From Nannocystis bainbridge (GTDB taxonomy: Bacteria > Myxococcota_A > Polyangia > Nannocystales > Nannocystaceae), in the NCBI RefSeq assembly GCF_028368995.1, contig NZ_JAQNDL010000004.1, forward strand, positions 448,001-512,000: a stretch of DNA of 64,000 nt. Direction: 5' to 3'. The notes under the pieces were generated by a model. The model did no database searches. It saw only the letters and a program-made list of their open reading frames with translations, and was not told the origin of the DNA. Positions within the stretch are counted from its first letter, which is position 1, and each line of letters opens with the position of its first letter. Made by a program: the position numbers and the translations under genes. Positions 1 to 64,000 of the stretch are shown here, piece after piece.

Positions 1-1349
1 ATGTAGTCGGTCTTGCGCTGCATCGACTCGGGGTCGTCGTAGGTGATGAAGAGGTCGTCGGCGGCGTCGTAAAGCCACGGGACCGCGGCCTCGGCGTGCC
101 AGAAGCGCTCGAGCTCGGGCTCGTAGTTGGCGACGATGTCGTGGTAGTCGACGATGCCGGGCTCCCAGGTGCCGGGGCCGGCGCCGCTGAAGGTCGAGTA
201 GAGGCCGTCCTGGCCGCCGCTGGCGCCGGCGAAGCTGCGGCCGTAGAACGGCACGCCGAGCACCAGCTGATCGGGCGCGACGCCGGCGGCGAGGATGGCG
301 GTGACGGCGGAGTCGTCGCTGAGCAGGGCGTTGTTCGGGTCGGGATCGTCGGCCGGGCTGTAGAGCGCGGCGTTGTGGGTGGTGGTGCCCATCCACGGGC
401 CGGCGAAGTCGTAGGCCATGAGGTTGATCCAGTCGACGCTGGCGGCGATGCCGGGGAGATCGAGGTTGGCGAGGTTGCCCGGTCCGGCGGGCGCGGCGAT
501 GGTCAGCAGGTAGTCGGCGCCGTCTTCGGCCCCGGCGGCGTCGAGCTCGGTCCGCAGGGCGGCCAGGAGCGCGCTGTAGTGCTGGCCCTCGAGCGGCGAG
601 GCGGGGAACTCCCAGTCGATGTCGACGCCGTCGAACCCGTAGTCGCGCATGAACTTGACGCACGAGGCCGCCAGCTTGGCCCGGCCCTGCTCGGTGGCGG
701 CGTTGGGGGCGAAGTTGGTCGACCAGGTGTAGCCGCCGACCGAGATGAGGGTGCGCAGGTGGCCGTGCTGCTGCTTGAGCTGGTGAAGCTGGTGGAAGCT
801 GCCCTTGAGCGGGGCGTTCGGGTCGTCGCCGTCGTAGACCTTCTCGATGTCGGCGTAGCTGTCGCCGAGCACGCACTCGCCGGCGGGGCTGAGGTTGGCG
901 AAGGCGTAATTGACGTGGGTGAGCTTGGCGGCCGGGATGTCGCTGACGTGGTAGTCGCGGTCGTAGACGGCCCAGGCGGTGAAGTAGCCGACGATCCGGC
1001 CGGCGCCGCGGACGGGATCGCCGGTGGTAGTCGTCGTGGTGTCGATGTCGGTGGTGTCGGTGGTGTCGGGGCCGGTGGTGGTCGAGGCGACGGTGGTGGT
1101 GCCCGGGTCGCCGGTGGTCGGCGCGGTGGTGCCGGTCGGATCGCCGCTGTCGCTGTCGGTCGCGGTCCCGCTCGTCCCGGAAGTCGTGCCGGCGGTGATG
1201 ACGGGATCGGTGGCTGTCGAGCCGTCGGTGGTCGCGGGTGAGCCTGTCCCTTCGGACATGGTCGAATCGCCCTGTCCCCCGGGACATGCAGCGACGAGCG
1301 CGGCGGTCAGCAGGAGCGCGGGGACGGGGCGGGGTGGAAGCGACGGCAT
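1..1349 (-). CDS. GH18 chitinase lipoprotein (C-terminus runs off the window start)
   Basis: Manual translation: MPSLPPRPVPALLLTAALVAAC lipobox, Thr-rich linker, then RIVGYFTAWAVYDRDYHV, THVNYAF, ISVGGYTWS, FDGVDIDWEFP (DxDxE catalytic motif) and INLMAYDFAG. Absent from the ORF track because no stop codon lies in the window. Confidence 0.92.
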   Translation of the reverse strand, partial: MPSLPPRPVPALLLTAALVAACPGGQGDSTMSEGTGSPATTDGSTATDPVITAGTTSGTSGTATDSDSGDPTGTTAPTTGDPGTTTVASTTTGPDTTDTTDIDTTTTTTGDPVRGAGRIVGYFTAWAVYDRDYHVSDIPAAKLTHVNYAFANLSPAGECVLGDSYADIEKVYDGDDPNAPLKGSFHQLHQLKQQHGHLRTLISVGGYTWSTNFAPNAATEQGRAKLAASCVKFMRDYGFDGVDIDWEFPASPLEGQHYSALLAALRTELDAAGAEDGADYLLTIAAPAGPGNLANLDLPGIAASVDWINLMAYDFAGPWMGTTTHNAALYSPADDPDPNNALLSDDSAVTAILAAGVAPDQLVLGVPFYGRSFAGASGGQDGLYSTFSGAGPGTWEPGIVDYHDIVANYEPELERFWHAEAAVPWLYDAADDLFITYDDPESMQRKTDY

Positions 1350-1387
1350 GGACGGCCATCTTGACGGCACTCGCGGCCCGAGAGCGA

Positions 1388-1430
1388 GGACAAAGCGAGC
1401 GCGGGGGCGCGCCAGGGCGCCCCCGCTCGC
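1388..1430 (-). terminator. Putative intrinsic terminator after VWA lipoprotein 1
   Basis: GC-rich inverted repeat (gcgagc-gc-gggggcgc / gcgccccc-gctcgc) followed on the minus strand by a short TTTG tail. Confidence 0.5.
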
Positions 1431-1437
1431 GCCGGGC

Positions 1438-2676
1438 TCAGCCGATGACGCAGCCGTACTCGATCTGGACGATGCCGGTCTGCTTGTAGTGCTCGCACGC
1501 GTCGCCGCACAGGATGATGGCGTCGCGGTCGGGCGAGGTGTACTTCCAGCCGGCCTCCTCGTCGCAGTTGGCGACCTGCGTGTCCTGGCCCTCGTAGACC
1601 TGCTGGTCGGCGTCGCTGTCGCTGCCGACCTCGACTTGCTGGATGAAGAAGCTGTCCGGCACCGGCTCGCCGAGCTTGATCTCGCACGAGACGACCTGCT
1701 GCGTGATGGCGTTGAGCGCGGCCTGCAGCTCGGTCTGGTTGAGGGCGTTGTAGAACTTCTCCTCGCCGGGGCGGGCGGTGCCGCCGAGCTCGGCCAGCTC
1801 GTTGAGCTTCTCGTAGGTGTTGGTGTTGTCGGGGTTGCCGTCGACCATCGTCGGCGAGAACACGTCCTCGATGTCGATGCCGATGACGTAGGTCGGGAAG
1901 CCCATCGCCTGGGCCTCGGCGACCACCGCCGGCAGGTTGTCGTCGTAGTCGTTGAACAGCGCGGGCGTCACCGTGCCGGCCTTGCAGTTGGCGGCCCCGT
2001 CGGTGACGAGGATGATGAACTTCGGCTCGTCGTCCTGCAGGCCGGCGAGCTCGTCGAGCGCGACCTTGATGCCGGCCGCGGCCGGGGTGCCGCCGGCGAT
2101 CATCGTCGTGTCGGCGGGCGGGAGGGCGGCGAGGATGGCGGCGCCGCTCTGCGGGCCGATCGGGACCAGCGGCTGGGCGTCGACCGTGCAGGCGGCGGGG
2201 CCGTAAGAGCCGGTGGCGGTGAGCGACGGGAACAGCACCGCGCCGAAGTTGATGACGTTGTCGAGGCTGGCGAAGATCGACTCGACGACCGAGTGGAGGC
2301 TCATCCAGCGGGTGATGTCCGGGGTGTTGGGATCGGCGTCGTGATCCCAGAAGCCGGACTCCTCCGAGATCATCGAGCCCGACTTGTCGAGCACGAGCAC
2401 GACCCGCGGGATGACGGGCTCGATCTCCATCGGCACGAACTCGTCACACACCAGCGGACCGTCCTCAGTCGTGGTCCCGGTGACGTCGGGGCCGGTGGTG
2501 GGCGCCCCGGTGGTCGGGTCTTCGGGCCCGGTGGTGCTGGTGGTGGTGGTGAGCGGGGGCAGCTCGACGCCGGTGGTGCCGGGGGTCGAGTTGCCGCCGG
2601 CGGTGTCGTCATCCCCGCCAGGGCAGGCGCTGAGGAGCGCAACGGAAGCTACGGTGACAAACAGAGGGCGCTGCAT
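1438..2676 (-). CDS. VWA-domain lipoprotein 1
   Basis: LLSAC lipobox, Thr-rich linker, MIDAS DKSGS...GGTP...LVTDG, Cys-containing C-terminal domain ending IEYGC. Confidence 0.9.
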   Translation of the reverse strand: MQRPLFVTVASVALLSACPGGDDDTAGGNSTPGTTGVELPPLTTTTSTTGPEDPTTGAPTTGPDVTGTTTEDGPLVCDEFVPMEIEPVIPRVVLVLDKSGSMISEESGFWDHDADPNTPDITRWMSLHSVVESIFASLDNVINFGAVLFPSLTATGSYGPAACTVDAQPLVPIGPQSGAAILAALPPADTTMIAGGTPAAAGIKVALDELAGLQDDEPKFIILVTDGAANCKAGTVTPALFNDYDDNLPAVVAEAQAMGFPTYVIGIDIEDVFSPTMVDGNPDNTNTYEKLNELAELGGTARPGEEKFYNALNQTELQAALNAITQQVVSCEIKLGEPVPDSFFIQQVEVGSDSDADQQVYEGQDTQVANCDEEAGWKYTSPDRDAIILCGDACEHYKQTGIVQIEYGCVIG

Positions 2677-2810
2677 GTCGGGGCAGTACCCGCGGCGGCG
2701 CTTTCAATTGGGGTCGATGAACATCGGCCGCGGCGCCGCAAAACGGCGACCGCGGCGGGTCCGGAGTGCGCGCGCCCTCGCTCGCCCCCGGACCCGCGCG
2801 GCGCCGAACT

Positions 2811-4034
2811 CTAGGGGATGAAGCAGCCGTACTCGATCTCGACGAGGCCGGTGGCTTTGTAGTGCTCGCAGGCGGCGCCGCACAGGACGATCGCGTCGCG
2901 CGTCGGGCTGGTGTACTGCCAGCCGCTCTCGCTGTCGCAAGCGTCGACCTGCGTGTCCTGGCCGTCGTATTCCTGCTTGTCGGCGTCGTCGCCGATCTCG
3001 ACGCGCTGGATGTAGAAGTGGTCAGGGACGGGCTTGCCGAGGCCGATCTCGCACGAGACGACGCCGCCGGTGATGGCCATGAGCGCGGCCTGCAGCTCCT
3101 CCTCGTTGGTGGCGTTGTAGAACTTCTCGGCGCCCGGCCGCGCGGTGCCGGCGATCTCGGCCAGCTCGTTGAGCTGCTCGTAGGGGTTGATGCCGTCGGG
3201 GTTGCCGTCCTGCAGCACCGGGGTGAGCGCGTCGGAGATGTCGATGCCGACGACGTGGACCTGATAGCCGGCGTCGCGGGCGTCGGCGACGGTGGTGGCC
3301 AGACGGGCGTCGTAGTCGTCGAACAGCTTGTCGTTGTCGGGATCGCAGTTGGCGGCGCCGTCGGTGATGAAGATGATCGACCTCGGCTCTTCGCCCTCGA
3401 GCCCATCGAGCGCGCTGATGGCCGCCTGGAGGCCGGCGGTCGAGGGGGTGCCGCCGGCGATCGTGGTGGTGTTCGGCGGCGGGATGGCGGCGAGGATGGC
3501 CCCGCCGGCCTGCGGACCGACCGGCACCAGCAGATCGGCCCCGACGACGCAGGCGGCGATGGTCGGCTTGGCGGTGGCCGCGAGCGACGGGAACAGCACC
3601 GCGCCGAACTGGACCACGGTGTCGAGGCCGCCGACCATCGACTCGACCACCGCGTGCAGGCTCGACCAGCGCGACACGACGTCGGTGGCAGGATCGCCGT
3701 CGTGGTCCCACTCGTAGAGCATCGAGCCCGACTTGTCGAGGACGAGGACGACGCGCGGCACGATCGGCTCGGGCGCCGCCGGGATGAAGTCGTCGCACTT
3801 GAGCGGGCCGTCGCCGGTGGTGCTGGAGGCGGTAGTGGTCGGATCGGGCTCGTCCTGCGTGGTGGTCCCGGGCTCGCCGCCGCTGCTGGTGCTGTCGTCC
3901 GCGGTGGTCGGCGGGAGGATGCTGGTGACGACCTCCGAAGCAGCGTCGCTGTCGCTCTCGCTGGTGGCCTCGCCGCCCGGACACGCGGATAGAAGAAGGA
4001 CAAGCCAAGCCATGGATAAGGATGAGCGCTGCAT
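2811..4034 (-). CDS. VWA-domain lipoprotein 2 (close paralogue of 1)
   Basis: LLSAC lipobox, DKSGS, GGTP, ITDG; collinear with 1438..2676. Confidence 0.9.
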   Translation of the reverse strand: MQRSSLSMAWLVLLLSACPGGEATSESDSDAASEVVTSILPPTTADDSTSSGGEPGTTTQDEPDPTTTASSTTGDGPLKCDDFIPAAPEPIVPRVVLVLDKSGSMLYEWDHDGDPATDVVSRWSSLHAVVESMVGGLDTVVQFGAVLFPSLAATAKPTIAACVVGADLLVPVGPQAGGAILAAIPPPNTTTIAGGTPSTAGLQAAISALDGLEGEEPRSIIFITDGAANCDPDNDKLFDDYDARLATTVADARDAGYQVHVVGIDISDALTPVLQDGNPDGINPYEQLNELAEIAGTARPGAEKFYNATNEEELQAALMAITGGVVSCEIGLGKPVPDHFYIQRVEIGDDADKQEYDGQDTQVDACDSESGWQYTSPTRDAIVLCGAACEHYKATGLVEIEYGCFIP

Positions 4035-4085
4035 GATCGGGCAGTACCCGCCGCGCAGCGTTCAATTGCGGGGGCGCGTCGATCG

Positions 4086-5252
4086 CTAAAGACAGCCGAA
4101 GCGCAGCCGGGCGATCGCGCCCGCGTGCAGCCGATCACAGGCGGCGGGGCAAAGCTCGATCGCCCGGTGGGTGTCGTCGCGCCAGCGCCAGGCCCAGCGA
4201 TCGTCGCAGTCGGGGTCGGCGCGGTGCATGCGACCGTCGACGTCGAGGGCGACGAGGTTCGGATAGTCGGGCGCGGCGTCGATGCCGATCCGGCAGGCGT
4301 CGACCTGCTCGGCCAGGGGGGCCAGGCGCTCGCGCAGACCGGCCAGCACCTGCGGCAGCGCGGCCGTGTCGCGCAGGTGGAGGTAGTGCTCGGGCCCCGC
4401 TTGCGCCGCGCCGCCGGCCAGCGCGAGCGCGTTGAAGTACTCGTGCGGGTTGACGTCGTCGATCATGCTGTCGCCCGCGAGCAGCGGGGCGAGCACGTCC
4501 ATGACGCTGATGCCGACGACGACCGTCGGGATGCCGCTGGCGAAGCTGGCCTCGACCAGCGGGTAGACCTCGCCGTCGAGCTTCTCGGCGATGTCCTCTT
4601 TGATCTTCGGCTTGGTCGGGCAGTTCGGCGGGTTGTCGCTGACGAGGACGATGGCGCGCTGGCGCAGCAGGCCGTCCTCCAGCGGCGGGAACAGGTCGGA
4701 CCAGGCCTCGCGCAGCGGGTTCTCGCCGATCGGCGGCGAGGCGATGTCCTCGGGGACAGCGTCGAGGATGGCCGCCGAGACGTCTTCGGTGCCGAATGGG
4801 ACCCGCGAGTTGTCGTTGAGGTTGCAGAAGCCCTGCTCGGAGATCAGGGTCGGCGTCGGGAACACGACCGCGGCGAAGTCGATGCGATCGGCGAACTCGG
4901 GCACGAGGGTGTGGACCAGCGCGACCAGGCCGTCCCAGCGGCTGAGGCCGGGCGGGTCGACGGCCTGGGCGCAGCGCTCGCGCTCGGTCGGATCGTCGAG
5001 GCAGCGGCGCATCGACTGCGAGTGGTCGAGCAGCAGGGCGACCTGCGGGCGCACGTCCTGCAGGTCGAAGGTGAGGCCGCTGCAGCGGCGCTCGACGGCG
5101 CACACGCCGTCGTCCTGGCACGGCAGGTCGGGGCCGCAGTCGGCGTCGGTCTCGCAGCGCTCGCCCCAAAGCGCCTGTCCTTCGAAACATGACCCGAAGA
5201 CCAGGGCCGTGGCGAGGCAGGCGAGGCGCGCGAGGCCGGCCGCGCGCGCCAT
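4086..5252 (-). CDS. VWA-domain lipoprotein 3 (divergent paralogue, Cys-rich N-terminus)
   Basis: Start MARAAGL at 5252, overlapping the upstream stop; VFGSC lipobox, CETDADCGPDLPCQDDGVC, DHSQS MIDAS, LVSD, C-terminal IELCPAAC...RFGC. Confidence 0.82.
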   Translation of the reverse strand: MARAAGLARLACLATALVFGSCFEGQALWGERCETDADCGPDLPCQDDGVCAVERRCSGLTFDLQDVRPQVALLLDHSQSMRRCLDDPTERERCAQAVDPPGLSRWDGLVALVHTLVPEFADRIDFAAVVFPTPTLISEQGFCNLNDNSRVPFGTEDVSAAILDAVPEDIASPPIGENPLREAWSDLFPPLEDGLLRQRAIVLVSDNPPNCPTKPKIKEDIAEKLDGEVYPLVEASFASGIPTVVVGISVMDVLAPLLAGDSMIDDVNPHEYFNALALAGGAAQAGPEHYLHLRDTAALPQVLAGLRERLAPLAEQVDACRIGIDAAPDYPNLVALDVDGRMHRADPDCDDRWAWRWRDDTHRAIELCPAACDRLHAGAIARLRFGCL

Positions 5253-5884
5253 CAGTGGCCCTTCCAGGTCCGGCGCTTGCCGGTGTCGAGGTGGACGAAC
5301 TGGCTGACGGGGTAGTAGCCGACGCCGCCTTTCCACCGCTTGAGCGCGTACTTGTAGAGCTTGTCGGCCTTGACGCCGCGCAGCGAGAAGTCGATCGCCT
5401 GGCTGCGCGCGTGCTGGCTGTCGCGCGCGACCTCGTGGCCCTTCTTGGTGAGCATGAGGTTGAACTTGGGGTGGCGGAAGCCGCTGATGACGCGGACCTC
5501 GCCGGCGCCGAAGTGGTCGGCCGCGGCGACGACCCCGGCGATCAGCTCGGCGGGGTGGCCGGCCGGCTCGTCGGTGAAGCGGCAGCGAAAGAAGCTCGCC
5601 AGCGCGCCGGGAGGGTGGGGGCCGCGCAGCGGCATGACCTCGAGCGTGTGAAGGTGACGGGCGAACAGCACCGGGTCGGCCTGGTCGCCGGCGCGTGGGG
5701 AGTCGCGGCAGACCGGGTCGATGAGACATGTTCCATCGGACATGTCCTTGGGGCAACATGCGCGCCGGGCCGGCGGCGGGGCCCGCTTGGCGGCGAGGTA
5801 GGCGGCCTTCTTGTCGTCCTCGTGCTCGCCGGTCGGACCGACGGCGGGGCCGAGCAGCGCGGCGACGAGGAGGACGACCTGCAC
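5252..5884 (-). CDS. YcbK/DUF882 family protein (peptidase M15-like)
   Basis: VISGFRHP, SQHARSQAIDF and GGVGYYP..FVHLDTG..RTW motifs; signal peptide. Confidence 0.85.
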   Translation of the reverse strand: MQVVLLVAALLGPAVGPTGEHEDDKKAAYLAAKRAPPPARRACCPKDMSDGTCLIDPVCRDSPRAGDQADPVLFARHLHTLEVMPLRGPHPPGALASFFRCRFTDEPAGHPAELIAGVVAAADHFGAGEVRVISGFRHPKFNLMLTKKGHEVARDSQHARSQAIDFSLRGVKADKLYKYALKRWKGGVGYYPVSQFVHLDTGKRRTWKGH

Positions 5885-5971
5885 GCGGACAGTCTAGTGC
5901 GCGGCGCGGGTTCTTTCGAGCCTCGCCGCGCGGGCGCGTGGACGCGGCCGAATTCGGGCTGGGTGACGGCG

Positions 5972-6451
5972 CTAGCCGGCGTCGCCGGGGAAGCGCGCGA
6001 CCTCGACGTAGGCCCCGGGGCCGGCGTCGCCCACGCGGCGGAACAGCACGGCGCCGCCGATAGTGTGCTCCTGGGCGTCGACGACCAGGTAGTCGACCGG
6101 GTAACCGGCGGCCAGCGCGGCGGCCTCGTCCTCGGCCGAGAAGTAGGCGCCGACCCGCGGGTGCGAGTGGTAAATGATGGTGGGCGGATCGTCGCCGTCG
6201 AAGGCGCGCGTGAACTCGATCAGCTCGCGGCCGCCGAAGTTGTAGCCGTTGGCCGAGGTCCGCGGGTAGGTCTCGGGGTCCATCGCGTGCAGCTTGTCCA
6301 TGAAGTTCTTGCACGGATACAGCCGCATGGCGTCGCCGCGGCCGCGCAGGTAGCCGCAGCACTCGCCCGGGAACTCGGCCCGCGATTGGGCGTAGATCTG
6401 GGCCAGGAGCGCAGCAGGGACGGCGAATTCGGAGGCTGGCGTTTCGGACAT
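5972..6451 (-). CDS. mec: Mov34/MPN/JAMM metallopeptidase (Mec-like CysO-cysteine peptidase)
   Basis: FPGECCG and IYHSHP...YFSAED JAMM motif; located in an operon with a sulfur carrier and cysM. Confidence 0.85.
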   Translation of the reverse strand: MSETPASEFAVPAALLAQIYAQSRAEFPGECCGYLRGRGDAMRLYPCKNFMDKLHAMDPETYPRTSANGYNFGGRELIEFTRAFDGDDPPTIIYHSHPRVGAYFSAEDEAAALAAGYPVDYLVVDAQEHTIGGAVLFRRVGDAGPGAYVEVARFPGDAG

Positions 6452-6456
6452 GTCCT

Positions 6457-7437
6457 TCACCACAGGTAGCGCTTCTCCCAGCGCAGCGGGACGAAGTAGC
6501 GGTCGCCGCGGTCGCACAGGATGGTGACGACCACGCCGCGGCGGCCCTCCGCAGACAACTGCTTGGCGATCCGCAGCGCGCCGGCGACGTTACCGCCCGA
6601 GGAGTGGCCGACGAACAGGCCCTCCTCCCGGGCGAGCCGCTCGGCCATGTCCCAGCCCTCGTCGGTCGGCAGCCAGATCGTGTCATCGAGCACGCCGGCG
6701 TCGTAGATCGCCGGCACGATGCTCGAGGGCAGGTGCTTCATGCCCTCGAGGCCGTGCATGGCGTCGTCGGGCTGGATGGCGACGCAGCGGATGTCGCGGC
6801 TGAACTCGTGGAGCCGGCGCGAGGTGCCGACGACGGTGCCGCTGGTGCCGATGCCGGTCACGAAGTGAGTGACGCGGCCGCCGGTCTGCTGCCAGATCTC
6901 GGGCGCGGTGGTGTGGTAGTGCGCCAGCGGGTTGTTGGGGTTGCCGTACTGGTCGGCGTAGTGCCAGCGCTCGGGGTGACGCTCGACGAGCTCGTGGGCC
7001 AGCACGATCGCGCCGTCGCTGCCCTCCATCGGGCTGCTGTAGACGATCTCGACCCCGTACGCGGTGGTGACCTGCTTGCGCGGGGCGCTGACGTTCTCGG
7101 GCATCACGAGGGTGACGGGCACGCCGAGCGCGGCGCCGACCATGGCGTAGGCGATGCCGGTGTTGCCGCTGGTGCTGTCGATGAGGCGCACGCCCGGGCG
7201 CAGCAGGCCGCGCGCGAGGGCGTCACGCACGATCCGCAGGGCGGCGCGATCCTTGACCGAGCCGGCCGGGTTGCAGAACTCGCACTTGGCCCAGATCTCG
7301 ACGCCGGGCGTGGCGCGATCGATGTGGTGCAGCCGCACCAGCGGGGTGTTGCCGACGAGGTCGACGATGCTGTCCGTTCGGACAGCTCGCCCCGGACGCA
7401 GGTCGCTCAGGAGTTGTTCGCGGCCGGTGGGCAGCAT
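6457..7437 (-). CDS. cysM: PLP-dependent cysteine synthase (CysM-like)
   Basis: VGNTPLV, KCEFCNPAGSVKDR, STSGNTG, GIGTSGT, HGLEG; start inferred at MLPTGREQ. Confidence 0.88.
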   Translation of the reverse strand: MLPTGREQLLSDLRPGRAVRTDSIVDLVGNTPLVRLHHIDRATPGVEIWAKCEFCNPAGSVKDRAALRIVRDALARGLLRPGVRLIDSTSGNTGIAYAMVGAALGVPVTLVMPENVSAPRKQVTTAYGVEIVYSSPMEGSDGAIVLAHELVERHPERWHYADQYGNPNNPLAHYHTTAPEIWQQTGGRVTHFVTGIGTSGTVVGTSRRLHEFSRDIRCVAIQPDDAMHGLEGMKHLPSSIVPAIYDAGVLDDTIWLPTDEGWDMAERLAREEGLFVGHSSGGNVAGALRIAKQLSAEGRRGVVVTILCDRGDRYFVPLRWEKRYLW

Positions 7438-7450
7438 GGGGCGTGCGCGC

Positions 7451-7723
7451 TCAACCGCCGGCGATCGCGGGGACGATGCTGATCTCGTCGCTGGCCTTGA
7501 CCGCGGTGCCGAGGTTGTCGAGGAAGCGGATGTCGTCCTCGCCGACGAACACGTTGACGAACCGCCGCACCTTGCCGGCCTCGTCGCAGATCCGCTCCTT
7601 GATCCCCGGGTAGCTCTGCTCGAGGCCGTCGAGCACGCCGGCGACGGTCTCGCCTTCGACGGTGACCTCTTCGCGGCCTTGGGTGTACTTGCGCAGGGGA
7701 GTGGGGATCCGGACGTTCGGCAT
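7451..7723 (-). CDS. cysO: MoaD/ThiS ubiquitin-like sulfur carrier (CysO-like)
   Basis: 90 aa, VRIPTPLR, RRFVNVFVGEDDIRF, C-terminal IAGG di-glycine. Confidence 0.88.
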   Translation of the reverse strand: MPNVRIPTPLRKYTQGREEVTVEGETVAGVLDGLEQSYPGIKERICDEAGKVRRFVNVFVGEDDIRFLDNLGTAVKASDEISIVPAIAGG

Positions 7724-7754
7724 GACGGTGTGTTCAGTATAATGAACAGGGCGC

Positions 7755-8489
7755 TCAGGTACTGCAAGCGGCGCTCGAACACGCGGGCCCCAGCGGGCCC
7801 CGGACGGGCCGGGAAACCTGCGGATCACACCCCGGGCAGCCTGCGCGCCGCGCGGGGCGGATCTGCTGCGGACGGAGCTCGCGGAGGTCGAGCGCGACGA
7901 GGGTGCCGGCGACGTCCGCCCCGGCGTCGAGGGCGACCGCGAGGTGCGCCATCATGAAGCCGAGCGCGCCCGCGGCCGCACCCTGGACGCCGACGGCGGC
8001 GCATGAGGGCGCGAGCTCGGCCGGCGGCGCGGCCTCGAAGACGCAGCGAAAGCAGGCGCCAGCGCCGTGACGCACGGCCATCGCCTGACCGCCCCAGCGC
8101 TGCACGCCGCCGATGACGAGATCGAGGCGATGCTCGCCGCACAGGTCGTGGGTGAGGAACTTGAGGTCGGGCTGGTCGCTGCACTCGAGCACGACGGTGC
8201 CCGGCGCCTGGGCCGCGAGCAGCGATGAGAGCGTGCGCTCGTCGAGCCGCAGGGGGATCGGCTCGACCTCGAGATCGGGCGCGCACGCCCGCAGGCGACG
8301 GGCCGCGGCCTCGACCTTGGGTGCGCCGACGTCACCGAGATCGTAGAGGACCTGGCGATGGAGGTTGGTGGCGTCGACGACGTCGCAGTCGACGACGCCG
8401 ATCCGCGTCGCGCCGCTCCCGACGAGCCCGAGCAGGGCCGGGCAGCCGAGGCCGCCGGCGCCGAGCACGAGGAAGCGACCGCCGGCCAT
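7755..8489 (-). CDS. moeB: ThiF/MoeB E1-like adenylyltransferase
   Basis: LGAGGLG, DCDVVDATNLHRQ, CFRC, PSCAAVGV, CPGC. Confidence 0.88.
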   Translation of the reverse strand: MAGGRFLVLGAGGLGCPALLGLVGSGATRIGVVDCDVVDATNLHRQVLYDLGDVGAPKVEAAARRLRACAPDLEVEPIPLRLDERTLSSLLAAQAPGTVVLECSDQPDLKFLTHDLCGEHRLDLVIGGVQRWGGQAMAVRHGAGACFRCVFEAAPPAELAPSCAAVGVQGAAAGALGFMMAHLAVALDAGADVAGTLVALDLRELRPQQIRPARRAGCPGCDPQVSRPVRGPLGPACSSAACST

Positions 8490-8495
8490 CGGGCC

Positions 8496-9443
<948 letters not shown>

Positions 9444-9458
9444 GCGAAGATCGGCGGC

Positions 9459-9875
9459 TCAGATGATGAAGTCGGTCGAGCGGCGACGGAAGCTGTCGCG
9501 CGCCTCGCCGAGCAGCTGCTCGAGGCTGAGCTGCCCCACCGCGGCCTCGAAGCGGGCGTCGACCGAGCGCTCGACGATCCGCGTGATCTCGTCCTGCGGA
9601 TCCCCGGTGACAGGGCCGCTGCTGGTGGGGGTCGACAGCGCCTGCAGCACCTCGGCGATCGAGATGTCGGCGGCGGGGCGGGCCAATTTGTAGCCGCCGC
9701 GCGGGCCGCGCTTGCCCACCACGAAGCCCGCCTTGCGGAGTTCACCGATGATTTCCTCCAAATACCGCGAGGGAATCGCCTGTTGCTCCGCGATGACGTG
9801 GGCCGAGGCGTATCCCCGGTGAGCGACATGGCAAAGGGCGCGCAGGCCGTATCGGGCTTTGGTCGTAAGCTGCAT
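9459..9875 (-). CDS. Rrf2 family regulator, CymR-like (lacks the Fe-S cysteine triad)
   Basis: MQLTTKARYGLRAL, YLEEII..L, RGPRGGYKLARP; C-terminus DFII. Confidence 0.9.
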   Translation of the reverse strand: MQLTTKARYGLRALCHVAHRGYASAHVIAEQQAIPSRYLEEIIGELRKAGFVVGKRGPRGGYKLARPAADISIAEVLQALSTPTSSGPVTGDPQDEITRIVERSVDARFEAAVGQLSLEQLLGEARDSFRRRSTDFII

Positions 9876-9920
9876 TTTCCGGTGGGCCTTGATGAAAAGT
9901 CTGGGCCCGGACTTTGCCAC

Positions 9921-9946
9921 AACTTCCCCACGTTCGTCATGGAATT
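9921..9946. promoter_or_regulatory. Possible Rrf2/CymR-type operator
   Basis: Imperfect dyad AACTTCC-N13-GGAATT in the AT-richer intergenic region just upstream of the Rrf2 gene. Confidence 0.3.
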
Positions 9947-10200
9947 CTCGCGGGAAAACAGTGGTGCAGGGACCCCGTTCGCATACCCTTTCACCGTTTA
10001 AAATTCGGGAAATTAGCGGGCGTCCGCGCGCAGGCTGGGTCTGCGCTGGTCTCGTGGGCAAATGGGTGAAAACGCGCGCCAGTCGGGGAGATCCGCGGGA
10101 CCCAACCGGGATCCGCCTTGCGCGAACCTCGCAGAAATGCGCAGGTGGCGCGACGGCGAGCGACGAGACTTCTCTCGGGCGGCCCCGGCGGCGATCGCCG

Positions 10201-10230
10201 TTGACACGGAGGCCATGGAGGTACTACCCA
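10201..10230 (+). promoter_or_regulatory. Putative sigma70 promoter of efp
   Basis: Perfect TTGACA at 10201; TACTAC/TACCCA -10 candidates 15-18 bp downstream; ATG at 10241. Confidence 0.45.
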
Positions 10231-10240
10231 CCGCACGCCC

Positions 10241-10801
10241 ATGGACGTCTCCGAACTCCGCAAGAACGCAAAGGTCCAGCTCGACGGCCACCCCTACGTC
10301 GTCGTCGAATTCTTGTTCGTCAAGCCGGGCAAGGGGCAGGGGCTCTACAAGTGCAAGCTCAAGAACATGATCACCGGCGCGGTCCTCGATCGGACCTGGC
10401 GCTCGGGTGAGCGGTTCGATCCGGCCAACGTCGAGTCGCGCAAGATGCAGTACCTGTTCAAGGACCAGAACGGGTTCACCTTCATGGACAACGAGAGCTA
10501 CGAGCAGGTCGCCCTCGCCGACGAGATCGTCGGCGACGACTCGGCCTTCTTGCTCGACCAGATCGCGGTCGACGTCCTCTTCTACAACGACCGTCCGGTC
10601 GGCGTGACGCTGCCCAGCCACATCGTCATGACCATCACCGAGTGCGAGCCGGGCGTGAAGGGCGACACCGCCACCAACGCGACCAAGAACGCGACCGTCG
10701 AGACCGGCCACAAGATCCAGGTCCCGCTGTTCATCCGCGAGGGTGACAAGGTCAAGATCGACACGCGCACCGGCTCCTACGTCGAGCGCATCAACACCTA
10801 G
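10241..10801 (+). CDS. efp: Elongation factor P
   Basis: 186 aa, VKPGKG loop, PGVKGDT, VPLFIREGDKVKIDTRTGSYVER. Confidence 0.97.
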   Translation: MDVSELRKNAKVQLDGHPYVVVEFLFVKPGKGQGLYKCKLKNMITGAVLDRTWRSGERFDPANVESRKMQYLFKDQNGFTFMDNESYEQVALADEIVGDDSAFLLDQIAVDVLFYNDRPVGVTLPSHIVMTITECEPGVKGDTATNATKNATVETGHKIQVPLFIREGDKVKIDTRTGSYVERINT

Positions 10802-10808
10802 TCGTTCG

Positions 10809-11810
10809 ATGGCGGCCGAGCTCGGCGGGCTCGCGTGGCCCGCCCGCGTACAGATCTGGGACGCCGCGTTGGCCGCCGTGCGCGGCTATTTTCGCGAGGC
10901 GGGCCTGCGCGAGGTCAGCACGCCGGTGCGCGTGCCCGCGGTCGCGGTCGAGCCGTTCATCGAGCCGATCGCCGCGCCGCCGGGCCTGCTGGCGACCAGC
11001 CCCGAGCTGGCGATGAAGCGGCTGCTGGTGCGCGGCAGCGGGCCGATCTTTCAGATCGCCCACGTGTTCCGTCGCGCCGAGGTCGGCGATCGTCACAGCG
11101 AAGAGTTCCACCTCGTCGAGTGGTACCGCCTCGGCGCCGATCTCGATCCGCTGCTCGCCGACGTCGAGGCGCTCGTAGCCCGGGTGTTCGCTGCGACAGG
11201 TACGAACGGACATGTCCCGAAGACCTGGCAGCGCGCGCGCTTCGGCGACGTGGTGACCGCGACCTGCGGCGCGCGCCTGCGCGGCGACGAGGGGCCCGAC
11301 GCCTTGGTGGCCGCGCTGCCGCCGGCGCTGGCCGCCGAGGTGGTCGCGGCGCTGGTGCCGGCCGCGGGCGCGGACCCGGCGGCGCGGACCCTGATGGCGT
11401 GGACGGCTTTCTTTACTGCCTGGTCGGACATGTTCTTCGAGACATGGCTGAAAGGACATGAAGGTACGCACCTGGTCGACTTCCCGGCGCCGCTCGCGGC
11501 GCTGGCGGTGACCGACCCGGAGCGGCCGTGGCTGGCGCGGCGGGCCGAGTGCCACGTCGGCGGGCTGGAGATCGCCAACGGCTACGTCGAGCTGCGCGAC
11601 GCCGACGAGCAGCGGCGTCGGTTCGCGGCGGTCAACGAGCTGCGGCGGGCCCACGGCTCGGCGGCGCTGCCGATCGACGACGAATTCCTGACCGAGCTGC
11701 CCGGGCTGCCGCCGTGCGCCGGGATCGCTCTCGGCCTCGACCGCCTGATCACCCTCGCAGCCTGCCGCACGCGCCTCGCCGACGTCTCGCTCGCCCTCGC
11801 TGGCGGGTGA
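10809..11810 (+). CDS. epmA: EF-P lysine aminoacylase EpmA/GenX
   Basis: LATSPELAMKRLL, FRRAEVGDRHSEEF, LEIANGYVEL, GIALGLDRL; directly downstream of efp. Confidence 0.92.
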   Translation: MAAELGGLAWPARVQIWDAALAAVRGYFREAGLREVSTPVRVPAVAVEPFIEPIAAPPGLLATSPELAMKRLLVRGSGPIFQIAHVFRRAEVGDRHSEEFHLVEWYRLGADLDPLLADVEALVARVFAATGTNGHVPKTWQRARFGDVVTATCGARLRGDEGPDALVAALPPALAAEVVAALVPAAGADPAARTLMAWTAFFTAWSDMFFETWLKGHEGTHLVDFPAPLAALAVTDPERPWLARRAECHVGGLEIANGYVELRDADEQRRRFAAVNELRRAHGSAALPIDDEFLTELPGLPPCAGIALGLDRLITLAACRTRLADVSLALAGG

Positions 11811-12157
11811 GAAGACCCGATGCAGAAGGGGCTCGGGCGATCCACGGGCGCGAGCCTCGAGTGACTTGGTGTTCGGGGCAGGGGCGGGCGCCGGCGGCGA
11901 CCCCTGGCGGCACACCGCGACACCCTCGGCCTGCGGCGGCGATGCGGCGAGGGGGAGCGGCTCGCGCTGGACGGATGGCTAGGGCCGCGGGGATCCGCAG
12001 ATCGGACCGAGTTCGGACGCCGGACCGTGCAGGCCGCCTCGCACGTGCGCCGTGGCCTTGCGGCCCCGCCGCCAGGACCGGAGGTCGGCCCGCGGTCGCG
12101 CTCGGAACCGCGGGGCGTCTTGAACTCCCCTCACATGTCTGTACACTGGCGCTCTCC

Positions 12158-13231
12158 ATGCGTCCGATTCTCGCCGCAGTTGCCGCGTGTGCCCTGTTCC
12201 TGGCGCCCGGCTGCACCAAGATCGCCGCGCGCGACTTCATCCGCGAGGGAAACACCCTCTACGCCAACGGGCAGTATCGCGAGGCGATCGAGAAGTACAA
12301 CGAGGCCGAGAAGCTGGAGCCCGACCTGGTCACGCTGTTCTGGAACCGCGCCTGCGCGGCCGAGAGCATCGTCCTCAAGATCAAGGATCCGAACCAGCTC
12401 GCCGATCGCAAGGTCTTCACCGACCTCGCGCTGTCGGACTTCAAGACCTGGCTCGACCGCGCCGGCAACGAGGTGACCGAAGACGACCGCGCGGCGTACC
12501 TCAACCACCGGCTCGCGCTGCTCGACGCCGACGAGCGCTGCGACGACCTGCTGTCCTACTTCCTCGAGCAGCACAACAAGAACTCGAAGGAAGAGGGCTG
12601 GTACACGCGCATCGCCAAGCAGTACGAAACCTGCGGGCGCACCAAGGACGCCGACGAGTGGTTCGTCAAGCGCACGGTCGACTTCCCGACCAGCGTGCGC
12701 GCCTACCTCTCGCTGGCGATCCGCAAGCTCGAGCGGCTCTACCCCGAGCCCGACAGCGGCGTGCAGTACAACACCAACTTGTCGGAGGAAGAGCGCCTGG
12801 CGCTCGCCAACGAGGCGATCGCCCTCCTCGACAAGGCGACGATGATCGACCACAAGTTCATCGAGGCGTACATCTACCGGTCGATCGCGTACACCCAGCG
12901 GCAGCTGGCGCGGCGCTACGGCGACGATCCGACGCAGAACACCGCCTACGAGAACCTCAACCTGATCCTCGCGCGCGAGGACGGCATGTCGGCGTGGCGG
13001 CAGCAGAAGGCGATCTGCGACATCAAGGTCGAGCCCGAGTGCCCGACTGACAAGGCGCCGGAGGGCCCGTGCTGCATGCTGGCGCCGCGCCCGATCTCCC
13101 CCGAAGAAGAGGCTTCCGACGCCGAGCGCAAGAAGGCGATCGAGGAGGAGATCCGGGTGCTCGAGAGCGGCGCCACGCCGGAGCCGGTCAAGGGCAAGGG
13201 CAAGAAGGTCAAGGGGCAGGGCAGCAAGTAG
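12158..13231 (+). CDS. TPR-repeat lipoprotein
   Basis: LAPGC lipobox; TPR REGNTLYANGQYREAIEKYNEAEKLEP. Confidence 0.8.
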   Translation: MRPILAAVAACALFLAPGCTKIAARDFIREGNTLYANGQYREAIEKYNEAEKLEPDLVTLFWNRACAAESIVLKIKDPNQLADRKVFTDLALSDFKTWLDRAGNEVTEDDRAAYLNHRLALLDADERCDDLLSYFLEQHNKNSKEEGWYTRIAKQYETCGRTKDADEWFVKRTVDFPTSVRAYLSLAIRKLERLYPEPDSGVQYNTNLSEEERLALANEAIALLDKATMIDHKFIEAYIYRSIAYTQRQLARRYGDDPTQNTAYENLNLILAREDGMSAWRQQKAICDIKVEPECPTDKAPEGPCCMLAPRPISPEEEASDAERKKAIEEEIRVLESGATPEPVKGKGKKVKGQGSK

Positions 13232-13281
13232 TCGCGGCGCCCGCTTCGCACGCGGGCGTTCGGGGCCAGTGAGACCGCACC

Positions 13282-14085
13282 ATGTTTGAACACTATCTCA
13301 CGTACCAAAAGTCCGACCCCAAGCGTCAGCGCCGGATCGCGATCGCTTCGGTCGTGTCGGGCACGCTCACCTTCTCCGGCATCATCTTCGTCTGGGCCGC
13401 GAACAAGATGAACATCACCAAGGTGGACCCGCCGACGGTCCAGTTCTTGATGGTGCAGATGAGCGCCGAGGAGGCCGCGCCGCCTCCACCTCCGCCTCCG
13501 CCGCCCGCCGCGGCCGAGACCCAGGAGGAAGAGGAGAAGGAAGAGATCCCCGAGGAGGACGTCCCGGAGGAGATCGTTCAGCCGAAGGAGACGCCCGACA
13601 AGGTGCCCGACGTGAAGAAGACGGCGGGCGGCCCCAAGACCAATTCGGTGCCCGGCGGCGTGCCCGGCGGCGTGCCCGGCGGTGTGCCCGGCGGCGTGCT
13701 GGGCGGTGTGCTGGGCGGTCAGCTCGGCGGCCAGCTCGGCGGCGTGGCGACCAAGCGCGACGCGACCCAGGCGGTCGCGCCGAAGCCGATCGCGGTGGTC
13801 ATGGGCAACGCCATCTACAAGCCCGATCCCGAGAGCAACAAGCTCGCCGCGACCAAGGCCGGCATGTTCGACAAGCGGCCCGGCACCGTCACGATCTTCT
13901 TCTGCGTCGACGTCGACGGCAAGACGACCGAAGTGAAGACCAAGAAGAAGTTCCCCCACAACGACCCCAAGGTCGACGAAATCTGCCGCGACACGGTCAA
14001 GAAGTGGCGCTTCAAGCCCTTCATGGTCGGCGGCAAGGCGACCAAGGTGTGCTCCGAGGTCGACTTCAACATCAAGTTCAACTGA
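13282..14085 (+). CDS. TonB-like energy transducer
   Basis: N-terminal TM helix, poly-Pro and Glu-rich linker, GGVP repeats, TonB_C-like end (VDVDGK...KKWRFKPF...VDFNIKF). Confidence 0.85.
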   Translation: MFEHYLTYQKSDPKRQRRIAIASVVSGTLTFSGIIFVWAANKMNITKVDPPTVQFLMVQMSAEEAAPPPPPPPPPAAAETQEEEEKEEIPEEDVPEEIVQPKETPDKVPDVKKTAGGPKTNSVPGGVPGGVPGGVPGGVLGGVLGGQLGGQLGGVATKRDATQAVAPKPIAVVMGNAIYKPDPESNKLAATKAGMFDKRPGTVTIFFCVDVDGKTTEVKTKKKFPHNDPKVDEICRDTVKKWRFKPFMVGGKATKVCSEVDFNIKFN

Positions 14086-14227
14086 CTTCAGGGCCCTCCG
14101 GGCTCGAGCGCCACCGCCTCCGGGCCTGAGCGCTCCACGGTCTACCGGCCCTGGTCCTCGCCGGCGCGACCTCAAGACTTCTGGCCTCGCGGCTCCACCC
14201 GCCGGCCCCGCCAAGACCCCAATACAA

Positions 14228-14396
14228 GGCCCTTCGGGCCTGATCCACTGCACGGCCCTCCGGGCCTGATCCACTGCACGGCCCTCCGGGCCTGATCCAC
14301 TGCACGGCCCTCCGGGCCTGATCCACTGCACGGCCCTCCGGGCCTGATCCACTGCACGGCCCTCCGGGCCTGATCCACCGCACGGCCTTCAGGCCC
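14228..14396. repeat. Tandem array of 6.5 x 26-bp hairpin units
   Basis: GGCCCTCCGGGCCTGATCCACTGCAC at 14228, 14254, 14280, 14306, 14332 and 14358, plus a partial copy at 14384; no spacers. Confidence 0.97.
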
Positions 14397-14430
14397 TCAG
14401 CCGACCCCAACGAGAAGACAGGCATCCGAC

Positions 14431-15167
14431 ATGGAGCTCATCGACATCACCACGCTACTCGCCAACACCGGCGGCACGGACTTCTCCCTCGCAGGCATGT
14501 GGGAGCAGATGGGCATCTTCGCCAAGGTCATCTTGGTGTTGCTCATGCTCATGTTCCTGCTGTCTCTGGCGATCGTGCTCGAGCGCCTGCGGGCTTACTC
14601 GCGGTCGCGGCGGCACTCGATCCAGTACATCATGCTGCTGCGCAACTTCTTGCAGGAGCGCAAGCTGCAAGAGGCGGTCGCGGCGGCGCAGACCCACGGC
14701 GACAGCCCGCTGGCCAAGGTCGTCGGCGCCGGTCTGAACGAGTACATCAAGGGCATGGAGGCCCTCAACGAGGAGGGTCCCGAGGATGTCGGCGACTTCG
14801 ACCTCGTCGACGCGGTCAACCGCCAGCTCGAGCGCGCCAAGGAGCGTGAGACGGCCAACCTCAAGCGCGGCCTGACCTCGCTGGCGACCGTCGGCACCAC
14901 CGCCCCGTTCGTCGGCCTCCTCGGCACCGTGGTCGGCATCATCAACTCGTTCCAGGGCATCTCGTCCGACGGCGGCGGCGGTCTGTCGTCGGTCGCCGGC
15001 GGGATCTCCGAGGCCCTCGTCGCCACCGCGGTGGGCCTCCTCGTCGCCATCCCGGCGGTCGTGATGTTCAACTCCTTCAACGCGCGGGTCGAGGGCTTCC
15101 AGATCGACATGAACGACGTGGCGTCGGAGCTCATCGACTTCGTCCTCAAGGAAGGGCGCTACCCCTG

Positions 15168-15168
<1 letters not shown>
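14431..15168 (+). CDS. MotA/TolQ/ExbB proton channel protein
   Basis: LATVGTTAPFVGLLGTVVGII, GISEALVATAVGLLVAIPA. Confidence 0.95.
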
Positions 15169-15695
<527 letters not shown>

Positions 15696-15963
15696 GCGTC
15701 CGTGATGCTGCGGCCGGGCGAGCGGCCGGGCTGTCGGCGATGCCTCCAGGCGCTCGCGCCACCGACCCCGAGTTGTTCGCCGCGTCACCGAACCCGCCAT
15801 CGCCGAGCTCCCCGCGTCCGAACTCCGTCCGAACCAAAGCCCGCTCAAACCCCGCGGCGCGACCCTCCCCAGGGCGCGCCGCTTGCGTTTTTCCTATCCC
15901 TCCGCGGCAAACGGCGGTAGGCTAATTATCAGCGCGAGCCCTCGGCGGCCGCGAAGGATCACC

Positions 15964-16410
15964 ATGAGCATGTCCGCAGGTGGCTCCAAAAAGGGAGCCC
16001 AGAGCGATATCAACGTCACTCCGCTCGTCGACGTCTGTCTCGTGCTGCTCATCATCTTCATGGTGATGCTGCCGAAGAACGTGCCCGAGCTTTCGGTCAA
16101 GGTGCCGCCCGAGAGCAAGACGCGGCAGAAGCCGCAGCCCGAGAGTGAGAACCTCGTCCTCGGTCTGACGAAAGACGGGGCCATCACGATCAACCGGACG
16201 CCGGTCGACAAGGCGAGCCTCAAGGACACGCTGGAGAACCAGCTCAAGTTCCGCGACAAGAAGGTCATCTTCGTCAACTTCGACGATGACGCCGTCTACG
16301 GGCTCGCGGTCGAGGTGCTCGACATCGCCAAGCACTCCGGCGCTGACGTGCTCGGCATCATGAAGAACAAGGACAAGCCGACTCCGGACAGCTTGCGGCA
16401 GAAAACCTAA
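15964..16410 (+). CDS. ExbD/TolR protein 2
   Basis: Same TM motif; start inferred at MSMSAGG. Confidence 0.92.
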   Translation: MSMSAGGSKKGAQSDINVTPLVDVCLVLLIIFMVMLPKNVPELSVKVPPESKTRQKPQPESENLVLGLTKDGAITINRTPVDKASLKDTLENQLKFRDKKVIFVNFDDDAVYGLAVEVLDIAKHSGADVLGIMKNKDKPTPDSLRQKT

Positions 16411-16418
16411 CCGACTCG

Positions 16419-19400
16419 ATGAGCAGGACCGACGCCATGCGTAAAAACCTCCTCCGAAGCATTCCCCGCTTGTCGCGCCCGATTCACCGCGGCGACGCCG
16501 GCTCTGGCGCCTGGGCGCTGGCCGTGTTCGCTGTGTTCGGCGCCTCGACGGTGTTGAGCGGCTGTGTGACCGACCCCGATTGCGGCGTCTGTGACCCCGA
16601 GAACCTGATCCTCGAGACCGTCGCGGGCGTCAATTATGCCGGCAAGGTCGTCAAGCTGCTCGGCCCCGAGTGCGAGGGTCCCGAGTGTCCAGGCGAGATC
16701 AAGAACGGCAACTACTTCGTCGAGAAGGTCATCCCCTGTCTGGAGACCGACGCGGCGCTCGAGGCCCCGCGCGGCGCCCAGGAGTGGTGCAAGGTCTCGC
16801 CGCTGATCGTCACCGACGGCCTGCAGTTCATCTTCAACAACCTGCTGGATCCGCAGTCGGTCGAGCTCGTCCGCAAGTCGCCGGTCAACCCGCAGCTGTT
16901 CGAGGTCTACGACTGGAAGACGAACATCGTCCACCTCGAAGGCCCGATCACGCGCTATAACGGCGACTATCGCCCGGGTTCGCAGACGGCGCCCGACCAG
17001 GTGGCGCGCCTCGTCAACCTGGCCTGCATCGACAACCTGAACGAGCAGGGCAAGGGGTTCAACCACGAGAACGTGGCCGACAACTCCTGTGACGGCCTGT
17101 TCGTCGACCCGAAGTCGAAGAAGACCATCCCGCTCAAGATGCGGGTGGCCGAAGAGGTCAAGACCTACAAGGGCGAGACCGACGCGCGCCGCGCCTCGCA
17201 GTCGTGCACGACCCCGCAGGACGGCGTCGACACCTGCTGCGACGCGTGTGACTACGAGCTCGCGGTCAACATCGCCAAGTACGGCACGACCACGCCGGTC
17301 CCGGCCAGCCAGGAGGCCAACAGCAACCAGCTGCGCAGCCCCAACGCCGGCAACGCGCTCACCTGCGATCTGATGGGCGACAAGTTCGCGCAGTGCCGCG
17401 ACTTCATCCCGTACGTGAACCGGACCGAGGAGGTCCGCGAGTACTCGTACGACTGGACCGACGGCAAGCAGACCTTCCGCGTGCCGCTGCAGGACAAGCT
17501 GCGCGAGACGCATCCCGACGAGCGCCCGCCCGGCCTCGAGCAGCTCAACATCCGCTGCGAGACCGACGAGGACTGCGCGGTCAAGCCGTATCCGGCCCTG
17601 CCGGGCAGCAACTGCGTCGGCACCAAGAACGGCGCCGCGTGCAGCGGCTCCGATCCGGAGTGCGAGGACAAGTTCTGCCGCGCCGAGTGGTTCGTCGAGT
17701 GCCGCGTCGAGACGGCCACCACCGGCGAGCAGGGCTACTGCGTCGACAAGCGCTGGAACGGCAACGGCGTCGCCGCTTGCTTCCAGACCCAGGTCCCGTA
17801 CCCGATCTGCCGCGACGAGACGTGCACCTCCAAGCAGTCGGAGTCGGCGGACAAGGCCAAGGGCCGCCGCTTCGCCTTCGCCGACTCCGACCTCAGCAAC
17901 TCGATCTCGGCGCTCGAGGGCTGCCGCGCCGAGCTCAGCAAAGGTGGCCAGGTGCCCGCCGCTTGCGACCCGTACTTCCAGGAAGGCGTCCAGCCGACGA
18001 GCCGCTACGACCGCAAGGAGACGCTGCCGAGCGTCGCTCGCAACTGCGTGTGCGAGGAGGATCCGGCGCCCGGTTGCGGCGACCTCGTGGCCTCGCTGTG
18101 CCGCGAGGGCGGCGACATCAACAAGCCCTTGATCAAGGAGAAGATCGGGCAGTACGCGATGAAGTTCGTGTCGAAGAACGGCGGCGTGATCTACGACCCG
18201 GCGATCAAGGGCGTGCTGTTCTTGCCGGCCGACCTCGGCGCGGTCCCGCGGAGCTTCGCCGAGACCTGCTCGGCGGGCCGGTCCAAGGGCGCCGGTGCGC
18301 TCAACATCCGCGACGGCTGGCGCGGCAACGACAACGGGTTCTTCGAGAGCTACGAGAACTTCGATCGCGCGATGTGCTCGAGCTCGACCTACAAGATCGT
18401 CTTCAACGACGAGTCGACGAAGAACGAGACGACCGGCGGCATCGCCCAATACATCCGCGACAAGGTCGGCAACACGCTGCGGGACAAGGCGACCTACGTC
18501 ATCCACACGCCCGACTTCCACGTCGTCCCGGGCAGCGGCTTCCCGACCAACAACCTGCGCATCGGCGCGTGCGACGACTTCGAGCTGCGCTTCTCGAACA
18601 AGTACGACATGAGCCCGTCGAACTTGCTGAAGCTGCAGATCATCGAGCTCGGCGGCACCGACGAAGAGCCGGTCGAGGGCAAGGTGATCGCGGGCGGCCC
18701 CGGTTGCGCCAAGACGGCCGAGGACCTCGAGGCCGGCGTCGGCAGCGTGCCGTGCCTGTCGGTCAACGTCCGCGACCAGGACATCGGGTCGGTCCGCGTC
18801 GAGATCGACGCCAAGGAGTTCGGCGCCATCCTGCAGCCGAATTCCAGCGACAACCCGATCCGCTACCGCTTCAAGGTCCCGGGCCTCACGCTCGCCGACG
18901 GCGAGGACGTGTTCGAGGCGATGAAGAACCGCCCGGCCGACTACGCGGCGGCGTTCTGGGACGCGTGCGGCATGCCGCTCGTGCTCGGCATGCCGAAGGT
19001 CGACGGCGACGGGAACGTGGCGAAGGGTGGCAAGGCCGCCTCGCCGGACTTCTGGTACGACTTCGAGATCGACTCGCCGAAGTGCAAGGAGGACGAGGAC
19101 CTCGACGGCTTCCCGTTCTCCTGCGACAACGCGCCCGACGACTTCAACCCGGACCAGGTCAACAGCGACGGCGACGAGGCCGGCGACGTGGTCGACCTGT
19201 GCCCGACGGTGGCGACGATGAACCCGTTTGCCGACACCGACAAGGACGGCATCGGCAACGAGTGCGACTTCTGCACCCGCCCGGTGGCCACCTACAACAA
19301 GAACGCGGCGGCGGCCTCGGCCTCGGAGAAGATGAAGGTCCGCAACATCCCGGACCAGTCCGACTTCGACCGCGACGGCATCGGCGACGTCTGCGACAAC

Positions 19401-20555
19401 TGCATCACCGTGGCCAACTGCGGCGACTTCGGCGAGGGTGGCAACAAGAAGCCGGCCAAGATCGGCGACCCCGTCCCGTTCAACAACGACAGCCAGTGCC
19501 AGGTCGACATCGACGCCAACCCGTTCATCGGTGACGCGTGCGTCGGGCTGATTACGATGCCCGAGATGGGCGCGGCGGGCCCGGTCGGCTTCGGCCTCGA
19601 GGACGACTTCGACCAGGACGGCGTCGCCAACAAGGACGACAGGTGCCCGCGCCAGCGTGTCAAGGCGTGCACTGAGGACGCGGAGTGCGGCGGCGAGGAC
19701 GTGACCTGCGCAGCCGGGTTCTGCAGCAACCACTCGGACTTCGACGGCGACGACGTCGGCGACATCTGCGACACCTGTCCGTTCGATCAGAACCCGCAGC
19801 AGGTCCAGATGGGCATGTCGGAGGAGAACGACCTCGACGGCGACTTCGTCGGCTTCAACTGCGAGACCAACAACGAGTGCTTCGACCGTCCGGACGCGCG
19901 CCCGATCGCGTTCTACGACAAGGTCGCGCCCTCGGGCATGTGCTGCACGACGGTGTTCCCGGTCGACACGCTCGACGCCCCGCGCCTGATGCCCGACGGC
20001 GAGCCGCTCGAACGCGACGAAGTCGAGCGCCTGATGATGGAGTACCAGGCCGCGCGGGAGGCGTGGGCGATGGCGATGGACGGCTCCGAGCCGCCGCTCC
20101 CGCCGCTGTTCGTCCCGCTCAAGGCCGACTGCGGCGGCGAGGGGCCCGACAAGTGCCGCCAGCTGCCGCCGAAGGTCCTCGGCATCCACGGCGTCGTCAA
20201 CCTGCCGCCCGGCTGCGCCGAGGCCGGTCAGCCGCTCAACCTCGACAGCCCGAGCATCAACGGCAACGCCGACGAGCTCTACAAGTTCATGTGCACGCTG
20301 CCGCAGCGCGACCAGGACTTCGACGGCATCGGCGACGAGTGCGATCTGTGCCAGTTCTCGTTCGACCCCGACAACACCCTGTACAAGGACCAGAACAACA
20401 AGGTGTGGCCGCAGTACGGCCAGTACTGCAGCGGCGTGTGGGCCGTCGACGTGGCGCCCCGCCTGCTCTCGCAGTGCGGTGACCTGTCCGAGGACGTGGG
20501 CATGACCACGACCGACACCACGACCGGTGGCATGACCACGACCACCGGCGGCTGA
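16419..20555 (+). CDS. Large Cys-rich lipoprotein with thrombospondin type-3 (Ca-binding) repeats
   Basis: VLSGC lipobox; about 8 DxDxDG.GD.CD-type repeats (e.g. DFDRDGIGDVCDNC); many Cys; the start could be 16437. Confidence 0.88.
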   Translation: MSRTDAMRKNLLRSIPRLSRPIHRGDAGSGAWALAVFAVFGASTVLSGCVTDPDCGVCDPENLILETVAGVNYAGKVVKLLGPECEGPECPGEIKNGNYFVEKVIPCLETDAALEAPRGAQEWCKVSPLIVTDGLQFIFNNLLDPQSVELVRKSPVNPQLFEVYDWKTNIVHLEGPITRYNGDYRPGSQTAPDQVARLVNLACIDNLNEQGKGFNHENVADNSCDGLFVDPKSKKTIPLKMRVAEEVKTYKGETDARRASQSCTTPQDGVDTCCDACDYELAVNIAKYGTTTPVPASQEANSNQLRSPNAGNALTCDLMGDKFAQCRDFIPYVNRTEEVREYSYDWTDGKQTFRVPLQDKLRETHPDERPPGLEQLNIRCETDEDCAVKPYPALPGSNCVGTKNGAACSGSDPECEDKFCRAEWFVECRVETATTGEQGYCVDKRWNGNGVAACFQTQVPYPICRDETCTSKQSESADKAKGRRFAFADSDLSNSISALEGCRAELSKGGQVPAACDPYFQEGVQPTSRYDRKETLPSVARNCVCEEDPAPGCGDLVASLCREGGDINKPLIKEKIGQYAMKFVSKNGGVIYDPAIKGVLFLPADLGAVPRSFAETCSAGRSKGAGALNIRDGWRGNDNGFFESYENFDRAMCSSSTYKIVFNDESTKNETTGGIAQYIRDKVGNTLRDKATYVIHTPDFHVVPGSGFPTNNLRIGACDDFELRFSNKYDMSPSNLLKLQIIELGGTDEEPVEGKVIAGGPGCAKTAEDLEAGVGSVPCLSVNVRDQDIGSVRVEIDAKEFGAILQPNSSDNPIRYRFKVPGLTLADGEDVFEAMKNRPADYAAAFWDACGMPLVLGMPKVDGDGNVAKGGKAASPDFWYDFEIDSPKCKEDEDLDGFPFSCDNAPDDFNPDQVNSDGDEAGDVVDLCPTVATMNPFADTDKDGIGNECDFCTRPVATYNKNAAAASASEKMKVRNIPDQSDFDRDGIGDVCDNCITVANCGDFGEGGNKKPAKIGDPVPFNNDSQCQVDIDANPFIGDACVGLITMPEMGAAGPVGFGLEDDFDQDGVANKDDRCPRQRVKACTEDAECGGEDVTCAAGFCSNHSDFDGDDVGDICDTCPFDQNPQQVQMGMSEENDLDGDFVGFNCETNNECFDRPDARPIAFYDKVAPSGMCCTTVFPVDTLDAPRLMPDGEPLERDEVERLMMEYQAAREAWAMAMDGSEPPLPPLFVPLKADCGGEGPDKCRQLPPKVLGIHGVVNLPPGCAEAGQPLNLDSPSINGNADELYKFMCTLPQRDQDFDGIGDECDLCQFSFDPDNTLYKDQNNKVWPQYGQYCSGVWAVDVAPRLLSQCGDLSEDVGMTTTDTTTGGMTTTTGG

Positions 20556-20579
20556 GTCGTCTCCGCGACGCGCTCGACG

Positions 20580-20614
20580 AAGAAGGGGCCGCCCTGCGCG
20601 GCCCCTTCTTTTTT
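20580..20614 (+). terminator. Rho-independent terminator
   Basis: AAGAAGGGGCCGC / GCGGCCCCTTCTT stem followed by a T run. Confidence 0.9.
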
Positions 20615-20693
20615 GCGCGTGCAACGTCCGACGCGCTGCCCGAGCGAAGCGCCGGTTACGGCGCTTCGCTTCACGGCGGTCGCGTCTCGCGGT

Positions 20694-21437
20694 TCAGATC
20701 GACACGGCGGGCTCGAAGCGCCAGACGGCGCGCAGGTCACCGTCGGCGTTGCGCGCGGCGATCTCGGCCGCGACCTGCTCGAGCTCGTCGGCGGGGCGCG
20801 GGGCGCCGTCGTAGAACAATCGACCCTGGCCACCCTCGGCGTCCGGCTCGAACCAGCAGTCGAGGTCGTCGAGGGTGAGGATGTGGCCGCGACGGAGCCG
20901 GGACGCGATGTTCTCGGCGGTGAGGCCGTCGTCGAATTCCTCGCGCAGCTTGCCGAGCCGGCGTGCCTCCTCACTGAGCCCGGCGAGGTCGCCGGCGACC
21001 ACGGCGTGCAACTCCCCGAGCGCGCGCAGGCCGTCGATCTCGCCCTCGCCGCCCCAGAAGCGGCCGCGGACGTAGAGGTAGGGCGGGGCCATCACGCCGG
21101 TCACGCCGGCGATCTGGCGGGCGGCCTGCGGCTGGTCGTGGAGGTTCATGCGGCGGAAGGGGATGCCTTCGGCGGTGAACACCGCGGTCACGTGATCGGT
21201 GGCGGCGTCGCCGGGGTAGCCGAACACGACGACGACGATCGGATCGGACCTGTCCAATGGTTCATCTTGCAGCGCCGCCTCTTCGACGGGCGGCTCGGGG
21301 CGGGCCTCGCTGCGGCCCCCGAGCGCCGCGGCGCGCTCCTGCACCTGCTCGATGAGCTTGCGGCTGGTCTCGCGGACACCCTCGGGCAGGTGCTTCTCCG
21401 CCATCGATTGCGCCTTGCGCAGCAGATCTCGCAACAC
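20694..21437 (-). CDS. Glutaredoxin-like domain protein (no CxxC)
   Basis: IPFRRMNL..QP...TGVMAPPYLYVRGRFWGG..L..L..LGEL Grx-fold pattern; GTG start supported by TACTGT 6 nt upstream. Confidence 0.65.
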   Translation of the reverse strand: MLRDLLRKAQSMAEKHLPEGVRETSRKLIEQVQERAAALGGRSEARPEPPVEEAALQDEPLDRSDPIVVVVFGYPGDAATDHVTAVFTAEGIPFRRMNLHDQPQAARQIAGVTGVMAPPYLYVRGRFWGGEGEIDGLRALGELHAVVAGDLAGLSEEARRLGKLREEFDDGLTAENIASRLRRGHILTLDDLDCWFEPDAEGGQGRLFYDGAPRPADELEQVAAEIAARNADGDLRAVWRFEPAVSI

Positions 21438-21601
21438 CGGGGGACAGTAACGCGAACCCCGGGGGGCGACCAGACGTGGCGGCCTGGCGGGCGCGACGGG
21501 ACAGGCGGTGCGGCGCCCAGGAATTTTCGCGCACCGCGGGCAGGCCGCGCCGAAACCCGCCGGCCCTCGCCGATCCGTGGTATGCATCTGCCTCGCGCCC
21601 G

Positions 21602-22498
21602 ATGTTGCGGCTCACGCTCCACCTCGTGCTCGCGGCCAACTTCGCCGTGAGTCCCGTTGCCGGATCCAAGGACAAGCCAGCGTCCAACTGCCGCAACCCG
21701 AGCGCCCTCTACGAAGAGGGCCTCAAGGACTACGATCAGAAGTTCACCAGGGCCGCGATCGAGAAGTTCGAAGCGGCCCACCGGTGCTCGAAGAACCCGC
21801 TGATCCTCTACAACATCGGCCTGGCGTACCAGCGGTTGTACGACGCCGAGCAGCAGCCTGACCTGCTGCACGCGGCCAAGAAGGCGCTGGTCGAGTACGT
21901 CGACGCGATCGAGAAGGACCCGACGCTCGGCGCCGACCCCGAAGAGGTGAAGCCGGCGCTGGCCGAGATCGACGCGGAGCTCGAGCGGATCCGTCCGCCC
22001 GAGGTCGCGCCCGAGCCCGAGCCGCTGCCGGCGGCGCCCGATCCGGTCGACGATCCGGGCCGGTCGAAGCGGCTGCTCGGCATCGGGTTGATGAGCGGCG
22101 GCGGAGCGCTGACGGTGGTGGGCGTGGCGGTTGGCGCCGTGTTCGCCAGCAAGGGCGGCAAGCTGCACGACCAGCTCAACGGTGAGGGCGCCGTCTACGA
22201 CCAGCTCGAGGCGGGCGGCTGCGGCCTGGCACAGGCCGACGACGTGCAGGGCGCCGACACGATGGCGTGCGACGCCCTCCGCGGCCGACGCGAGGACCTC
22301 CGCAGCGACGGCGTACGCGCCAACGGGGTGGCGTTCGGGATGATGGCGGTCGGCGTGGTCGGCCTCGGCCTCATCATCGGCGGCGCGGTGGCGTTCGCCC
22401 AGGGCAAGCGCGCCACGTCCGAGTGGGAGTCGAGCCAGCGCGCTCGCGTCCGGGTCCTGCCGACGATGGGCGGGCTGCTGCTGCAGGGGCGCTTCTAG
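21602..22498 (+). CDS. Exported TPR protein with C-terminal membrane/OM segment
   Basis: AIEKFEAAHR..NPLILYNIGLAY TPR, hydrophobic segments, ends GGLLLQGRF. Confidence 0.75.
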   Translation: MLRLTLHLVLAANFAVSPVAGSKDKPASNCRNPSALYEEGLKDYDQKFTRAAIEKFEAAHRCSKNPLILYNIGLAYQRLYDAEQQPDLLHAAKKALVEYVDAIEKDPTLGADPEEVKPALAEIDAELERIRPPEVAPEPEPLPAAPDPVDDPGRSKRLLGIGLMSGGGALTVVGVAVGAVFASKGGKLHDQLNGEGAVYDQLEAGGCGLAQADDVQGADTMACDALRGRREDLRSDGVRANGVAFGMMAVGVVGLGLIIGGAVAFAQGKRATSEWESSQRARVRVLPTMGGLLLQGRF

Positions 22499-22615
22499 GC
22501 GGCTCCGCGCTGGCCGCGACGACGCGATTCGCTCGTGGCAGCTTGATGACGTGATTCGCCGGCCCGGCGCCCAGCCGTTCGGCTCGAGCGTCCCACGTCG
22601 TGGCGGCCCTGCTTG

Positions 22616-22689
22616 GATGTCTCGAAGGACATGCCCATGTCGACATGTCTTCGTGGACATGCCACGAAGGACATGTTCTCACAGACAGG
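22616..22689. repeat. 14-bp-period palindromic array (6 cores)
   Basis: CATG-like cores at 22616, 22630, 22644, 22658, 22672, 22686. Confidence 0.9.
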
Positions 22690-22690
22690 C

Positions 22691-24010
22691 TCAATCTCGC
22701 CGCGGCTCGGCGGTCGGCTCGCCGCGCGGCAGCAGCAGGGTGAAGCTGGACCCGCGGCCGCTCTCGCTGTCGACGACGATGTCGCCGCCGAGCAGGCGGG
22801 CGAAGCGGCGGCTGATGGCGAGGCCGAGGCCGGTGCCGCCGAAGCCGTGGCGGGCGTCGTGGACCTGCGAGAAGTCGCGGAACAGCAGCGAAAGCTTGTC
22901 GGCGTCGATGCCGATGCCGGTGTCGGCGACGCAGAAGGCGATGAACTCGCGGTCGCCCTCGCGGGCCGCTCGCACCGCCAGCTCGACCTCGCCGCGCGCG
23001 GTGAACTTGACCGCATTGCTCAGCAAGTTGAGCAAGATCTGGCGCAGCTTGGTGGCGTCGGTCGTGATGTCCCCGAGGCCAGGTTCGAGCACCATCCGCC
23101 AGCGCAGCGGCTTGCCGCGCAGCTGCGGGCGCACGGCCGCCTCCATCTCCTCGGCCAGCGGCGCGACCGCGACCGACTCGCGCCGCAGCTGCGGGACGCC
23201 GGCCTCGAGGCGCGCGAGGTCGAGGATGTCCTCGATGACGGCGACGAGGTGGCGGCCGGAGCGGTCGACGGTCTGGATGTCGGGCAGGAGCTGGCCGAGG
23301 CCGGCGGCGGTGGCCTCCTCGCGCAGCATCTCGGCGCAGCCGAGGATCGCGTTGAGCGGCGTGCGCAGCTCGTGGCCCATGTTGGCGAGGAAGAGGTCCT
23401 TGGCGCGCGCCGCGGTGACGGCCTCGGCGCGGGCGCGGGCGAGGTCGTCCCGCTGCTCGGCGAGCTCGCGCTCGCGGCGATCGAGCTCGAGGCGGACGGC
23501 GGCCTGGCGCGCGAGGGCGAGGAGGTCGCGCCGCTGGTCCTCGTCGAAGCGGCGCGGGACGACATCGAGGATGCACAGGCCGGCGATCGCCCGGCCGGCC
23601 TCGCCGGGCAGCGACACGCCGACGAGGCTGCGCAGCCGCGGGCAGGCGGCCACCAGCGGATGCGCGGCGAACCGCGGGTCGGCGGCGAGATCTTCGATCT
23701 CGAGCGGCTCGTCGCGCGCGAGCACGGCGGTACAAAAGGACAGGTAGCGTGAGGCGTCGCCGTCGCCGAGGCCGAAGCTGCCCGCGAGCCACACGGCGTC
23801 CTCGTCGGCGAGGGCGAGCAGGACGATCGGCGCGGCCAGCAGCGTGGCGGCCAGACGCGTGAGATCGGCGAAGGCCTGCTCGCGGTCCGAGCCGACGGGC
23901 GCACGCTCCGGCGCGCCCGCACGCGGGACCTCGAGCTCGGACGACGCGACCAACTCCACGGACCTACGATACTCGCCGTCGCGAGCGCAGCAAGCCCTCT
24001 TCATCGCCAT
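22691..24010 (-). CDS. GAF-domain sensor histidine kinase
   Basis: GAF (SFCTAVL..DLAADPRFA.HPLV), H-box FLANMGHELRTPLN, N/G1/F/G2 boxes; start uncertain. Confidence 0.92.
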   Translation of the reverse strand: MAMKRACCARDGEYRRSVELVASSELEVPRAGAPERAPVGSDREQAFADLTRLAATLLAAPIVLLALADEDAVWLAGSFGLGDGDASRYLSFCTAVLARDEPLEIEDLAADPRFAAHPLVAACPRLRSLVGVSLPGEAGRAIAGLCILDVVPRRFDEDQRRDLLALARQAAVRLELDRRERELAEQRDDLARARAEAVTAARAKDLFLANMGHELRTPLNAILGCAEMLREEATAAGLGQLLPDIQTVDRSGRHLVAVIEDILDLARLEAGVPQLRRESVAVAPLAEEMEAAVRPQLRGKPLRWRMVLEPGLGDITTDATKLRQILLNLLSNAVKFTARGEVELAVRAAREGDREFIAFCVADTGIGIDADKLSLLFRDFSQVHDARHGFGGTGLGLAISRRFARLLGGDIVVDSESGRGSSFTLLLPRGEPTAEPRRD

Positions 24011-24088
24011 CTGCTTCGTACGGCTGTCCGCGGCCAGCTGTTCGAGCGATCGGGCGATCGAAGGTTCACGCGACGACTGTCGCAGTCG

Positions 24089-24955
24089 TCAGAACTTGCC
24101 GAGGCGGACGCCGAGAGTGCCGGTCAGGCCGCTGAGGATCCGGTCGCTCGGCCCGCTCCACGGCTGGGCCACGGCGAAGCGATAGCCGCCCGAGAGCACC
24201 AGCCGGAGCACGCGGGTCAGCGCGAACGACAGCCCGAGCTCGGGTTCGGCGACGAACATGGCGGCACGATTGACGCAGCGATCGAGCCGCTCGTCGTTGA
24301 GGCAGACCCGGCCGCCGCCGATGAGCGCGCCGATTTGGAGCGAGAAGAAACGGACCTGCAACAACGCGACGGCGAGCGTGACGCCGGCGTACTGGGTCCG
24401 CATGTTGAAGGTGCGGTCGTCGGAGCGCTGGGCCGGCAGCGGGGTGGCGAGCGCGTGGCCGGCGGCGCCGAACATGAAGCGCTCGTTGACGATGACGGCG
24501 AAGTCGGCGCCGAGCATCAGTCCGGGCGAGCGTCCGAAGCCGGTGAGCTTGAAGTTAGGGGCGATGTAGGCGCCGACCTTGGAGTCGCGGACGATGAGCG
24601 GCTGACCCTCGGTCCACAGCGGCCCGCGCTTGGGCTCGCGCTTGGCCTTGACCTCGGCCTTTTCGCCTGGCTTTGGGGACATGGTCTCAGGGCCAGGTTT
24701 TGAAGGAGCGGAGGTGTCGGGCGGCGCCGGGGTGGCCACGCCGGAGGAGGGCGGCTGCCAGGCCGGGACGCTGGCGGGCTGGGTGAGATCGGGCGGGTTG
24801 CCGTCGACCGGCTGGGGCGCGGGCATCGGCGCCAGCGAGGTGGAGCCGCTGCTGCTGGAGTGCGGCGAGGGCGGGGCCTGGACGCCCGCGGCCGCGCGCG
24901 CCGGGACGGACAGGAGGGCGAGCGCAGCGAACACGGAAATTGCGCGGGGGGCCAT
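24089..24955 (-). CDS. Exported protein, probable outer-membrane beta-barrel with Pro-rich linker
   Basis: Signal peptide, alternating beta pattern, GGYRF, C-terminal Phe. Confidence 0.65.
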   Translation of the reverse strand: MAPRAISVFAALALLSVPARAAAGVQAPPSPHSSSSGSTSLAPMPAPQPVDGNPPDLTQPASVPAWQPPSSGVATPAPPDTSAPSKPGPETMSPKPGEKAEVKAKREPKRGPLWTEGQPLIVRDSKVGAYIAPNFKLTGFGRSPGLMLGADFAVIVNERFMFGAAGHALATPLPAQRSDDRTFNMRTQYAGVTLAVALLQVRFFSLQIGALIGGGRVCLNDERLDRCVNRAAMFVAEPELGLSFALTRVLRLVLSGGYRFAVAQPWSGPSDRILSGLTGTLGVRLGKF

Positions 24956-25058
24956 GGGGTGGGGGATACTGTTGCAGGGGCGGCCCCACGAGGCAATCGC
25001 GGGCCGCCCGGGAGCCGGCCGGCTTGCCGGTGCGCGCCACCACGGGCAAGATCCGGGC

Positions 25059-25865
25059 GTGCGTCGCTCTGTCGTGTTCGCTCTGTCCGCCGCGGCCGCG
25101 CTGCTCGCGTGCACACCCGAGCCGGCGAGCACGGTCGAGATGCGCCAGACGGTGGTCGAGGTGGTCGACCAGGGCCGGGCGATGGCGATCGAGAACGCCA
25201 TGGTCGCGCTGGTCGGCAGCATCGACCCGGCCGACAGCCTGGCCCACATCACCGACCAGGTCGCGGCCGGGCTGGCGACGCAGACGCCGTGCGCGGTGGT
25301 CAGCCGCCCGGGCGCGGTGGCGCTGCGGGTGTGGTTCGGCAGCAAGGCCGAGCCGTGCCCCTACGCCGGGATCGGCCTCAGCGGGACGATGCGCGTGGTC
25401 TACACGCGGCCCGACGGCGACGGCCTGCTGGCGTCGATCTACTACGAGCCGCTGCGCGGCGAGGCGACGCTGCTCGACGGCTTCTCCCAGCTGACGTGGG
25501 CGCCCGACGGCAGTCAGCGGCTGGTGACCGAGATCCGGGTCGACACGGCGACCGAGCGGCAGGTGGAGATCCAGTCGGATCGCCTGCTGTCCCACGTCGA
25601 CGGCGCGCTCAAGGTCGAGGGCTGGCGCCGCTGGCAGACGCTGATGGGCCGCTGGGAGGCCGAGCTCGCCGCGCTGCTGGTCGACGCCGACGAGTTCATG
25701 CCGTACTCGGGCCTGGCCGAGGTCGAGACGCCGTTCAACCACTCGATCGTGCTCGACTTCACGCACGAGGCCGGCGGGGCCCAGGTGCGCGCCAACGGCG
25801 GCCGCCGCGACCGCCTGTTCGAGGTCACCGCCGAGGGTGACGTGATCGACGTCGGCGACGGTTAG
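25059..25865 (+). CDS. Hypothetical lipoprotein
   Basis: GTG start, ALLAC lipobox, coding-like GC3 bias. Confidence 0.7.
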   Translation: MRRSVVFALSAAAALLACTPEPASTVEMRQTVVEVVDQGRAMAIENAMVALVGSIDPADSLAHITDQVAAGLATQTPCAVVSRPGAVALRVWFGSKAEPCPYAGIGLSGTMRVVYTRPDGDGLLASIYYEPLRGEATLLDGFSQLTWAPDGSQRLVTEIRVDTATERQVEIQSDRLLSHVDGALKVEGWRRWQTLMGRWEAELAALLVDADEFMPYSGLAEVETPFNHSIVLDFTHEAGGAQVRANGGRRDRLFEVTAEGDVIDVGDG

Positions 25866-25878
25866 CGGCTGGCGCGTG

Positions 25879-25958
25879 GGACATGTCCTCGGGGGCATGC
25901 CCGCAGGACCATGTTCGTTTAAGCATGTCCTCGGGGTCATGCCCCCGAGGACATGTCC
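25879..25958. repeat. 14-bp-period palindromic array (6 cores)
   Basis: CATG at 25882, 25896, 25910, 25924, 25938, 25952. Confidence 0.92.
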
Positions 25959-25964
25959 GGGCCG

Positions 25965-27905
25965 TCAGCGCTGGAGGACCGGCCAGATCAGCGCGGTCTG
26001 GATCGGGTCCTCGCGCAGGGCGTCGAGCTGGGCCAGCACGCCGGAGACGGCCGCGAGGCCGCCGGGGCCGAGCGCGACGGCGAGGCTCGGGACCAGGTCG
26101 TGCTCGGCGGCGGCGCGGAGCAGGCTGGGGCCGGTGTCGAAGCCCTCGATCAGGTCCTTGAGGGTCGGCTCGGGCGGGTAGACCTCGAGCGCGACCTCGG
26201 GGCCGATGCCGGAGAGCTTGCGGGTCTCGGCGAGCGCCTCGGTGAGGCCGCCGAGCTCGTCGACGAGGCCGCGCTCCTTGGCGGCGGCGCCGGTCCACAC
26301 GCGGCCCTGGGCGATCGCGTGGATGTCGTCGAAGGTCTTGCCGCGGCCGCTGGCGACGCGCTCGACGAAGATCTTGTAGATGTCCTCCATCGTCGCCAGC
26401 ACGCGGGCTCGCTCGCCCTCGGTCCACGGGGTCATGCCCGACCACATCGCGGCCCGCTTGCCCCTGGTGATCGGGAAGGTGCGGATGCCGACCTTCTCGA
26501 GCATGCCGGCGACGGCGATCTTGCCGCCGACCACGCCGATCGAGCCGGTGAGGGTGTTGGCGAGGGCGAAGATCTTGGTCGCGCCGCAGGCGATGTAGTA
26601 ACCGCCCGACGCGGCCACGCCGCCCATCGACACCACGACCGGCTTCTTCTCCTTGGCCCGCTGGAGCGCGCGCCAGATCTGCTCCGAGGCCATCGCGCTG
26701 CCGCCACCGGAGTCGACGCGGAGCAGGATCGCGGCGACGTTGGCGTCGTCGGCGAGGTTGTCGATCGCGGCAGCGAGGGTGCGCCCGGCGATCTGGTTGC
26801 GCGCGCCGATGGTGCCCTGGCCGCGGCCGTCGACGATGCTGCCGAGCGCGTAGACGAGGGCGATGTGCGGCTCCTTGGGCCGCTTGGGCGGGACCAGGCC
26901 GATGAAGGTCTGCAGCTTCTCCATGTCGAAGCCGCCGCCGCTCGGGCTGTCCTTGAGCTTGACCTGCTTCCACGCGGCGCCGCCGGTGTGCTGGGCGCGG
27001 AAGTCTTCGTAGGTGGCGACGCCGTCGACGAGCCCGGCCGCGAGCGCGCCCTCGCTGGTGAACAGGGCCTCGTCGATCTGCTGCGCGACGGTCTCGGGGG
27101 CCAGCTCGCGGCCGGCGGCGATGCCCGCCTGCATGGTCAAATAGGCCTGATCGACCACGGCGGCCAGGGTCTCGCGCATCTCCTTCGACGGCTCGGTGCG
27201 CGTGAGCGGCTCGGCCGCGCCCTTGAAGGCGCCGACGTGCACGAAGTCGGGGACGACGCCGAGCTTGTCGAGCAGGCCGCGCAGGTGCAGCGGCATGGCC
27301 ATCGGGCCGGGGATCATGACCTCGCCGACCGGCTGGACGCCGACGGCGTCGCAGGCGCTCATGAGGTAGTAGACGGCGTTGGTCGGGACGTCGGCGTGGC
27401 AGACGAGCTTGCGCTTGCCCTCGGCCTTGAAGGCGAGGAAGGCGCCGCGGACCTCCTCGGCGGTGGCCATGTCGAGGCTCACGTCGGTGAAGCGGACCAG
27501 CAGGCCCTGGACGTTGGCGTCGGTGGCCAGGCGATCGAGGCGCGTCAGCAGGGCGTGGAGCTCGATGAGGGCGCCGCCGCCGAACAGCGACATCGGCGCG
27601 AGCTCGCCGATCTCGCCGCCGAGATCGAGGGTGAGCCAGTGCGGCTTGGCGGCGTCGAAGCCGGGCGACTGGCGCGGCGGGTCGTAGGGGCCGGGGGCGT
27701 CGAGCTTGTCGGCGAGCATGCTGCTCAGCGGGCCGAGGTTGGCGAGCGCGCCCGTGGGGGCCGCCGGGGCCGTCGTGGGGGCGACGTCTCGCTTGTCGCC
27801 GGCTTCGGCGGGCGGGGTCCGATCGGGCTGGCGATCGCCGCGGCAGGCGGTGGCACACAGGGTGGCGAGGCTGAGCAGGGCGGTGGTGGCTCGCGTGACG
27901 CGCAA
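25965..27905 (-). CDS. sppA: Signal peptide peptidase SppA, 67K type (protease IV)
   Basis: VGAFKGAAEP, RVDSGGGS, SMGGVAASGGYY, TGSIGV, AQGRVWTG. Confidence 0.93.
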   Translation of the reverse strand: MRVTRATTALLSLATLCATACRGDRQPDRTPPAEAGDKRDVAPTTAPAAPTGALANLGPLSSMLADKLDAPGPYDPPRQSPGFDAAKPHWLTLDLGGEIGELAPMSLFGGGALIELHALLTRLDRLATDANVQGLLVRFTDVSLDMATAEEVRGAFLAFKAEGKRKLVCHADVPTNAVYYLMSACDAVGVQPVGEVMIPGPMAMPLHLRGLLDKLGVVPDFVHVGAFKGAAEPLTRTEPSKEMRETLAAVVDQAYLTMQAGIAAGRELAPETVAQQIDEALFTSEGALAAGLVDGVATYEDFRAQHTGGAAWKQVKLKDSPSGGGFDMEKLQTFIGLVPPKRPKEPHIALVYALGSIVDGRGQGTIGARNQIAGRTLAAAIDNLADDANVAAILLRVDSGGGSAMASEQIWRALQRAKEKKPVVVSMGGVAASGGYYIACGATKIFALANTLTGSIGVVGGKIAVAGMLEKVGIRTFPITRGKRAAMWSGMTPWTEGERARVLATMEDIYKIFVERVASGRGKTFDDIHAIAQGRVWTGAAAKERGLVDELGGLTEALAETRKLSGIGPEVALEVYPPEPTLKDLIEGFDTGPSLLRAAAEHDLVPSLAVALGPGGLAAVSGVLAQLDALREDPIQTALIWPVLQR

Positions 27906-28009
27906 GGAAATTCCTCCGGGCGATGTGGACCCGGGCCGGACCCGCGGAGTGTCGCGAGCGGACGGCTGGGCGGGTCGCTTCCGCGCAAGTATCCTCCCGG
28001 CACCCCGCC

Positions 28010-29101
28010 ATGCAAAGTCCCGTGTCCGAGCTCGCCCCGCGGCCTCAGGGTCCTGAACTCCTCGCCGATCTGACGACGCTCGTGCCCGATCCGAACCGGC
28101 TGTGCGTGGCCTATGCGAGCCTCATGCAGGTGCAGGAGGGCCGCACCCGCCAGGGTCGACCGTACTTCGATCTGGTGGTGAGCGACGCCGCGCGGACCAT
28201 CGCCGCCAAGGTCTGGGACGACGCGCCCGAGGCGATGGAGGCGGCGAGGGCGGCGCGACGCGGGCAGGCGGTCAAGCTGCTGTTCCGCGTCGAGCAGTAC
28301 CAGGGCGCGCTGCAGCTCAACGTCCGCAAGCTTCGCGGCGCGCTCGACGACGACGACGGCTACGCGCCGGCGCGGGTGTTCGGCGAGGGCTTCGAGCGGG
28401 TCGCGGGCAAGCTGTGCCGCACGCTGGTGTTCGACATCGAGACGGCGCCGGCGCACGACCCGGCGACGATGCCGGCCAGCGTGATCGAGGCGATCCAGCG
28501 CCACGCGACGCGCGAGGCGTGCGAGCCGGGGCTGGTGATGAGCCTGTCGCCGCTGTTCGGGCAGGTCGTGTCGCTGGCGTTCATGGACGGCGACGACCTC
28601 GACGGCGAGGTGTGGGCGCTCGGCGTGCCGCCCGGCGGCGATCCGCGGCGGGTGGTCGAGGCGGTGCCGCCGTGGCTGCAATTGGTCAGCGAGCGCGAGC
28701 TGCTGCAGGCGTTCTGGCTGCTGGCGGCCCAGGCCGAGGTGGTGGTCAGCTACAACGGGCGCAACTTCGACGTGCCGTTCCTGCTCGGGCGCAGCCTCGT
28801 GCACGAGGTGCCGGCGCGGGTCGATCTGCTCGGCAGCCCGTACGCGTTGCGGCCGCACCTCGACCTCTACCGCATGATCGCCACCGGCCGCTCGGTCGCC
28901 CCGGCCCCGCTCGACGCGGTCTGCTGGGCGCTCGGGGTCGACAGCCCGAAGGGCGGGATGAGCGGCGCCGACGTCGCCCCGGCCTACGCCCGCGGCGAGC
29001 TGGCGGCGATCTCCTCTTACAACCGCGGCGACGTGCGCGCGACCGCCAGCGTGTACCAGCGCGTGCGCGACACGGTGCTGCGGTTCCGCGAGGACTGGTG
29101 A
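28010..29101 (+). CDS. OB-fold plus DEDD(y) 3'-5' exonuclease fusion
   Basis: N-terminus resembles a YhaM-type OB fold (TRQGRPYFDLVVSD...IAAKVWD...EQYQGALQL); ExoI VFDIET, ExoII SYNGRNFDVPFL, ExoIII YNRGDV. Confidence 0.8.
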   Translation: MQSPVSELAPRPQGPELLADLTTLVPDPNRLCVAYASLMQVQEGRTRQGRPYFDLVVSDAARTIAAKVWDDAPEAMEAARAARRGQAVKLLFRVEQYQGALQLNVRKLRGALDDDDGYAPARVFGEGFERVAGKLCRTLVFDIETAPAHDPATMPASVIEAIQRHATREACEPGLVMSLSPLFGQVVSLAFMDGDDLDGEVWALGVPPGGDPRRVVEAVPPWLQLVSERELLQAFWLLAAQAEVVVSYNGRNFDVPFLLGRSLVHEVPARVDLLGSPYALRPHLDLYRMIATGRSVAPAPLDAVCWALGVDSPKGGMSGADVAPAYARGELAAISSYNRGDVRATASVYQRVRDTVLRFREDW

Positions 29102-29107
29102 GCCGGG

Positions 29108-29271
29108 GCTGTCCGAACGGGCATGCTCTGGAGAGCATGTCCTGAAGGGCATGTAGGATCGCGCGGCCGGATGGAGCCTGCGAACAGCGAAGGGGGACAT
29201 GCCGGTTCGGGCATGTCCCCTCGTGCATGTTCTGGAGAGCATGTCCTCGCGGACATGCCCTTCGGGTCAGC
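29108..29271. repeat. 14-bp-period palindromic arrays (4 + 6 cores)
   Basis: Cores at 29108, 29122, 29136, 29150, then 29198, 29212, 29226, 29240, 29254, 29268. Confidence 0.92.
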
Positions 29272-30546
29272 TCAGCCGAACACCACGCGGAAGCGGCACT
29301 TCTTGCCCGCCTGCAGGCGCACGCCCTGGTCGCCGGCCGCGGCCGGGGTGACGGGGTGGGCCGGGTCGGTGACGGGCTCGCCGTTGAGCTTGACGGCACC
29401 GGCGCCGATCCGCTCGCGAGCCTCGCGCTTGGACTTGAACGCCTCGATCTCGGGGTGCGTGACGAGGTCGACCAGCCGGATCTCGGGGCCGGGCACGGTC
29501 ACCAGCGGCACCGCGCTCCAGTCGTCGCTGCTGCCGAACGCCTGCTCGCTGGCCTGCTTGGCCTGGGTGGCGTGGTCGAGGCCGTGCAGCAGGGCGGTGG
29601 CCTCGTAGGCGAGGCGGACCTTGGCGGCCTTGAGGGCCGCGCCGCCCTCGGCGGTGAGCGCCTCGATCTCGGCGACCGGGACGTCGGTGAAGGTCCGCAG
29701 CATGCGGGCGACGTCGCGGTCGTCGCAGCCGATCCAGAACTGGTAGTACTCGAACGGGGTCAGCCGCTCGGGGTCGAGCCAGACCGCGCCGCGCTCCGTC
29801 TTGCCCATCTTGCGCCCGTCGGTGGTGAGCAGCAGCGGCAAGGTGAGGCAGTGGGCGGCGTTGGGCTGGCCCTCGGGGGTCATGCGCCGGATCAGCTCGA
29901 TGCCGGCGACCATGTTGCCCCACTGGTCCGAGCCGCCGAACTGCAGGGTGCAGCCGTGGTGGCGGAACAGGTGCAGGAAGTCGTAGGCCTGGAACAGCTG
30001 GTAGTTGAACTCGAGGAAGCTGAGCGGGATCTCGGCGTCGAGGCGGTCGCGGTAGGTCTTGACCGCGATCATGCGGTTGACCGTGAAGTGGCGGCCGACG
30101 TCGCGCAGGAATTCGATGTACTTGAGCTCGAGCAGCCAGTCGCCGTTGTCGAGCAGGACCGCGTCGTTGGGCCGGCCGCTGTCGAAGTGGAGGAAGCGGC
30201 CGAGCTGGGTCTTGATCGCGGCGGCGTTGGCGGCCACGTCGTCGCGCGTCAGCAGCTTGCGCGCCTCCATCTTGCCGGACGGGTCGCCGATCATGCCGGT
30301 GCCGCCGCCGATGATGACGATCGGCCGGTGGCCGGCGCGCTGGAGGGCGCGCATGCCCATGATCTGGACCAGGTGGCCGACGTGCAGCGAGGCGGCGGTC
30401 GGGTCGTAGCCGACGTAGAAGGTGACCATGCCGCTGTCCATGGCGGCGTCGATGGCCTGGAAGTCGCTGGCCTGTTCGAAGTAACCGCGCTCGAGCATGC
30501 GCTGGAGGGCGGCGGAGCGGGGCGGCTGCGGCGGGGTGGCGTTCAT
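29272..30546 (-). CDS. tyrS: Tyrosine--tRNA ligase
   Basis: YVGYDPTAASLHVGH, GGSDQWGN, KMGKT, S4 C-terminal domain. Confidence 0.97.
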   Translation of the reverse strand: MNATPPQPPRSAALQRMLERGYFEQASDFQAIDAAMDSGMVTFYVGYDPTAASLHVGHLVQIMGMRALQRAGHRPIVIIGGGTGMIGDPSGKMEARKLLTRDDVAANAAAIKTQLGRFLHFDSGRPNDAVLLDNGDWLLELKYIEFLRDVGRHFTVNRMIAVKTYRDRLDAEIPLSFLEFNYQLFQAYDFLHLFRHHGCTLQFGGSDQWGNMVAGIELIRRMTPEGQPNAAHCLTLPLLLTTDGRKMGKTERGAVWLDPERLTPFEYYQFWIGCDDRDVARMLRTFTDVPVAEIEALTAEGGAALKAAKVRLAYEATALLHGLDHATQAKQASEQAFGSSDDWSAVPLVTVPGPEIRLVDLVTHPEIEAFKSKREARERIGAGAVKLNGEPVTDPAHPVTPAAAGDQGVRLQAGKKCRFRVVFG

Positions 30547-30553
30547 GGCGCTG

Positions 30554-30897
30554 TCACGCGGTCGGTGGTTCTTCGAGGGTGTCGGCGGCGGCCTCGGCGG
30601 CGGCGAGCCGTTGCTCGTGTTGATCGAGGGCGCGTCGCAGGCCCTGCAAGCGCTCGTGGACCTTGTGGCGGAACCGCTGGTGCAGGTCCTTCTCGCGGAA
30701 CAGCTCGTCGGCGATCTGCATGGCGACGAGCAGGGCGACCCGTTGGGCGTTGGCGGCGCTGTTGACCCGCTTGGCGCCGCTGCTCAGCAGCTGCAAGTGG
30801 CCGTCGACGAACTCGGCCAGCTGTTGGACGTAATCCTGGCCCTCGTCGCTGCGGATCGTGAGCGTCTGCCCGGCGATCTCGACCTGGACGGAGCGCT

Positions 30898-30901
<4 letters not shown>
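30554..30901 (-). CDS. zapA: Cell division protein ZapA
   Basis: VQVEIAGQTLTIRSD...ALLVAMQIADELF followed by a coiled coil. Confidence 0.85.
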
Positions 30902-31977
<1,076 letters not shown>

Positions 31978-32245
31978 GGCGAGCGCGCGACGCTAGCACC
32001 AGGGCCGAAGGGGCTCAAGGGCCACGCCACCGCGACGAGCGCCGAAACGCGGCGGCTGCAATGCCCGGCGCAGCGTGAGCACTCGTGGCGCTGCTGCGAG
32101 GCCGAGGGCCGGCGGCGGCGAACACACACGCGGGGCGGAACCCCGCCAGGACGGCCGCAGGAGGGGGCCCTGGGGCGGATCGGGCGCGGCGGGCCGCGAG
32201 CGCCCTTGCCTCCCGGCCGGGGCGCGCGCTATCCGTGGGCGCGCC

Positions 32246-33517
32246 ATGCTCCACGCCGACCGCTGGGCCGCCCGCTACGGCTTTCTCCGCGAGCTGTGGG
32301 CCGGCCGCAGCCGCGTGCTCGCCGACCCCGCGCTCGAGGCGGCGCTGCGCGGGGCGAAGTCGCTGCCAGCCCCGTTCGCGGCGCTGCTGGCCGAGCTGCT
32401 GCCGGGGGCTGGCAACCAGGCGTGGCTGCTGGCGCACGAGGCGAGGCCGGGCACGGGTCGCGGTCGCACGGGCGCGCGGGTGGCGGAATTCGACGCGTTC
32501 GAGGAGCTGCTGGCGGAGGCGCCGTGGCAGGTGGCGATCGTCGACCTGGCGCGCCACTTCGTCGATGCGGCCAGCCTGACGCGGTTCGCGGCGCGGGCCC
32601 AGACGCGGCTGGAGAATCGCCTCGAGACGCGGGCGTTCCGGCTGCTGACGGCGCTGGCGGAGGGGGCAGAGGCCGGGCGGGTCGTGGTGGTGACCGCCCC
32701 GGGCGAGGCCGCCGGGGGGCTCGAGCTGGGGCTGTTCCAGGAGCTGGTGACGCAGCATTTCCCGCGGGCGCGGATCTACGCGCTGGCGCTGACGCGCGCG
32801 GCCAGCGTGGTGGACTGCGGCGAGGTCACCAGCGACGAGATCGAGGACGAGGAGGCCGACGAGCGCGGGCCGGTGCCGCTGGCCTTCGACAACAGCCTCG
32901 GCGAGGACGCGGGCTTCGAGTGCCTGATCGCGGTGGTGGGCGCGCGCGACGTGCCGCGCGGGGTGACGCTGCTCGAGCTGCCGCCGACGGCCCCGCCAGC
33001 CGAGCCGGCGCGCCCGGAGCGAGCTCGGCCGGAGCGGGCCCGCGACGAGGAGAGCGAGTCGCTGCGCGGGCAATTGGCCCAGGCGCGGCGGCAGATCGAG
33101 CTGGCGAGCATCGCCCGCCAGTCGCTGGTGGAGCAGCTCGACGCGGCCCAGGGCCGGATCGATGCGCTCGAGGATCAGCTCGCGGGGCGGGCGCCGGCGG
33201 CCGCGAAGGCCAACGAGCCCGACGAGGAGGGGCCGCGACGGATTGACGCGGCGGCGGCGGCGCTGCAGAGCGCCCGCTGGGAGCTCGAGCAGCTGCAGGG
33301 CGAGCTGCGGCGGGTGACGGCGCGGCCGGTGGACGCGCTGGAGCGGTCGTTGGCGGCCGCCGAGGCGCGGCTGGGGGCGCTCCACGCCTGCGCCGCGACG
33401 GTCGACGCACTGGCGCAGCGGGCCGGAGCGGACGAACCGCTGGCCGCCGAGCTGCAGACCCTCCGCGACCGTCTGCTCGAGCTCGCCGGGCCGCCCGCGA
33501 CCGACGAATCGGCGTGA
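32246..33517 (+). CDS. Hypothetical protein with C-terminal coiled coil
   Basis: Coding-like GC3; heptad-rich C-terminal half; start inferred at MLHADRW. Confidence 0.65.
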   Translation: MLHADRWAARYGFLRELWAGRSRVLADPALEAALRGAKSLPAPFAALLAELLPGAGNQAWLLAHEARPGTGRGRTGARVAEFDAFEELLAEAPWQVAIVDLARHFVDAASLTRFAARAQTRLENRLETRAFRLLTALAEGAEAGRVVVVTAPGEAAGGLELGLFQELVTQHFPRARIYALALTRAASVVDCGEVTSDEIEDEEADERGPVPLAFDNSLGEDAGFECLIAVVGARDVPRGVTLLELPPTAPPAEPARPERARPERARDEESESLRGQLAQARRQIELASIARQSLVEQLDAAQGRIDALEDQLAGRAPAAAKANEPDEEGPRRIDAAAAALQSARWELEQLQGELRRVTARPVDALERSLAAAEARLGALHACAATVDALAQRAGADEPLAAELQTLRDRLLELAGPPATDESA

Positions 33518-33722
33518 ACCGGCGCTCGCCGGGCGGGCATCGCCGCGACATGGTTGCCGGGGCCGGGCGCGCCGGACTATCCTGGCGGAGGCGCGCTGGT
33601 GCCCAGACCGGCGCTCCTCCCCGTGCGGCCGCAAACCTGTCTGCGCTTGACCACCGCGGACTTCGGGCCGGTCACGGGTGCGCACCGACCCATCACCCCC
33701 CTAGAGCGGAAGCGACTTAGCC

Positions 33723-34370
33723 ATGCGAGTTTCCCCCGAAGCGCCAGTCCCCGACTGGTCGGCCCTTGAAACCTCTTTTGAGCACAACGCCCCCGACCAC
33801 CACGCCTATCTGGATCTGCAGAACGGGCAGGTGGTCACCATCAACGACACCCGGCCCGAGGACGAGGAGAAGCGGCAGCAGATCGCGCGCTCGACCGGGC
33901 GCTTCGTCCACCTCGACCCGGCGTCGTCGCGCGAGCAGTACCGCTGGATGGAGCGATTCGTCGCCTCGGTCGAAGATCCCGCGCTGCGCGAGCGGCTGAC
34001 GCTGGCGATCGACGGCAAGGGCGCGTTCCGCCGGTTCAAGGACGTGCTGCTGTCGTACCCGGTCGAGCGCGACCGGTGGTTCTCGTACCGCGCCAACCTG
34101 CTGCACATCTACATCGACGGCTGGCTGGCCAATCAGGACGTGCTGCTCGGCGCGTACCCTCCGTGGGGCAAGCCCGAGGATCCGCCGGAGCCGAACATCC
34201 CGCTCGAGAAGCCGGCGAGCGAGCGCGCGCCGGGGCCGTCCGAGACGCTGCGCCGGACCGCGCGCGATCTCATCGATCGCCTGCCCGCGATCGAGCTCCC
34301 GGCCGCCATCGCCTACCTGCAGTACTTGCTCGACAAGCAGCCTTCGGTCCACGTCGAGCCGACGACGTGA
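33723..34370 (+). CDS. UPF0158 family protein
   Basis: YLDLQNGQV, SREQYRWMERFV, AIDGKGAFRRFKDVL..YP.ERDRWF. Confidence 0.88.
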   Translation: MRVSPEAPVPDWSALETSFEHNAPDHHAYLDLQNGQVVTINDTRPEDEEKRQQIARSTGRFVHLDPASSREQYRWMERFVASVEDPALRERLTLAIDGKGAFRRFKDVLLSYPVERDRWFSYRANLLHIYIDGWLANQDVLLGAYPPWGKPEDPPEPNIPLEKPASERAPGPSETLRRTARDLIDRLPAIELPAAIAYLQYLLDKQPSVHVEPTT

Positions 34371-34378
34371 TCCGGCCG

Positions 34379-35353
34379 ATGGAGCTGTCCCTTGCGACAT
34401 CTCCGGCGCGACGCTTCACCCGCTTCATCGGCGTCGCTCTCGGCGGCGGCCGCGGCAAGACGACCGCGGTCGCTCGCCTCGAGCGCGTCGACGAGGAGGG
34501 CGAGACGCCGCGCGTGCGCCTGGCGGAGGCTCGGCTCCGCCACGGCCACCGCGGCAGCGGCGAAGAGGGCGGCGAGGCCAGCGGCGATCCGTTGTTTCGC
34601 GACGAGGTGCTGGTCGCGTACCTGCAGCGGTGGGTGACCGACGACGCGGTGGTGGCGATCGACGCGCCGCTGACGTTGCCGCCGTGCATCCGCTGTCCGC
34701 TGGCCTGTCCCGGAGTGCAGGCGTGCACCGTGCCGGTGGTGGCGTGGATGCGGAAGCACGCGCCGGCCTTGCACGCGGCCCGGCGCTCCGATCCGGGCAA
34801 GCCGGCGGTCACGCCGTACACGCAGCGCGCGGTCGACGTCCTGTTGACGCACGTGGGCCTGTCGCCGCGCGAGTCGCTGGGGCAGGGCATGGGGCCGCTG
34901 GCGGCGCGGGCGGCGTATCTGCGGCGCGTGCTGTCGCCGCTGCTGCGACTGCACGAGAACCTGATCGAGGTCCACCCGCCGGCCACGGTGACGCGGCTGT
35001 TCGGGGCCGAGGTCGAGCGTCGGCACCGGCGCAGCGACAGCGAGCAGGCGTGGGAGCTGCGCAAGCGGATGCTGACGGCGCTCGAACCGTGCCTCGCGTT
35101 CGACTTCGTGTGGCCCGAGGTTGTGGTCCGCAGCCCGCACGTATTCGACGCGGTCATCGCCGGCCTCACGGCGTTCTTGTGGGCGCATCAGAGCTGGCAG
35201 GGTCCGCTCGATCTGCAACCGGCGCAGTCTGCGGCGACTCAGGAGGCGGTCGCGCCCGATCCGCTGCGCGCCGCGATCGCGGGGCTCGAGGACCGCTGGC
35301 TCGAAGACGGCTGGATCTGGGTCCCACCGGCTCCTGGAGGCGGACGCGTGTGA
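34379..35353 (+). CDS. DUF429 family predicted nuclease (RNase H-like fold)
   Basis: FIGVALGG, VAIDAPLTLP, IEVHP, FDAVIAGLTA, DGWIWVP. Confidence 0.8.
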   Translation: MELSLATSPARRFTRFIGVALGGGRGKTTAVARLERVDEEGETPRVRLAEARLRHGHRGSGEEGGEASGDPLFRDEVLVAYLQRWVTDDAVVAIDAPLTLPPCIRCPLACPGVQACTVPVVAWMRKHAPALHAARRSDPGKPAVTPYTQRAVDVLLTHVGLSPRESLGQGMGPLAARAAYLRRVLSPLLRLHENLIEVHPPATVTRLFGAEVERRHRRSDSEQAWELRKRMLTALEPCLAFDFVWPEVVVRSPHVFDAVIAGLTAFLWAHQSWQGPLDLQPAQSAATQEAVAPDPLRAAIAGLEDRWLEDGWIWVPPAPGGGRV

Positions 35354-35469
35354 TTCTGCACGATTTGTGGCAGACCCGGCCCCGCAGCGGGCCGTTGCTT
35401 CCCCTGCTTGCCTGCGATGCGCCGCCAGGTGCACAGTAGACAGGCTACAGGCCCTCGGACCCCAGACGC

Positions 35470-36477
35470 ATGCGAGACCCGGCCCACGGCAGCGACTTCA
35501 CCCCTGACGAGCTCGATCTCCTGGAGGACGCGCTCGAGTGGATGGAGGATCCCGCGCGCCGCGCCGAGCTCGAGGCGATGCCCGCGCCGCTGCGTCAGCG
35601 CGCCGACGAGTACGCGTCGATCCTGGCGATGACGCGCGAGGCGATGCCCGCGGAGGACGTGGCGCCGGGGGTGCTCGACGGCATCCTCGCCGAGGCCCGG
35701 CGATCGGCGCCGCCGCCTTCGCAGCCGGCGGCCGAGGGCCCGAGCCTGTGGGAGCGGCTGCGACGCTCGTTCCTGCTGCCGGGCGTGGCGCTGGCCGGGA
35801 CCGCCGCGCTGCTGCTGTGGGTGGCGCGGCCGACCGACGAGGCGGGGCCGTCGATCCGCGAGGAGGCGGCGCCTTCGCCCGCGCCGGCGGCTCCCGAGGC
35901 CCGCGAGCCGCGAGCGGCGCCCGAGTCGGATGGCCCCAAGGACATGTCCCCGCCGACAGACGACGCGAAGGGCGAGGCTTCGGCGGCCGTCGAGGTCGCA
36001 CCTGCGCCGGCCGCCGACGCGGCGAGCGTGCCCGGGGCGGTCTACCAGGAGCCGGCGTCGCCGGCGATGAAGGCCATGCGCGGCGGAGCGCCGGCCAAGA
36101 AGAAGGCGATCGACGTCGACGAGGGGCCGTTGCCGGGCATCTCCGTGCCGGAGGCGCAGCGCATCGACGCCGACAAGGAGTCGGTCCGCGATCAGCTCGA
36201 GAGCGGCGACCGGGCCCGCAACAAGGGCCGCTGCGACGTCGCCGAGGCCGAGTACGCGGCGGTGGCGAACAGCAACGGACCGGCGGCAGAGCGGGCGCGA
36301 GCCCTCGCGGGCCTGGGGCTGTGTCGAGAGGCCGCCGGCAAGTCGGCGGACGCGGAGCGCTACTTCGACGCGGCGCGCTCGCTCGACTCCGGGGTCGAGC
36401 GCTGGCTCGGCGGCGAGTCCGAGGTGGTGAAGAAGAAGACCACGAAGATGGCCAAGCCGAAGAGCGAGGCGCCGTAG
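35470..36477 (+). CDS. Single-pass membrane protein, anti-sigma-like with C-terminal TPR
   Basis: N-terminal helical domain, TM helix, Pro/Ala-rich linker, TPR-like helices. Confidence 0.6.
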   Translation: MRDPAHGSDFTPDELDLLEDALEWMEDPARRAELEAMPAPLRQRADEYASILAMTREAMPAEDVAPGVLDGILAEARRSAPPPSQPAAEGPSLWERLRRSFLLPGVALAGTAALLLWVARPTDEAGPSIREEAAPSPAPAAPEAREPRAAPESDGPKDMSPPTDDAKGEASAAVEVAPAPAADAASVPGAVYQEPASPAMKAMRGGAPAKKKAIDVDEGPLPGISVPEAQRIDADKESVRDQLESGDRARNKGRCDVAEAEYAAVANSNGPAAERARALAGLGLCREAAGKSADAERYFDAARSLDSGVERWLGGESEVVKKKTTKMAKPKSEAP

Positions 36478-36510
36478 GTCGATCGCGGCGCGGGCCCCGG
36501 CCGACGCGCG

Positions 36511-36601
36511 GGACATGGGCTTCGGGGCATGTCGCAGAGGCCAGGTGCGTTCGAGCATGTTCTGAACGACATGACGGAAGATACATGTCGTCAGGGACAG
36601 T
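36511..36601. repeat. 14-bp-period palindromic array (7 cores)
   Basis: Cores at 36514, 36528, 36542, 36556, 36570, 36584, 36598. Confidence 0.9.
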
Positions 36602-36716
36602 CGCCTGCGCGGCGGGCAAGGGGTCGCAAGGACCAGGCGCGCCGAACGGTTCAGTGCAGGCGCGTCGGTGCCCGCGGGCTCACGCTGAACGGGCAGGCGC
36701 AGCGATGCCGCGCGGA

Positions 36717-36909
36717 CGCGCTGCCGCTCGCATCAATCGACGTCGACCGCGAAGTCGACGCCGACGCTGAGCGTGCGGGCGCAGCGGTGCCGCGCTGCCG
36801 CTCGCATCAATCGACGTCGACCGCGACGCGACGCCGAGCGGGCTAGGGCAGCGGTGCCGCGCTGCCGCTCGCATCAATCGACGTCGACCGCGAAGTCGAC
36901 GCCGACGCT
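36717..36909. repeat. Three direct repeats containing the 3' end of CDS 36874..37563
   Basis: 36717-36768 is identical to 36858-36909 (52 bp); middle copy at 36781-36826. Confidence 0.92.
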
Positions 36910-37563
36910 CGGGCCGTCGTAGCCGGGGAAGCGGTGGTCGAACACGGCCTTGCGGGCGCACGGGACGATGCCCCACACGCTCAGGCTCGCGGGGGCCTTG
37001 ACCGACACGCTCTCGACCTTGCCCGAGGGCAAAAGGCGCAGCTGAACAGCGAGGCGGCCGCTGCCGACGTCGCCGTAGCGGCTGGCCGTGATCACGCAGT
37101 CGGTGATCTTCGGCGTGATCTTGGCGAAATGCTGGTCGAGGACGCGCTCGCTGGGCCGCTCGCTGCCGGCCTCGAGGTCGATCGTCTGGGTCTTGTCGCT
37201 CGAGAACTGGGGGATCTTGCGATCGTCGACAGGCACGAAGGGGGGCAGCTTTTCGGCCGGGGTCTCGGCCTCCTCGACCTCGTCGCCCGGCGCTGTCGCG
37301 GGCTCGGAGCCGTGGCCCGCGGCTGAGGCCGCCGTGGTCCGGCGCACGCGCTTCTTCTTGCGGCGCTTCTTCTTCTTTTTGCCGTCGTCGGTGACGGGTG
37401 GCGCGGCCGGGGCGTCGACGACGCACTGGCCCTCGACGCAGCTGCTCCCGGGGTCGCAGGGCGTGGCGCACTCGGGCTTCGGTGCGGGTTCGCACGCGAA
37501 CGAGGTCACCAGCGCCAGCGCGACGAGGCGGGCGAAACGGGCGCCCGGCGGATGCTCACCCAT
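36874..37563 (-). CDS. Lipoprotein with Cys motif, polybasic tract and TonB_C/AgmX-like C-terminal domain
   Basis: TSFAC lipobox; CATPCDPGSSCVEGQC; KKKKKRRKKKR; ITDC...SGRLAVQLRLLPSGKV..C...RFP. Confidence 0.7.
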   Translation of the reverse strand: MGEHPPGARFARLVALALVTSFACEPAPKPECATPCDPGSSCVEGQCVVDAPAAPPVTDDGKKKKKRRKKKRVRRTTAASAAGHGSEPATAPGDEVEEAETPAEKLPPFVPVDDRKIPQFSSDKTQTIDLEAGSERPSERVLDQHFAKITPKITDCVITASRYGDVGSGRLAVQLRLLPSGKVESVSVKAPASLSVWGIVPCARKAVFDHRFPGYDGPSVGVDFAVDVD

Positions 37564-37653
37564 GGGCCCGGATGATGCCGGCCGCAGCGGCGCGGTTCAA
37601 GCTCACGGCCCGAGATCTGGCCCGCGGGCAGCCGACCATGGCAGCTTGCGCGC

Positions 37654-38022
37654 GTGTCCACGGTGCCCTCCCGAGAGCTCGCTTCGTTCGTCAATCCCCG
37701 CCCCGGGCGCGACTACGAGGTCCGCTTCGATTGCCCTGAATTCACCTGTCTGTGCCCGATGACGGGCCAACCGGACTTCGCCACGATCCGGATCCGCTAC
37801 CGCCCGCGCGCGCGCTGCGTCGAGCTCAAGAGCCTCAAGCTGTACCTGTGGTCCTTCCGGGACACGGGGGCGTTTCACGAGGCCGTCACCAACCAGATCC
37901 TCGACGACCTGGTCGCGGTTCTGGACCCGGAGTGGGTCGAGGTCGAGGGCGACTTCCTGGTCCGCGGCGGGATCCACACGGTCGTGCGAGCCCGCCACGT
38001 CGGCGCGCCGCTGCCGGGCTGA
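37654..38022 (+). CDS. queF: NADPH-dependent preQ0 reductase (type I)
   Basis: [35 protein letters not shown]. Confidence 0.95.
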
Positions 38023-38065
38023 AAGCGGCGGGCGGGCGTGATAACGTCCGCCCGGACTCGCAGCC

Positions 38066-39493
38066 ATGCCCATGTTCTCGACCCTCGCCGGCGCCCTGAT
38101 CGCTCTCCTCCTCGACGGTCCCTTCAACTACGAGTTCTCGCGCGTCACCGACGAGAAGAGTCAAGCCCACGTGATCCTGCGGGCCAACGAGGACCTGCAG
38201 GCGATGGAAGTGACGATCAGCGGCGACCGCCAGACGATCCGCAAGAAGATCCCGGCGCTCAAGGCCGGCAAAGAGTTCAAGATCGCCTGGACGCAGAACG
38301 GCGACAACGCGGCCTACGAGATGGCGATCGTGTCGTCGGCGGGCGAGGCCAACGCCAACTTCGAGGTCGCGCGCGGAGCCAGTAAGCCGTCGGGCGGCGG
38401 TGGCGGCGGTGGTGGCGGCGGCGCGGCCGGCAAGGTCACGGCGATGGCATCCGCGGCCGACATCCTCTTCGACCACAAGGTCGCGTACACGACCAGCTTC
38501 GAGGTCAGCGGCTACGAGTTCAAGGTCTACAACACCGACGGCGACGTGATCCACACGGACGCGGGCGCCGGCGGCTGGAAGGCCAACGAGCGCATCGACC
38601 TCAAGTGGGACACGACCGACGACGTGTTCCTGGTCAAGGTCCGGTTCGAGGGCGCGCAGGGCCAGTTCGGCGAGCACATCCTGGCGCCGATGGCGATCGA
38701 CATCCCGCACACCGAGGTCGTGTTCGACAGCGGCAAGGCGATCATCCGCGGCGAGCAGGCGCCGAAGATCGACGAGGCCGCGGCGGTGGCGATGCACAAG
38801 CTGGCGGCGGTCGAGAACGCCAAGAAGGCGGTGGGCAACGCGCTCGAGGGCGCCGGTTACGTGCCCAAGCTGTTCATCGCCGGCTACACCGACACCGTCG
38901 GCAAGCCGGGCGACAATCAAAAGCTCTCGGAGGGGCGCGCGCGGGCGATCGCGGAGCGCTTCCACGAGCGGGGCGTGTGGTCCGAGATCTATTACACGGG
39001 CATGGGCGAGAAGGGCCTGAAGGTCCAGACGCCGGACTCGTTCGACGAGGAGAAGAATCGCCGCGCGGTCTATGTCATCAGCTTCCAGCCGCCGACGGGG
39101 CCGTGGTTCCCGTCGCCAGGGGCGTGGAAGAAGGTGGCAGGCGCGCGCGCGCGTCCGTCCGAGCTGCCGCCGTACCCGGAGAAGTGGAAGGAGCACGAGG
39201 ACAACAAGCGCTACGGCAAGCCGGGCGCGGGCTCCTCGTCGGGCGACAGCAGCAGCGGCAGCAGCAGCTCGAGTGATTCGTCGAGCGACGACAGCTCGGG
39301 CACGTCGGGCAGCAGCAGCAGCTCGGGCGGCGAGCCATACATGGGCTCGGCCGAAGGCCCGCCGGAGGTCGGCGGGGAGCCGGGCGCGAGCAAGAAGGGC
39401 TGCAACGTGGTGGCCGAGCCGACCCCCGGGGCGACGATCCTGCTGCTCGCGGGGCTGCTGACGCTCCGTCGCCGTCGCGTCCGCGCGGCGTGA
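38066..39493 (+). CDS. OmpA-family domain protein with MYXO-CTERM-like sorting signal
   Basis: VVFDSGKA, IAGYTDTVG..NQKLSEGRA, NRRAV; C-terminus GC...LLLAGLLTLRRRR. Confidence 0.85.
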   Translation: MPMFSTLAGALIALLLDGPFNYEFSRVTDEKSQAHVILRANEDLQAMEVTISGDRQTIRKKIPALKAGKEFKIAWTQNGDNAAYEMAIVSSAGEANANFEVARGASKPSGGGGGGGGGGAAGKVTAMASAADILFDHKVAYTTSFEVSGYEFKVYNTDGDVIHTDAGAGGWKANERIDLKWDTTDDVFLVKVRFEGAQGQFGEHILAPMAIDIPHTEVVFDSGKAIIRGEQAPKIDEAAAVAMHKLAAVENAKKAVGNALEGAGYVPKLFIAGYTDTVGKPGDNQKLSEGRARAIAERFHERGVWSEIYYTGMGEKGLKVQTPDSFDEEKNRRAVYVISFQPPTGPWFPSPGAWKKVAGARARPSELPPYPEKWKEHEDNKRYGKPGAGSSSGDSSSGSSSSSDSSSDDSSGTSGSSSSSGGEPYMGSAEGPPEVGGEPGASKKGCNVVAEPTPGATILLLAGLLTLRRRRVRAA

Positions 39494-39543
39494 ACGCTGC
39501 CGAGGTCGCCTCACGCCCGTTCGCCGACGCGAGCGGGCGTTTT

Positions 39544-39810
39544 GCGTCTCAGATGCAACGGGGCGGTGCGACCGATGGTGAGCGGTCGCTGCCGTGCAGA
39601 GATGGGCTGCCCGCACGGGTGCGGCTCGCTTCGCGTTTCGGATGCACGGGGCGGTGCGACCGATGGCGAGCGGTCGCTGCCGTGCAGAGATGGGCTGCCC
39701 GCACGGGTGGGAGGCGCTTCGCGTTTCGGATGCACGGGGCGAAGCGACCGATGGCGAGCGGTCGCTGCCGTGCAAAGGGGGGCTGCCCGCATGGGTGCGG
39801 CTCGCTTCGC
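39544..39810. repeat. 3 x ~88-bp tandem repeat with internal hairpin
   Basis: GATGCA anchors at 39552, 39641, 39729; TGCACGG..GCGACCG / CGGTCGC.GCCGTGCA dyad. Confidence 0.93.
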
Positions 39811-40229
39811 GGGCGGCGTAATGGGGTCGTCGCCCGCGGGTGACTTCGAGGCATCGACACGACCAGGGCAGGTCGTCGTGCGGGCCTTCATCCGCGGCGG
39901 CGGCGACGGTGCCGATGCATGCACGAGGGCCCGGATCGCGCGGCGTCGCTCCGAAGCAGGCGTCGAGGCGGCGGGCCGGGAGCAGCGCACGCGCATGGTG
40001 TGCGAGGGGATCGGCGATGTCGTCGCCGCGATCGGGTCGCGACTCCCAATCGTCGATGCGGCGAGAAATGCCTCAGAGGTGCATGCAGGGCCATGAATTC
40101 GCCGGATCGGTCGACGTGGCCTTTGGGACCTGCGCCACGCGGCAGGTCGCCACGCTCGGCCCGTGATCGACGGGAGAGTTGCAGGCTCGCCAACGTGTTC
40201 CAGACTTGCGCCGCAGAAGGAGTGAGAGC

Positions 40230-40553
40230 ATGGCACGTAGCAATCGGACAAAGCAGAGTGGGCCGGCGCGGGCCGGCGCGAAAGTACGCAAGGCGGCTTC
40301 GGCCAAGACCGCTGCCCCGTCGCGGACGAAGAGCGCCGCGGTGAAGGGCAAGACGACGGCGGCCAGCAAGGCGACGAGCAAGCCGGCCGCGCGCGCGAGC
40401 AAGCAAACCGCGGCGCCCGCTTCGACGACCCGCAGCGAGGCGGCGAAGAAGGGCTGGGAGACCCGTCGTCGCCGGGCCGCGAAGGCGTCCCCGACGACGA
40501 CGCGCAAGGCCGCCGCCGGCAGCACGAAGGCGAAGAAGACCCGGGCCCGCTAG
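40230..40553 (+). CDS. Small Lys/Ala/Arg-rich histone H1-like basic protein
   Basis: AAGGAG RBS; 107 aa, almost no acidic residues; RSEAAKKGWETRRRR motif. Confidence 0.75.
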   Translation: MARSNRTKQSGPARAGAKVRKAASAKTAAPSRTKSAAVKGKTTAASKATSKPAARASKQTAAPASTTRSEAAKKGWETRRRRAAKASPTTTRKAAAGSTKAKKTRAR

Positions 40554-40556
40554 CGA

Positions 40557-40578
40557 GATGTCCTTCGGGACATGTCCC
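40557..40578. repeat. Single 14-bp palindromic unit (two cores)
   Basis: GATGTCCTTCGGGACATGTCCC, cores at 40557 and 40571, immediately after the stop codon. Confidence 0.75.
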
Positions 40579-41022
40579 ACAGGCGGCCAGCCGCAGGACC
40601 GCGCGGCTGGCCGAGTCGCGGACGGGCGCACAGGACCGCGTGCGCCCGTCCGCTCGTGACAGCGGACGAGGCGGCGACGCCGACGCGACGGCGTGACGCA
40701 GACCGGACGAGGCACGAGACCGCGTGGCTCGTCCGGCAGCAGAAGCGACGAGGTTGCGAGGCTCGCCGCGTCGGCGCGTGAAAGCAGAGGACGAGGGTGA
40801 CGGCCGGCTCACCCGACAAGACGGCGAGCCACGAGACCGTGTGGCTCGCCGTCGCTTTCATGGAGACCGCGGGATACGCCGGCGCTGTCAGAGACGGGGA
40901 GCCTCGAGATCGTGGGACTCGACCCGGCATCTGCCGACGAGGCGCGAAGCGCTCGTGCGATGAGGAATCGGCGCCGGGCAGTGGGAATCATTCCCCCGCG
41001 TCGGTCTGGAAGTCAGTGGCTG

Positions 41023-42099
41023 TCAGGCGGGCTGGCCTTTGGGACAGGAGTTTTGCAGGCAGTGCTGCAGCCCGCACTTGAGGCTCGGCGTGGCGGGCAG
41101 GCGGGCCAGCTCGGGGCACACGGTCACGAGCTGGGCGACGGCGTCGGTGCCGACGCCCGAGAGCACGCACGCGGCCCCGAGGCGACGGACCGCGTGGGCG
41201 ATCTGGGCCACGGATTCGGCGTTGACGGTGTCGATCGCCTCGATCGCTTGCAGGTCGAGCACCACCCACGCGGCCTGTTGGCGCGAGATCGTCTCGGCGA
41301 GGCCGCCGATCGTCGCGGCCTGGCGGTCGCCGTCGAGGTGGCCGATCAGCGGCACCGCGAGCACGCCGTCCCAGATCTCGAGCACCGGCGAGGTGAGGCG
41401 CGCGATCTCCTGGCGCTGCGCGTGGATGACCGACATCTTGTGAAGCAGGTCGCGCTCGGCGGTGCGGCGGCGATCGGTCTCGAGCGCGAGCGTGACGGCG
41501 TCGGCGAGCGAGGCGACGAAGGCCAGCTCGTCGTCGGTCCAGACCCGCGGGCCGCCGATCGACTCGCAGCAGAGCACGCCCGACAGGCCGCCGCGCGAGC
41601 GGATCGGGGCGTCGAGGGTGGCGGACACGTCGTGCCGGCGAAAGTAGATGCTGCCGAACTCGCGGGTGCGGGGGTCGGTCTGCGCGTTCGCGGCGTCCAG
41701 CACCCGCGTGGTCGCCAGCGTGGCGAAATAAATCGGGAAATCGCAGCGGTAGAGCACGGCACCGGACGAGTGCGCGGAGGTCGCCACGTCGTACACGTCG
41801 GCGCACTCCAGGGCCGAAGCGTCGGGGGTAAAGAACCACACGCCGGCGCGATGGATGTCGAGGACTTCGGTCGCGGTCTCGGTGACGCGGCGGAGGGCGG
41901 TGGCGAGGTCGACGTCGGGCCGCTCACGGTCGCGGGACAGCTCGAGCAGCGCTCTCAGCTGGCGGGCGAGGTTGGAGTTGTCGCTCGCCGCGTCGCCGCC
42001 ACACATCAGCTCGGCGAGCACGCGCGCCCTGGCCCGGTCCGGGTCCTCTGCGATGCGGGCGGCGGCGACGATCCGCGCGGCTCGATCGAGCAGGTTCAT
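41023..42099 (-). CDS. GAF + STAS domain protein (RsbR-like)
   Basis: GAF (LDAPI..GVLCCE...RVWTDDE); STAS (SPVLEIWDGVLAVPLIGHLD, VVLDL, RLGA..VLSG). Confidence 0.88.
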   Translation of the reverse strand: MNLLDRAARIVAAARIAEDPDRARARVLAELMCGGDAASDNSNLARQLRALLELSRDRERPDVDLATALRRVTETATEVLDIHRAGVWFFTPDASALECADVYDVATSAHSSGAVLYRCDFPIYFATLATTRVLDAANAQTDPRTREFGSIYFRRHDVSATLDAPIRSRGGLSGVLCCESIGGPRVWTDDELAFVASLADAVTLALETDRRRTAERDLLHKMSVIHAQRQEIARLTSPVLEIWDGVLAVPLIGHLDGDRQAATIGGLAETISRQQAAWVVLDLQAIEAIDTVNAESVAQIAHAVRRLGAACVLSGVGTDAVAQLVTVCPELARLPATPSLKCGLQHCLQNSCPKGQPA

Positions 42100-42251
42100 A
42101 CTTCCCCTCCAGAGCGAAGTATGACCGGCAACACCGGACGCGCGAGCGGCGAAGCCGCCCGATCGACATCACATGTCCCCAGGGACAGATCGAGGGCGGC
42201 CCGGGCGCTGGCGCCTGGGCGGGCAGATCGACGGTCAAGCTCGACCGCGTG

Positions 42252-42992
42252 TCACTCGAAGGTGACGACGAAGACCTCCTGCTCGCTGTCGGTGCCGGCG
42301 GCGCCGCTGGTGGCACTGTCATCTCCGCGGCGCGCGCGACGGATCTCGACCTCGCTGCGGTAGCCGAGCGCCTCGAGGGCGTTGACCGTGGTCTGAAACA
42401 GCGGGCGGCCGGGGTCCGCGAGCACGATCCGGCCGCCCGGGCGGCACAGGCGGGCCAGCGCCGGGGCGACCTGATCGGCGAGGCCGGCCTCGTAGACGAC
42501 ATCGCTGGCGAGCACGAGGTCGGCGGTGCCGAGGGCGGCGACCAGGGCGTCGGGGTCGGCGACGTCGCCCTGGTGATAGGCGATGACGGCGTCGTTGAGG
42601 GCGGCGTTGCGGCGCAGCAGGGCGAGCACGTCGGGGTGGGCGTCGCAGGCGAGGACGTGAGCGCCGAGGCGGGCGGCGACCAGGCCGGGCAGGCCGAGGC
42701 CGCAGCCGACCTCGATGACCCGGCGGCCGCGGACCAGCGCCGGTCGCTCGCCGAGGTGGGCCGCGAGCGCGCGGCCTGCCGACCACAGGGTGCCGAAGTA
42801 CGGGACGAGGCGCAGCGCCTCGGCGTCGTCGAGGCTGCGGCCGACCTCGTCGCACAGGGCGTCGATGGCGGCGTCGAGGCTGGCGACGACGTCGAGCTCG
42901 ACGACGACGCCGCCGCACAGCTCGCGGACGCGGCGCAAGGGGTAGTCGAAGCGGCTGCCCGAAAGGACAGGTGAAGCGGCGGGGGGGGTCAT
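42252..42992 (-). CDS. Class I SAM-dependent methyltransferase (METTL21/lysine MTase-like)
   Basis: PYFGTLWSAG, VIEVGCGLG, DLVLASDVVY, LADPGR. Confidence 0.85.
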   Translation of the reverse strand: MTPPAASPVLSGSRFDYPLRRVRELCGGVVVELDVVASLDAAIDALCDEVGRSLDDAEALRLVPYFGTLWSAGRALAAHLGERPALVRGRRVIEVGCGLGLPGLVAARLGAHVLACDAHPDVLALLRRNAALNDAVIAYHQGDVADPDALVAALGTADLVLASDVVYEAGLADQVAPALARLCRPGGRIVLADPGRPLFQTTVNALEALGYRSEVEIRRARRGDDSATSGAAGTDSEQEVFVVTFE

Positions 42993-43140
42993 GGTCGGGG
43001 AGGGGGTCCGAAGGGACAGGCGAGGTGCGGGTCAGCGGTCGCGCGGGACCGTGGAGAATGGCTGCCCGAAAGGACAGGCGAAGAGACGGGGTTGCGAGGC
43101 GGAGGGGCGGGTGTTCCTCGTGGATGTCCGAAGGGACAGG
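42954..43140. repeat. Dispersed 14-bp palindromic units
   Basis: Core pairs at 42954/42968, 43061/43075 and 43123/43137 (e.g. TGTCCGAAGGGACA). Confidence 0.8.
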
Positions 43141-43156
43141 TGAACCTTCGCCCGCG

Positions 43157-44197
43157 TCAGCGGTCGATCGTGAGGACCACCTTGCCGAACTGTTCGCGGC
43201 GGTCGAGGTAGCGGTGGGCGGCCTCGGCCTCGGCGAGGGGGAAGGTGCGGTCGAGGATGGGCTTCAGCTCGCCGCGGCCGACGTGGGCGAGGATCGGGAA
43301 CAGCATCGACTTGCTGCCCATGGTGCTGCCGAGGACCTGCAACTGCCGGAAGAACACCTGGCGCAGGTCGGTGGTGGCGGCGTGGCCCGAGGTCGCGCCG
43401 CAGGTGACGACCGCGCCGCCGCGCTTGCAAAGGCGCAGGCTGGCCTCCCAGGTGGCGGCGCCGGTGTGCTCGAACACGACGTCGACGCCGCGCTTGTGCA
43501 CCCACGGCACGCCCCGCACGCGCCGCTCCCACTCGGGGTCGTCGCTGCGGAAGGTGAGCTCGGCCCCGAGCTCGCGCGCGCGGGCCAGCTTGGCGTCGGT
43601 GCTGGCGAGGGCGATCACGCGGGCGCCGAACAGGCGGGCGATCTGCAGGCCGGCGACGCCGACGCCGCTGCCGACGGCGTGGATCAGGACCGTCTGCCCG
43701 GGCTTCACCTGCGCGCGCGCGACCAGCATCTGCCAGGCGGTGAGGAAGGTCAGCGGGACGGCGGCGGCGCTGACGAAATCGAGGTTTTCGGGCTTGGGCA
43801 GCAGGTTCTGGGCCGGCACGGCGATCTGCTCGCAGTAGCCGCCGGGGAGCTGCTCGCCGAGGATGCCGTACTTGGGGCACAGGTTGTCCCAGCCCGACAG
43901 GCAGGCCTCGCACTGGCCGCACGAGACGCCGGGGCTGACGACGACCTCGGCGCCGACCCTGGCCGGGTCGACGCCGGGACCCACGGCGGTGACGACGCCG
44001 GCGATGTCGCAGCCGAGCACGTGCGGCAGCGGCAGCTTGAGGCCCGGCAGGCCGCCGCGGACCCACAGGTCGAGGCGGTTGAGGGCGCAGGCGCGGACCT
44101 CGACCAGCGCCTGACCGGGGCCGGGCTCGGGGTCGGGCAGGTCGGCGAGCTCGAGGACGCTGGGGTCGCCGTGGCGGCGGAGGACGACGGCTCTCAT
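43157..44197 (-). CDS. Zinc-binding alcohol dehydrogenase / MDR oxidoreductase
   Basis: CGQCEAC..C structural zinc motif, GSGVG, FGKVVL. Confidence 0.92.
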   Translation of the reverse strand: MRAVVLRRHGDPSVLELADLPDPEPGPGQALVEVRACALNRLDLWVRGGLPGLKLPLPHVLGCDIAGVVTAVGPGVDPARVGAEVVVSPGVSCGQCEACLSGWDNLCPKYGILGEQLPGGYCEQIAVPAQNLLPKPENLDFVSAAAVPLTFLTAWQMLVARAQVKPGQTVLIHAVGSGVGVAGLQIARLFGARVIALASTDAKLARARELGAELTFRSDDPEWERRVRGVPWVHKRGVDVVFEHTGAATWEASLRLCKRGGAVVTCGATSGHAATTDLRQVFFRQLQVLGSTMGSKSMLFPILAHVGRGELKPILDRTFPLAEAEAAHRYLDRREQFGKVVLTIDR

Positions 44198-44208
44198 GGC
44201 GGCAGCTC

Positions 44209-44356
44209 CAGGTGCGAGGGACAGGGCGAAACGGACAGGCGAGGACCGCGGTCGGATGCTGAGAGGGAAGGATCGCGGAGGACAGGGCGAAACGGACAGG
44301 TCGGAGAGGACAGGTCGGAGAGGACAGGTCGCGGAGGACAGGTCGGAGAGGACAGG
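44209..44356. repeat. 14-bp-period array, GGACAGGTC variant
   Basis: CAGG at 44222 and 44236, then 44283, 44297, 44311, 44325, 44339, 44353. Confidence 0.9.
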
Positions 44357-44362
44357 CGAGCG

Positions 44363-45355
44363 TCAGCGAAGGGCGGCGAAGTTGACGTTCTCGCCGTCGT
44401 GCACGGCGTCGACGAACTCCTGCACGACCGCGCTGATGTCGCCCGAGCGGGCCTTGCCGGCCTTGATCGCCTGCGACAGGGCGTCGGCGGCGGCGGCGTA
44501 GTCGGCCAGGCTCTCGGCGAACTGCGGCAGCCAGAACACGGCCGACGCGGCCTTCGGGTCGGAGTCGTAGGCGGCGCGGAACTCGGCGTAGGCGCCGGTG
44601 AAGGCGCCGTGGAAGGCCTCGCACACGCCGGCGGTGAACTCGTCGTGGTCGCCGATGCAGCGCACGTACGGCTTGGCCTGGATGAGGGCGTTGCGGGTGT
44701 GCCACTCGAGGCCGGCGCCGACGCGGGCCTCGATCTCGGCCAGGACCGCGGCGTCGAGCCGGCCCTGGCGGGCGGCGATCTGCTCCTCGAGGCCGCGCCG
44801 CGACTCGTCCCAGGCGCGGTAGGCGTCGCTGAAGTTGTTGTAGATCGGCGAGCGCTCGCCGTCCTCTTCGATCGAGGATGACCTGTGCGACATGTCCTCG
44901 CGGACAGCGTCGATGGTGGCGGCGAACACTTTGGAGGTGTCGTTGTAGACCGCGGCGGCCTGCTCGAGCGCCGGCTGCGGCGGCTTGAGCAGCGGCCCCT
45001 CGCGCTCGGCCTTGTCGCACTGGCCGAGCGCCTCCGGCGGGATCTCGGCCGGCGGGGTGCGGGTGCGCCCGGCGAACGCGGCCGCGCCCTCGCGGTAGGC
45101 GTCGTACAGCGGCACGCGGGTGGCGCCGACGCAGTCGACGTAGAGCCGGAGCTTGTTGAGGACGAGCTCGGGCGGCAGCCGGTCGGGCTCCTCGGGCCGC
45201 TTCTTGTCGGTCGAGGTCAGGCCCTGCTGCAGGCGCTCGCTGATCTGCCGCTGGAGCCCCGCGACGCCGCCGTTGCAGGCGAGGCCGGCGCACAGCGGCG
45301 CGGCGAGCAGCAGCCCGCGGAGCCGAGAGTCGTGCGTGGCCGGGCCCAGGGTCAT
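44363..45355 (-). CDS. Helical lipoprotein (YiiG/DUF3829-like)
   Basis: GLAC lipobox; NKLRLYVDC; all-helical pattern. Confidence 0.6.
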   Translation of the reverse strand: MTLGPATHDSRLRGLLLAAPLCAGLACNGGVAGLQRQISERLQQGLTSTDKKRPEEPDRLPPELVLNKLRLYVDCVGATRVPLYDAYREGAAAFAGRTRTPPAEIPPEALGQCDKAEREGPLLKPPQPALEQAAAVYNDTSKVFAATIDAVREDMSHRSSSIEEDGERSPIYNNFSDAYRAWDESRRGLEEQIAARQGRLDAAVLAEIEARVGAGLEWHTRNALIQAKPYVRCIGDHDEFTAGVCEAFHGAFTGAYAEFRAAYDSDPKAASAVFWLPQFAESLADYAAAADALSQAIKAGKARSGDISAVVQEFVDAVHDGENVNFAALR

Positions 45356-45459
45356 TGCGAGCGGCAGAGCAGCGTGCCAGGGCCGACCGCGCCCCGCAAG
45401 CGCCCGGGCGGCCAGCGAGCCCGTCGACGCGGCGCGGAGGTCATGAGGAACGGCGCGCG

Positions 45460-46515
45460 TCAGACCCAGTGCGGGTCTTCGGGGACGATGATGCGCAGGT
45501 AGTGGAAGAGGTTGCGGATCCGGTAGTGATCGGTCGACACGTACTCTTCGCCGTCGATCTGCGAGGGGACCGGGCCCATGCCTGCGGGGCGGAAGATCTT
45601 GACCTCGATCTGCGAGCCGCGCGGGATCTGCTTGGGCGCGAGGCCGAGGACCGCGAGGTCGTCCTGGGTCACCGGGTTGCGCTTGTGGGCCCGGATCGTG
45701 ATGGCGCCCCAGTCGGCGGGGTTGTCGACGATGATGACCTCGAACTTGCCGTCGTCGGGCTTGCTGGTGGGGTCGAAGATCCAGTCGCCGCCGTACAGGA
45801 CGGTGCCCTTGATGACGATGTCGTTGATGCCGCCGAGCTCGCGGGTCTCGCCGTCAATGGTGATGATCGCGGCGAAGCGGGCCTTGCCGATCAGCGACTT
45901 GAGGGCGTTCTTGGCCAGGCTCGACAGGCCGGCGCGGATGTACACCAGCTTGTCGCGGTAGAGCTGGCGCAGAACCGGGATCTTGGCGACGATCTTGCGG
46001 TCGCGGTTGCGCTTGGCCAGGATCTGCGCCGAAAGGCCGAGGCCCCAGCTGTCGAACCAGAGGTCCTGATCGACGACCTCGCCGGCGGCGTCGATGGCCT
46101 CGACCTGGCCGACGTCGAGCCACTGCTCGACGCCGCCGGCGATGATGGCGATGTTGTGGGGCAGCGCCTTGAGGCCGGAGTGGATGCCGAAGCTGCGGCC
46201 CTGGTCGTTGGCGGTGCCCATCGGCAACATGCCCATCGGCGTGTCGCTGCCGCAGCGCTCGCGGGCGAGGATGATGCCCTTGGCGGTCTCGGCGAAGGTG
46301 CCGTCGCCGCCGAGGTAGATCACCCGGGCGACGTCGCCGCGCTCGAGCCGTTCGGCGAGCGCCGCGACCGTGGCTCCCTGCGGAAGCGTGGAGAAGAACT
46401 CGGGCTCGAGGCGGGCCTTCGTCAGACCCTCCATCGCCGCGGCGATCGCCGCCTCGGCCTTGCCGCTGCGAGCCGTGGGGTTGCCGACGAGCAGCGAGAC
46501 GCGAGGGCGAGGCAC
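45460..46515 (-). CDS. Diacylglycerol/lipid kinase family protein
   Basis: NPTARSG, GGDGT, LPMGTAND, IDGE. Confidence 0.92.
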   Translation of the reverse strand: MPRPRVSLLVGNPTARSGKAEAAIAAAMEGLTKARLEPEFFSTLPQGATVAALAERLERGDVARVIYLGGDGTFAETAKGIILARERCGSDTPMGMLPMGTANDQGRSFGIHSGLKALPHNIAIIAGGVEQWLDVGQVEAIDAAGEVVDQDLWFDSWGLGLSAQILAKRNRDRKIVAKIPVLRQLYRDKLVYIRAGLSSLAKNALKSLIGKARFAAIITIDGETRELGGINDIVIKGTVLYGGDWIFDPTSKPDDGKFEVIIVDNPADWGAITIRAHKRNPVTQDDLAVLGLAPKQIPRGSQIEVKIFRPAGMGPVPSQIDGEEYVSTDHYRIRNLFHYLRIIVPEDPHWV

Positions 46516-46705
46516 GGCGGCGGAAGGCTAAACCTCCGGGCCCGCGGCGGGCAAGTCCGCGCGAGGGAGCGCACGCGTCGCGCGGCCGGGTCGCGCCGGC
46601 CGCCGGGCCCCGGTCGCGTCCTGCTTCGGGTTTCAGCGCCCCGCACCCGGGGAGGTCACGCGAGCGCGACGCGCAGCCGCCGCGCGGATCTGATACCCAA
46701 CCGGG

Positions 46706-48979
46706 ATGCTCCGCACCCTCCCCGCAGCGCTGCCTTCCAGCCTCACCCTCGTGCTCCTGATCGCCGGTTGCGCCGGCAAGGGCGCCGACTCGGCCACGCC
46801 GAACGGCGGCGGCGAGAGCGTGACCCAAGAGCCAGATCAGGCCAAGGCCACGGTCAAGTTCGAGAACCCCGGCGGGATGTGGATGCCCGGGCAGATGACG
46901 GCCCACGCGGAGACGCTGAAGAGCCTCGGGCTCACCTACGACCCGGCCGCGCTGACCGACCCGACGGCGTTCCCGCTCGGCGCGATCGTCAGCCTCGGCG
47001 GCTGTTCGGCCTCGTTCGTGTCGCCCGAGGGCCTGATCGTCACCAACCACCACTGCGTGACGCGCTACCTGCAGTCCAACTCGACGCCCGAGAACAACCT
47101 GCTCGATAACGGCTACCTGGCCAAGACCCGCGCCGACGAGAAGTCGGGTGGCCCGGCGGCGCGCGTGTTCGTGACGACCGCGTTCACCGACGTGACCGAC
47201 AAGGTGGTCGGCGGGCTCGAGGGCGTGGCGGACGACAAGCGCGGGGGCCAGATCGAGGATCGCCGCAAGCAGCTGGTCGGCACGTGCGAGGGCGGCCGCG
47301 CGGGCGTGCGCTGCACGGTGGCGAGCTTCTACGAGGGGGCGCAGTTCTACCAGATCGAGCAGACCGAGCTCCGCGACGTGCGCCTGGTGTACGCGCCGCA
47401 CGAGGGCATCGGCGTGTTCGGCGGCGACATCGACAACTGGCGCTGGCCGCGTCACACCGGCGACTTCTCGTTCCTGCGCGCGTACGTCGGCAAGGACGGC
47501 CAGCCGGCCGACTACTCGCCCGAGAACGTGCCGTTCAAGCCGAAGCACCACCTGAAGGTGGCGACCGACAAGGCGACCGAGGGCAGCCTGGTGATGGTGG
47601 CCGGCTACCCGGGCCGCACGCAGCGGCTCAAGACGTCGGCCGAGGCGCAGCAGGCGGCCGACTGGTACTACAGCCGCCAGATCCAGCTGTACGAGGAGCT
47701 GATCGCGGTCATGGAGGGCATCGGCAAGCTGGACCCGAAGGCGTCGATCGCCGGGGCGTCGCGGCTGCGCGGGCTCCACAACTACCTGCTCAACTTCCGC
47801 GGCATGCGCGACGGCCTGGTCAAGGGCGGGGTGGCCGGCGACAAGGCCCGCATCGAGGGCGAGCTGCAGACTTGGATCGAGGCCGACGAGGCGCGCAAGG
47901 CCAAGTACGGCGACGTGCTGGCGCAGATGGCGGCGCTGACGACCGAGAAGGCCAAGACGCGCGAGCGCGACGCGGCCCACGACGAGCTGGTGCGCGGCTC
48001 GCTGCTGCTCGGTGCGGCCGAGACGATCGTGCGCCTGGCCGACGAGCGGGCCAAGCCCGACGACCAGCGCCGGCTCGGCATGCAGACCCGCGACGAGCGG
48101 GACCTCGAGCAGTCGATGCAGGCGCTGCAGGCCAACTACCACCCCGACCTCGATCGCGCGGTGTTCCGCCTGTACCTGCAGCGCGCGTCCAAGCTGCCGG
48201 AGGCCGAGCGGCCCGAGGTGCTGACGGCGATCGTCGGCAAGAAGGGCACGATCACCGACCTCGACATCGACCGCGCGCTCGACAAGCTCTACAAGGCGAC
48301 CAAGCTCGGCGACGCGGTGGTCCGGCTCGAGGCGCTGCGGGCGGCCAGCACCAAGTCGATCAAGGCCAGCAGCGATCCGTTCATCAAGCTGGCGCTCAAG
48401 CTGAAGCCGCTCAACGAGGCCAACAAGAAGCAGAGCGAGGCGACCACCGGGGCGATGGCCTCGCTGCGCCCGCGCTACATCGAGGCGCTGCGCGCGTTCC
48501 ACAACGGGACGCTGGCGCCCGACGCCAACTCGACGCTGCGCGTGACCTTCGGGACCATCCGCGGCTACTCGCCGTCGGCCGGCGCGCCGGTCTACAAGCC
48601 GTTCACCTCGGTGTCGGAGATGGTGAAGAAGAACACCGGCGAGGAGCCGTTCGCGGCGCCCAAGGGGGCCCTCGACGCGGTCTCGGCCCGGCGCTTCGGG
48701 CCCTACGCGGCGCCGGAGCTCGGCGAGGTGCCGGTCAACTTCCTCGCCGACCTCGACATCACCGGCGGCAACTCGGGCTCGGCGACGCTCAACGCTCGCG
48801 GCGAGATCACCGGCCTGGTGTTCGACGGCAACATCGAAGCGATGGCCAGCGACTGGGTGTTCATGCCGCCGATCACCCGCTCGATCCACGTCGACATCCG
48901 CTACGTGCTGTGGGTGATGGACGCGGTCGACGGCGCCGACCACCTGCTCACCGAGCTCGGCGTGACCCCGGCGGTCTGA
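46706..48979 (+). CDS. S46 family dipeptidyl peptidase (lipoprotein)
   Basis: GGMWMP, TNHHC, DNWRWPRHTGDF, DITGGNSGS, GLVFDGN. Confidence 0.95.
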   Translation: MLRTLPAALPSSLTLVLLIAGCAGKGADSATPNGGGESVTQEPDQAKATVKFENPGGMWMPGQMTAHAETLKSLGLTYDPAALTDPTAFPLGAIVSLGGCSASFVSPEGLIVTNHHCVTRYLQSNSTPENNLLDNGYLAKTRADEKSGGPAARVFVTTAFTDVTDKVVGGLEGVADDKRGGQIEDRRKQLVGTCEGGRAGVRCTVASFYEGAQFYQIEQTELRDVRLVYAPHEGIGVFGGDIDNWRWPRHTGDFSFLRAYVGKDGQPADYSPENVPFKPKHHLKVATDKATEGSLVMVAGYPGRTQRLKTSAEAQQAADWYYSRQIQLYEELIAVMEGIGKLDPKASIAGASRLRGLHNYLLNFRGMRDGLVKGGVAGDKARIEGELQTWIEADEARKAKYGDVLAQMAALTTEKAKTRERDAAHDELVRGSLLLGAAETIVRLADERAKPDDQRRLGMQTRDERDLEQSMQALQANYHPDLDRAVFRLYLQRASKLPEAERPEVLTAIVGKKGTITDLDIDRALDKLYKATKLGDAVVRLEALRAASTKSIKASSDPFIKLALKLKPLNEANKKQSEATTGAMASLRPRYIEALRAFHNGTLAPDANSTLRVTFGTIRGYSPSAGAPVYKPFTSVSEMVKKNTGEEPFAAPKGALDAVSARRFGPYAAPELGEVPVNFLADLDITGGNSGSATLNARGEITGLVFDGNIEAMASDWVFMPPITRSIHVDIRYVLWVMDAVDGADHLLTELGVTPAV

Positions 48980-48993
48980 GGCCGCGGTGAAAC

Positions 48994-49035
48994 GAGCACG
49001 ACCCCGGGGGCGCGGCTCCCGGGGTCGTTCTTCTT
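48994..49035 (+). terminator. Putative intrinsic terminator
   Basis: ACGACCCCGGG / CCCGGGGTCGT stem followed by TCTTCTT. Confidence 0.65.
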
Positions 49036-49136
49036 CATGGTGCGAGCACGACGCGAGAGCGCGGCCTTCGGCGCCGCGGCCTTGCGCTTGTCGCCCGCGC
49101 GGGCCCGGCCTAGGCTGGGGAACCGGAGGAGCGCCC

Positions 49137-49958
49137 GTGAACCTCGTCTGCCCGCGGATCACCAGGGACATGCTCGCGCGCGACTGCGCGGCGCTCGGCG
49201 TCGGGCCGGGCGACACGGTGATGGTGCACGCGTCGCTGCGCGCGGTCGGGCCGCTGCTCGGTGGGCCCGATGCGCTGATCGACGCGATCCTCGAGGCGGT
49301 CGGCGCGGCGGGGACGATGATGGTCTACCTCGGCTGTCCTTCGCCGTACGACGACCTCGGTCGCGGGCTCTACTCGGCCGAGGACGAGCGCTTCATCGAA
49401 GAGCACTGTCCGCCGTTCGACCCGTACCTGACGCGGGCGAGCCGCGATTTCGGGATCCTGGCCGAGTTCTTCCGCGGCCACCCGCGGGTCCGCTGCAGCG
49501 CCAATCCGGGCATGCGCATGGCCGCCGTGGGGGCGCGCGCCGAATTCCTGACCCGCGACCACGGGCCGGACTTCGGGCTCGGCGAGGGCTCGCCGCTGGC
49601 GCGGCTGTGCGACGTCGGCGGCAAGGTGCTGCTGGTCGGCTCCGACCTCGACCAGGTGACGCTGCTGCACTACGCCGAGGCGGTGGCGTCGATCGAGGGC
49701 AAGCGGCTGGCCCACGTGCGCGTGCCGGTGCTGCGCGAGGGGGTCCGCGTGTGGCAGGACGCCGTGGAGTTCGACACCAACCACGGGATCTGCGACTGGC
49801 CCGATCGGTTCTTCGGCACGATCGTGGAGGGGTTCATCGCCGCCGGTCACGCGCGCAGCGGGCCGATCGGCCAGGCGGGCTGCCACCTGCTGCCGGGCCG
49901 CGCGTTGGTCGAGTTCGCGGCGCCGATCATGGCGGCGACGGCGCGGCAGGCGGGGTGA
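49137..49958 (+). CDS. Aminoglycoside N(3)-acetyltransferase family protein
   Basis: VMVHASLRAVG..GG, GEGSPL, TLLHYAE; GGAGGAG RBS before the GTG start. Confidence 0.88.
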   Translation: MNLVCPRITRDMLARDCAALGVGPGDTVMVHASLRAVGPLLGGPDALIDAILEAVGAAGTMMVYLGCPSPYDDLGRGLYSAEDERFIEEHCPPFDPYLTRASRDFGILAEFFRGHPRVRCSANPGMRMAAVGARAEFLTRDHGPDFGLGEGSPLARLCDVGGKVLLVGSDLDQVTLLHYAEAVASIEGKRLAHVRVPVLREGVRVWQDAVEFDTNHGICDWPDRFFGTIVEGFIAAGHARSGPIGQAGCHLLPGRALVEFAAPIMAATARQAG

Positions 49959-49963
49959 GCGAA

Positions 49964-50056
49964 GGGACATGTCCGATGGGACATTCCCTCGAGGACATGG
50001 GCTTCGGGGCAGGTCTTTGGGAGCATGTCCGATAGGACATGACGTGAGGCGACATG
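49964..50056. repeat. 14-bp-period palindromic array (6-7 cores)
   Basis: Cores at 49968, 49982, 49996, 50010, 50024, 50038 (and 50053). Confidence 0.9.
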
Positions 50057-50119
50057 GGCCGGCGCCGACGCGACGAGCGTGGCCGGCGTGCTGACCCCCA
50101 GCGCGGGGGAATGCGCCGC

Positions 50120-51589
50120 TCACGGCATGCGGACGACCGGCGGGGGCACCCAGTCGCCGCGCAGGACCGGCTCCTTGGGCCAGTAGAGGCGCATGATCAG
50201 GTTGAACGGGCCGGCGGGCGCGGGCAGCCAGTTGGCCTCGCGGGCCTTGCCGGGCGACTCGTGCTGGATGTAGAGGTCGAGCGAGCCGTCGCGGTTGCGC
50301 TTCAGCTTGTCGCGCTGGCCGAGGCCGTAGCGATCGAGCGGGTTGTCGACGAAGTAGTGCTGGGCGTCGTAGAGGGTGACCGACCAGAAGCCCGCGACCG
50401 GCGGGGTCTCACCCTTGTCGAAGTGGAGGACGTAGCGGCTCGCGCCGGTCAGCGGCTGGCCCTCGCCGTCGACGCTGGCGACCGGATAGACAGCGTCCTG
50501 CGGCAGGTTGGCGCCGAGGCCGACCTCGGCGATGAGGGCCCGCAGCTCGTAGTCGACGCCGTACTGGCCGATGTCGGTGGTGATCCGCCAGCCGTTGACC
50601 TGGTCGCCCGGCAGATGATGGGCCGCGGCCGCCAGCTCGGCGCGAGCGTCGGCGAAGCCCTCGTCCAGCGCCAGGGTCTCGGCCGGCGTGAGGGCGTCCG
50701 GGTTCCACGGCCGGCCGCGCTCGAGCCGGAGCTCGCGCATGGCCGCGACCATGGCGGCGTCGGCCTCGGCCGGCGGGTTCTCGGGCAAGAGCTCGGCGAC
50801 GCGGGCGAGGAACGCCTCGGGGGCCATGGCGAGGACCTGCTGCGGGGGCGGGGTGCTGACGTCGACGCCGGTGGTCAGCGGCGTGGGCTCGGGCGCGACG
50901 GCCATCGGGCCCCAGCCGGACAGCGGGGTGAGCTTGTACTGATCTTGCAGCTTGTGGACGGCGAGGGTGTCGAGCTCGCTGGTGACCTCGGTGCGGCCGA
51001 TGATCCAGACGATGTCGGTCGGGGCGCGCAGCTCGACGAGGCCTTCGGGCAGCGCGCCCTGCCAGGTCGGTCCGACCACGGCGAACTGCTGGGCCTTGTT
51101 GCCGGTGGTGCGCGTGCCGGGCGAGGCGAACACGTTGGTCCAGGCGTCGAGCATCGGCATGAGCCAGTAGCGCTTGCCCATGTCGGGGACGCTGAGCACG
51201 ACGGGCTCGCGGGCGAGGTCGAGCCAGGCCGAGGAGTAGAGGGTGTCGGCGTTGGGGCTGACGACGTCGTGGAACTTGGCGCTGGGGAAGGCGCGCAGGT
51301 GCTGGAAGCTGTTGACCGCGGTCTGCGAGGTCATGACCTGGCGGGTGAGGTCCATGAGCACGAGCGGGTAGGCGAAGGTGTAGACCTGCTGGGCGATCCG
51401 GCGCAGCCGCGGATCGGCGGTCGGCTCGGGCGGCGGCGGCTCGGGTGCCAGCTCGCGGACGGGCTCGACCGGCGCTGCCACCTGCGGCGCGGGCGCGTGG
51501 GCGAGGCTGCGACCGCGGTGACAGGCGAGGGCGAGCAAGCCGAGGGCGAGGACCGGGACGAGCGAGCGGCAGGACGGGCTCCGGTGCAT
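50120..51589 (-). CDS. DUF1254/DUF1214 lipoprotein
   Basis: LALAC lipobox; PNADTLYS, GLGANLPQDAVYP, FWSVTLY, NWLPAP, MRLYWP. Confidence 0.92.
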   Translation of the reverse strand: MHRSPSCRSLVPVLALGLLALACHRGRSLAHAPAPQVAAPVEPVRELAPEPPPPEPTADPRLRRIAQQVYTFAYPLVLMDLTRQVMTSQTAVNSFQHLRAFPSAKFHDVVSPNADTLYSSAWLDLAREPVVLSVPDMGKRYWLMPMLDAWTNVFASPGTRTTGNKAQQFAVVGPTWQGALPEGLVELRAPTDIVWIIGRTEVTSELDTLAVHKLQDQYKLTPLSGWGPMAVAPEPTPLTTGVDVSTPPPQQVLAMAPEAFLARVAELLPENPPAEADAAMVAAMRELRLERGRPWNPDALTPAETLALDEGFADARAELAAAAHHLPGDQVNGWRITTDIGQYGVDYELRALIAEVGLGANLPQDAVYPVASVDGEGQPLTGASRYVLHFDKGETPPVAGFWSVTLYDAQHYFVDNPLDRYGLGQRDKLKRNRDGSLDLYIQHESPGKAREANWLPAPAGPFNLIMRLYWPKEPVLRGDWVPPPVVRMP

Positions 51590-51702
51590 CGGGCAAGGCT
51601 GGCCGAGGCCCGCCGCGGCGCAAGCAGGCGGGCGGGCCGGAAGCGGCGATGCGGGGCGGCAATTGCGGGCTGCAGGTCGAGGACGGCGCGGCCGTGCGTC
51701 AG

Positions 51703-51928
51703 GATGTCTCTCGGGACATGTCACTCGCGCTCGCCGAGTGGATGTCTCTCGGGACATTTCACTCGCGCGCTCGTCGGCGTCGAGTGGATGTCTCTCGGGA
51801 CGTTTCACTCGCGCGCTCGCCCGCGCCCGGCACATGTCCCGAGGGACATGTCACTCGGGACATGTGCCGGGTACATGTCTCTCGGGACATGTCACTCGCG
51901 CGCTCGCACGCATGACCCGAAGGACATG
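51703..51928. repeat. Composite array of 14-bp units (GATGTCTCTCGGGACATGTCACTCG repeated)
   Basis: Core groups at 51703/51717, 51741/51755, 51787/51801, 51833/51847/51861, 51874/51888, 51911/51925. Confidence 0.92.
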
Positions 51929-51947
51929 CGCGCGCGCGGGTGCCGCC

Positions 51948-54749
51948 TCACTCGGCTTCGCGGTACTCGAGCGCGAGCTCGCAGTAGGGGTCGAGGTAGA
52001 GGGCGCGGTCGAAGCACTCGCGGGCGTTGTCGCTGGCGCCCATGCTGACGTAGATCGCGCCGCGGTAGGCGTGGAGGATCGCCAGGCTCGGGTTGATGCT
52101 CTCGGCGTAGTCGAGCAGCTCGAGCGAGTTCTGGCCGATGTCGGGGTCGCAGCCGCTGGCGCGGTAGCGGGCGAACGCGAGGTGGGCGTGCAGGTCGGCG
52201 GTGTCGAAGCCGGTGTTGTAGGCGTCCTCGAACAGGGCCACGGCGGTGTCGTAGTCACCCTCGCGCATGGCGGCCTCGGCCTCGCCGTAGCGCACTGCCG
52301 CGTAGCTGGCAGCCCCGCCGTCGCCGCTGTTGGCGTCGTCGTTGGCCCCGACGAAGGTGTTCTCGCCGCTGGCGAGCATCGGCTCGTCGGCGTAGCCGGC
52401 GTCGTCGTCACCGATCTCGGCGTCCTCGTCGAGCTCGTCGAGCTCCTCGGCGTCGTCGTCCTCGTCGCCGAGGTCACCGAGGTCGGCCGAGAGCACGCCG
52501 GAGACGTTGGGATCGCCGAGGTCGGCCAGGTCGACCGCGAGCGACAGATCGCCGGAGACGTTGGGATCGAGCGGGGCGCCGTCGAGGTCGTCGCCGAGGT
52601 CGCCGGCGAGGTCGCCGAGGTCGTCGCCCAGGTCGAGGCCGTCGAGGTCGTCGAGCTCGGGCAGCGGCTCGTCGCCGTCGCCGAGCAAGAGGTCGTCGTC
52701 GACGCCAGCGAGCAGCTCGTCGGGGTCGAGGCCAGCGTCGGGGTCAAGGCCAGCGTCGGGGTCGGTGCCGGGACCCTCGTCGGCGAGCACGGCGGCGAGC
52801 GACTGCACGCCGCTCTCACCGGCGAGGTCGCCGAGGTCGCCGAGGTCGCCGAGGTCACCTGGTTCTTCGGGCAGGTCGGCGAGCGGCTCGAGCGCGAGGC
52901 TGGCGGGCGTGAGGGTGGCCGGCGGCTCGGGATCGAGGTCGCCGCGGCCGAGCTCCGCGAGGTCGGCGAAGGCGCCGTCGGCAGGCGCTGCTTCGGGCTC
53001 GCTCGCGGCGGCGATCGCCGGCTCTTCAGGCGCTGCGTCGTCGGCCGGAGCGTCGTCGCCCGCGTCGGTCGGATCGTCGAGCATCTCGTCGTCGTCGAGC
53101 TCCTCGAGCTCTTCGATGTCCTCGAGCGGCTCGTCGTCGGCGTCGGTCTCGTCGGGGATGGCGATGCCGGCGAGGGACTCGTCAGGGAGGGGCTCGTCGA
53201 CGAGGGCGAGGCCCACGAGCGACTCGTCGGGCAGGGGCTCGTCGGGCAGGGCGATGCCGGCGAGCGACTCGTCGGGCAGGGCGATGCCGGCGAAGGACTC
53301 GTCGGGGAGCGGATCGTCGGGCAGGGCGAGGCCGGCGAGCGACTCTTCGGGGAGGGCGATGCCGGCGAGTGATTCGTCAGGCAGGGCGACGGTGGCGAGC
53401 GCGTCGTCGCCGAGCAGGTCGTCGGGATCGCCGAGGTCGTCGGGCAGCTCGGGCTCGGCGAGCAGGGCCAGCGCGGCGCTGGAGGGCGAGAGGTCGGGCG
53501 CGGGCGCGGCGACCGGCGGGTCCTTGCGCAGCGAGGACAGGCCGGGCGGGGGGCCGAGCTTGTGGGTCGCGGGCGTCGGCGCGGGGGCGCGGATCGAGTC
53601 CTCGGGGCCGTCGCGCAGGTCGCTGAAGTCGGTCTCGGCGTCGAAGGCCCCCGAGACGTCGGCGGACGGGGCGGGCGTGAGCGTCGGCGCGATGGCGGGC
53701 GCGGGGCGAGGGATGATCTCGCGAGCGGCGGCCGCCTGCAGCTTGGCCCGCAGGTTGCGCGGGTCGGTGACGATGCTCTCGTCGACGTTGAGGCCGCGGA
53801 ACATCTCCTCGTCCTCGGTCGGCAGCAGCGGGACCCGCGGGTTGCGGCTCGAGGAGGCGCCGAGGTCGATCGGGAGCCGGCTCGGCAGCGGGGTGTCCTC
53901 GTACTCGCCGATGGTCGAAAGGACCTCGAAGCCGGGCGCGAGCTGGTCCTCGGGCAAGGTCGGCGGGGTCAGGTTGGGCCGCAGCGGGGCCAGGCGCCGC
54001 GGCGATTTGGTCTCGAGCGGGTCGACGACGCCGGCGCTGAGGAGGCCGAGCAGCAGGGTCGAGAGCTGCGGGACCTCGAGGTCGGGGCGGCGCGACAGCA
54101 GCTCGTCGGTGGAGCGGCTGCCGTCGATGCAGCGCAGGAAGTACAGCTCCTCGGGCAGGAGCTCGAGGCCGGCCGCGTCGCCGCTCCAGCGCGGGCTCGG
54201 GGTCGGGTACCTGTCGGCGAACGGTTTGAGGGCCTCGCGCGCGCGCTCGTCGGTGAAGCGCTCCTGGATCGCGGCGAGGATCAGCGCCTCGATGGTGCCG
54301 GCCGGCGGGGTGCCAGTGATGCCGGGCTCGGCCCCGGACTTGAACTGGAACCGGCCCTCGTCCCAGGCGAAGATCTCGAACAGCTTGCGCCGCAGCTGCT
54401 CCTCCAGGCCGTAGCGCAGGTTGTGCTCGGAGAGGATGCCCATCTCGACCAGCAGCTCGCCCTGCTTCTTGCCGGTGCGGCGGATGGCCTCGAGGGTGTT
54501 GTCGCACTGCTCCTGCGTGATGAGGCCCTGATCGGTCAGGACCTGGCCGAGGAACTCGGTGGCGAGGTTGCTGCGCACGACCGTGGGCTGGCCGTCGACG
54601 AAGAACACGACCTTCTTCGTGTCCCCGCTCATCAGGTACAGGCTGCCGGTGATGCCGGCGCCGGCGATGTCGCGCAGCAGGCTGGAGAACGGCACGCGCT
54701 TGAGCGAGCCCTTGGTCGGAAACCCGAGGTCGGTGTCAGCGGAGGTCAT
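51948..54749 (-). CDS. DUF4388-domain protein with long acidic low-complexity linker and C-terminal TPR
   Basis: KGSLKRVPFSSLL..TGSL..FFVDG, LGQVL, LFEIFAWDEGRFQF; TPR ARECFDRALYLDP. Confidence 0.85.
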   Translation of the reverse strand: MTSADTDLGFPTKGSLKRVPFSSLLRDIAGAGITGSLYLMSGDTKKVVFFVDGQPTVVRSNLATEFLGQVLTDQGLITQEQCDNTLEAIRRTGKKQGELLVEMGILSEHNLRYGLEEQLRRKLFEIFAWDEGRFQFKSGAEPGITGTPPAGTIEALILAAIQERFTDERAREALKPFADRYPTPSPRWSGDAAGLELLPEELYFLRCIDGSRSTDELLSRRPDLEVPQLSTLLLGLLSAGVVDPLETKSPRRLAPLRPNLTPPTLPEDQLAPGFEVLSTIGEYEDTPLPSRLPIDLGASSSRNPRVPLLPTEDEEMFRGLNVDESIVTDPRNLRAKLQAAAAREIIPRPAPAIAPTLTPAPSADVSGAFDAETDFSDLRDGPEDSIRAPAPTPATHKLGPPPGLSSLRKDPPVAAPAPDLSPSSAALALLAEPELPDDLGDPDDLLGDDALATVALPDESLAGIALPEESLAGLALPDDPLPDESFAGIALPDESLAGIALPDEPLPDESLVGLALVDEPLPDESLAGIAIPDETDADDEPLEDIEELEELDDDEMLDDPTDAGDDAPADDAAPEEPAIAAASEPEAAPADGAFADLAELGRGDLDPEPPATLTPASLALEPLADLPEEPGDLGDLGDLGDLAGESGVQSLAAVLADEGPGTDPDAGLDPDAGLDPDELLAGVDDDLLLGDGDEPLPELDDLDGLDLGDDLGDLAGDLGDDLDGAPLDPNVSGDLSLAVDLADLGDPNVSGVLSADLGDLGDEDDDAEELDELDEDAEIGDDDAGYADEPMLASGENTFVGANDDANSGDGGAASYAAVRYGEAEAAMREGDYDTAVALFEDAYNTGFDTADLHAHLAFARYRASGCDPDIGQNSLELLDYAESINPSLAILHAYRGAIYVSMGASDNARECFDRALYLDPYCELALEYREAE

Positions 54750-54960
54750 GCGCGAGAGCTCTGGAGCCGAGCGGGCCAACGATACCCCGGCGGCCACAAG
54801 CCGGGCAGCCCGGTCCGCGTAGGGTCTGCGCTGGATCGGGCGCCGGACGAGGCGCGCAGGCCCACGGGCGGGCAGTGTCACAGTCGAGCTTCGCGGTGCG
54901 CTCTTTGCGCAGCGCGGGGAGCCGGCGGGCCGCGCAGATCTGCCCCCGCGCGGGCGGGCC

Positions 54961-56919
54961 TCACGCAGGCTCGTGGAGCGGCAGACGGATGACGACGGCG
55001 GCGCCGCCGAGCTCGCTGTCCTCGACCCGGACCTCGCCGTTGTGGTCGAGCACGACCTTCTTGACGATCGCAAGGCCGAGGCCGGTGCCCTCCTTGCGGG
55101 TCGACTCGTAGGGCTCGAAGACCCGCTCGCGCCGCTCGATCTCGATGCCGGGGCCGTTGTCGTCGACGCGCAGCTCGACGAACCCGGGCTCGCCCCGGGC
55201 CGGCCGCGCGGCCACCCGCACGTGCACGGGGCCGCGCTGCCGCTGCGACAGCACCGCGTTCTCGACCAGGTTGACCAGGCATTGCTTGAGCAGCTGGCGG
55301 TCGCCGAGGATGACGAGCGAGGCCGGGGCGGGCATGACCTCGAGGACATCGGCGTCGCGCTCGGTGAGGTGGCCGTAGGCGCGCTCGAACTCGCCGAGGA
55401 TCCGCGCGACCAGGGTCGGCTCGAGCTGGGCCTCGGGGACCTTGGCGAAGCGCGAGAAGCTGGTGACCATGCGCCGCAGCGACTCGATCTCGTCCTCGAC
55501 GATCTCGACCGAGGAGCGGAGCAGGCGCGAGAAGTTCTCGTCGGTGCCGGGGTCCTTCTCGCGCAGCTGCTGGGCGGCCAGCTGGATCGGGGTGAGCGGG
55601 TTCTTGATCTCGTGGGCGATCCGCCGCGCCATCTCCTGCCAGGCGCCGACCCGCTGCAGGTAGGACAGCTTGCGCTGGGCCGAGGCGAGCTCGTCGAGCA
55701 TGCCGTTGAAGGCGGCGCCGAGCTGGCCGAGCTCGTCGTTGCCGAGCTCGGGCACGCGCGCCAGCAGGTCGCCGCCGGCGACCCGCAGCATGGCGTCGCT
55801 GAGCATGCTGAGCTTGCGCGTGGTGGCCCGCGCGAGCAGGAAGCCGGCGATGAAGGCGACCATCAGCACGAGCGCGCTGGCGGCCCCGATCGCGCGGTAG
55901 ACGGCCCGCTCGAGCTCGCCGCGGTCGACGACGTTGCCGTCGACGGTGACGTAGTCGAGGCCGCGCTTGATCATGCCGAGCGACTGGTAGTCGCGGTCGA
56001 GCGCGGGGTCGAGGGCGAAGATGGCGGCGAGGCGATCCTGGTCGGTGGGACCTGTCGCTTTGAACATGTTCAAAGGGACAGGCCCGGACATGACCCAGAT
56101 CCGCGCGCCCTCGTCCTCGGGCAGCAGATCGCGCCGCTCGGCCAGGGCGTGGTGCGGGCCGTTGATCTCCAGCTCGACGAGGTCGGGCTCGCGGCGCAGC
56201 AGGGCGTGCAGCAGCTCGCGCGGGCCGGCGGGGTCGTCGGCGGTCAGCTCGCCGCGGGCGGCGGCCAGCTCGAGCTCGCGGGCCATGGCCTCGAGGCGGG
56301 CGCGGTAGGTCTCCTTGCGGGCCTTGACGTAGCCGTCGTAGAAGGGCAGCGAGAGGGCGACGGCGTCGTCGCTCTTCTGGGTGGCGGCGCCGACGATGCC
56401 CTCGAAGTACTGGACGGTGAGGGCGACGAGGTAGGCCGAGGCGCCGACGCAGAGGATGCCGAGGCAGACGAGCGCGGTGATCACCCGCGACTCGAGCCGA
56501 CCCCACCACGGCACACGCGGGGCGGCGACGATGCGCTGACCGATCCGCGTCATGCGGATCCGCGAGAGGTCGCTCGGGCGCGAGTCGGCGGCGCCGAAGC
56601 GGAAGAAAGAAGAAGTGCGGGCCCCGGCCTTGTCGGCGCGCGGGTGGACGCTGGACTCGGGGCGCGCGGCCGGGGTGACGGCGGAGGGCGGGCGCGCGGC
56701 GGTCCGGGCTCGCGGCCGCGAGGGCTCGCCGAGCCTGGGGCGCGGATCGAGGTCGTCGCGCGGGCCCGCGGGCAATTCGTCGGAGGCGGCCGGCGTGGTG
56801 CGCGAGCCGGATCGTCGCGGGAGGTCGTCGCGCGATCCGGCTTGATGCGTCGCGTCGCGCGCGCCGGGCGGGTTCACCGGGCGCGGGGCGTCGTCGTCGC
56901 TGGGGCCGCGCGCGCTCAT
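54961..56919 (-). CDS. HAMP sensor histidine kinase, NtrY-like
   Basis: Two TM helices, HAMP, AWQEMARRIAHEIKNPLTPI, DNGPGI, GTGLGL; ATGA coupling at 56916-56919 (alternative start 56553). Confidence 0.92.
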   Translation of the reverse strand: MSARGPSDDDAPRPVNPPGARDATHQAGSRDDLPRRSGSRTTPAASDELPAGPRDDLDPRPRLGEPSRPRARTAARPPSAVTPAARPESSVHPRADKAGARTSSFFRFGAADSRPSDLSRIRMTRIGQRIVAAPRVPWWGRLESRVITALVCLGILCVGASAYLVALTVQYFEGIVGAATQKSDDAVALSLPFYDGYVKARKETYRARLEAMARELELAAARGELTADDPAGPRELLHALLRREPDLVELEINGPHHALAERRDLLPEDEGARIWVMSGPVPLNMFKATGPTDQDRLAAIFALDPALDRDYQSLGMIKRGLDYVTVDGNVVDRGELERAVYRAIGAASALVLMVAFIAGFLLARATTRKLSMLSDAMLRVAGGDLLARVPELGNDELGQLGAAFNGMLDELASAQRKLSYLQRVGAWQEMARRIAHEIKNPLTPIQLAAQQLREKDPGTDENFSRLLRSSVEIVEDEIESLRRMVTSFSRFAKVPEAQLEPTLVARILGEFERAYGHLTERDADVLEVMPAPASLVILGDRQLLKQCLVNLVENAVLSQRQRGPVHVRVAARPARGEPGFVELRVDDNGPGIEIERRERVFEPYESTRKEGTGLGLAIVKKVVLDHNGEVRVEDSELGGAAVVIRLPLHEPA

Positions 56920-57560
56920 GACGACACCAGATAGAAGCCCGGGACGGTTTTTATTGCGAAGGTCTGCTCGGCGCTCTGGGTGGCGCGGACGAAGATGCCG
57001 ACCCACCGCGAGAACACCGAGAGGTCGCGGCCCTGGCCGCGGTCCCACTCGTCGCCGGACTGCGGGGCGAGCAGGTCGCGGTCGATCGGGTTGCGCTGGC
57101 CGACGACGGTGGCGAAATAGACGGCCTCAGGGCCGCGCTGGAGGGCGCTGACGCGGGCGATGCGGACGCGGTCGAGGGTGGTGGCGCGGGCGATCGCCTC
57201 GTCGCGATCGGTGTAGTAGCGGATCTGCGGGGCGCGCCCGGGATCGCTGGTGGTGACCACGTAGCGCTCTTTCCACGGGTTGTACTGGATCTTGACGACG
57301 CGCGAGCGCTGGTCGACCGGGAGGCTGTGGCCGGTGCGATAGACGACGATCTCGAACACGAGGGTGGTGGCGAACGCCGACTCGAGCGAGGCCATGGCGT
57401 CGTCGTCGCGCGTGGGCAGGAGCTCGGGCATGGCGGCGGTCATGAGCACGCCGTCGCCGACCTCCTCGAACTTGGCCCGGCGGTTGCGCAGCAGCTCGAG
57501 GCCGCTGGCGCCCAGCAGCGGCAAGGAGAGGCCGGCGAGCAGGAGGGCGCGCCGCTTCAC
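56916..57560 (-). CDS. DUF4390-like exported protein
   Basis: Signal peptide; VKIQYNPWKERYVV pattern; lies upstream of the NtrY-like kinase. Confidence 0.65.
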   Translation of the reverse strand: MKRRALLLAGLSLPLLGASGLELLRNRRAKFEEVGDGVLMTAAMPELLPTRDDDAMASLESAFATTLVFEIVVYRTGHSLPVDQRSRVVKIQYNPWKERYVVTTSDPGRAPQIRYYTDRDEAIARATTLDRVRIARVSALQRGPEAVYFATVVGQRNPIDRDLLAPQSGDEWDRGQGRDLSVFSRWVGIFVRATQSAEQTFAIKTVPGFYLVSS

Positions 57561-59122
57561 AGCGGGGTCCTCCGCAGGACGTTGCCGACGCTGAACTCGA
57601 GCGCGCCGACGACGGTCTCGAGGCGCAGGCCGAAGTTGGCGTTGAAGCCGACCGGGGCGGCCCACTCGCCGGCGGCGCGGTGGAGGGCCCGCTCGGCGGC
57701 GTCGCCGGCGAAGGTGAAGATGCCGGTCGACCACACGAGATAGCCGGCCTTGATCCCGCGCACGCGGTTGCGCTGGAACAGCGGCCACACGTACTCGAGG
57801 TCGACGCGCGCGAACAACGAGCCGAGGACGCGGCGATCGACGCCGGTATTGAAGACGTCGACCGGGCTGCGGGTGGTGTAGATGAGACCCAGCTCGCGCC
57901 CGGGGGTCCAGTCGCTGAGATCGCCGGCGAAGAAGCGCTCGAACCGCGGGGCCCGGCCGGCGATCTGGCCGGCGACGAGGCTGGGGGTGATCCAGTGGCC
58001 CCAGGGCAGGCGGAAGCTGTAGGCGGCGCCGGCGACCAGCTTGATGTACTCGTACTCGCTGCCGACCAGCGGGGAGCTGAGCTGGAGGTCGAGGGCGACG
58101 CGGGCGCCCTTGCCGAGGCGCGCGGCCTCGTCGCGGCCGTCGTAGTTGAGGCCGAAGTTGAAGGAGGTGAGGCGGTGGACGCCGCCGAGCAGCTCGAGGT
58201 CGACCGGGCGGGTCTCGCCGAGCGGCGAGGTGTAGGTCGGGTCGCCGGGCGGCTGGGCGTTGACGCGCTCGAACCGGTAGTCGAGGCCGAAGACGAGGCG
58301 GTTGCCGGCGTTGAAGGTGGTGCCGAGGATGCCGCCGATCCGGCCGTAGTCGACGGTGCGGAACAGCGACGGGTCAGGGTCCTCGGGGCGGCCGGCGATC
58401 CGGAACGGCTCGCTGGCAGAGGTGACGTAGATGGTGCCGGCGAGGCCGAACCGCGAGCCACGCAGGCGCGGGGCGGCGAGGTGGAGCCGGAAGGCCTGCT
58501 GCCGCCGGCTGCGCGGGACCTGCCGCGGCAAGCTGCCCCACACGAAGCCGCCGCCGAGGTGCAGGGCGCGGCCGAGGAAGTTGCGCTCGAGCGCCTGGAC
58601 GCCGCCGCGGAAGGGGGTGAAGCGAGATGTCCCGAGGTACAGGTCGGTGACCTCGAGCGAGCTGCGCTCCTCGACCTCGACGGTCAAGGTGACGCTGCCC
58701 GGGTCGTCGGCGAGGGGGCGCAGGCGCAGGGTGACGCGCTCGAAGGCGTCGGTCTGGAGCAGGCGCAGGCGGGCCCGCTGGACCCGCGCGTCCTCGGGCC
58801 ACAACAAGGTGGCGCCCTCGCGCAGGCCCTCGGCGGCGAGGATTTCGACGATCCGCGCGCTCGGGGTCTGCTCGGTGCCGCGGACGGTGAGCGCGGCGAT
58901 GGTGACGCTGCGCCGCTCCTGAGCGCCGGCGGTCGCTGCGCCTGGACCGGGGCCCGGATCGGCGGGGGCGACGACGACAGGTCGGGCGGGTGGACCGGCA
59001 GCCGCGGCGGTCCACGGCAGGATACCTGCCGCGAAGAGCCCCCACGCGGGGCCGCACGACCACCGACTCGGAGCAGGCCGCCGGGATCGGCGGTCGCCTG
59101 CGCGGGCGTCAGGGGCGTGCAT
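57557..59122 (-). CDS. BamA/TamA (Omp85) family protein with a single POTRA domain
   Basis: POTRA (ITVRGT-like...LLQTDAFERV...VEVEER), ERNFLGRA, FERFFAGD; TACACT 8 nt before the ATG. Confidence 0.8.
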   Translation of the reverse strand: MHAPDARAGDRRSRRPAPSRWSCGPAWGLFAAGILPWTAAAAGPPARPVVVAPADPGPGPGAATAGAQERRSVTIAALTVRGTEQTPSARIVEILAAEGLREGATLLWPEDARVQRARLRLLQTDAFERVTLRLRPLADDPGSVTLTVEVEERSSLEVTDLYLGTSRFTPFRGGVQALERNFLGRALHLGGGFVWGSLPRQVPRSRRQQAFRLHLAAPRLRGSRFGLAGTIYVTSASEPFRIAGRPEDPDPSLFRTVDYGRIGGILGTTFNAGNRLVFGLDYRFERVNAQPPGDPTYTSPLGETRPVDLELLGGVHRLTSFNFGLNYDGRDEAARLGKGARVALDLQLSSPLVGSEYEYIKLVAGAAYSFRLPWGHWITPSLVAGQIAGRAPRFERFFAGDLSDWTPGRELGLIYTTRSPVDVFNTGVDRRVLGSLFARVDLEYVWPLFQRNRVRGIKAGYLVWSTGIFTFAGDAAERALHRAAGEWAAPVGFNANFGLRLETVVGALEFSVGNVLRRTPL

Positions 59123-59183
59123 CGGCCGCGAGTGTAACGCAAGGCGCGCCCGCGCCGCTCCGTTGTCCGCTAGACTGCGTCCC

Positions 59184-59567
59184 GTGGTGGGCCGCAAGCT
59201 CGTCGTCTACATCGAGGACAACCCGAGCAACTTCGCTCTGGCCCGCAAGATCCTCGAGCTGTCCGGCGACTACGAGGTCATCGGCGCCAAGGACGGGGTG
59301 TCCGGCCTGGCCCTGGTGCGCGACCGGCGACCGGACGTGGTCCTCCTCGACCTCGATCTGCCGGGGATCAGCGGGATCGAGGTGGTGCAGCGGATCCGCG
59401 CGAGCCCCGACATCGCGGGGACGCCGGTGCTGGCGGTGACGGCGAGCGTGATGAAACGCGAGCGCCGCCAGGCGATGGACGCGGGGTGCGACCGCTTCAT
59501 CGAGAAGCCGTTCGACATCCACGAGCTGCGCAGCCAGGTCGACGAGGTCGCGGCGATCCAGCGCTGA
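59184..59567 (+). CDS. Single-domain response regulator (DivK/CheY-like)
   Basis: YIEDNPSN, LLDLDLPG, AVTA, IEKPF. Confidence 0.92.
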   Translation: MVGRKLVVYIEDNPSNFALARKILELSGDYEVIGAKDGVSGLALVRDRRPDVVLLDLDLPGISGIEVVQRIRASPDIAGTPVLAVTASVMKRERRQAMDAGCDRFIEKPFDIHELRSQVDEVAAIQR

Positions 59568-59666
59568 AGCCGAGCGGGTGCGCCTGGCCGAAGGGGCAGG
59601 TGCGCGGGGCGGCGGGTGAGGAGTCGGCCGAATCGGCGACCTGGCGGCGGTGAGCGGTCGCGCGAG

Positions 59667-59768
59667 GCTGTCCGAAGGGGCAGGTCCCAAGGGGAATGTC
59701 CGAAGGGGCAGGTCTGAAGGGGCAGGTCCCAAGGGGCATGTGCCAGGGGACATGCCCGAAGGGTCAGG
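59667..59768. repeat. 14-bp-period palindromic array (8 cores)
   Basis: Cores at 59667, 59681, 59695, 59709, 59723, 59737, 59751, 59765. Confidence 0.93.
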
Positions 59769-60522
59769 CGGTGCGGGCGGCCAGGATCTCGGCGAGGGCG
59801 GCCAGCTGCTCGGGGGTGTTGACGCCGGCGACCTCGTCGGCGGGGACCTCCACGGTGAGGACGCCGCGCTCGGCGGCGCGGGCCACCAGGTCGGTGAGGT
59901 AGATCTCTCCCTGGGCGTTGGCCTGCCCGAGGCCCGGCAGCTCGCTGCGCAGCAGCTCGGCGCGGGCGCAGTAGACCCCGGCGTTGCACTCCCGGAGCGC
60001 GCGCGTGGCCGCGTCGGCGTCGCGCTCCTCGACGACGGCGTGGATCCGCCCGCGGTCGTCGCGGACGATCCGGCCGTAGCCGTGCGGGTCTTCGGGCGTG
60101 AAGGTGGCGAGCGCGAGACCGGCGCCGCTGGCTGCGCAGGCTTCGACGAGGCCGGCGAGGGTGGCCGGTCGCAGCAGCGGGACGTCGCCCGAGAGGATGA
60201 GCACCGGACCTTCGTGGTCGGCGATCGCGGGTAGTGCGCACTGTACCGCGTGCCCGGTGCCGAGCTGCTCGGCCTGCACGACGAAGCGGAGGTCGGTGAA
60301 CACGGGCCCGAGGGCCGCTTCCACCTGCTCGGCCCCGTGACCGACGACGACGACGAGGCGGGCGACGCCGGCCGCCCGGGCGCTGCGCAGGACGTGCACG
60401 GCCAGCGGCTCGCCGGCCAGCGGGTGCAGGACCTTGGGCAGGTCGGAGCGCATGCGGGTGCCCTTGCCCGCGGCGAGGACGACGGCGATCGGCGAAACGG
60501 CGGTGACGGGCTGCTGTGGCAC
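59764..60522 (-). CDS. glmU: GlmU N-terminal uridylyltransferase domain only
   Basis: LAAGKGTRM..PKVLH, EQLGTGHA, GDVPL, YGRIVR, NAQGEIYLTD, GVN; stops at 252 aa with no hexapeptide domain. Confidence 0.85.
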   Translation of the reverse strand: MPQQPVTAVSPIAVVLAAGKGTRMRSDLPKVLHPLAGEPLAVHVLRSARAAGVARLVVVVGHGAEQVEAALGPVFTDLRFVVQAEQLGTGHAVQCALPAIADHEGPVLILSGDVPLLRPATLAGLVEACAASGAGLALATFTPEDPHGYGRIVRDDRGRIHAVVEERDADAATRALRECNAGVYCARAELLRSELPGLGQANAQGEIYLTDLVARAAERGVLTVEVPADEVAGVNTPEQLAALAEILAARTA

Positions 60523-60746
60523 GCGCGGCGGACCTTAGCAAAATCGCCGGGCGCGGGTGTCCGGGCCGCCGTGCGCTGCGCAGGTGCGAGCTCGCTCGCG
60601 TAAGGCAAGGTGGGACGCGAGCGGCGGCCGTCGCTGCGCCGCCGGGGGGCCGCTCCGGGCCGCCAGGTTGCGCCGCAAGGTAGCCTGTGCGACCGTTGGT
60701 GTCGGTCCGCGCGCGTATCGGGATGGCACTCCGTCGCAACAGATTG

Positions 60747-63700
60747 ATGGGTTGGAGCTCCGCGTCGATCGCTGCGGCGGTGCTGGCGCTGGCGTGCGGT
60801 CCGGGCGTTCGCTCGGAGGCCGGGCCCGATCTGGCCAACCTGGCGGGCAAGAGCGGGGCCGACGAGCCGATCCGCCGCGAGCCGCCGATCTCGCTGACGG
60901 CCGCCGACGGGGCCGAGCTGCCGCTGCGGGTGCTGCGGGTGCGGGCGGTGCTCGATCAACCGCTGGCGTTCACGGAGCTCGAGCTGGCGTTCGACAACCC
61001 GGAGGGCCGCCCGCTGGCCGGCCGCCTGGCGCTGGCGATCCCGCCGGGCGCCCGCGTGACCCGGTTCGCGGCGTTCCGCGACGGGGCCTGGCAAGAGGCC
61101 GAGGTGGTGCCGCGGCGGACGGCGATCCAGGAGCTGGCGCTGAACCACGCGCCGCAAGAGCCGCAGCTGGTCGGGGCGCCGGAGGGCGAGCGCTTCGTGG
61201 CTCGCGTCGAGCCGATCGCGGCGCGGCAACAGACGCGGCTGATCGTGGCGTACACGCAGGAGATGCGCGGCCGCAGCGAGCCGTACCGGGTGCCGGTGGC
61301 CGGGCTGGCGCCGCTGCGCGAGCTGGCGGTGGCGCTGCGCTCGCGGGCGCCGCTGGTGATGGCCGGCGACCCACTGTTCGCGGGGGTCCGCGGCGACGGC
61401 GAGTTCTACCGGTTCGCCGACGTGCGTCCGACCGGCGACATCGTGGTCCAGCCGCACGGGCCGCGCGAGCTGGGGCTGCGCCACGACAACATGGTGGTGG
61501 CCCGGATCTCGCCGATCCCCCACGACCACCCGGATCCGGTCGAGAGCCTGGCGATCCTGTTCGACACCAGCGCCTCGCAGGCGCTCGGCTGGGACACCCA
61601 CGTCGACCGCCTGGGGCAGGTGATCGAGGAGCTGGTCGCGCGGGTCCCGAAGGACTTCCCGCTGCGGGTGGTGGCGTTCGACCAGGGCGCCGAGACGGCG
61701 TACGAGGGGACGATCCGCGGGTTCGGCGAGGCGGCGCTGGCGGCGATCCGCTCGCGGCGGCCGCTCGGCGCCTCGAACCTGCTGGGCGCGCTGCGCTTCG
61801 CGGCCCGCAGCGGCGAGCGACCGGCCCGGCGCATGCTGGTGATGACCGACGGGCTCATCACCGCCGGGGCGCACACCGAGGCGGCGCTGGTCGCCGAGGC
61901 CGAGCGGCTGCGCAAGGACGGGGTGGCCCGGCTCGACGTGATGCTCGAGGGCGGTGCGGCCGATCCGGCGCGGCTGCGCGGGCTGACGGCGCTGACGCAT
62001 TTGGGCGCGCAGCCGGAGACGCTCAAGGCGATGGGCCACGAGCTGGCGCCGTCGCGGCCGGGGCTGGTGCTGCGCAGCGGGGTGACGCCGCGGGTCGCGG
62101 CGCATCGGCTGACCCGCACGGTGGTGCGCGACGTCGAGGTGCGCGTGCCCGGCAGCGGCTGGGTCTACCCGCAGAAGCTCGAGAGCGTGCAGGCCGGCGA
62201 CGACGTGCTGGTCTACGCCGAGTACGCGGAGGACGAGCTCGAGGTCGAGCTGGTCGGGCACGAGGTCGCGGCGCGCCACGGCGTGGCGCTGACGCGCTCG
62301 CCGTCGCCGCTGCTGCAGGACGCGTGGGCGGGGGCCCGCGCGGCCTGGCTGATCGACCAGGCCCGCTCGTGCGCCCGCGGGCCCGACGACACCTGCGACA
62401 AGTTCCGCGAGCGCGCGGTCGAGTTCTCGCTGTCGAACCGGATCGTCAACGACGCCACGGCGATGGTGGTGATCGGCTCGGCCCACGACTACGCCCGCTT
62501 CGGCCTCGACGGCACCTCGCTGCGCGACGTGCTGACGGTCGGCAAGTTCGGGCCCGAGTGGCGCGAGGCGGCCCCGGTGCCGCTGCCCGACGAGCGGGCC
62601 GCGCCGCCGTCGCACGCGCTGCTGGCCGGGCTGCGCATGTCGAGCTTCGACGCCGCGCCGGCGCCGACCACCGCCGCGGCCCCGCCGGTGCCGCCGGTGC
62701 CTGTCCGATCGCGCAGGTCCGAACGGCAAGGTCCCAAGAGACCTGTCCGAGAGAACAGCCGACCCGACGCCGCCGCCGATCAGGCCGGCGAGGACGCGCG
62801 CGACCGCATGCGCGACAAGGACGCCGGGCTGCGCTTCGGGCCCCAGCGCACGCCGGCCGACGCCTACGAGGGCAACTTCCTGGCGGTGATGAACCTGCTC
62901 GGCGCGTGGGACGACAAGCGCAACGCGCTCGGGGTGGCGGAGCGGTGGCAGCGGGCGGCGCCGGCCGACGTGATGGCGCTGCTGGCCCTCGGCGAGGCGC
63001 TCGAGGCCAACGGCCGCGACGACCTGGCGGCCCGCGCCTACGGCTCGCTGATCGATCTGTACCCCGGCCGCGCCGACGTGCGGCGGACCGCGGCGGGCCG
63101 GCTCGAGCGGACCGGCGAGGGCGCGGGCGGGCTGGTCCTCGACGCCTACAGCCGCGCGGTCGAGCAGCGCTACGACGATCCGGCCGGCTATCGCCTGTAC
63201 GCCTACGCGCTGCTGCGGGCCGGCTACTTCGGCGAGGCGTGGGCGGCCCTGCTCGACGGCATGGCGTGGGCCCGCGTCGAGCCGAAGACCCGCGGGCTCG
63301 AGCGCGTGTTCAAGGACGATCTCGGCCTGGTCGCGGCGGCGTGGATCCGTCGCTGGCCCGACCAGCGCGACTACGTGATGGAGGCGCTGCGGGTGCAGGA
63401 GGCCGAGCTGGCCGAGCAGCCGTCGCTGCGGTTCGTGCTCAGCTGGGACGACGCGCAGAGCGACCTCGACCTGCACGTGCGCGACGGCCACGGCTGGCAC
63501 GCCTTCTACCGCGAGAAATCACTCGAGTCGGGCGGCCGCCTGCTCGACGACATGGACGCGGGCTACGGGCTCGAGGCGTTCGTGATCGACGGAACGGCCG
63601 CGGCCTACCCGTACCGGCTCGAGGTCGGCTACTACGGCCGGGGCTCCGACTACGGGGCGGGCAAGGTCCAGATCGTCGAGCACGACGGCGCGGGCCAGCT

Positions 63701-63827
63701 GTACTTCGACGAGCGGCCGTTCGTGGTCCTCAAGCAGCGCGGCTACGTCGACCTCGGGGCGCTGACGGGCTCGCTGGCGCCCGCGAGCCGGAGCACGGTC
63801 GCCGCGCTGGCGCCGACCGGCAAATGA
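60747..63827 (+). CDS. VIT + VWA + TPR + YfaP/DUF2135-like lipoprotein
   Basis: LALAC lipobox; VIT (AFTELELAFDNP), VWA (LFDTSAS, MTDG), LSWD..SDLDLHV...GYGLE; the start could be 60723. Confidence 0.85.
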   Translation: MGWSSASIAAAVLALACGPGVRSEAGPDLANLAGKSGADEPIRREPPISLTAADGAELPLRVLRVRAVLDQPLAFTELELAFDNPEGRPLAGRLALAIPPGARVTRFAAFRDGAWQEAEVVPRRTAIQELALNHAPQEPQLVGAPEGERFVARVEPIAARQQTRLIVAYTQEMRGRSEPYRVPVAGLAPLRELAVALRSRAPLVMAGDPLFAGVRGDGEFYRFADVRPTGDIVVQPHGPRELGLRHDNMVVARISPIPHDHPDPVESLAILFDTSASQALGWDTHVDRLGQVIEELVARVPKDFPLRVVAFDQGAETAYEGTIRGFGEAALAAIRSRRPLGASNLLGALRFAARSGERPARRMLVMTDGLITAGAHTEAALVAEAERLRKDGVARLDVMLEGGAADPARLRGLTALTHLGAQPETLKAMGHELAPSRPGLVLRSGVTPRVAAHRLTRTVVRDVEVRVPGSGWVYPQKLESVQAGDDVLVYAEYAEDELEVELVGHEVAARHGVALTRSPSPLLQDAWAGARAAWLIDQARSCARGPDDTCDKFRERAVEFSLSNRIVNDATAMVVIGSAHDYARFGLDGTSLRDVLTVGKFGPEWREAAPVPLPDERAAPPSHALLAGLRMSSFDAAPAPTTAAAPPVPPVPVRSRRSERQGPKRPVRENSRPDAAADQAGEDARDRMRDKDAGLRFGPQRTPADAYEGNFLAVMNLLGAWDDKRNALGVAERWQRAAPADVMALLALGEALEANGRDDLAARAYGSLIDLYPGRADVRRTAAGRLERTGEGAGGLVLDAYSRAVEQRYDDPAGYRLYAYALLRAGYFGEAWAALLDGMAWARVEPKTRGLERVFKDDLGLVAAAWIRRWPDQRDYVMEALRVQEAELAEQPSLRFVLSWDDAQSDLDLHVRDGHGWHAFYREKSLESGGRLLDDMDAGYGLEAFVIDGTAAAYPYRLEVGYYGRGSDYGAGKVQIVEHDGAGQLYFDERPFVVLKQRGYVDLGALTGSLAPASRSTVAALAPTGK

Positions 63828-63842
63828 GATCACGCTCGGGGC

Positions 63843-64000
63843 ATGCGCTTCGAGAAGGGCTACCGCAGCGACGACGTCATCGACCGCCGGGGTCAGCGCA
63901 GCTTCGGCGGCGGAGGCGGCGGGGGCGGGGCGATGCTCGGCCTGGTCGGCATGCTGCTGCGCTCGCGGTTCGGGTGGTTCGGCGTGATCGTCATGCTCAT
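63843..64000 (+). CDS. Probable YpfJ-type neutral zinc metallopeptidase (5' part only)
   Basis: MRFEKGYRSDDVIDRRG...GGGG followed by a TM helix, the typical N-terminus of this family; truncated by the window end. Confidence 0.65.
   Translation, partial: MRFEKGYRSDDVIDRRGQRSFGGGGGGGGAMLGLVGMLLRSRFGWFGVIVML

Follow-up and report, generated by a model that had tools for sequence, protein, structure and literature searches.

The motif repeated in 14-bp phase through the window (the whole 64,000-nucleotide stretch of Nannocystis bainbridge DNA that was analyzed) belongs to a family of about 3,850 arrays. Its principal niche lies within ~20 bp downstream of stop codons, and its intragenic members were mostly written into pre-existing codons by point substitution, amino-acid changes included. 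With modest confidence, we explain these features jointly as those of a genus-wide family that has overwritten codons and is recognized, as duplex DNA, by a putative polymerizing protein at the ends of transcription units. An initial annotation of this DNA had proposed DNA-level constraint, as opposed to insertion remnants, acting at regularly spaced sites of the parS/matS/SlmA/Noc kind. The first part of that reading is borne out, in that our results support a nucleic-acid-level constraint on the intragenic arrays rather than an origin as insertion remnants; the second part is not.

A family of phased arrays and its place among genes

The genome (11 Mb, 71.5% GC) carries 3,852 arrays under a strict rule of at least 2 units, each with at least 7 of 10 matches to GGACATGTCC and exactly 14 bp apart, compared with 111 to 541 at control spacings; for arrays of at least 3 units the counts are 1,418 versus 6 to 96. 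The unit is GGACATGTCC plus 4 nucleotides and can be read equivalently as abutting TGTCC-N4-GGACA sites (TGYCC-N4-GGRCA in degenerate form), with GGRCATGYCC at the site-to-site junction and a palindromic core. The genome has 956 copies of GGACATGTCC where chance predicts 10, and core-to-core distances peak at 14, 28, 42, and 56 bp (1177, 551, 483, and 238, respectively). There are 1,987 copies of TGTCC-N4-GGACA and at most 16 with any other spacing, and pairs of abutting sites number 2,784 at a spacing of 14 and 0 to 9 at spacings of 12, 13, 15, and 16. Arrays reach 12 units in strict register, with those of 4 to 6 units over-frequent and a TGnCC half-unit at array ends; three sites make 42 bp, about four helical turns. 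Isolated sites outside arrays number 683. CATG was also considered as a methylation or restriction island, a candidate rejected on an observed/expected ratio of 1.24 (not under-represented) and on the finding that only 19% of CATG lies within arrays.

The family is restricted to one genus, probably Nannocystis. The pattern is present in all 10 same-genus genomes, whereas eight other genera of the same family gave 0 to 5 matches and 12 other families none, and in a scan of named genomes 67 of the 80 loci listed were from Nannocystis or Nannocystaceae. In 400 kb scanned from the sister genus (G011), neither such arrays nor a dialect of the motif was seen. Full-text literature searches for GGACATGTCC returned only p53 response-element papers and incidental matches, and those on repeats of myxobacteria or Nannocystis gave nothing relevant and no bacterial description of the motif. 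A master locus was sought in the dense cluster at C3:1094001-1102000, but nothing there beyond higher-order repeats with unit pairs embedded in them was seen, and nothing pointed to a binder.

With genes called by a crude home-made caller whose start codons are unreliable, arrays begin a median of 19 bp past the upstream stop codon, and 74% are nearer that stop than the next start. Arrays are 16-fold enriched in convergent gaps, 58.5% of which contain one. Arrays of at least 3 units divide into 566 convergent, 467 tandem, 49 divergent, and 336 genic, where these classes make up 2.5%, 8.5%, 4.6%, and 84% of the bases; 1,082 of the 1,418 are intergenic, and per base arrays are about 4-fold depleted within genes.

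In the window (Table 1), the core is present at every coordinate that had been reported inside a gene. Two or more in-phase sites are present at nine of those eleven loci; the other two, prfA and the locus given as 24666, have one good site each and are individually unproven. Under the strict rule, six of the eleven are arrays (1240, 5171, 5724, 11426, 56048, and 62697), and three more consist of two abutting TGTCC-N4-GGACA sites (6437/6451, 35931/35945, and 44879/44893). Further 2-unit arrays in genes, missing from the earlier list, lie at 11194, 23063, 34381, 55330, and 58623, and that at 55330, which is not conserved in congeners, is probably a chance occurrence. No array meeting the strict rule lies between 11463 and 22627, matching what had been said of the TonB/TSP3 region. 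As to the gene names that had been assigned, Pfam supports DUF882, JAB/mec, PALP/cysM, class-II tRNA-synthetase-like/epmA, RF1, histidine kinase, and VIT, but "chitinase" and "VWA3" (4086-5252) have no Pfam family.

Table 1. Arrays and sites of the window, with their settings and comparisons across species
Position	Form	Setting	Comparison or remark
1240..1291	4 units	just past lipobox Cys of minus-strand secreted-protein ORF ("chitinase")	cores kept in 3 aligned congeners
5171..5194	2 units, both 7/10 (weak)	signal-peptide region of ORF 4086-5252(-)	conserved in 4 congeners
5724..5747	2 units (8/10, 10/10)	N-terminal part of DUF882/Peptidase_M15_2 gene 5252-5884(-), upstream of domain	
6437..6464	abutting pair of TGTCC-N4-GGACA-type sites, each 8/10	over cysM stop and JAB (mec) start codon	nearly invariant in 4 congeners
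11194..11217	2 units	epmA, at 2-codon insertion in variable loop	
11426..11463	3 units	epmA	nonsynonymous substitutions in alignable codons, no indel versus outgroup L022
22627..22678	4 units	convergent gap	
24668..24681	single 8/10 site, weak neighbors	upstream of predicted start of 24714-25865(+)	may lie outside coding sequence
25879..25958	6 units	fills 100-bp convergent gap	folding energy -72 kcal/mol
29105..29260	two arrays (4 and 5 units)	single convergent gap	
31749..31762	single 9/10 site	prfA	not distinguishable from chance or protein conservation
35931..35958	abutting pair of sites, each 9/10	linker of low complexity in 35470-36477(+)	invariant in 6 species, flanks variable
36511..36590	6 units	convergent gap	
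44280..44345	5 units, non-palindromic GGACAGGTCG variant	between same-direction genes	
44879..44906	abutting pair of sites, 8/10 and 10/10	in 44363-45355(-)	aligns with outgroup L158 without indel
49965..50044	6 units	convergent gap	
51830..51894	arrays of 3 and 2 units	between same-direction genes	
56048..56085	3 units	histidine kinase 54961-56919(-), N-terminal of HAMP	length equals G011 orthologue
59678..59757	6 units	convergent gap	
62697..62748	4 units	linker between VWA-like and TPR parts of VIT protein 60780-63827(+)	

Arrays written into coding sequence

The intragenic arrays far outnumber those in both kinds of control. Trimmed high-confidence coding sequences (7.18 Mb) contain 868, 136, and 113 arrays of 2, 3, and at least 4 units, compared with 61 to 81, 0 to 4, and 0 at control spacings of 13, 16, and 17, and with about 250, 29, and 20 in ten synonymous-codon shuffles, a comparison that had been proposed as a check. 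From these spacing controls and shuffles, chance is expected to account for roughly 7 to 30% of intragenic two-unit arrays. Two further observations of the initial annotation hold: A/T-ending codons, unusual here, make up 37% of codons in 253 intragenic arrays versus 5.4% elsewhere in the same genes, and successive units fall in different codon frames, with all three used about equally. At the protein level, Met is enriched 5.4-fold and His 2.6-fold within the arrays, Ser and Cys are enriched as well, and the copies occupy fast-evolving segments and poorly conserved residues.

Alignment of orthologues bears on whether these sites arose by substitution or by insertion. Within the genus, indel differences were found in 0 of 39 (G010) and 0 of 32 (G001) aligned intragenic arrays; the arrays are common to all aligned congeners and differ by point substitutions only. 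Against the array-free sister genus G011, where 6 of 45 arrays were not spanned and 39 could be assessed, 28 of the 39 show no gap, and the remaining 11 coincide with an insertion, in a comparison that covers a single 400-kb region from a single genome, with paralogues possibly among the aligned genes. Since 28 of the 39 assessable arrays lack an indel relative to the sister genus, most were written into existing codons. Some genes also contain 42-bp in-frame duplications.

In the variable linkers of the window, array cores are invariant while spacers and flanks vary, and conservation keeps to the 14-bp phase of the motif instead of that of the codons. At the CATG junction, third codon positions are 0.935 identical; the contrast is significant with third positions of the spacers (0.763; Fisher p = 0.0026) but small and not significant with the genome-wide third-position background (0.880; p = 0.1). 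Because a 14-bp period rotates through the three reading frames, amino-acid constraint cannot explain the conservation. Intergenic arrays, for their part, show fast turnover between species in both unit number and sequence.

What may read the arrays

The leading account of motif recognition is a protein polymerizing on duplex DNA. In this account the constraint would be sequence-specific recognition of the duplex by a putative, probably dimeric, protein that polymerizes in 14-bp register and acts chiefly at the ends of transcription units, where possible roles include those of an insulator, a roadblock, or a topology site. The persistence of copies inside genes would be due to this recognition, or to a linked drive, favoring the motif wherever protein sequence tolerates it, and the sites would not be regularly spaced chromosome-organizing ones. 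Selection and biased drive predict identical patterns here, and the data do not separate them. There are precedents in MetJ metboxes, omega heptads, ParR iterons, and BldC repeats, centromere-like or operator arrays that are bound by cooperative multimers and read by a protein polymerizing along the DNA. Like the present family, these consist of short abutting sites in fixed register and variable number, but a replicon has only one such locus or a few such operators, whereas here there are thousands at gene ends and within genes. More tentatively, and with the odds in our view against it, a genus-specific putative protein may polymerize on arrays that mark most convergent transcription-unit ends and hundreds of intragenic positions. 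If true, the arrays would make up an insulator or chromatin system encoded in sequence, their sites so strongly constrained that proteins are rewritten around them and that they are kept for the life of the genus; a constraint of this kind, if real, would amount to an unusually clean second, non-protein code over coding sequence. Its thousands of sites, together with several congeners already sequenced, make the system tractable for asking what reads gene ends in high-GC bacteria without canonical terminators, and how far a DNA-level signal can bend protein evolution.

It is possible, though unlikely, that the arrays are instead RNA-level elements, that is, 3′-end hairpins serving as terminators or stabilizers in the manner of REP sequences, with the intragenic copies as tolerated by-products of the same generating process. 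The placement just past stop codons suits this idea. Moreover, intergenic arrays fold slightly better than permuted sequences (-5.97 versus -5.80 kcal per unit, p = 4e-9) and on the sense strand favor G.U over A.C (821 versus 634, p = 1e-6), an excess also seen in tandem-gap arrays; the asymmetry and the folding are consistent with an RNA-level role there. Fold strength is heterogeneous, from -72 kcal/mol (z = -9.8) at 25870-25965 to z = -1.0 in the VIT gene and z = -0.7 in "chitinase," the intragenic arrays being conserved in sequence and not in fold. Against RNA elements, the arrays show no base-pair covariation (Watson-Crick frequencies equal the independence expectation), almost no excess of complementarity between mirror spacers (1.15 versus 1.07 matches of 4 positions), no preference for UUCG or GNRA loops on the sense strand, and no Rfam family at gathering score. 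Nor does a T/U tract follow them, as an intrinsic terminator would have it, T frequency being 0.11 to 0.17 in the 10 to 32 bp beyond their ends. Permuting genic arrays does not weaken their folding (-5.06 versus -5.03 kcal per unit, p = 0.87), the changed cells of six window arrays break pairs in 54 cases and keep them in 20, and a terminator within a gene would be harmful, yet the copies are retained. On covariation, mirror spacers, loops, permutation folding, and cross-species pair counts, hairpin selection is rejected for intragenic arrays; the small hairpin effect that remains is confined to intergenic ones.

Rather unlikely, too, is a drive like that of uptake sequences, in which uptake or recombination prefers the motif, conspecific DNA bearing it becomes fixed more often, and copies accumulate by point mutation where proteins allow, with no benefit to the host locus. 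The uptake sequences USS (Pasteurellaceae) and DUS (Neisseriaceae) are likewise short lineage-specific motifs in hundreds to thousands of copies, and their inverted pairs are located behind genes. A genus-specific family in thousands of copies, intragenic members made by substitution at poorly conserved residues with the Met and His enrichments given above, and array-poor 200-kb stretches with as few as 16 array loci, candidates for recently acquired DNA, would fit such a drive. However, known uptake sequences are single asymmetric 9-12-mers, whereas here palindromes stand in strict 14-bp tandem register with 4-6-unit arrays over-frequent, and about half of USS/DUS copies are genic, as opposed to the depletion in genes seen here. 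The enrichment right after stop codons would, moreover, require a second explanation. A like pattern is described for USS/DUS, which point mutation has overprinted in coding DNA where residues are poorly conserved, altering peptide frequencies (PMC2817400).

Mobile or slippage-generated selfish repeats of the MITE or REP type, landing occasionally in genes, would account for the rapid turnover of intergenic arrays, for adjacent spacers that are identical in 127 cases versus 54 expected, for the 42-bp duplications, and for the insertions at 11 of the 39 arrays relative to G011. We nevertheless consider them very unlikely, given that most intragenic arrays have the same length as in the outgroup and no indels within the genus, that no conserved flanks (flanking tetranucleotides included), terminal repeats, or target duplications were found at arrays, and that a search for the RAYT (Y1 transposase, PF01797) gave 0 matches in this genome (G000, completeness 90.5%), with the control search positive in 6 of 14 genomes. 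The REP/BIME elements of Enterobacteria and Pseudomonas resemble the family in being high-copy, short, palindromic, clustered, mostly extragenic, and lineage-specific, and in lying after genes with enrichment between convergent ones. Unlike it, they come with a RAYT/Y1 transposase and are imperfect 20-40-bp hairpins in alternating orientation with a GTAG/CGTC tag, whereas here untagged 10 + 4 bp units stand in strict tandem, with no pairing covariation and with hundreds of conserved intragenic copies.

The "site every few kb" of the initial annotation does not hold. Distances from one array locus to the next are overdispersed (CV 1.32), and intragenic arrays are not farther from intergenic ones than random genic positions are (median 3,287 versus 3,738 bp), so both regular spacing and gap-filling by intragenic arrays are rejected. 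In a density map of the 5-contig assembly, with ori and ter only partly placed, all five contigs are occupied at 16 to 91 array loci per 200 kb, with no array-free region, and the skew-switch region of C3 also carries arrays. The systems invoked, parS/matS/SlmA-SBS/Noc-NBS, have other consensus sites. Those sites stand singly, number from a few up to about a hundred, and are either restricted to a macrodomain or kept out of one, compared with 3,852 arrays on all contigs here, a copy number 10 to 100 times theirs. Chromosome-organization sites required every few kb are the least likely reading, for all that the motif is palindromic, genome-wide, conserved, and overprinted in genes by substitution; neither the tandem architecture nor the stop-codon-proximal niche resembles any of those systems.

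A myxobacterial nucleoid protein offers a looser parallel. CdbA of Myxococcus xanthus is a moderately sequence-specific ribbon-helix-helix protein with more than 500 sites, both intergenic and genic; its motif is a direct repeat with 4 bp separation, not an inverted repeat, and phased arrays are not described (PMC7156744).

Anatomy, abundance, and distribution of the arrays

The Nannocystis bainbridge genome (11.05 Mb, 71.5% GC, five contigs; window at 448001-512000 of contig C4) carries GGACATGTCC in 956 copies, against 10 expected under a first-order Markov model. Core-to-core distances peak at 14, 28, 42, 56, 70, and 84 bp (1177, 551, 483, 238, 92, and 43 occurrences), with single to low double digits between the peaks. 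With a unit (a 10-nt palindromic core plus a 4-nt spacer) called at a minimum of 7 of 10 core matches, 6,343 unit pairs lie 14 bp apart, compared with 106-464 at other spacings from 9 to 20, and 2,427 triples keep the 14-bp register, compared with 0-12 at control spacings. Chained at the same threshold, the units form 3,852 arrays ranging in size from 2 to 12 units; 1,418 of these reach at least 3 units, and the window contains 25. Repeating the chaining at spacings 12, 13, 15, 16, and 17 yields 111-541 arrays, almost all of two units. The size distribution is not geometric (513, 358, 285, and 182 arrays of 3, 4, 5, and 6 units; 58, 14, and 6 of 7, 8, and 9), and the sharp fall beyond 6 units hints that arrays of about 55-85 bp in total may be preferred. 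The 4-base spacers between cores are A/T-enriched, with no other constraint, and an additional half-unit, TGnCC, caps the array ends. TGTCC-N4-GGACA occurs 1,987 times, versus at most 16 for any other spacer length from N0 to N12, and the GGACA-TGTCC junction is half as frequent as this site; 683 sites stand isolated outside arrays, where the N3 and N5 controls give 13 and 3. Given the half-unit ends, the N4 excess, and the isolated sites, we interpret the element as an inverted-repeat site of 14 bp whose copies abut one another, with CATG at the center of each junction.

Genes were predicted with a home-made caller (codon log-odds on ORFs) that is crude and unreliable for start codons. Arrays of at least 3 units number 566 in convergent gaps, 467 in same-direction gaps, 49 in divergent gaps, and 336 in genes, compartments that hold 2.5%, 8.5%, 4.6%, and 84% of the bases, respectively. 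Among gaps of at least 30 bp, 58.5% of the convergent, 25.7% of the same-direction, and 13.5% of the divergent ones are occupied. In same-direction gaps, arrays start a median of 19 bp past the upstream stop and leave 164 bp between their end and the following start codon; those in convergent gaps lie about 20 bp from either stop.

The extended site CATGTCC-N4-GGACATG has 369 copies in this genome and recurs in 10 of 10 congeneric genomes, at 2-266 copies each (the lowest counts being from small, incomplete genomes). Eight further genera of the family gave 0-5 copies, and 12 other families gave 0. Of the 80 loci listed when named species-representative genomes were scanned, 67 belong to Nannocystis or Nannocystaceae and 13 are single scattered matches. 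In 400 kb of the sister genus (G011), neither 14-bp arrays nor an over-represented 8-mer was seen, and period-14 TRF rows numbered 2, versus 49 in 400 kb of the N. bainbridge genome. Full-text literature searches yielded no bacterial report of the motif.

Overprinting of protein-coding genes

The initial annotation had listed 11 intragenic loci in the window and proposed DNA-level selection for the motif. A core of type C(A/C)(T/G)GTCC or GGAC(A/C)(T/G)G is present at every coordinate it listed. Six of the loci are arrays by the unit rule (at least two units exactly 14 bp apart) and three are pairs of abutting inverted-repeat sites, but prfA and 24666 have one good site each.

Intragenic arrays and sites in the window, with their setting in the host gene
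Feature	Window position	Setting
Array	1240-1291	Directly after lipobox Cys
Array	5171-5194	Within signal peptide
Two abutting sites	6437-6464	Across stop/start overlap
epmA array	11194-11217	Variable loop of an enzyme
epmA array	11426-11463	Variable loop of an enzyme
Two abutting sites	35931	Linker
Array (kinase)	56048	Linker
Array (VIT protein)	62697	Linker

Genome-wide, 6,413 high-confidence CDS (7.18 Mb after trimming 50 codons from the 5′ end and 21 from the 3′ end) hold 868 two-unit arrays, 136 three-unit arrays, and 113 with at least 4 units. The same CDS give 61-81, 0-4, and 0 at control spacings 13, 16, and 17, and 277-311, 46-68, and 3-4 at the spacings divisible by three (12 and 15). 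Ten within-gene synonymous-codon shuffles, the comparison proposed in the initial annotation, give 235-274, 23-38, and 16-23, so the observed counts are well above, rather than equal to, the shuffled expectation. Counts, controls, and loci all bear out the phased motif inside genes. Its described effects on coding hold as well: in 253 intragenic arrays of at least 3 units, the three codon frames are used 346, 305, and 298 times, and unusual A/T-ending codons make up 37%, versus 5.4% elsewhere in the same genes. Amino acids enriched in these arrays are Met (5.4-fold), His (2.6-fold), Cys and Ser (2.2-fold each), and Lys (2.0-fold).

Within genes, some arrays have expanded by in-frame duplication of 42 bp (three units, 14 codons), as in the peptide EGHVREGMS, present twice; such duplications lie at C3:1347900-1348049, C3:1816605-1816726, and C4:601110-602289, and they may account for the near-equal 42- and 28-bp distance peaks.

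Phase-specific conservation was measured between two congeners, G010 and G001, for arrays defined in N. bainbridge, and the comparison is thus free of ascertainment bias. Across 31 intragenic arrays (195.6 kb of three-way alignment), third-codon-position identity is 0.935 at the CATG junction (n = 108), 0.763 in spacers (n = 59), and 0.880 genome-wide; CATG differs from spacers (Fisher p = 0.0026); against the genome-wide background the contrast reaches only p = 0.1. The window alone, with four congeners, gives third-position values of 0.964 for CATG (n = 32), 0.815 for spacers (n = 18), and 0.892 for background. Since successive 14-bp units fall in different codon phases, protein constraint cannot yield conservation of CATG over spacers.

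Synteny with the window extends to five congeners, whose main colinear blocks are 78-94% identical to it (mostly 84-94%). Their alignments are interrupted at intergenic arrays, which in congeners occupy the same gaps with different unit number and sequence and are mostly unalignable; every aligned congener has each alignable intragenic array of the window. Where linkers are variable, cores stay invariant and spacers and flanks differ. Over a wider stretch of C4, aligned intragenic arrays vary by point substitution alone, with indels in 0 of 39 in G010 (19 kept, 14 partly kept, 6 weak) and 0 of 32 in G001 (19, 11, and 2). Outside the genus, the epmA array at 11426-11463 aligns codon for codon with an array-free orthologue (L022): where the latter encodes R (CGC), P (CCN), and GR/GP, the array encodes M (ATG), T (ACA), and GH. 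The other epmA array is placed at a 2-codon insertion relative to the outgroup. The kinase and 44877 arrays match an outgroup orthologue in length; in the VIT linker, variability is too high for such a judgment. Against the 400 kb of G011, 45 arrays had hosts with orthologue-like matches (at least 40% identity over at least 50% of length, possibly including paralogues); 39 were spanned by an HSP, 28 without an outgroup gap and 11 with one, and 6 were not spanned. Arrays of at least 3 units gave 7 without a gap, 4 gapped, and 3 not spanned. The claim that the arrays are not insertion remnants is thus mostly sustained, by the gap-free majority and the lack of indels within the genus, but 11 of the 39 are gapped. 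As a side observation, tblastn matches of the kinase and VIT genes to their orthologues in G011 and G013 (another genus of the family), at L153, L162, and L163, cross 1-2 stop codons and may run past gene ends or mark a broken gene.

What might read the motif

The leading mechanism is a candidate protein that would read the duplex motif in 14-bp register, which we infer from array anatomy and conservation. Arrays at gene ends may also have a role at the RNA level, judging from two trends: intergenic arrays (n = 741) fold slightly better than permuted units (-5.97 versus -5.80 kcal per unit, p = 4e-9), and on the sense strand of same-direction gaps G.U-type combinations exceed A.C-type ones (821 versus 634, p = 1e-6), an asymmetry absent from genic arrays (490 versus 463). 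For intragenic arrays, a conserved fold as the constraint is rejected. Watson-Crick pairing within units and across spacers is as frequent as expected under independence, mirror-spacer complementarity is 1.15 versus 1.07 matches of 4 positions, and genic arrays of 4-7 units (n = 142) fold like permuted units (-5.06 versus -5.03 kcal per unit, p = 0.87). In six window arrays, congener changes disrupt minimum-energy pairs 54 times and preserve them 20 times; the predicted folds of individual arrays span z = -9.8 (25870-25965) to z = -0.7.

Among known systems, REP/BIME elements are closest in niche and uptake sequences (PMC2817400) in overprinting of genes, but defining features of both are missing here. 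No Y1/RAYT transposase was found in the genome. Defining features of parS, matS, SlmA, and Noc sites are likewise missing. Of the initial interpretation, DNA-level constraint rather than insertion is supported, but the regular chromosomal spacing likened to those sites does not: gaps between the 3,225 array loci have a mean of 3.4 kb, a median of 2.0 kb, and a CV of 1.32, every contig is populated, at 16-91 loci per 200 kb, and so is the GC-skew switch on C3, and intragenic arrays, if anything, lie nearer to intergenic ones than randomly chosen genic positions do.

Other repeats and composition

The genome's densest unit cluster (L187, C3:1094001-1102000; 33 units in 3 kb) is made of 39- to 117-bp higher-order tandem repeats, with one or two units embedded in each. 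A 26-bp tandem repeat at window 14228-14387, flanked by ORFs 13282-14085 and 14431-15168, is unrelated to the 14-bp family and comprises 6.2 copies of the unit GGCCCTCCGGGCCTGATCCACTGCAC with 98% matches; alignment with three congeners is interrupted near 14267-14349, within this region. Tandem repeats of 88 bp (3.0 copies, 39544-39811) and 67 bp (2.7 copies, 36717-36909) lie in or beside intergenic stretches. Overlapping tandem repeats with periods of 9-105 bp extend over 52400-53426, inside a 933-aa ORF (51948-54749, minus strand), and suggest a repetitive acidic protein segment. In the genome as a whole, CTAG is strongly under-represented (observed/expected 0.20), and AATT, TATA, and TTAA are 1.9- to 3.1-fold over second-order expectation.

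Follow-up and report, generated by a model that had tools for sequence, protein, structure and literature searches.

The window analysed here is a 64,000-nucleotide stretch of an 11-Mb Nannocystis genome in which degenerate palindromic units of the form TGTCC-N4-GGACA follow one another at 14-bp intervals. GC3-based gene calls place eight convergent junctions in the window and, in agreement with an earlier note on this DNA, seven of them carry an array. Five units (22627..22692) were located by the PWM scan in the convergent junction 22499-22690, whose orthologues in the partner species hold 4, 3, 5 and 3 units. Six units (25879..25958) fill the convergent junction 25866-25964 (5, 5, 7 and 5 units in the partners). 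Downstream of tyrS, the convergent junction 29102-29271 contains an array (29106..29260) composed of an orphan TGTCC half-site at 29106 and sub-arrays of 3 units (29119-29156) and 5 units (29195-29260). The PWM scan also detected 6-unit arrays at 36511..36590 (convergent junction 36478-36873; partners 5, 2, 5 and 0 units) and at 49965..50044 (convergent junction 49959-50119; 5 units in all four partners). In the convergent junction 59568-59763, six full units (59678-59757) with degenerate end units span 59667..59768 (partners 6, 6, 8 and 6 units). The sequences at 25879-25958 and 59667-59768 read as previously described. The array reported at 40.6 kb is present, but it has just 2 units (40554..40577), lies in a 1.5-kb gap (39494-41022) and recurs in two of four partners. 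The sole convergent junction without an array, near 20.6 kb (20556-20693), has a canonical hairpin and T-run, matching the canonical terminator ascribed to it, on the plus strand at 20575..20625 and outside the array family.

Arrays in the window are not limited to convergent junctions. The minus-strand tandem junction 44198-44362 carries a CAGG-core array with one intact half-site per unit (44215..44356), which is locally expanded in this genome (44280-44345). A second minus-strand tandem junction (51590-51947) contains a 46-bp higher-order repeat of TGTCT-N4-GGACA units together with in-phase arrays at 51830-51867 and 51871-51894 (51724..51928 overall). A weak 2-unit array (24677..24700), found in two of four partner species, sits in a 754-bp gap called divergent that may hide an uncalled gene. 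Contrary to the description of the clusters as intergenic, the 62.7-kb cluster, a 4-unit array with CCTG/CAGG cores (62697..62748), is located within the called gene 60780-63827 (+), and further arrays are likewise genic: 4 units at 11426..11477 within the called gene 10809-11810 (+) of the tRNA-synt_2 family, 3 units at 56048..56085 within the histidine kinase gene 54961-56775 (-), and 3 degenerate units at 5171..5208, found by the PWM scan within the gene 4086-5252 (-). TRF reported period-14 arrays in the window at 25924, 29106, 44278, 51828, 59670 and 62703, and a search of the window against Rfam gave no family match at the gathering threshold.

Analysis of the whole genome confirmed the claimed 14-bp phasing as a sharp peak far above shuffled controls. 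The histogram of CATG-CATG distances contains 3736 pairs at 14 bp, compared with 72 at 13 bp and 262 at 15 bp, with harmonics at 28, 42, 56 and 70 bp. Among neighbouring ACATGT motifs 12-16 bp apart, 557 of 561 are separated by exactly 14 bp. Within the window, CATG-N10-CATG occurs 26 times versus an expectation of 0.37 and a maximum of 2 in 100 dinucleotide-preserving shuffles. The PWM scan returned 3135 arrays of at least 2 units (range 2-19), including 1457 of at least 3 units, while the block-shuffled genome yielded 14 arrays of 2 units and none of at least 3. Together the arrays cover 2.3% of the genome, inclusive of the 20-bp pads used for masking. Their density ranges from 31 to 109 per full 250-kb bin across all contigs and shows no clear link to the GC-skew switch, and a regional bias along the chromosome was set aside. 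Arrays at convergent junctions show a plateau at 4-6 units followed by a sharp fall (122, 29 and 5 arrays with 6, 7 and 8 units, respectively).

The array ends demonstrate that the working unit is TGTCC-N4-GGACA, a directly abutted 14-bp inverted repeat (5-4-5), as the unit had been written earlier. In the period just outside the last full unit, across 1602 array ends, the inward half-site TGYCC is kept (1.39 bits) and the outward half is not (0.27 bits), and this retention is equal at ends facing the upstream and the downstream gene. Read head to tail, the unit is GGACATGTCC followed by a free, AT-rich 4-nt spacer. Conserved information reaches beyond CATG into the RRR/YYY flanks and the fixed 14-bp spacing, and the spacer composition on the sense strand is mirror-symmetric. 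Neighbouring units do not closely repeat one another (direct lag-1 odds ratios 0.96-1.27), which upholds the distinction drawn earlier from slippage VNTRs, the local expansion at 44280-44345 being the exception. Compensation within units is absent (O/E 0.85; OR 0.41 in a separate test). Restriction avoidance was rejected as the origin of the within-unit G3/C8 deficit that the latter value reflects, as GCATGC outside arrays is undepleted (O/E 1.00).

All 10 other Nannocystis genomes and none of 300 other Myxococcota showed the array pattern. A search for phased arrays of another motif in 400 kb of a sister-genus genome (G013) found none, just a weak 20-bp GTTG/TGTT signal. Five Nannocystis species share arrays at orthologous junctions. 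Of the 72 junctions in a 100-kb syntenic block, 19 carry arrays in this genome, and the partner species have an array in 60 of 70 comparisons at such junctions versus 10 of 208 at the 53 empty junctions. Across 843 unit comparisons, cross-species identity rises from 0.49-0.53 in the spacers, which are close to random, through 0.65-0.78 in the flanks to 0.88-0.97 in the CATG core. In the five-species alignment downstream of tyrS, four consecutive units have unchanged CATG cores that stay in register. Gaps of 1-2 nt inside arrays in the cross-species alignments look like aligner artefacts. Selection thus preserves the sequence of the CATG/half-sites and their exact 14-bp register, and leaves the spacers free to drift.

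To describe placement, we classified junctions with our own crude GC3-based gene caller (7912 genes, 83% coding), so that some of the assignments behind the following comparisons are wrong. Among gaps of 40-399 bp, arrays occupy 650 of 1060 convergent (61%), 542 of 2578 tandem (21%) and 66 of 980 divergent gaps (7%), an enrichment in convergent gaps of OR 5.96 over tandem and OR 21.95 over divergent ones. Promoter-side arrays, considered as possible neighbours of an autoregulated binder gene, are few: only 27 arrays of at least 4 units lie in divergent-called gaps, most of which are large. Within tandem gaps, the median distance from the upstream stop to the array is 19 bp, and 163 bp separate the array from the next start. 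Arrays abut or overlap stop codons, with peaks at +6 and -8, where TGA also supplies the TG of the terminal half-site. The claim that arrays mark convergent junctions thus stands as a strong enrichment but not as a rule, because tandem junctions (44.3 kb and 51.8 kb in the window) also carry them. The arrays mark gene 3' ends in general, and some lie within operons or in frame in genes. On the genomic sequence, they are a Nannocystis-specific family of gene-end elements built of abutted TGTCC-N4-GGACA.

The best explanation of these results, to which we assign slightly less than an even chance, is that the arrays are phase-locked operators for a putative dimeric DNA-binding protein at the ends of transcription units. 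In its favour count the exact register, the stable positions across species, the conservation of sequence over pairing, the inward half-sites at array ends, the strand symmetry, unit numbers that do not favour even values, and the 3'-end placement with its reduced frequency of canonical terminators. A sequence kept in a fixed helical register, and conserved on both strands alike, would most likely be read by a dimeric, sequence-specific DNA-binding protein. Cooperative binding by such a dimer had been proposed earlier and fits the conservation pattern, in which sequence and register persist without complementarity and the element is strand-symmetric; it stays an inference, as the one family tried as a lead, PadR, yielded no binding protein. 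PadR, with its ATGT-N8-ACAT operator, was set aside since PF03551 has no match in this genome or in 6 of 10 other Nannocystis genomes. The predicted dimer would occupy one 14-bp operator, with neighbours about 120 degrees apart around the helix and typically 2-6 in a row. The coated stretch would then mark the end of the transcription unit, and the likely outcome at 3' ends would be control of read-through or handling of transcription-generated supercoils. Hairpins in the transcript, which many arrays could form, may make a secondary contribution. A single burst in the common ancestor of Nannocystis probably gave rise to the family, because copies of equal age also occur in frame within genes.

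The main alternative, which we consider possible, if rather doubtful, is that the arrays act as REP-like RNA elements, with 10-bp stems and 4-nt loops formed between neighbouring units, serving as a terminator without a U-tract and/or a barrier to 3' exonucleases. Each unit is palindromic, so an RNA array would function in either orientation and in any register. The position directly past stop codons and the enrichment at 3' ends suit this explanation, as does the occurrence of arrays in 96 of 776 short tandem gaps (40-99 bp), which resembles the intra-operon REPs of E. coli in the available part of bioRxiv 10.64898/2026.03.23.713779. Junctions with an array have a canonical terminator about half as often as those without one (54 of 711 versus 85 of 571, OR 0.47), and the depletion was also measured at OR 0.59. 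In four sister-genus loci, the position that the array takes after tyrS is filled by a GC-rich hairpin. The RNA of the 25879..25958 array folds strongly on both strands (z -8.3 and -8.5) and that of 59667..59768 on the plus strand (z -4.7; minus strand z -1.4), and the excess extends to the family, with a median array fold of -0.39 kcal/mol/nt versus -0.22 for shuffles. On the sense strand GU exceeds AC (1580 versus 1191, ratio 1.33; per array 246 versus 195, p 0.017). Adjacent units are complementary to a weak and statistically significant degree (OR 1.18-1.76, z up to 4.5) where direct lag-1 identity is absent.

These RNA-level signals are nevertheless weak, and other properties of the arrays oppose a role as RNA. 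A stem requires pairing rather than a fixed CATG, yet the core is conserved and only 67% of the adjacent-unit stem positions form Watson-Crick pairs. Sense and antisense transcripts fold equally well (253 versus 258 arrays, p 0.23), and CCTG and CAGG cores are equally common on the sense strand (7.3% and 6.5%). All five species show four CAGG-core units at the site of the 44.3-kb array, whose sense RNA nevertheless has no excess structure (z -0.40). A loop or linker could be expected to work at any length of 3-6 nt, but the spacing is exactly 14 bp in more than 99% of cases; the 5-bp orphan half-site at array ends would be useless as a stem, and even unit numbers are not preferred. The T-run is missing in most arrays, and among array-bearing junctions our crude finder credited just 106 of 711 convergent ones and 70 of 819 tandem ones with a hairpin and T-run formed by array units.

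We regard as improbable a selfish or neutral repeat, that is, a mobile or self-expanding element that spread in the Nannocystis ancestor and survives at the least harmful sites (convergent over tandem over divergent) with no host function. The family is confined to one genus, and the orientation bias is what purifying selection on harmful insertions would be expected to leave. About 156 arrays of at least 3 units lie in frame within genes, with coding signal on both sides, and 3-unit arrays (42 bp, 14 codons) account for 108 of them; an E2 acyltransferase-like gene has one in its lipoyl-domain linker, shared by all five species and lacking in the sister genus. Local duplications and expansions are seen at junctions 52 and 66 and at 44280-44345. 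Neutral decay, however, would erase core and phase alike, whereas the core and register are kept next to spacers that are not, and CATG is retained in 75-84% of intergenic versus 56% of genic units. Adjacent units are not recent copies, and presence or absence is stable across the five species. A search for the RAYT/Y1 transposase (PF01797) gave no match in 11 Nannocystis genomes, this one being 90% complete, and did match control genomes; on this basis RAYT/REP mobilisation was rejected, and the arrays are not a RAYT-driven REP. Most improbable of all is an epigenetic or structural mark without a dedicated lattice protein, made of phased CATG as putative DNA methyltransferase targets or of CA/TG kinks or cruciforms shaping local topology: the units are palindromic, the element is strand-symmetric and CATG is its most conserved part, but the conserved flanks and fixed spacing, and the persistence in five species of CAGG-core arrays with one intact half-site per unit, oppose it.

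The operator reading has its own difficulties. The GU excess on the sense strand and the complementarity of adjacent units count to some extent against a pure operator, the very stable hairpins possible in many arrays (z -8) count against it as well, and the sister-genus hairpin after tyrS suggests a hairpin-type function at that position. A simple version in which the protein is a tight roadblock is unlikely, because arrays abut or overlap the stop codon and such a roadblock would stall RNA polymerase before the end of the gene. A more far-reaching form of the operator reading, which we put forward only tentatively and think rather unlikely as a whole, is a genome-wide 3'-end chromatin system, in which a putative genus-specific, abundant dimer would polymerise on the roughly 3100 operator arrays, which would set the limits of transcription units. 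Such a system would parallel, in bacteria, the sequence-specific terminator or insulator factors and would have largely replaced ordinary terminator hairpins in this genus.

To our knowledge, the way in which transcription units end in GC-rich bacteria with few canonical terminators is poorly understood. Here one short motif in strict helical register follows roughly half of all convergent gene pairs, and its positions have survived while at least five species diverged. Our literature search found no published description of phased 14-bp palindrome arrays, in line with the earlier note, which did not recognise them as a described element, and the arrays look like an undescribed gene-end signal read by a putative sequence-specific factor. 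If read by a protein, they would constitute a new kind of gene-boundary system in bacteria, written in a DNA code that is simple and testable; if acting as RNA, they would be a REP analogue without REP hallmarks and would indicate that sequence, not structure alone, is selectable in such elements. Nannocystis is a natural-product producer, and the arrays are of practical use there as predictors of operon ends. They also account for in-frame linker insertions in about 150 genes and provide a genus-specific DNA signature.

Comparison with known systems places the arrays near several of them. With intrinsic terminators they share the position after genes, GC-rich pairing potential and partial mutual exclusion, one window junction using a canonical terminator in place of an array; they differ in that most arrays lack a U-tract after the hairpin that many of them can form, and in that one phased sequence without sense-strand folding advantage is common to thousands of sites. 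CRISPR repeats are 24-48 bp long according to the available part of PMC3733652. The Nannocystis repeat is 10 bp with a 4-nt spacer, unlike CRISPR with its unique spacers of similar length. MITEs have terminal inverted repeats and target-site duplications, measure about 100-400 bp and are IS-related. The inward-facing 5-bp half-sites at array ends could be read as tiny TIRs, the IS search having covered PF01797 only. Slippage VNTRs and minisatellites have near-identical neighbouring units, in contrast to these arrays apart from 44280-44345 and junction 66. Rickettsia palindromic elements (RPEs) insert in frame in genes and are about 100-150 bp long. RPEs, which the available part of PMC3733652 mentions, resemble the subset of arrays that lies in frame within coding genes and is translated as a linker peptide; they differ in being single-copy per site and unphased, whereas the Nannocystis copies are mostly intergenic.

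For the REP/BIME elements of Enterobacteria and Pseudomonas, the portions available of PMC3733652, PMC2817692 and bioRxiv 10.64898/2026.03.23.713779 propose roles in termination, mRNA stability and supercoiling, the last describing intra-operon REPs of E. coli as combined terminators and stabilisers. A REP unit, as the accessible text of PMC3733652 has it, is a 20-40-bp imperfect palindrome forming one stem-loop, with a GTAG (or CGTC) tetranucleotide at one end, and CGTC REPs also occur without a dedicated transposase. The arrays are similarly short, palindromic, extragenic, often clustered, genus- or species-specific and in high copy, and they favour gene 3' ends at convergent and tandem junctions (3135 arrays; 61/21/7% gap occupancy). 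They differ in their 14-bp (5-4-5) unit, in the absence of a GTAG/CGTC tag from the consensus and the array-end profiles, in abutting in strict register where REP linkers are variable, in positions that are stable across species with sequence rather than pairing conserved, and in that no RAYT gene was found in the 11 genomes. Tandem operator arrays for cooperative dimers are known from met boxes (MetJ) and from plasmid partition iterons such as parC/ParR; a replicon has few of these, located in promoters or at centromere-like sites. The Nannocystis arrays differ from these in their number (about 3100), in their placement after stop codons and in having a binder that is only putative. They resemble them in short symmetric units, 2 to about 10, set head to tail at fixed spacing, and the pattern of symmetric sites in fixed register, with conserved putative contact positions and free sequence between, is the one that the arrays display.

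Reading of the array at 25879-25958 revealed six 14-bp periods, each consisting of a 10-bp near-palindrome (consensus GGACATGTCC) and four variable bases. The array at 59667-59768 contained eight periods with CAGG, AATG and CATG cores, in agreement with the eight cores that the earlier note had counted at 59667-59765. Tandem Repeats Finder reported period-14 arrays at 25924, 29106, 44278, 51828, 59670 and 62703. Within the window, CATG-N10-CATG occurred 26 times; 100 shuffles that preserved dinucleotides put the expected number at 0.37 (maximum 2). The sharp 14-bp peak anticipated for the autocorrelation of core positions was obtained genome-wide: 3736 CATG-CATG pairs lay 14 bp apart, compared with 72 and 262 at distances of 13 and 15 bp, and there were harmonics at 28, 42, 56 and 70 bp. 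Among ACATGT spacings of 12-16 bp, 557 of 561 were exactly 14 bp.

A position weight matrix (PWM) was trained on units sandwiched between two CATG neighbours, which keeps the content of the unit itself unbiased. The core of the sandwiched units was CATG in 1670 of 2073 cases, followed by CCTG (70) and CAGG (62); one flank was R-rich, the other Y-rich and the spacer AT-rich. At array ends (n=1602), the period beyond the last full CATG unit retained the inward half-site TGYCC (0.55, 0.34, 0.14, 0.16 and 0.20 bits) while its outward half was not retained (0.02, 0.01, 0.13, 0.01 and 0.10 bits), and retention did not depend on whether an end faced the upstream or the downstream gene. Since the inward half-site is kept and the outward half lost, the repeating unit is TGTCC-N4-GGACA, as originally proposed, with CA and TG brought together where units abut. 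Units combining G in the third with C in the eighth position were strongly deficient (251 observed, OR 0.41, z -9.9). Restriction avoidance was ruled out as the cause of this deficit, as GCATGC shows no depletion outside the arrays.

A PWM scan of the whole host genome (11.05 Mb, 71.5% GC, 5 contigs) demonstrated 3135 arrays of at least two units, distributed across every contig: 1678 with two units, 550 with three, 370 with four, 264 with five, 196 with six, 57 with seven and 20 with at least eight. The same genome shuffled in 500-bp blocks yielded 14 two-unit arrays and none larger. Together with 20-bp pads, the arrays amount to 255,795 bp. According to Pfam, the genes of the window are ordinary chromosomal ones, including EF-P, TyrRS, a peptide chain release factor, ExbB/D and histidine kinases.

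All junction classes and statistics derive from our own gene caller, which is based on codon-position composition (GC3) and gave 7912 genes and 83% coding sequence, a cruder result than a true annotation; the N. exedens announcement gives 9,278 CDS for 12.1 Mb (PMC5658511). By these calls, arrays of at least two units occupied 650 of 1060 convergent, 542 of 2578 tandem and 66 of 980 divergent gaps of 40-399 bp, corresponding to odds ratios of 5.96 for convergent versus tandem and 21.95 for convergent versus divergent junctions. Tandem-junction arrays of at least three units (n=515) started a median of 19 bp past the upstream stop and ended a median of 163 bp ahead of the next start; 384 lay nearer the stop and 130 nearer the start. 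Stop-to-array distances peaked where the stop codon TGA also supplies the TG of the terminal half-site. Occupancy by junction type and closeness to the upstream stop therefore identify the array as a marker of gene 3' ends, and convergent junctions are richest in arrays because two 3' ends and no promoter lie there. The earlier note had arrays marking convergent junctions; the enrichment at such junctions stood, while the mark itself belongs to gene 3' ends generally. Its count for the window was reproduced with our gene calls: seven of eight convergent junctions carry an array, and the one lacking it (20556-20693) contains a canonical hairpin plus T-run. Genome-wide, a crude hairpin-plus-T-run finder gave such terminators at 54 of 711 convergent junctions with an array versus 85 of 571 without (OR 0.47), and at 80 of 819 tandem junctions with an array versus 345 of 2227 without (OR 0.59).

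The window also holds other repeats. Four hairpins at 40585-40870, in the gap 39494-41022, have differing 9-13-bp stems and a common 10-nt loop, C[AG][GA]GACCG[CT]G. The orthologous gap of the four other Nannocystis species compared contains 4-10 such hairpins, with the loop retained and the stems changed, and the loop motif with a matching stem (at least 8 of 9 bp) occurs at three sites genome-wide, all in this locus. Rfam gave no match for these hairpins, and none at the gathering threshold in the window; the cluster may be a multi-hairpin non-coding RNA. The same 1.5-kb gap includes an 88-bp tandem repeat (39544-39811; 3.0 copies, 90% matches). A 26-bp repeat (14228-14387; 6.2 copies, 98% matches) lies between a TonB-like gene and exbB, and a 67-bp repeat (36717-36909; 2.7 copies) adjoins the 36.5-kb array and overlaps the start of a called gene (36874-37563, minus strand).

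Arrays of at least three units also fell inside called genes (297 of 1457), and 156 of these 297 had host-frame coding signal on both sides. Three units, equal to 42 bp or 14 codons, made up 108 of the 156 in-frame arrays. A five-unit array in an E2 acyltransferase-like gene (host genome G000, C2:369682, locus L084; compared loci L087-L090) is translated in the linker following the lipoyl domain in all five Nannocystis species and is missing from the sister-genus orthologue (L091). The CATG core was retained in 56% of units in genic arrays, 84% in convergent and 75% in tandem ones.

The two-unit pattern numbered 443 in this genome and 2-280 in each of the ten other Nannocystis genomes, the lowest counts coming from fragmented assemblies. 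Thirty genomes of the same family and class but outside Nannocystis had 0-2 each, and 300 further genomes of the phylum, from 208 other genera, had none. In 400 kb of a sister-genus genome (G013, contig C13), no phased array of any 4- or 5-mer comparable to those of Nannocystis was found. The same 400 kb has a weak excess of GTTG, TGTT and TTGG at 20-bp distance (10-15 pairs), which may be another small repeat. At four sister-genus loci (L020, L021, L022 and L025, including Paraliomyxa), a GC-rich hairpin, GAGCCCACCCCCC...GGGGGGTGGGCTC, just past the tyrS stop occupies the site of the Nannocystis array and may represent a separate repeat family.

The host TyrRS has identities of 90-92% to those of N. 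exedens, N. pusilla, N. punicea and Nannocystis sp. RBIL2. Evolution of the arrays was followed in a 100-kb syntenic block of five Nannocystis species. Arrays occupy 19 of 72 junctions of this genome in the block; partner species had an array in 60 of 70 comparisons at its array-bearing junctions and in 10 of 208 at its 53 empty ones. Unit number varies between species (for example 6, 5, 5, 7 and 5 at 25.9 kb), and local duplications were also seen. In the post-tyrS array, the CATG cores of four successive units show neither a base change nor a shift of register among the five species, and the differences lie in spacers and flanks. The core was best preserved in 843 unit comparisons, with an identity of 0.88-0.97, followed by the flanks (0.65-0.78) and the spacers (0.49-0.53); the close pair N. 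pusilla/RBIL2, with a spacer identity of about 0.7, shows descent with point changes. Orthologous placement and the contrast between core and spacer identity show that the arrays are old and inherited, with selection maintaining core and register as spacers drift.

The reading that we prefer, tentatively and at somewhat under even odds, is that the arrays would be duplex-DNA sites, kept in fixed helical register, for a sequence-specific dimeric ligand. A less probable alternative is REP-like action in which the arrays work as RNA hairpins. Their location at gene 3' ends and partial exclusivity with canonical terminators would suit such hairpins, as would the large fold excess of certain arrays (z -8.3 and -8.5 at 25.9 kb) and a family-wide median fold of -0.39 versus -0.22 kcal/mol/nt in shuffles. 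However, sense and antisense strands fold alike (253 vs 258 arrays, p 0.23), and the CAGG-core array at 44.3 kb (44215-44356), whose orthologous site carries units in each of the five species, has no fold excess in its sense RNA (z -0.40). The sense strand does favour GU over AC (ratio 1.33; GU exceeding AC in 246 arrays and the reverse in 195, p 0.017), yet neither CCTG nor CAGG cores predominate on it, and the composition of the spacers is mirror-symmetric. Adjacent units are weakly complementary (OR 1.18-1.76) and direct lag-1 identity is absent, but just 67% of adjacent-unit stem positions form Watson-Crick pairs, within-unit compensation is absent or negative, and even unit numbers are not preferred. 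What stays conserved is the sequence rather than the pairing, and spacing is fixed at 14 although spacers are near substitution saturation, where a loop or linker would accept other lengths. Conservation of sequence and not pairing, strand symmetry and exact spacing are thus our reasons for preferring a dimeric duplex-DNA ligand; the two modes could also coexist. Since the arrays touch the stop codon, they are unlikely to act as a tight roadblock to RNA polymerase. As a candidate binder PadR was excluded, having no match in this genome.

Of repeats, the N. exedens genome note names only large repetitive regions preventing assembly closure (PMC5658511). A published description of the arrays was not found in open-access papers and preprints, consistent with the earlier view that they do not correspond to a described element. 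Their architecture is similar to that of cooperative operator arrays (for example met boxes or partition iterons), which are few per replicon and located in promoters. Like REP/BIME elements, the Nannocystis arrays are present in high copy number, lie outside genes at 3' ends and are specific to a clade. REPs, however, are 20-40-bp stem-loops with a GTAG or CGTC tag and a link to RAYT (PMC3733652; PMC2817692), and the arrays match them in neither stem-loop size, tag nor RAYT link; spread by a RAYT transposase, which the earlier note had raised as a competing origin, finds no counterpart in the 11 Nannocystis genomes, none of which gave a PF01797 match. Moreover, while REP positions differ among E. 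coli strains (bioRxiv 10.64898/2026.03.23.713779), the positions of the Nannocystis arrays are stable across species.
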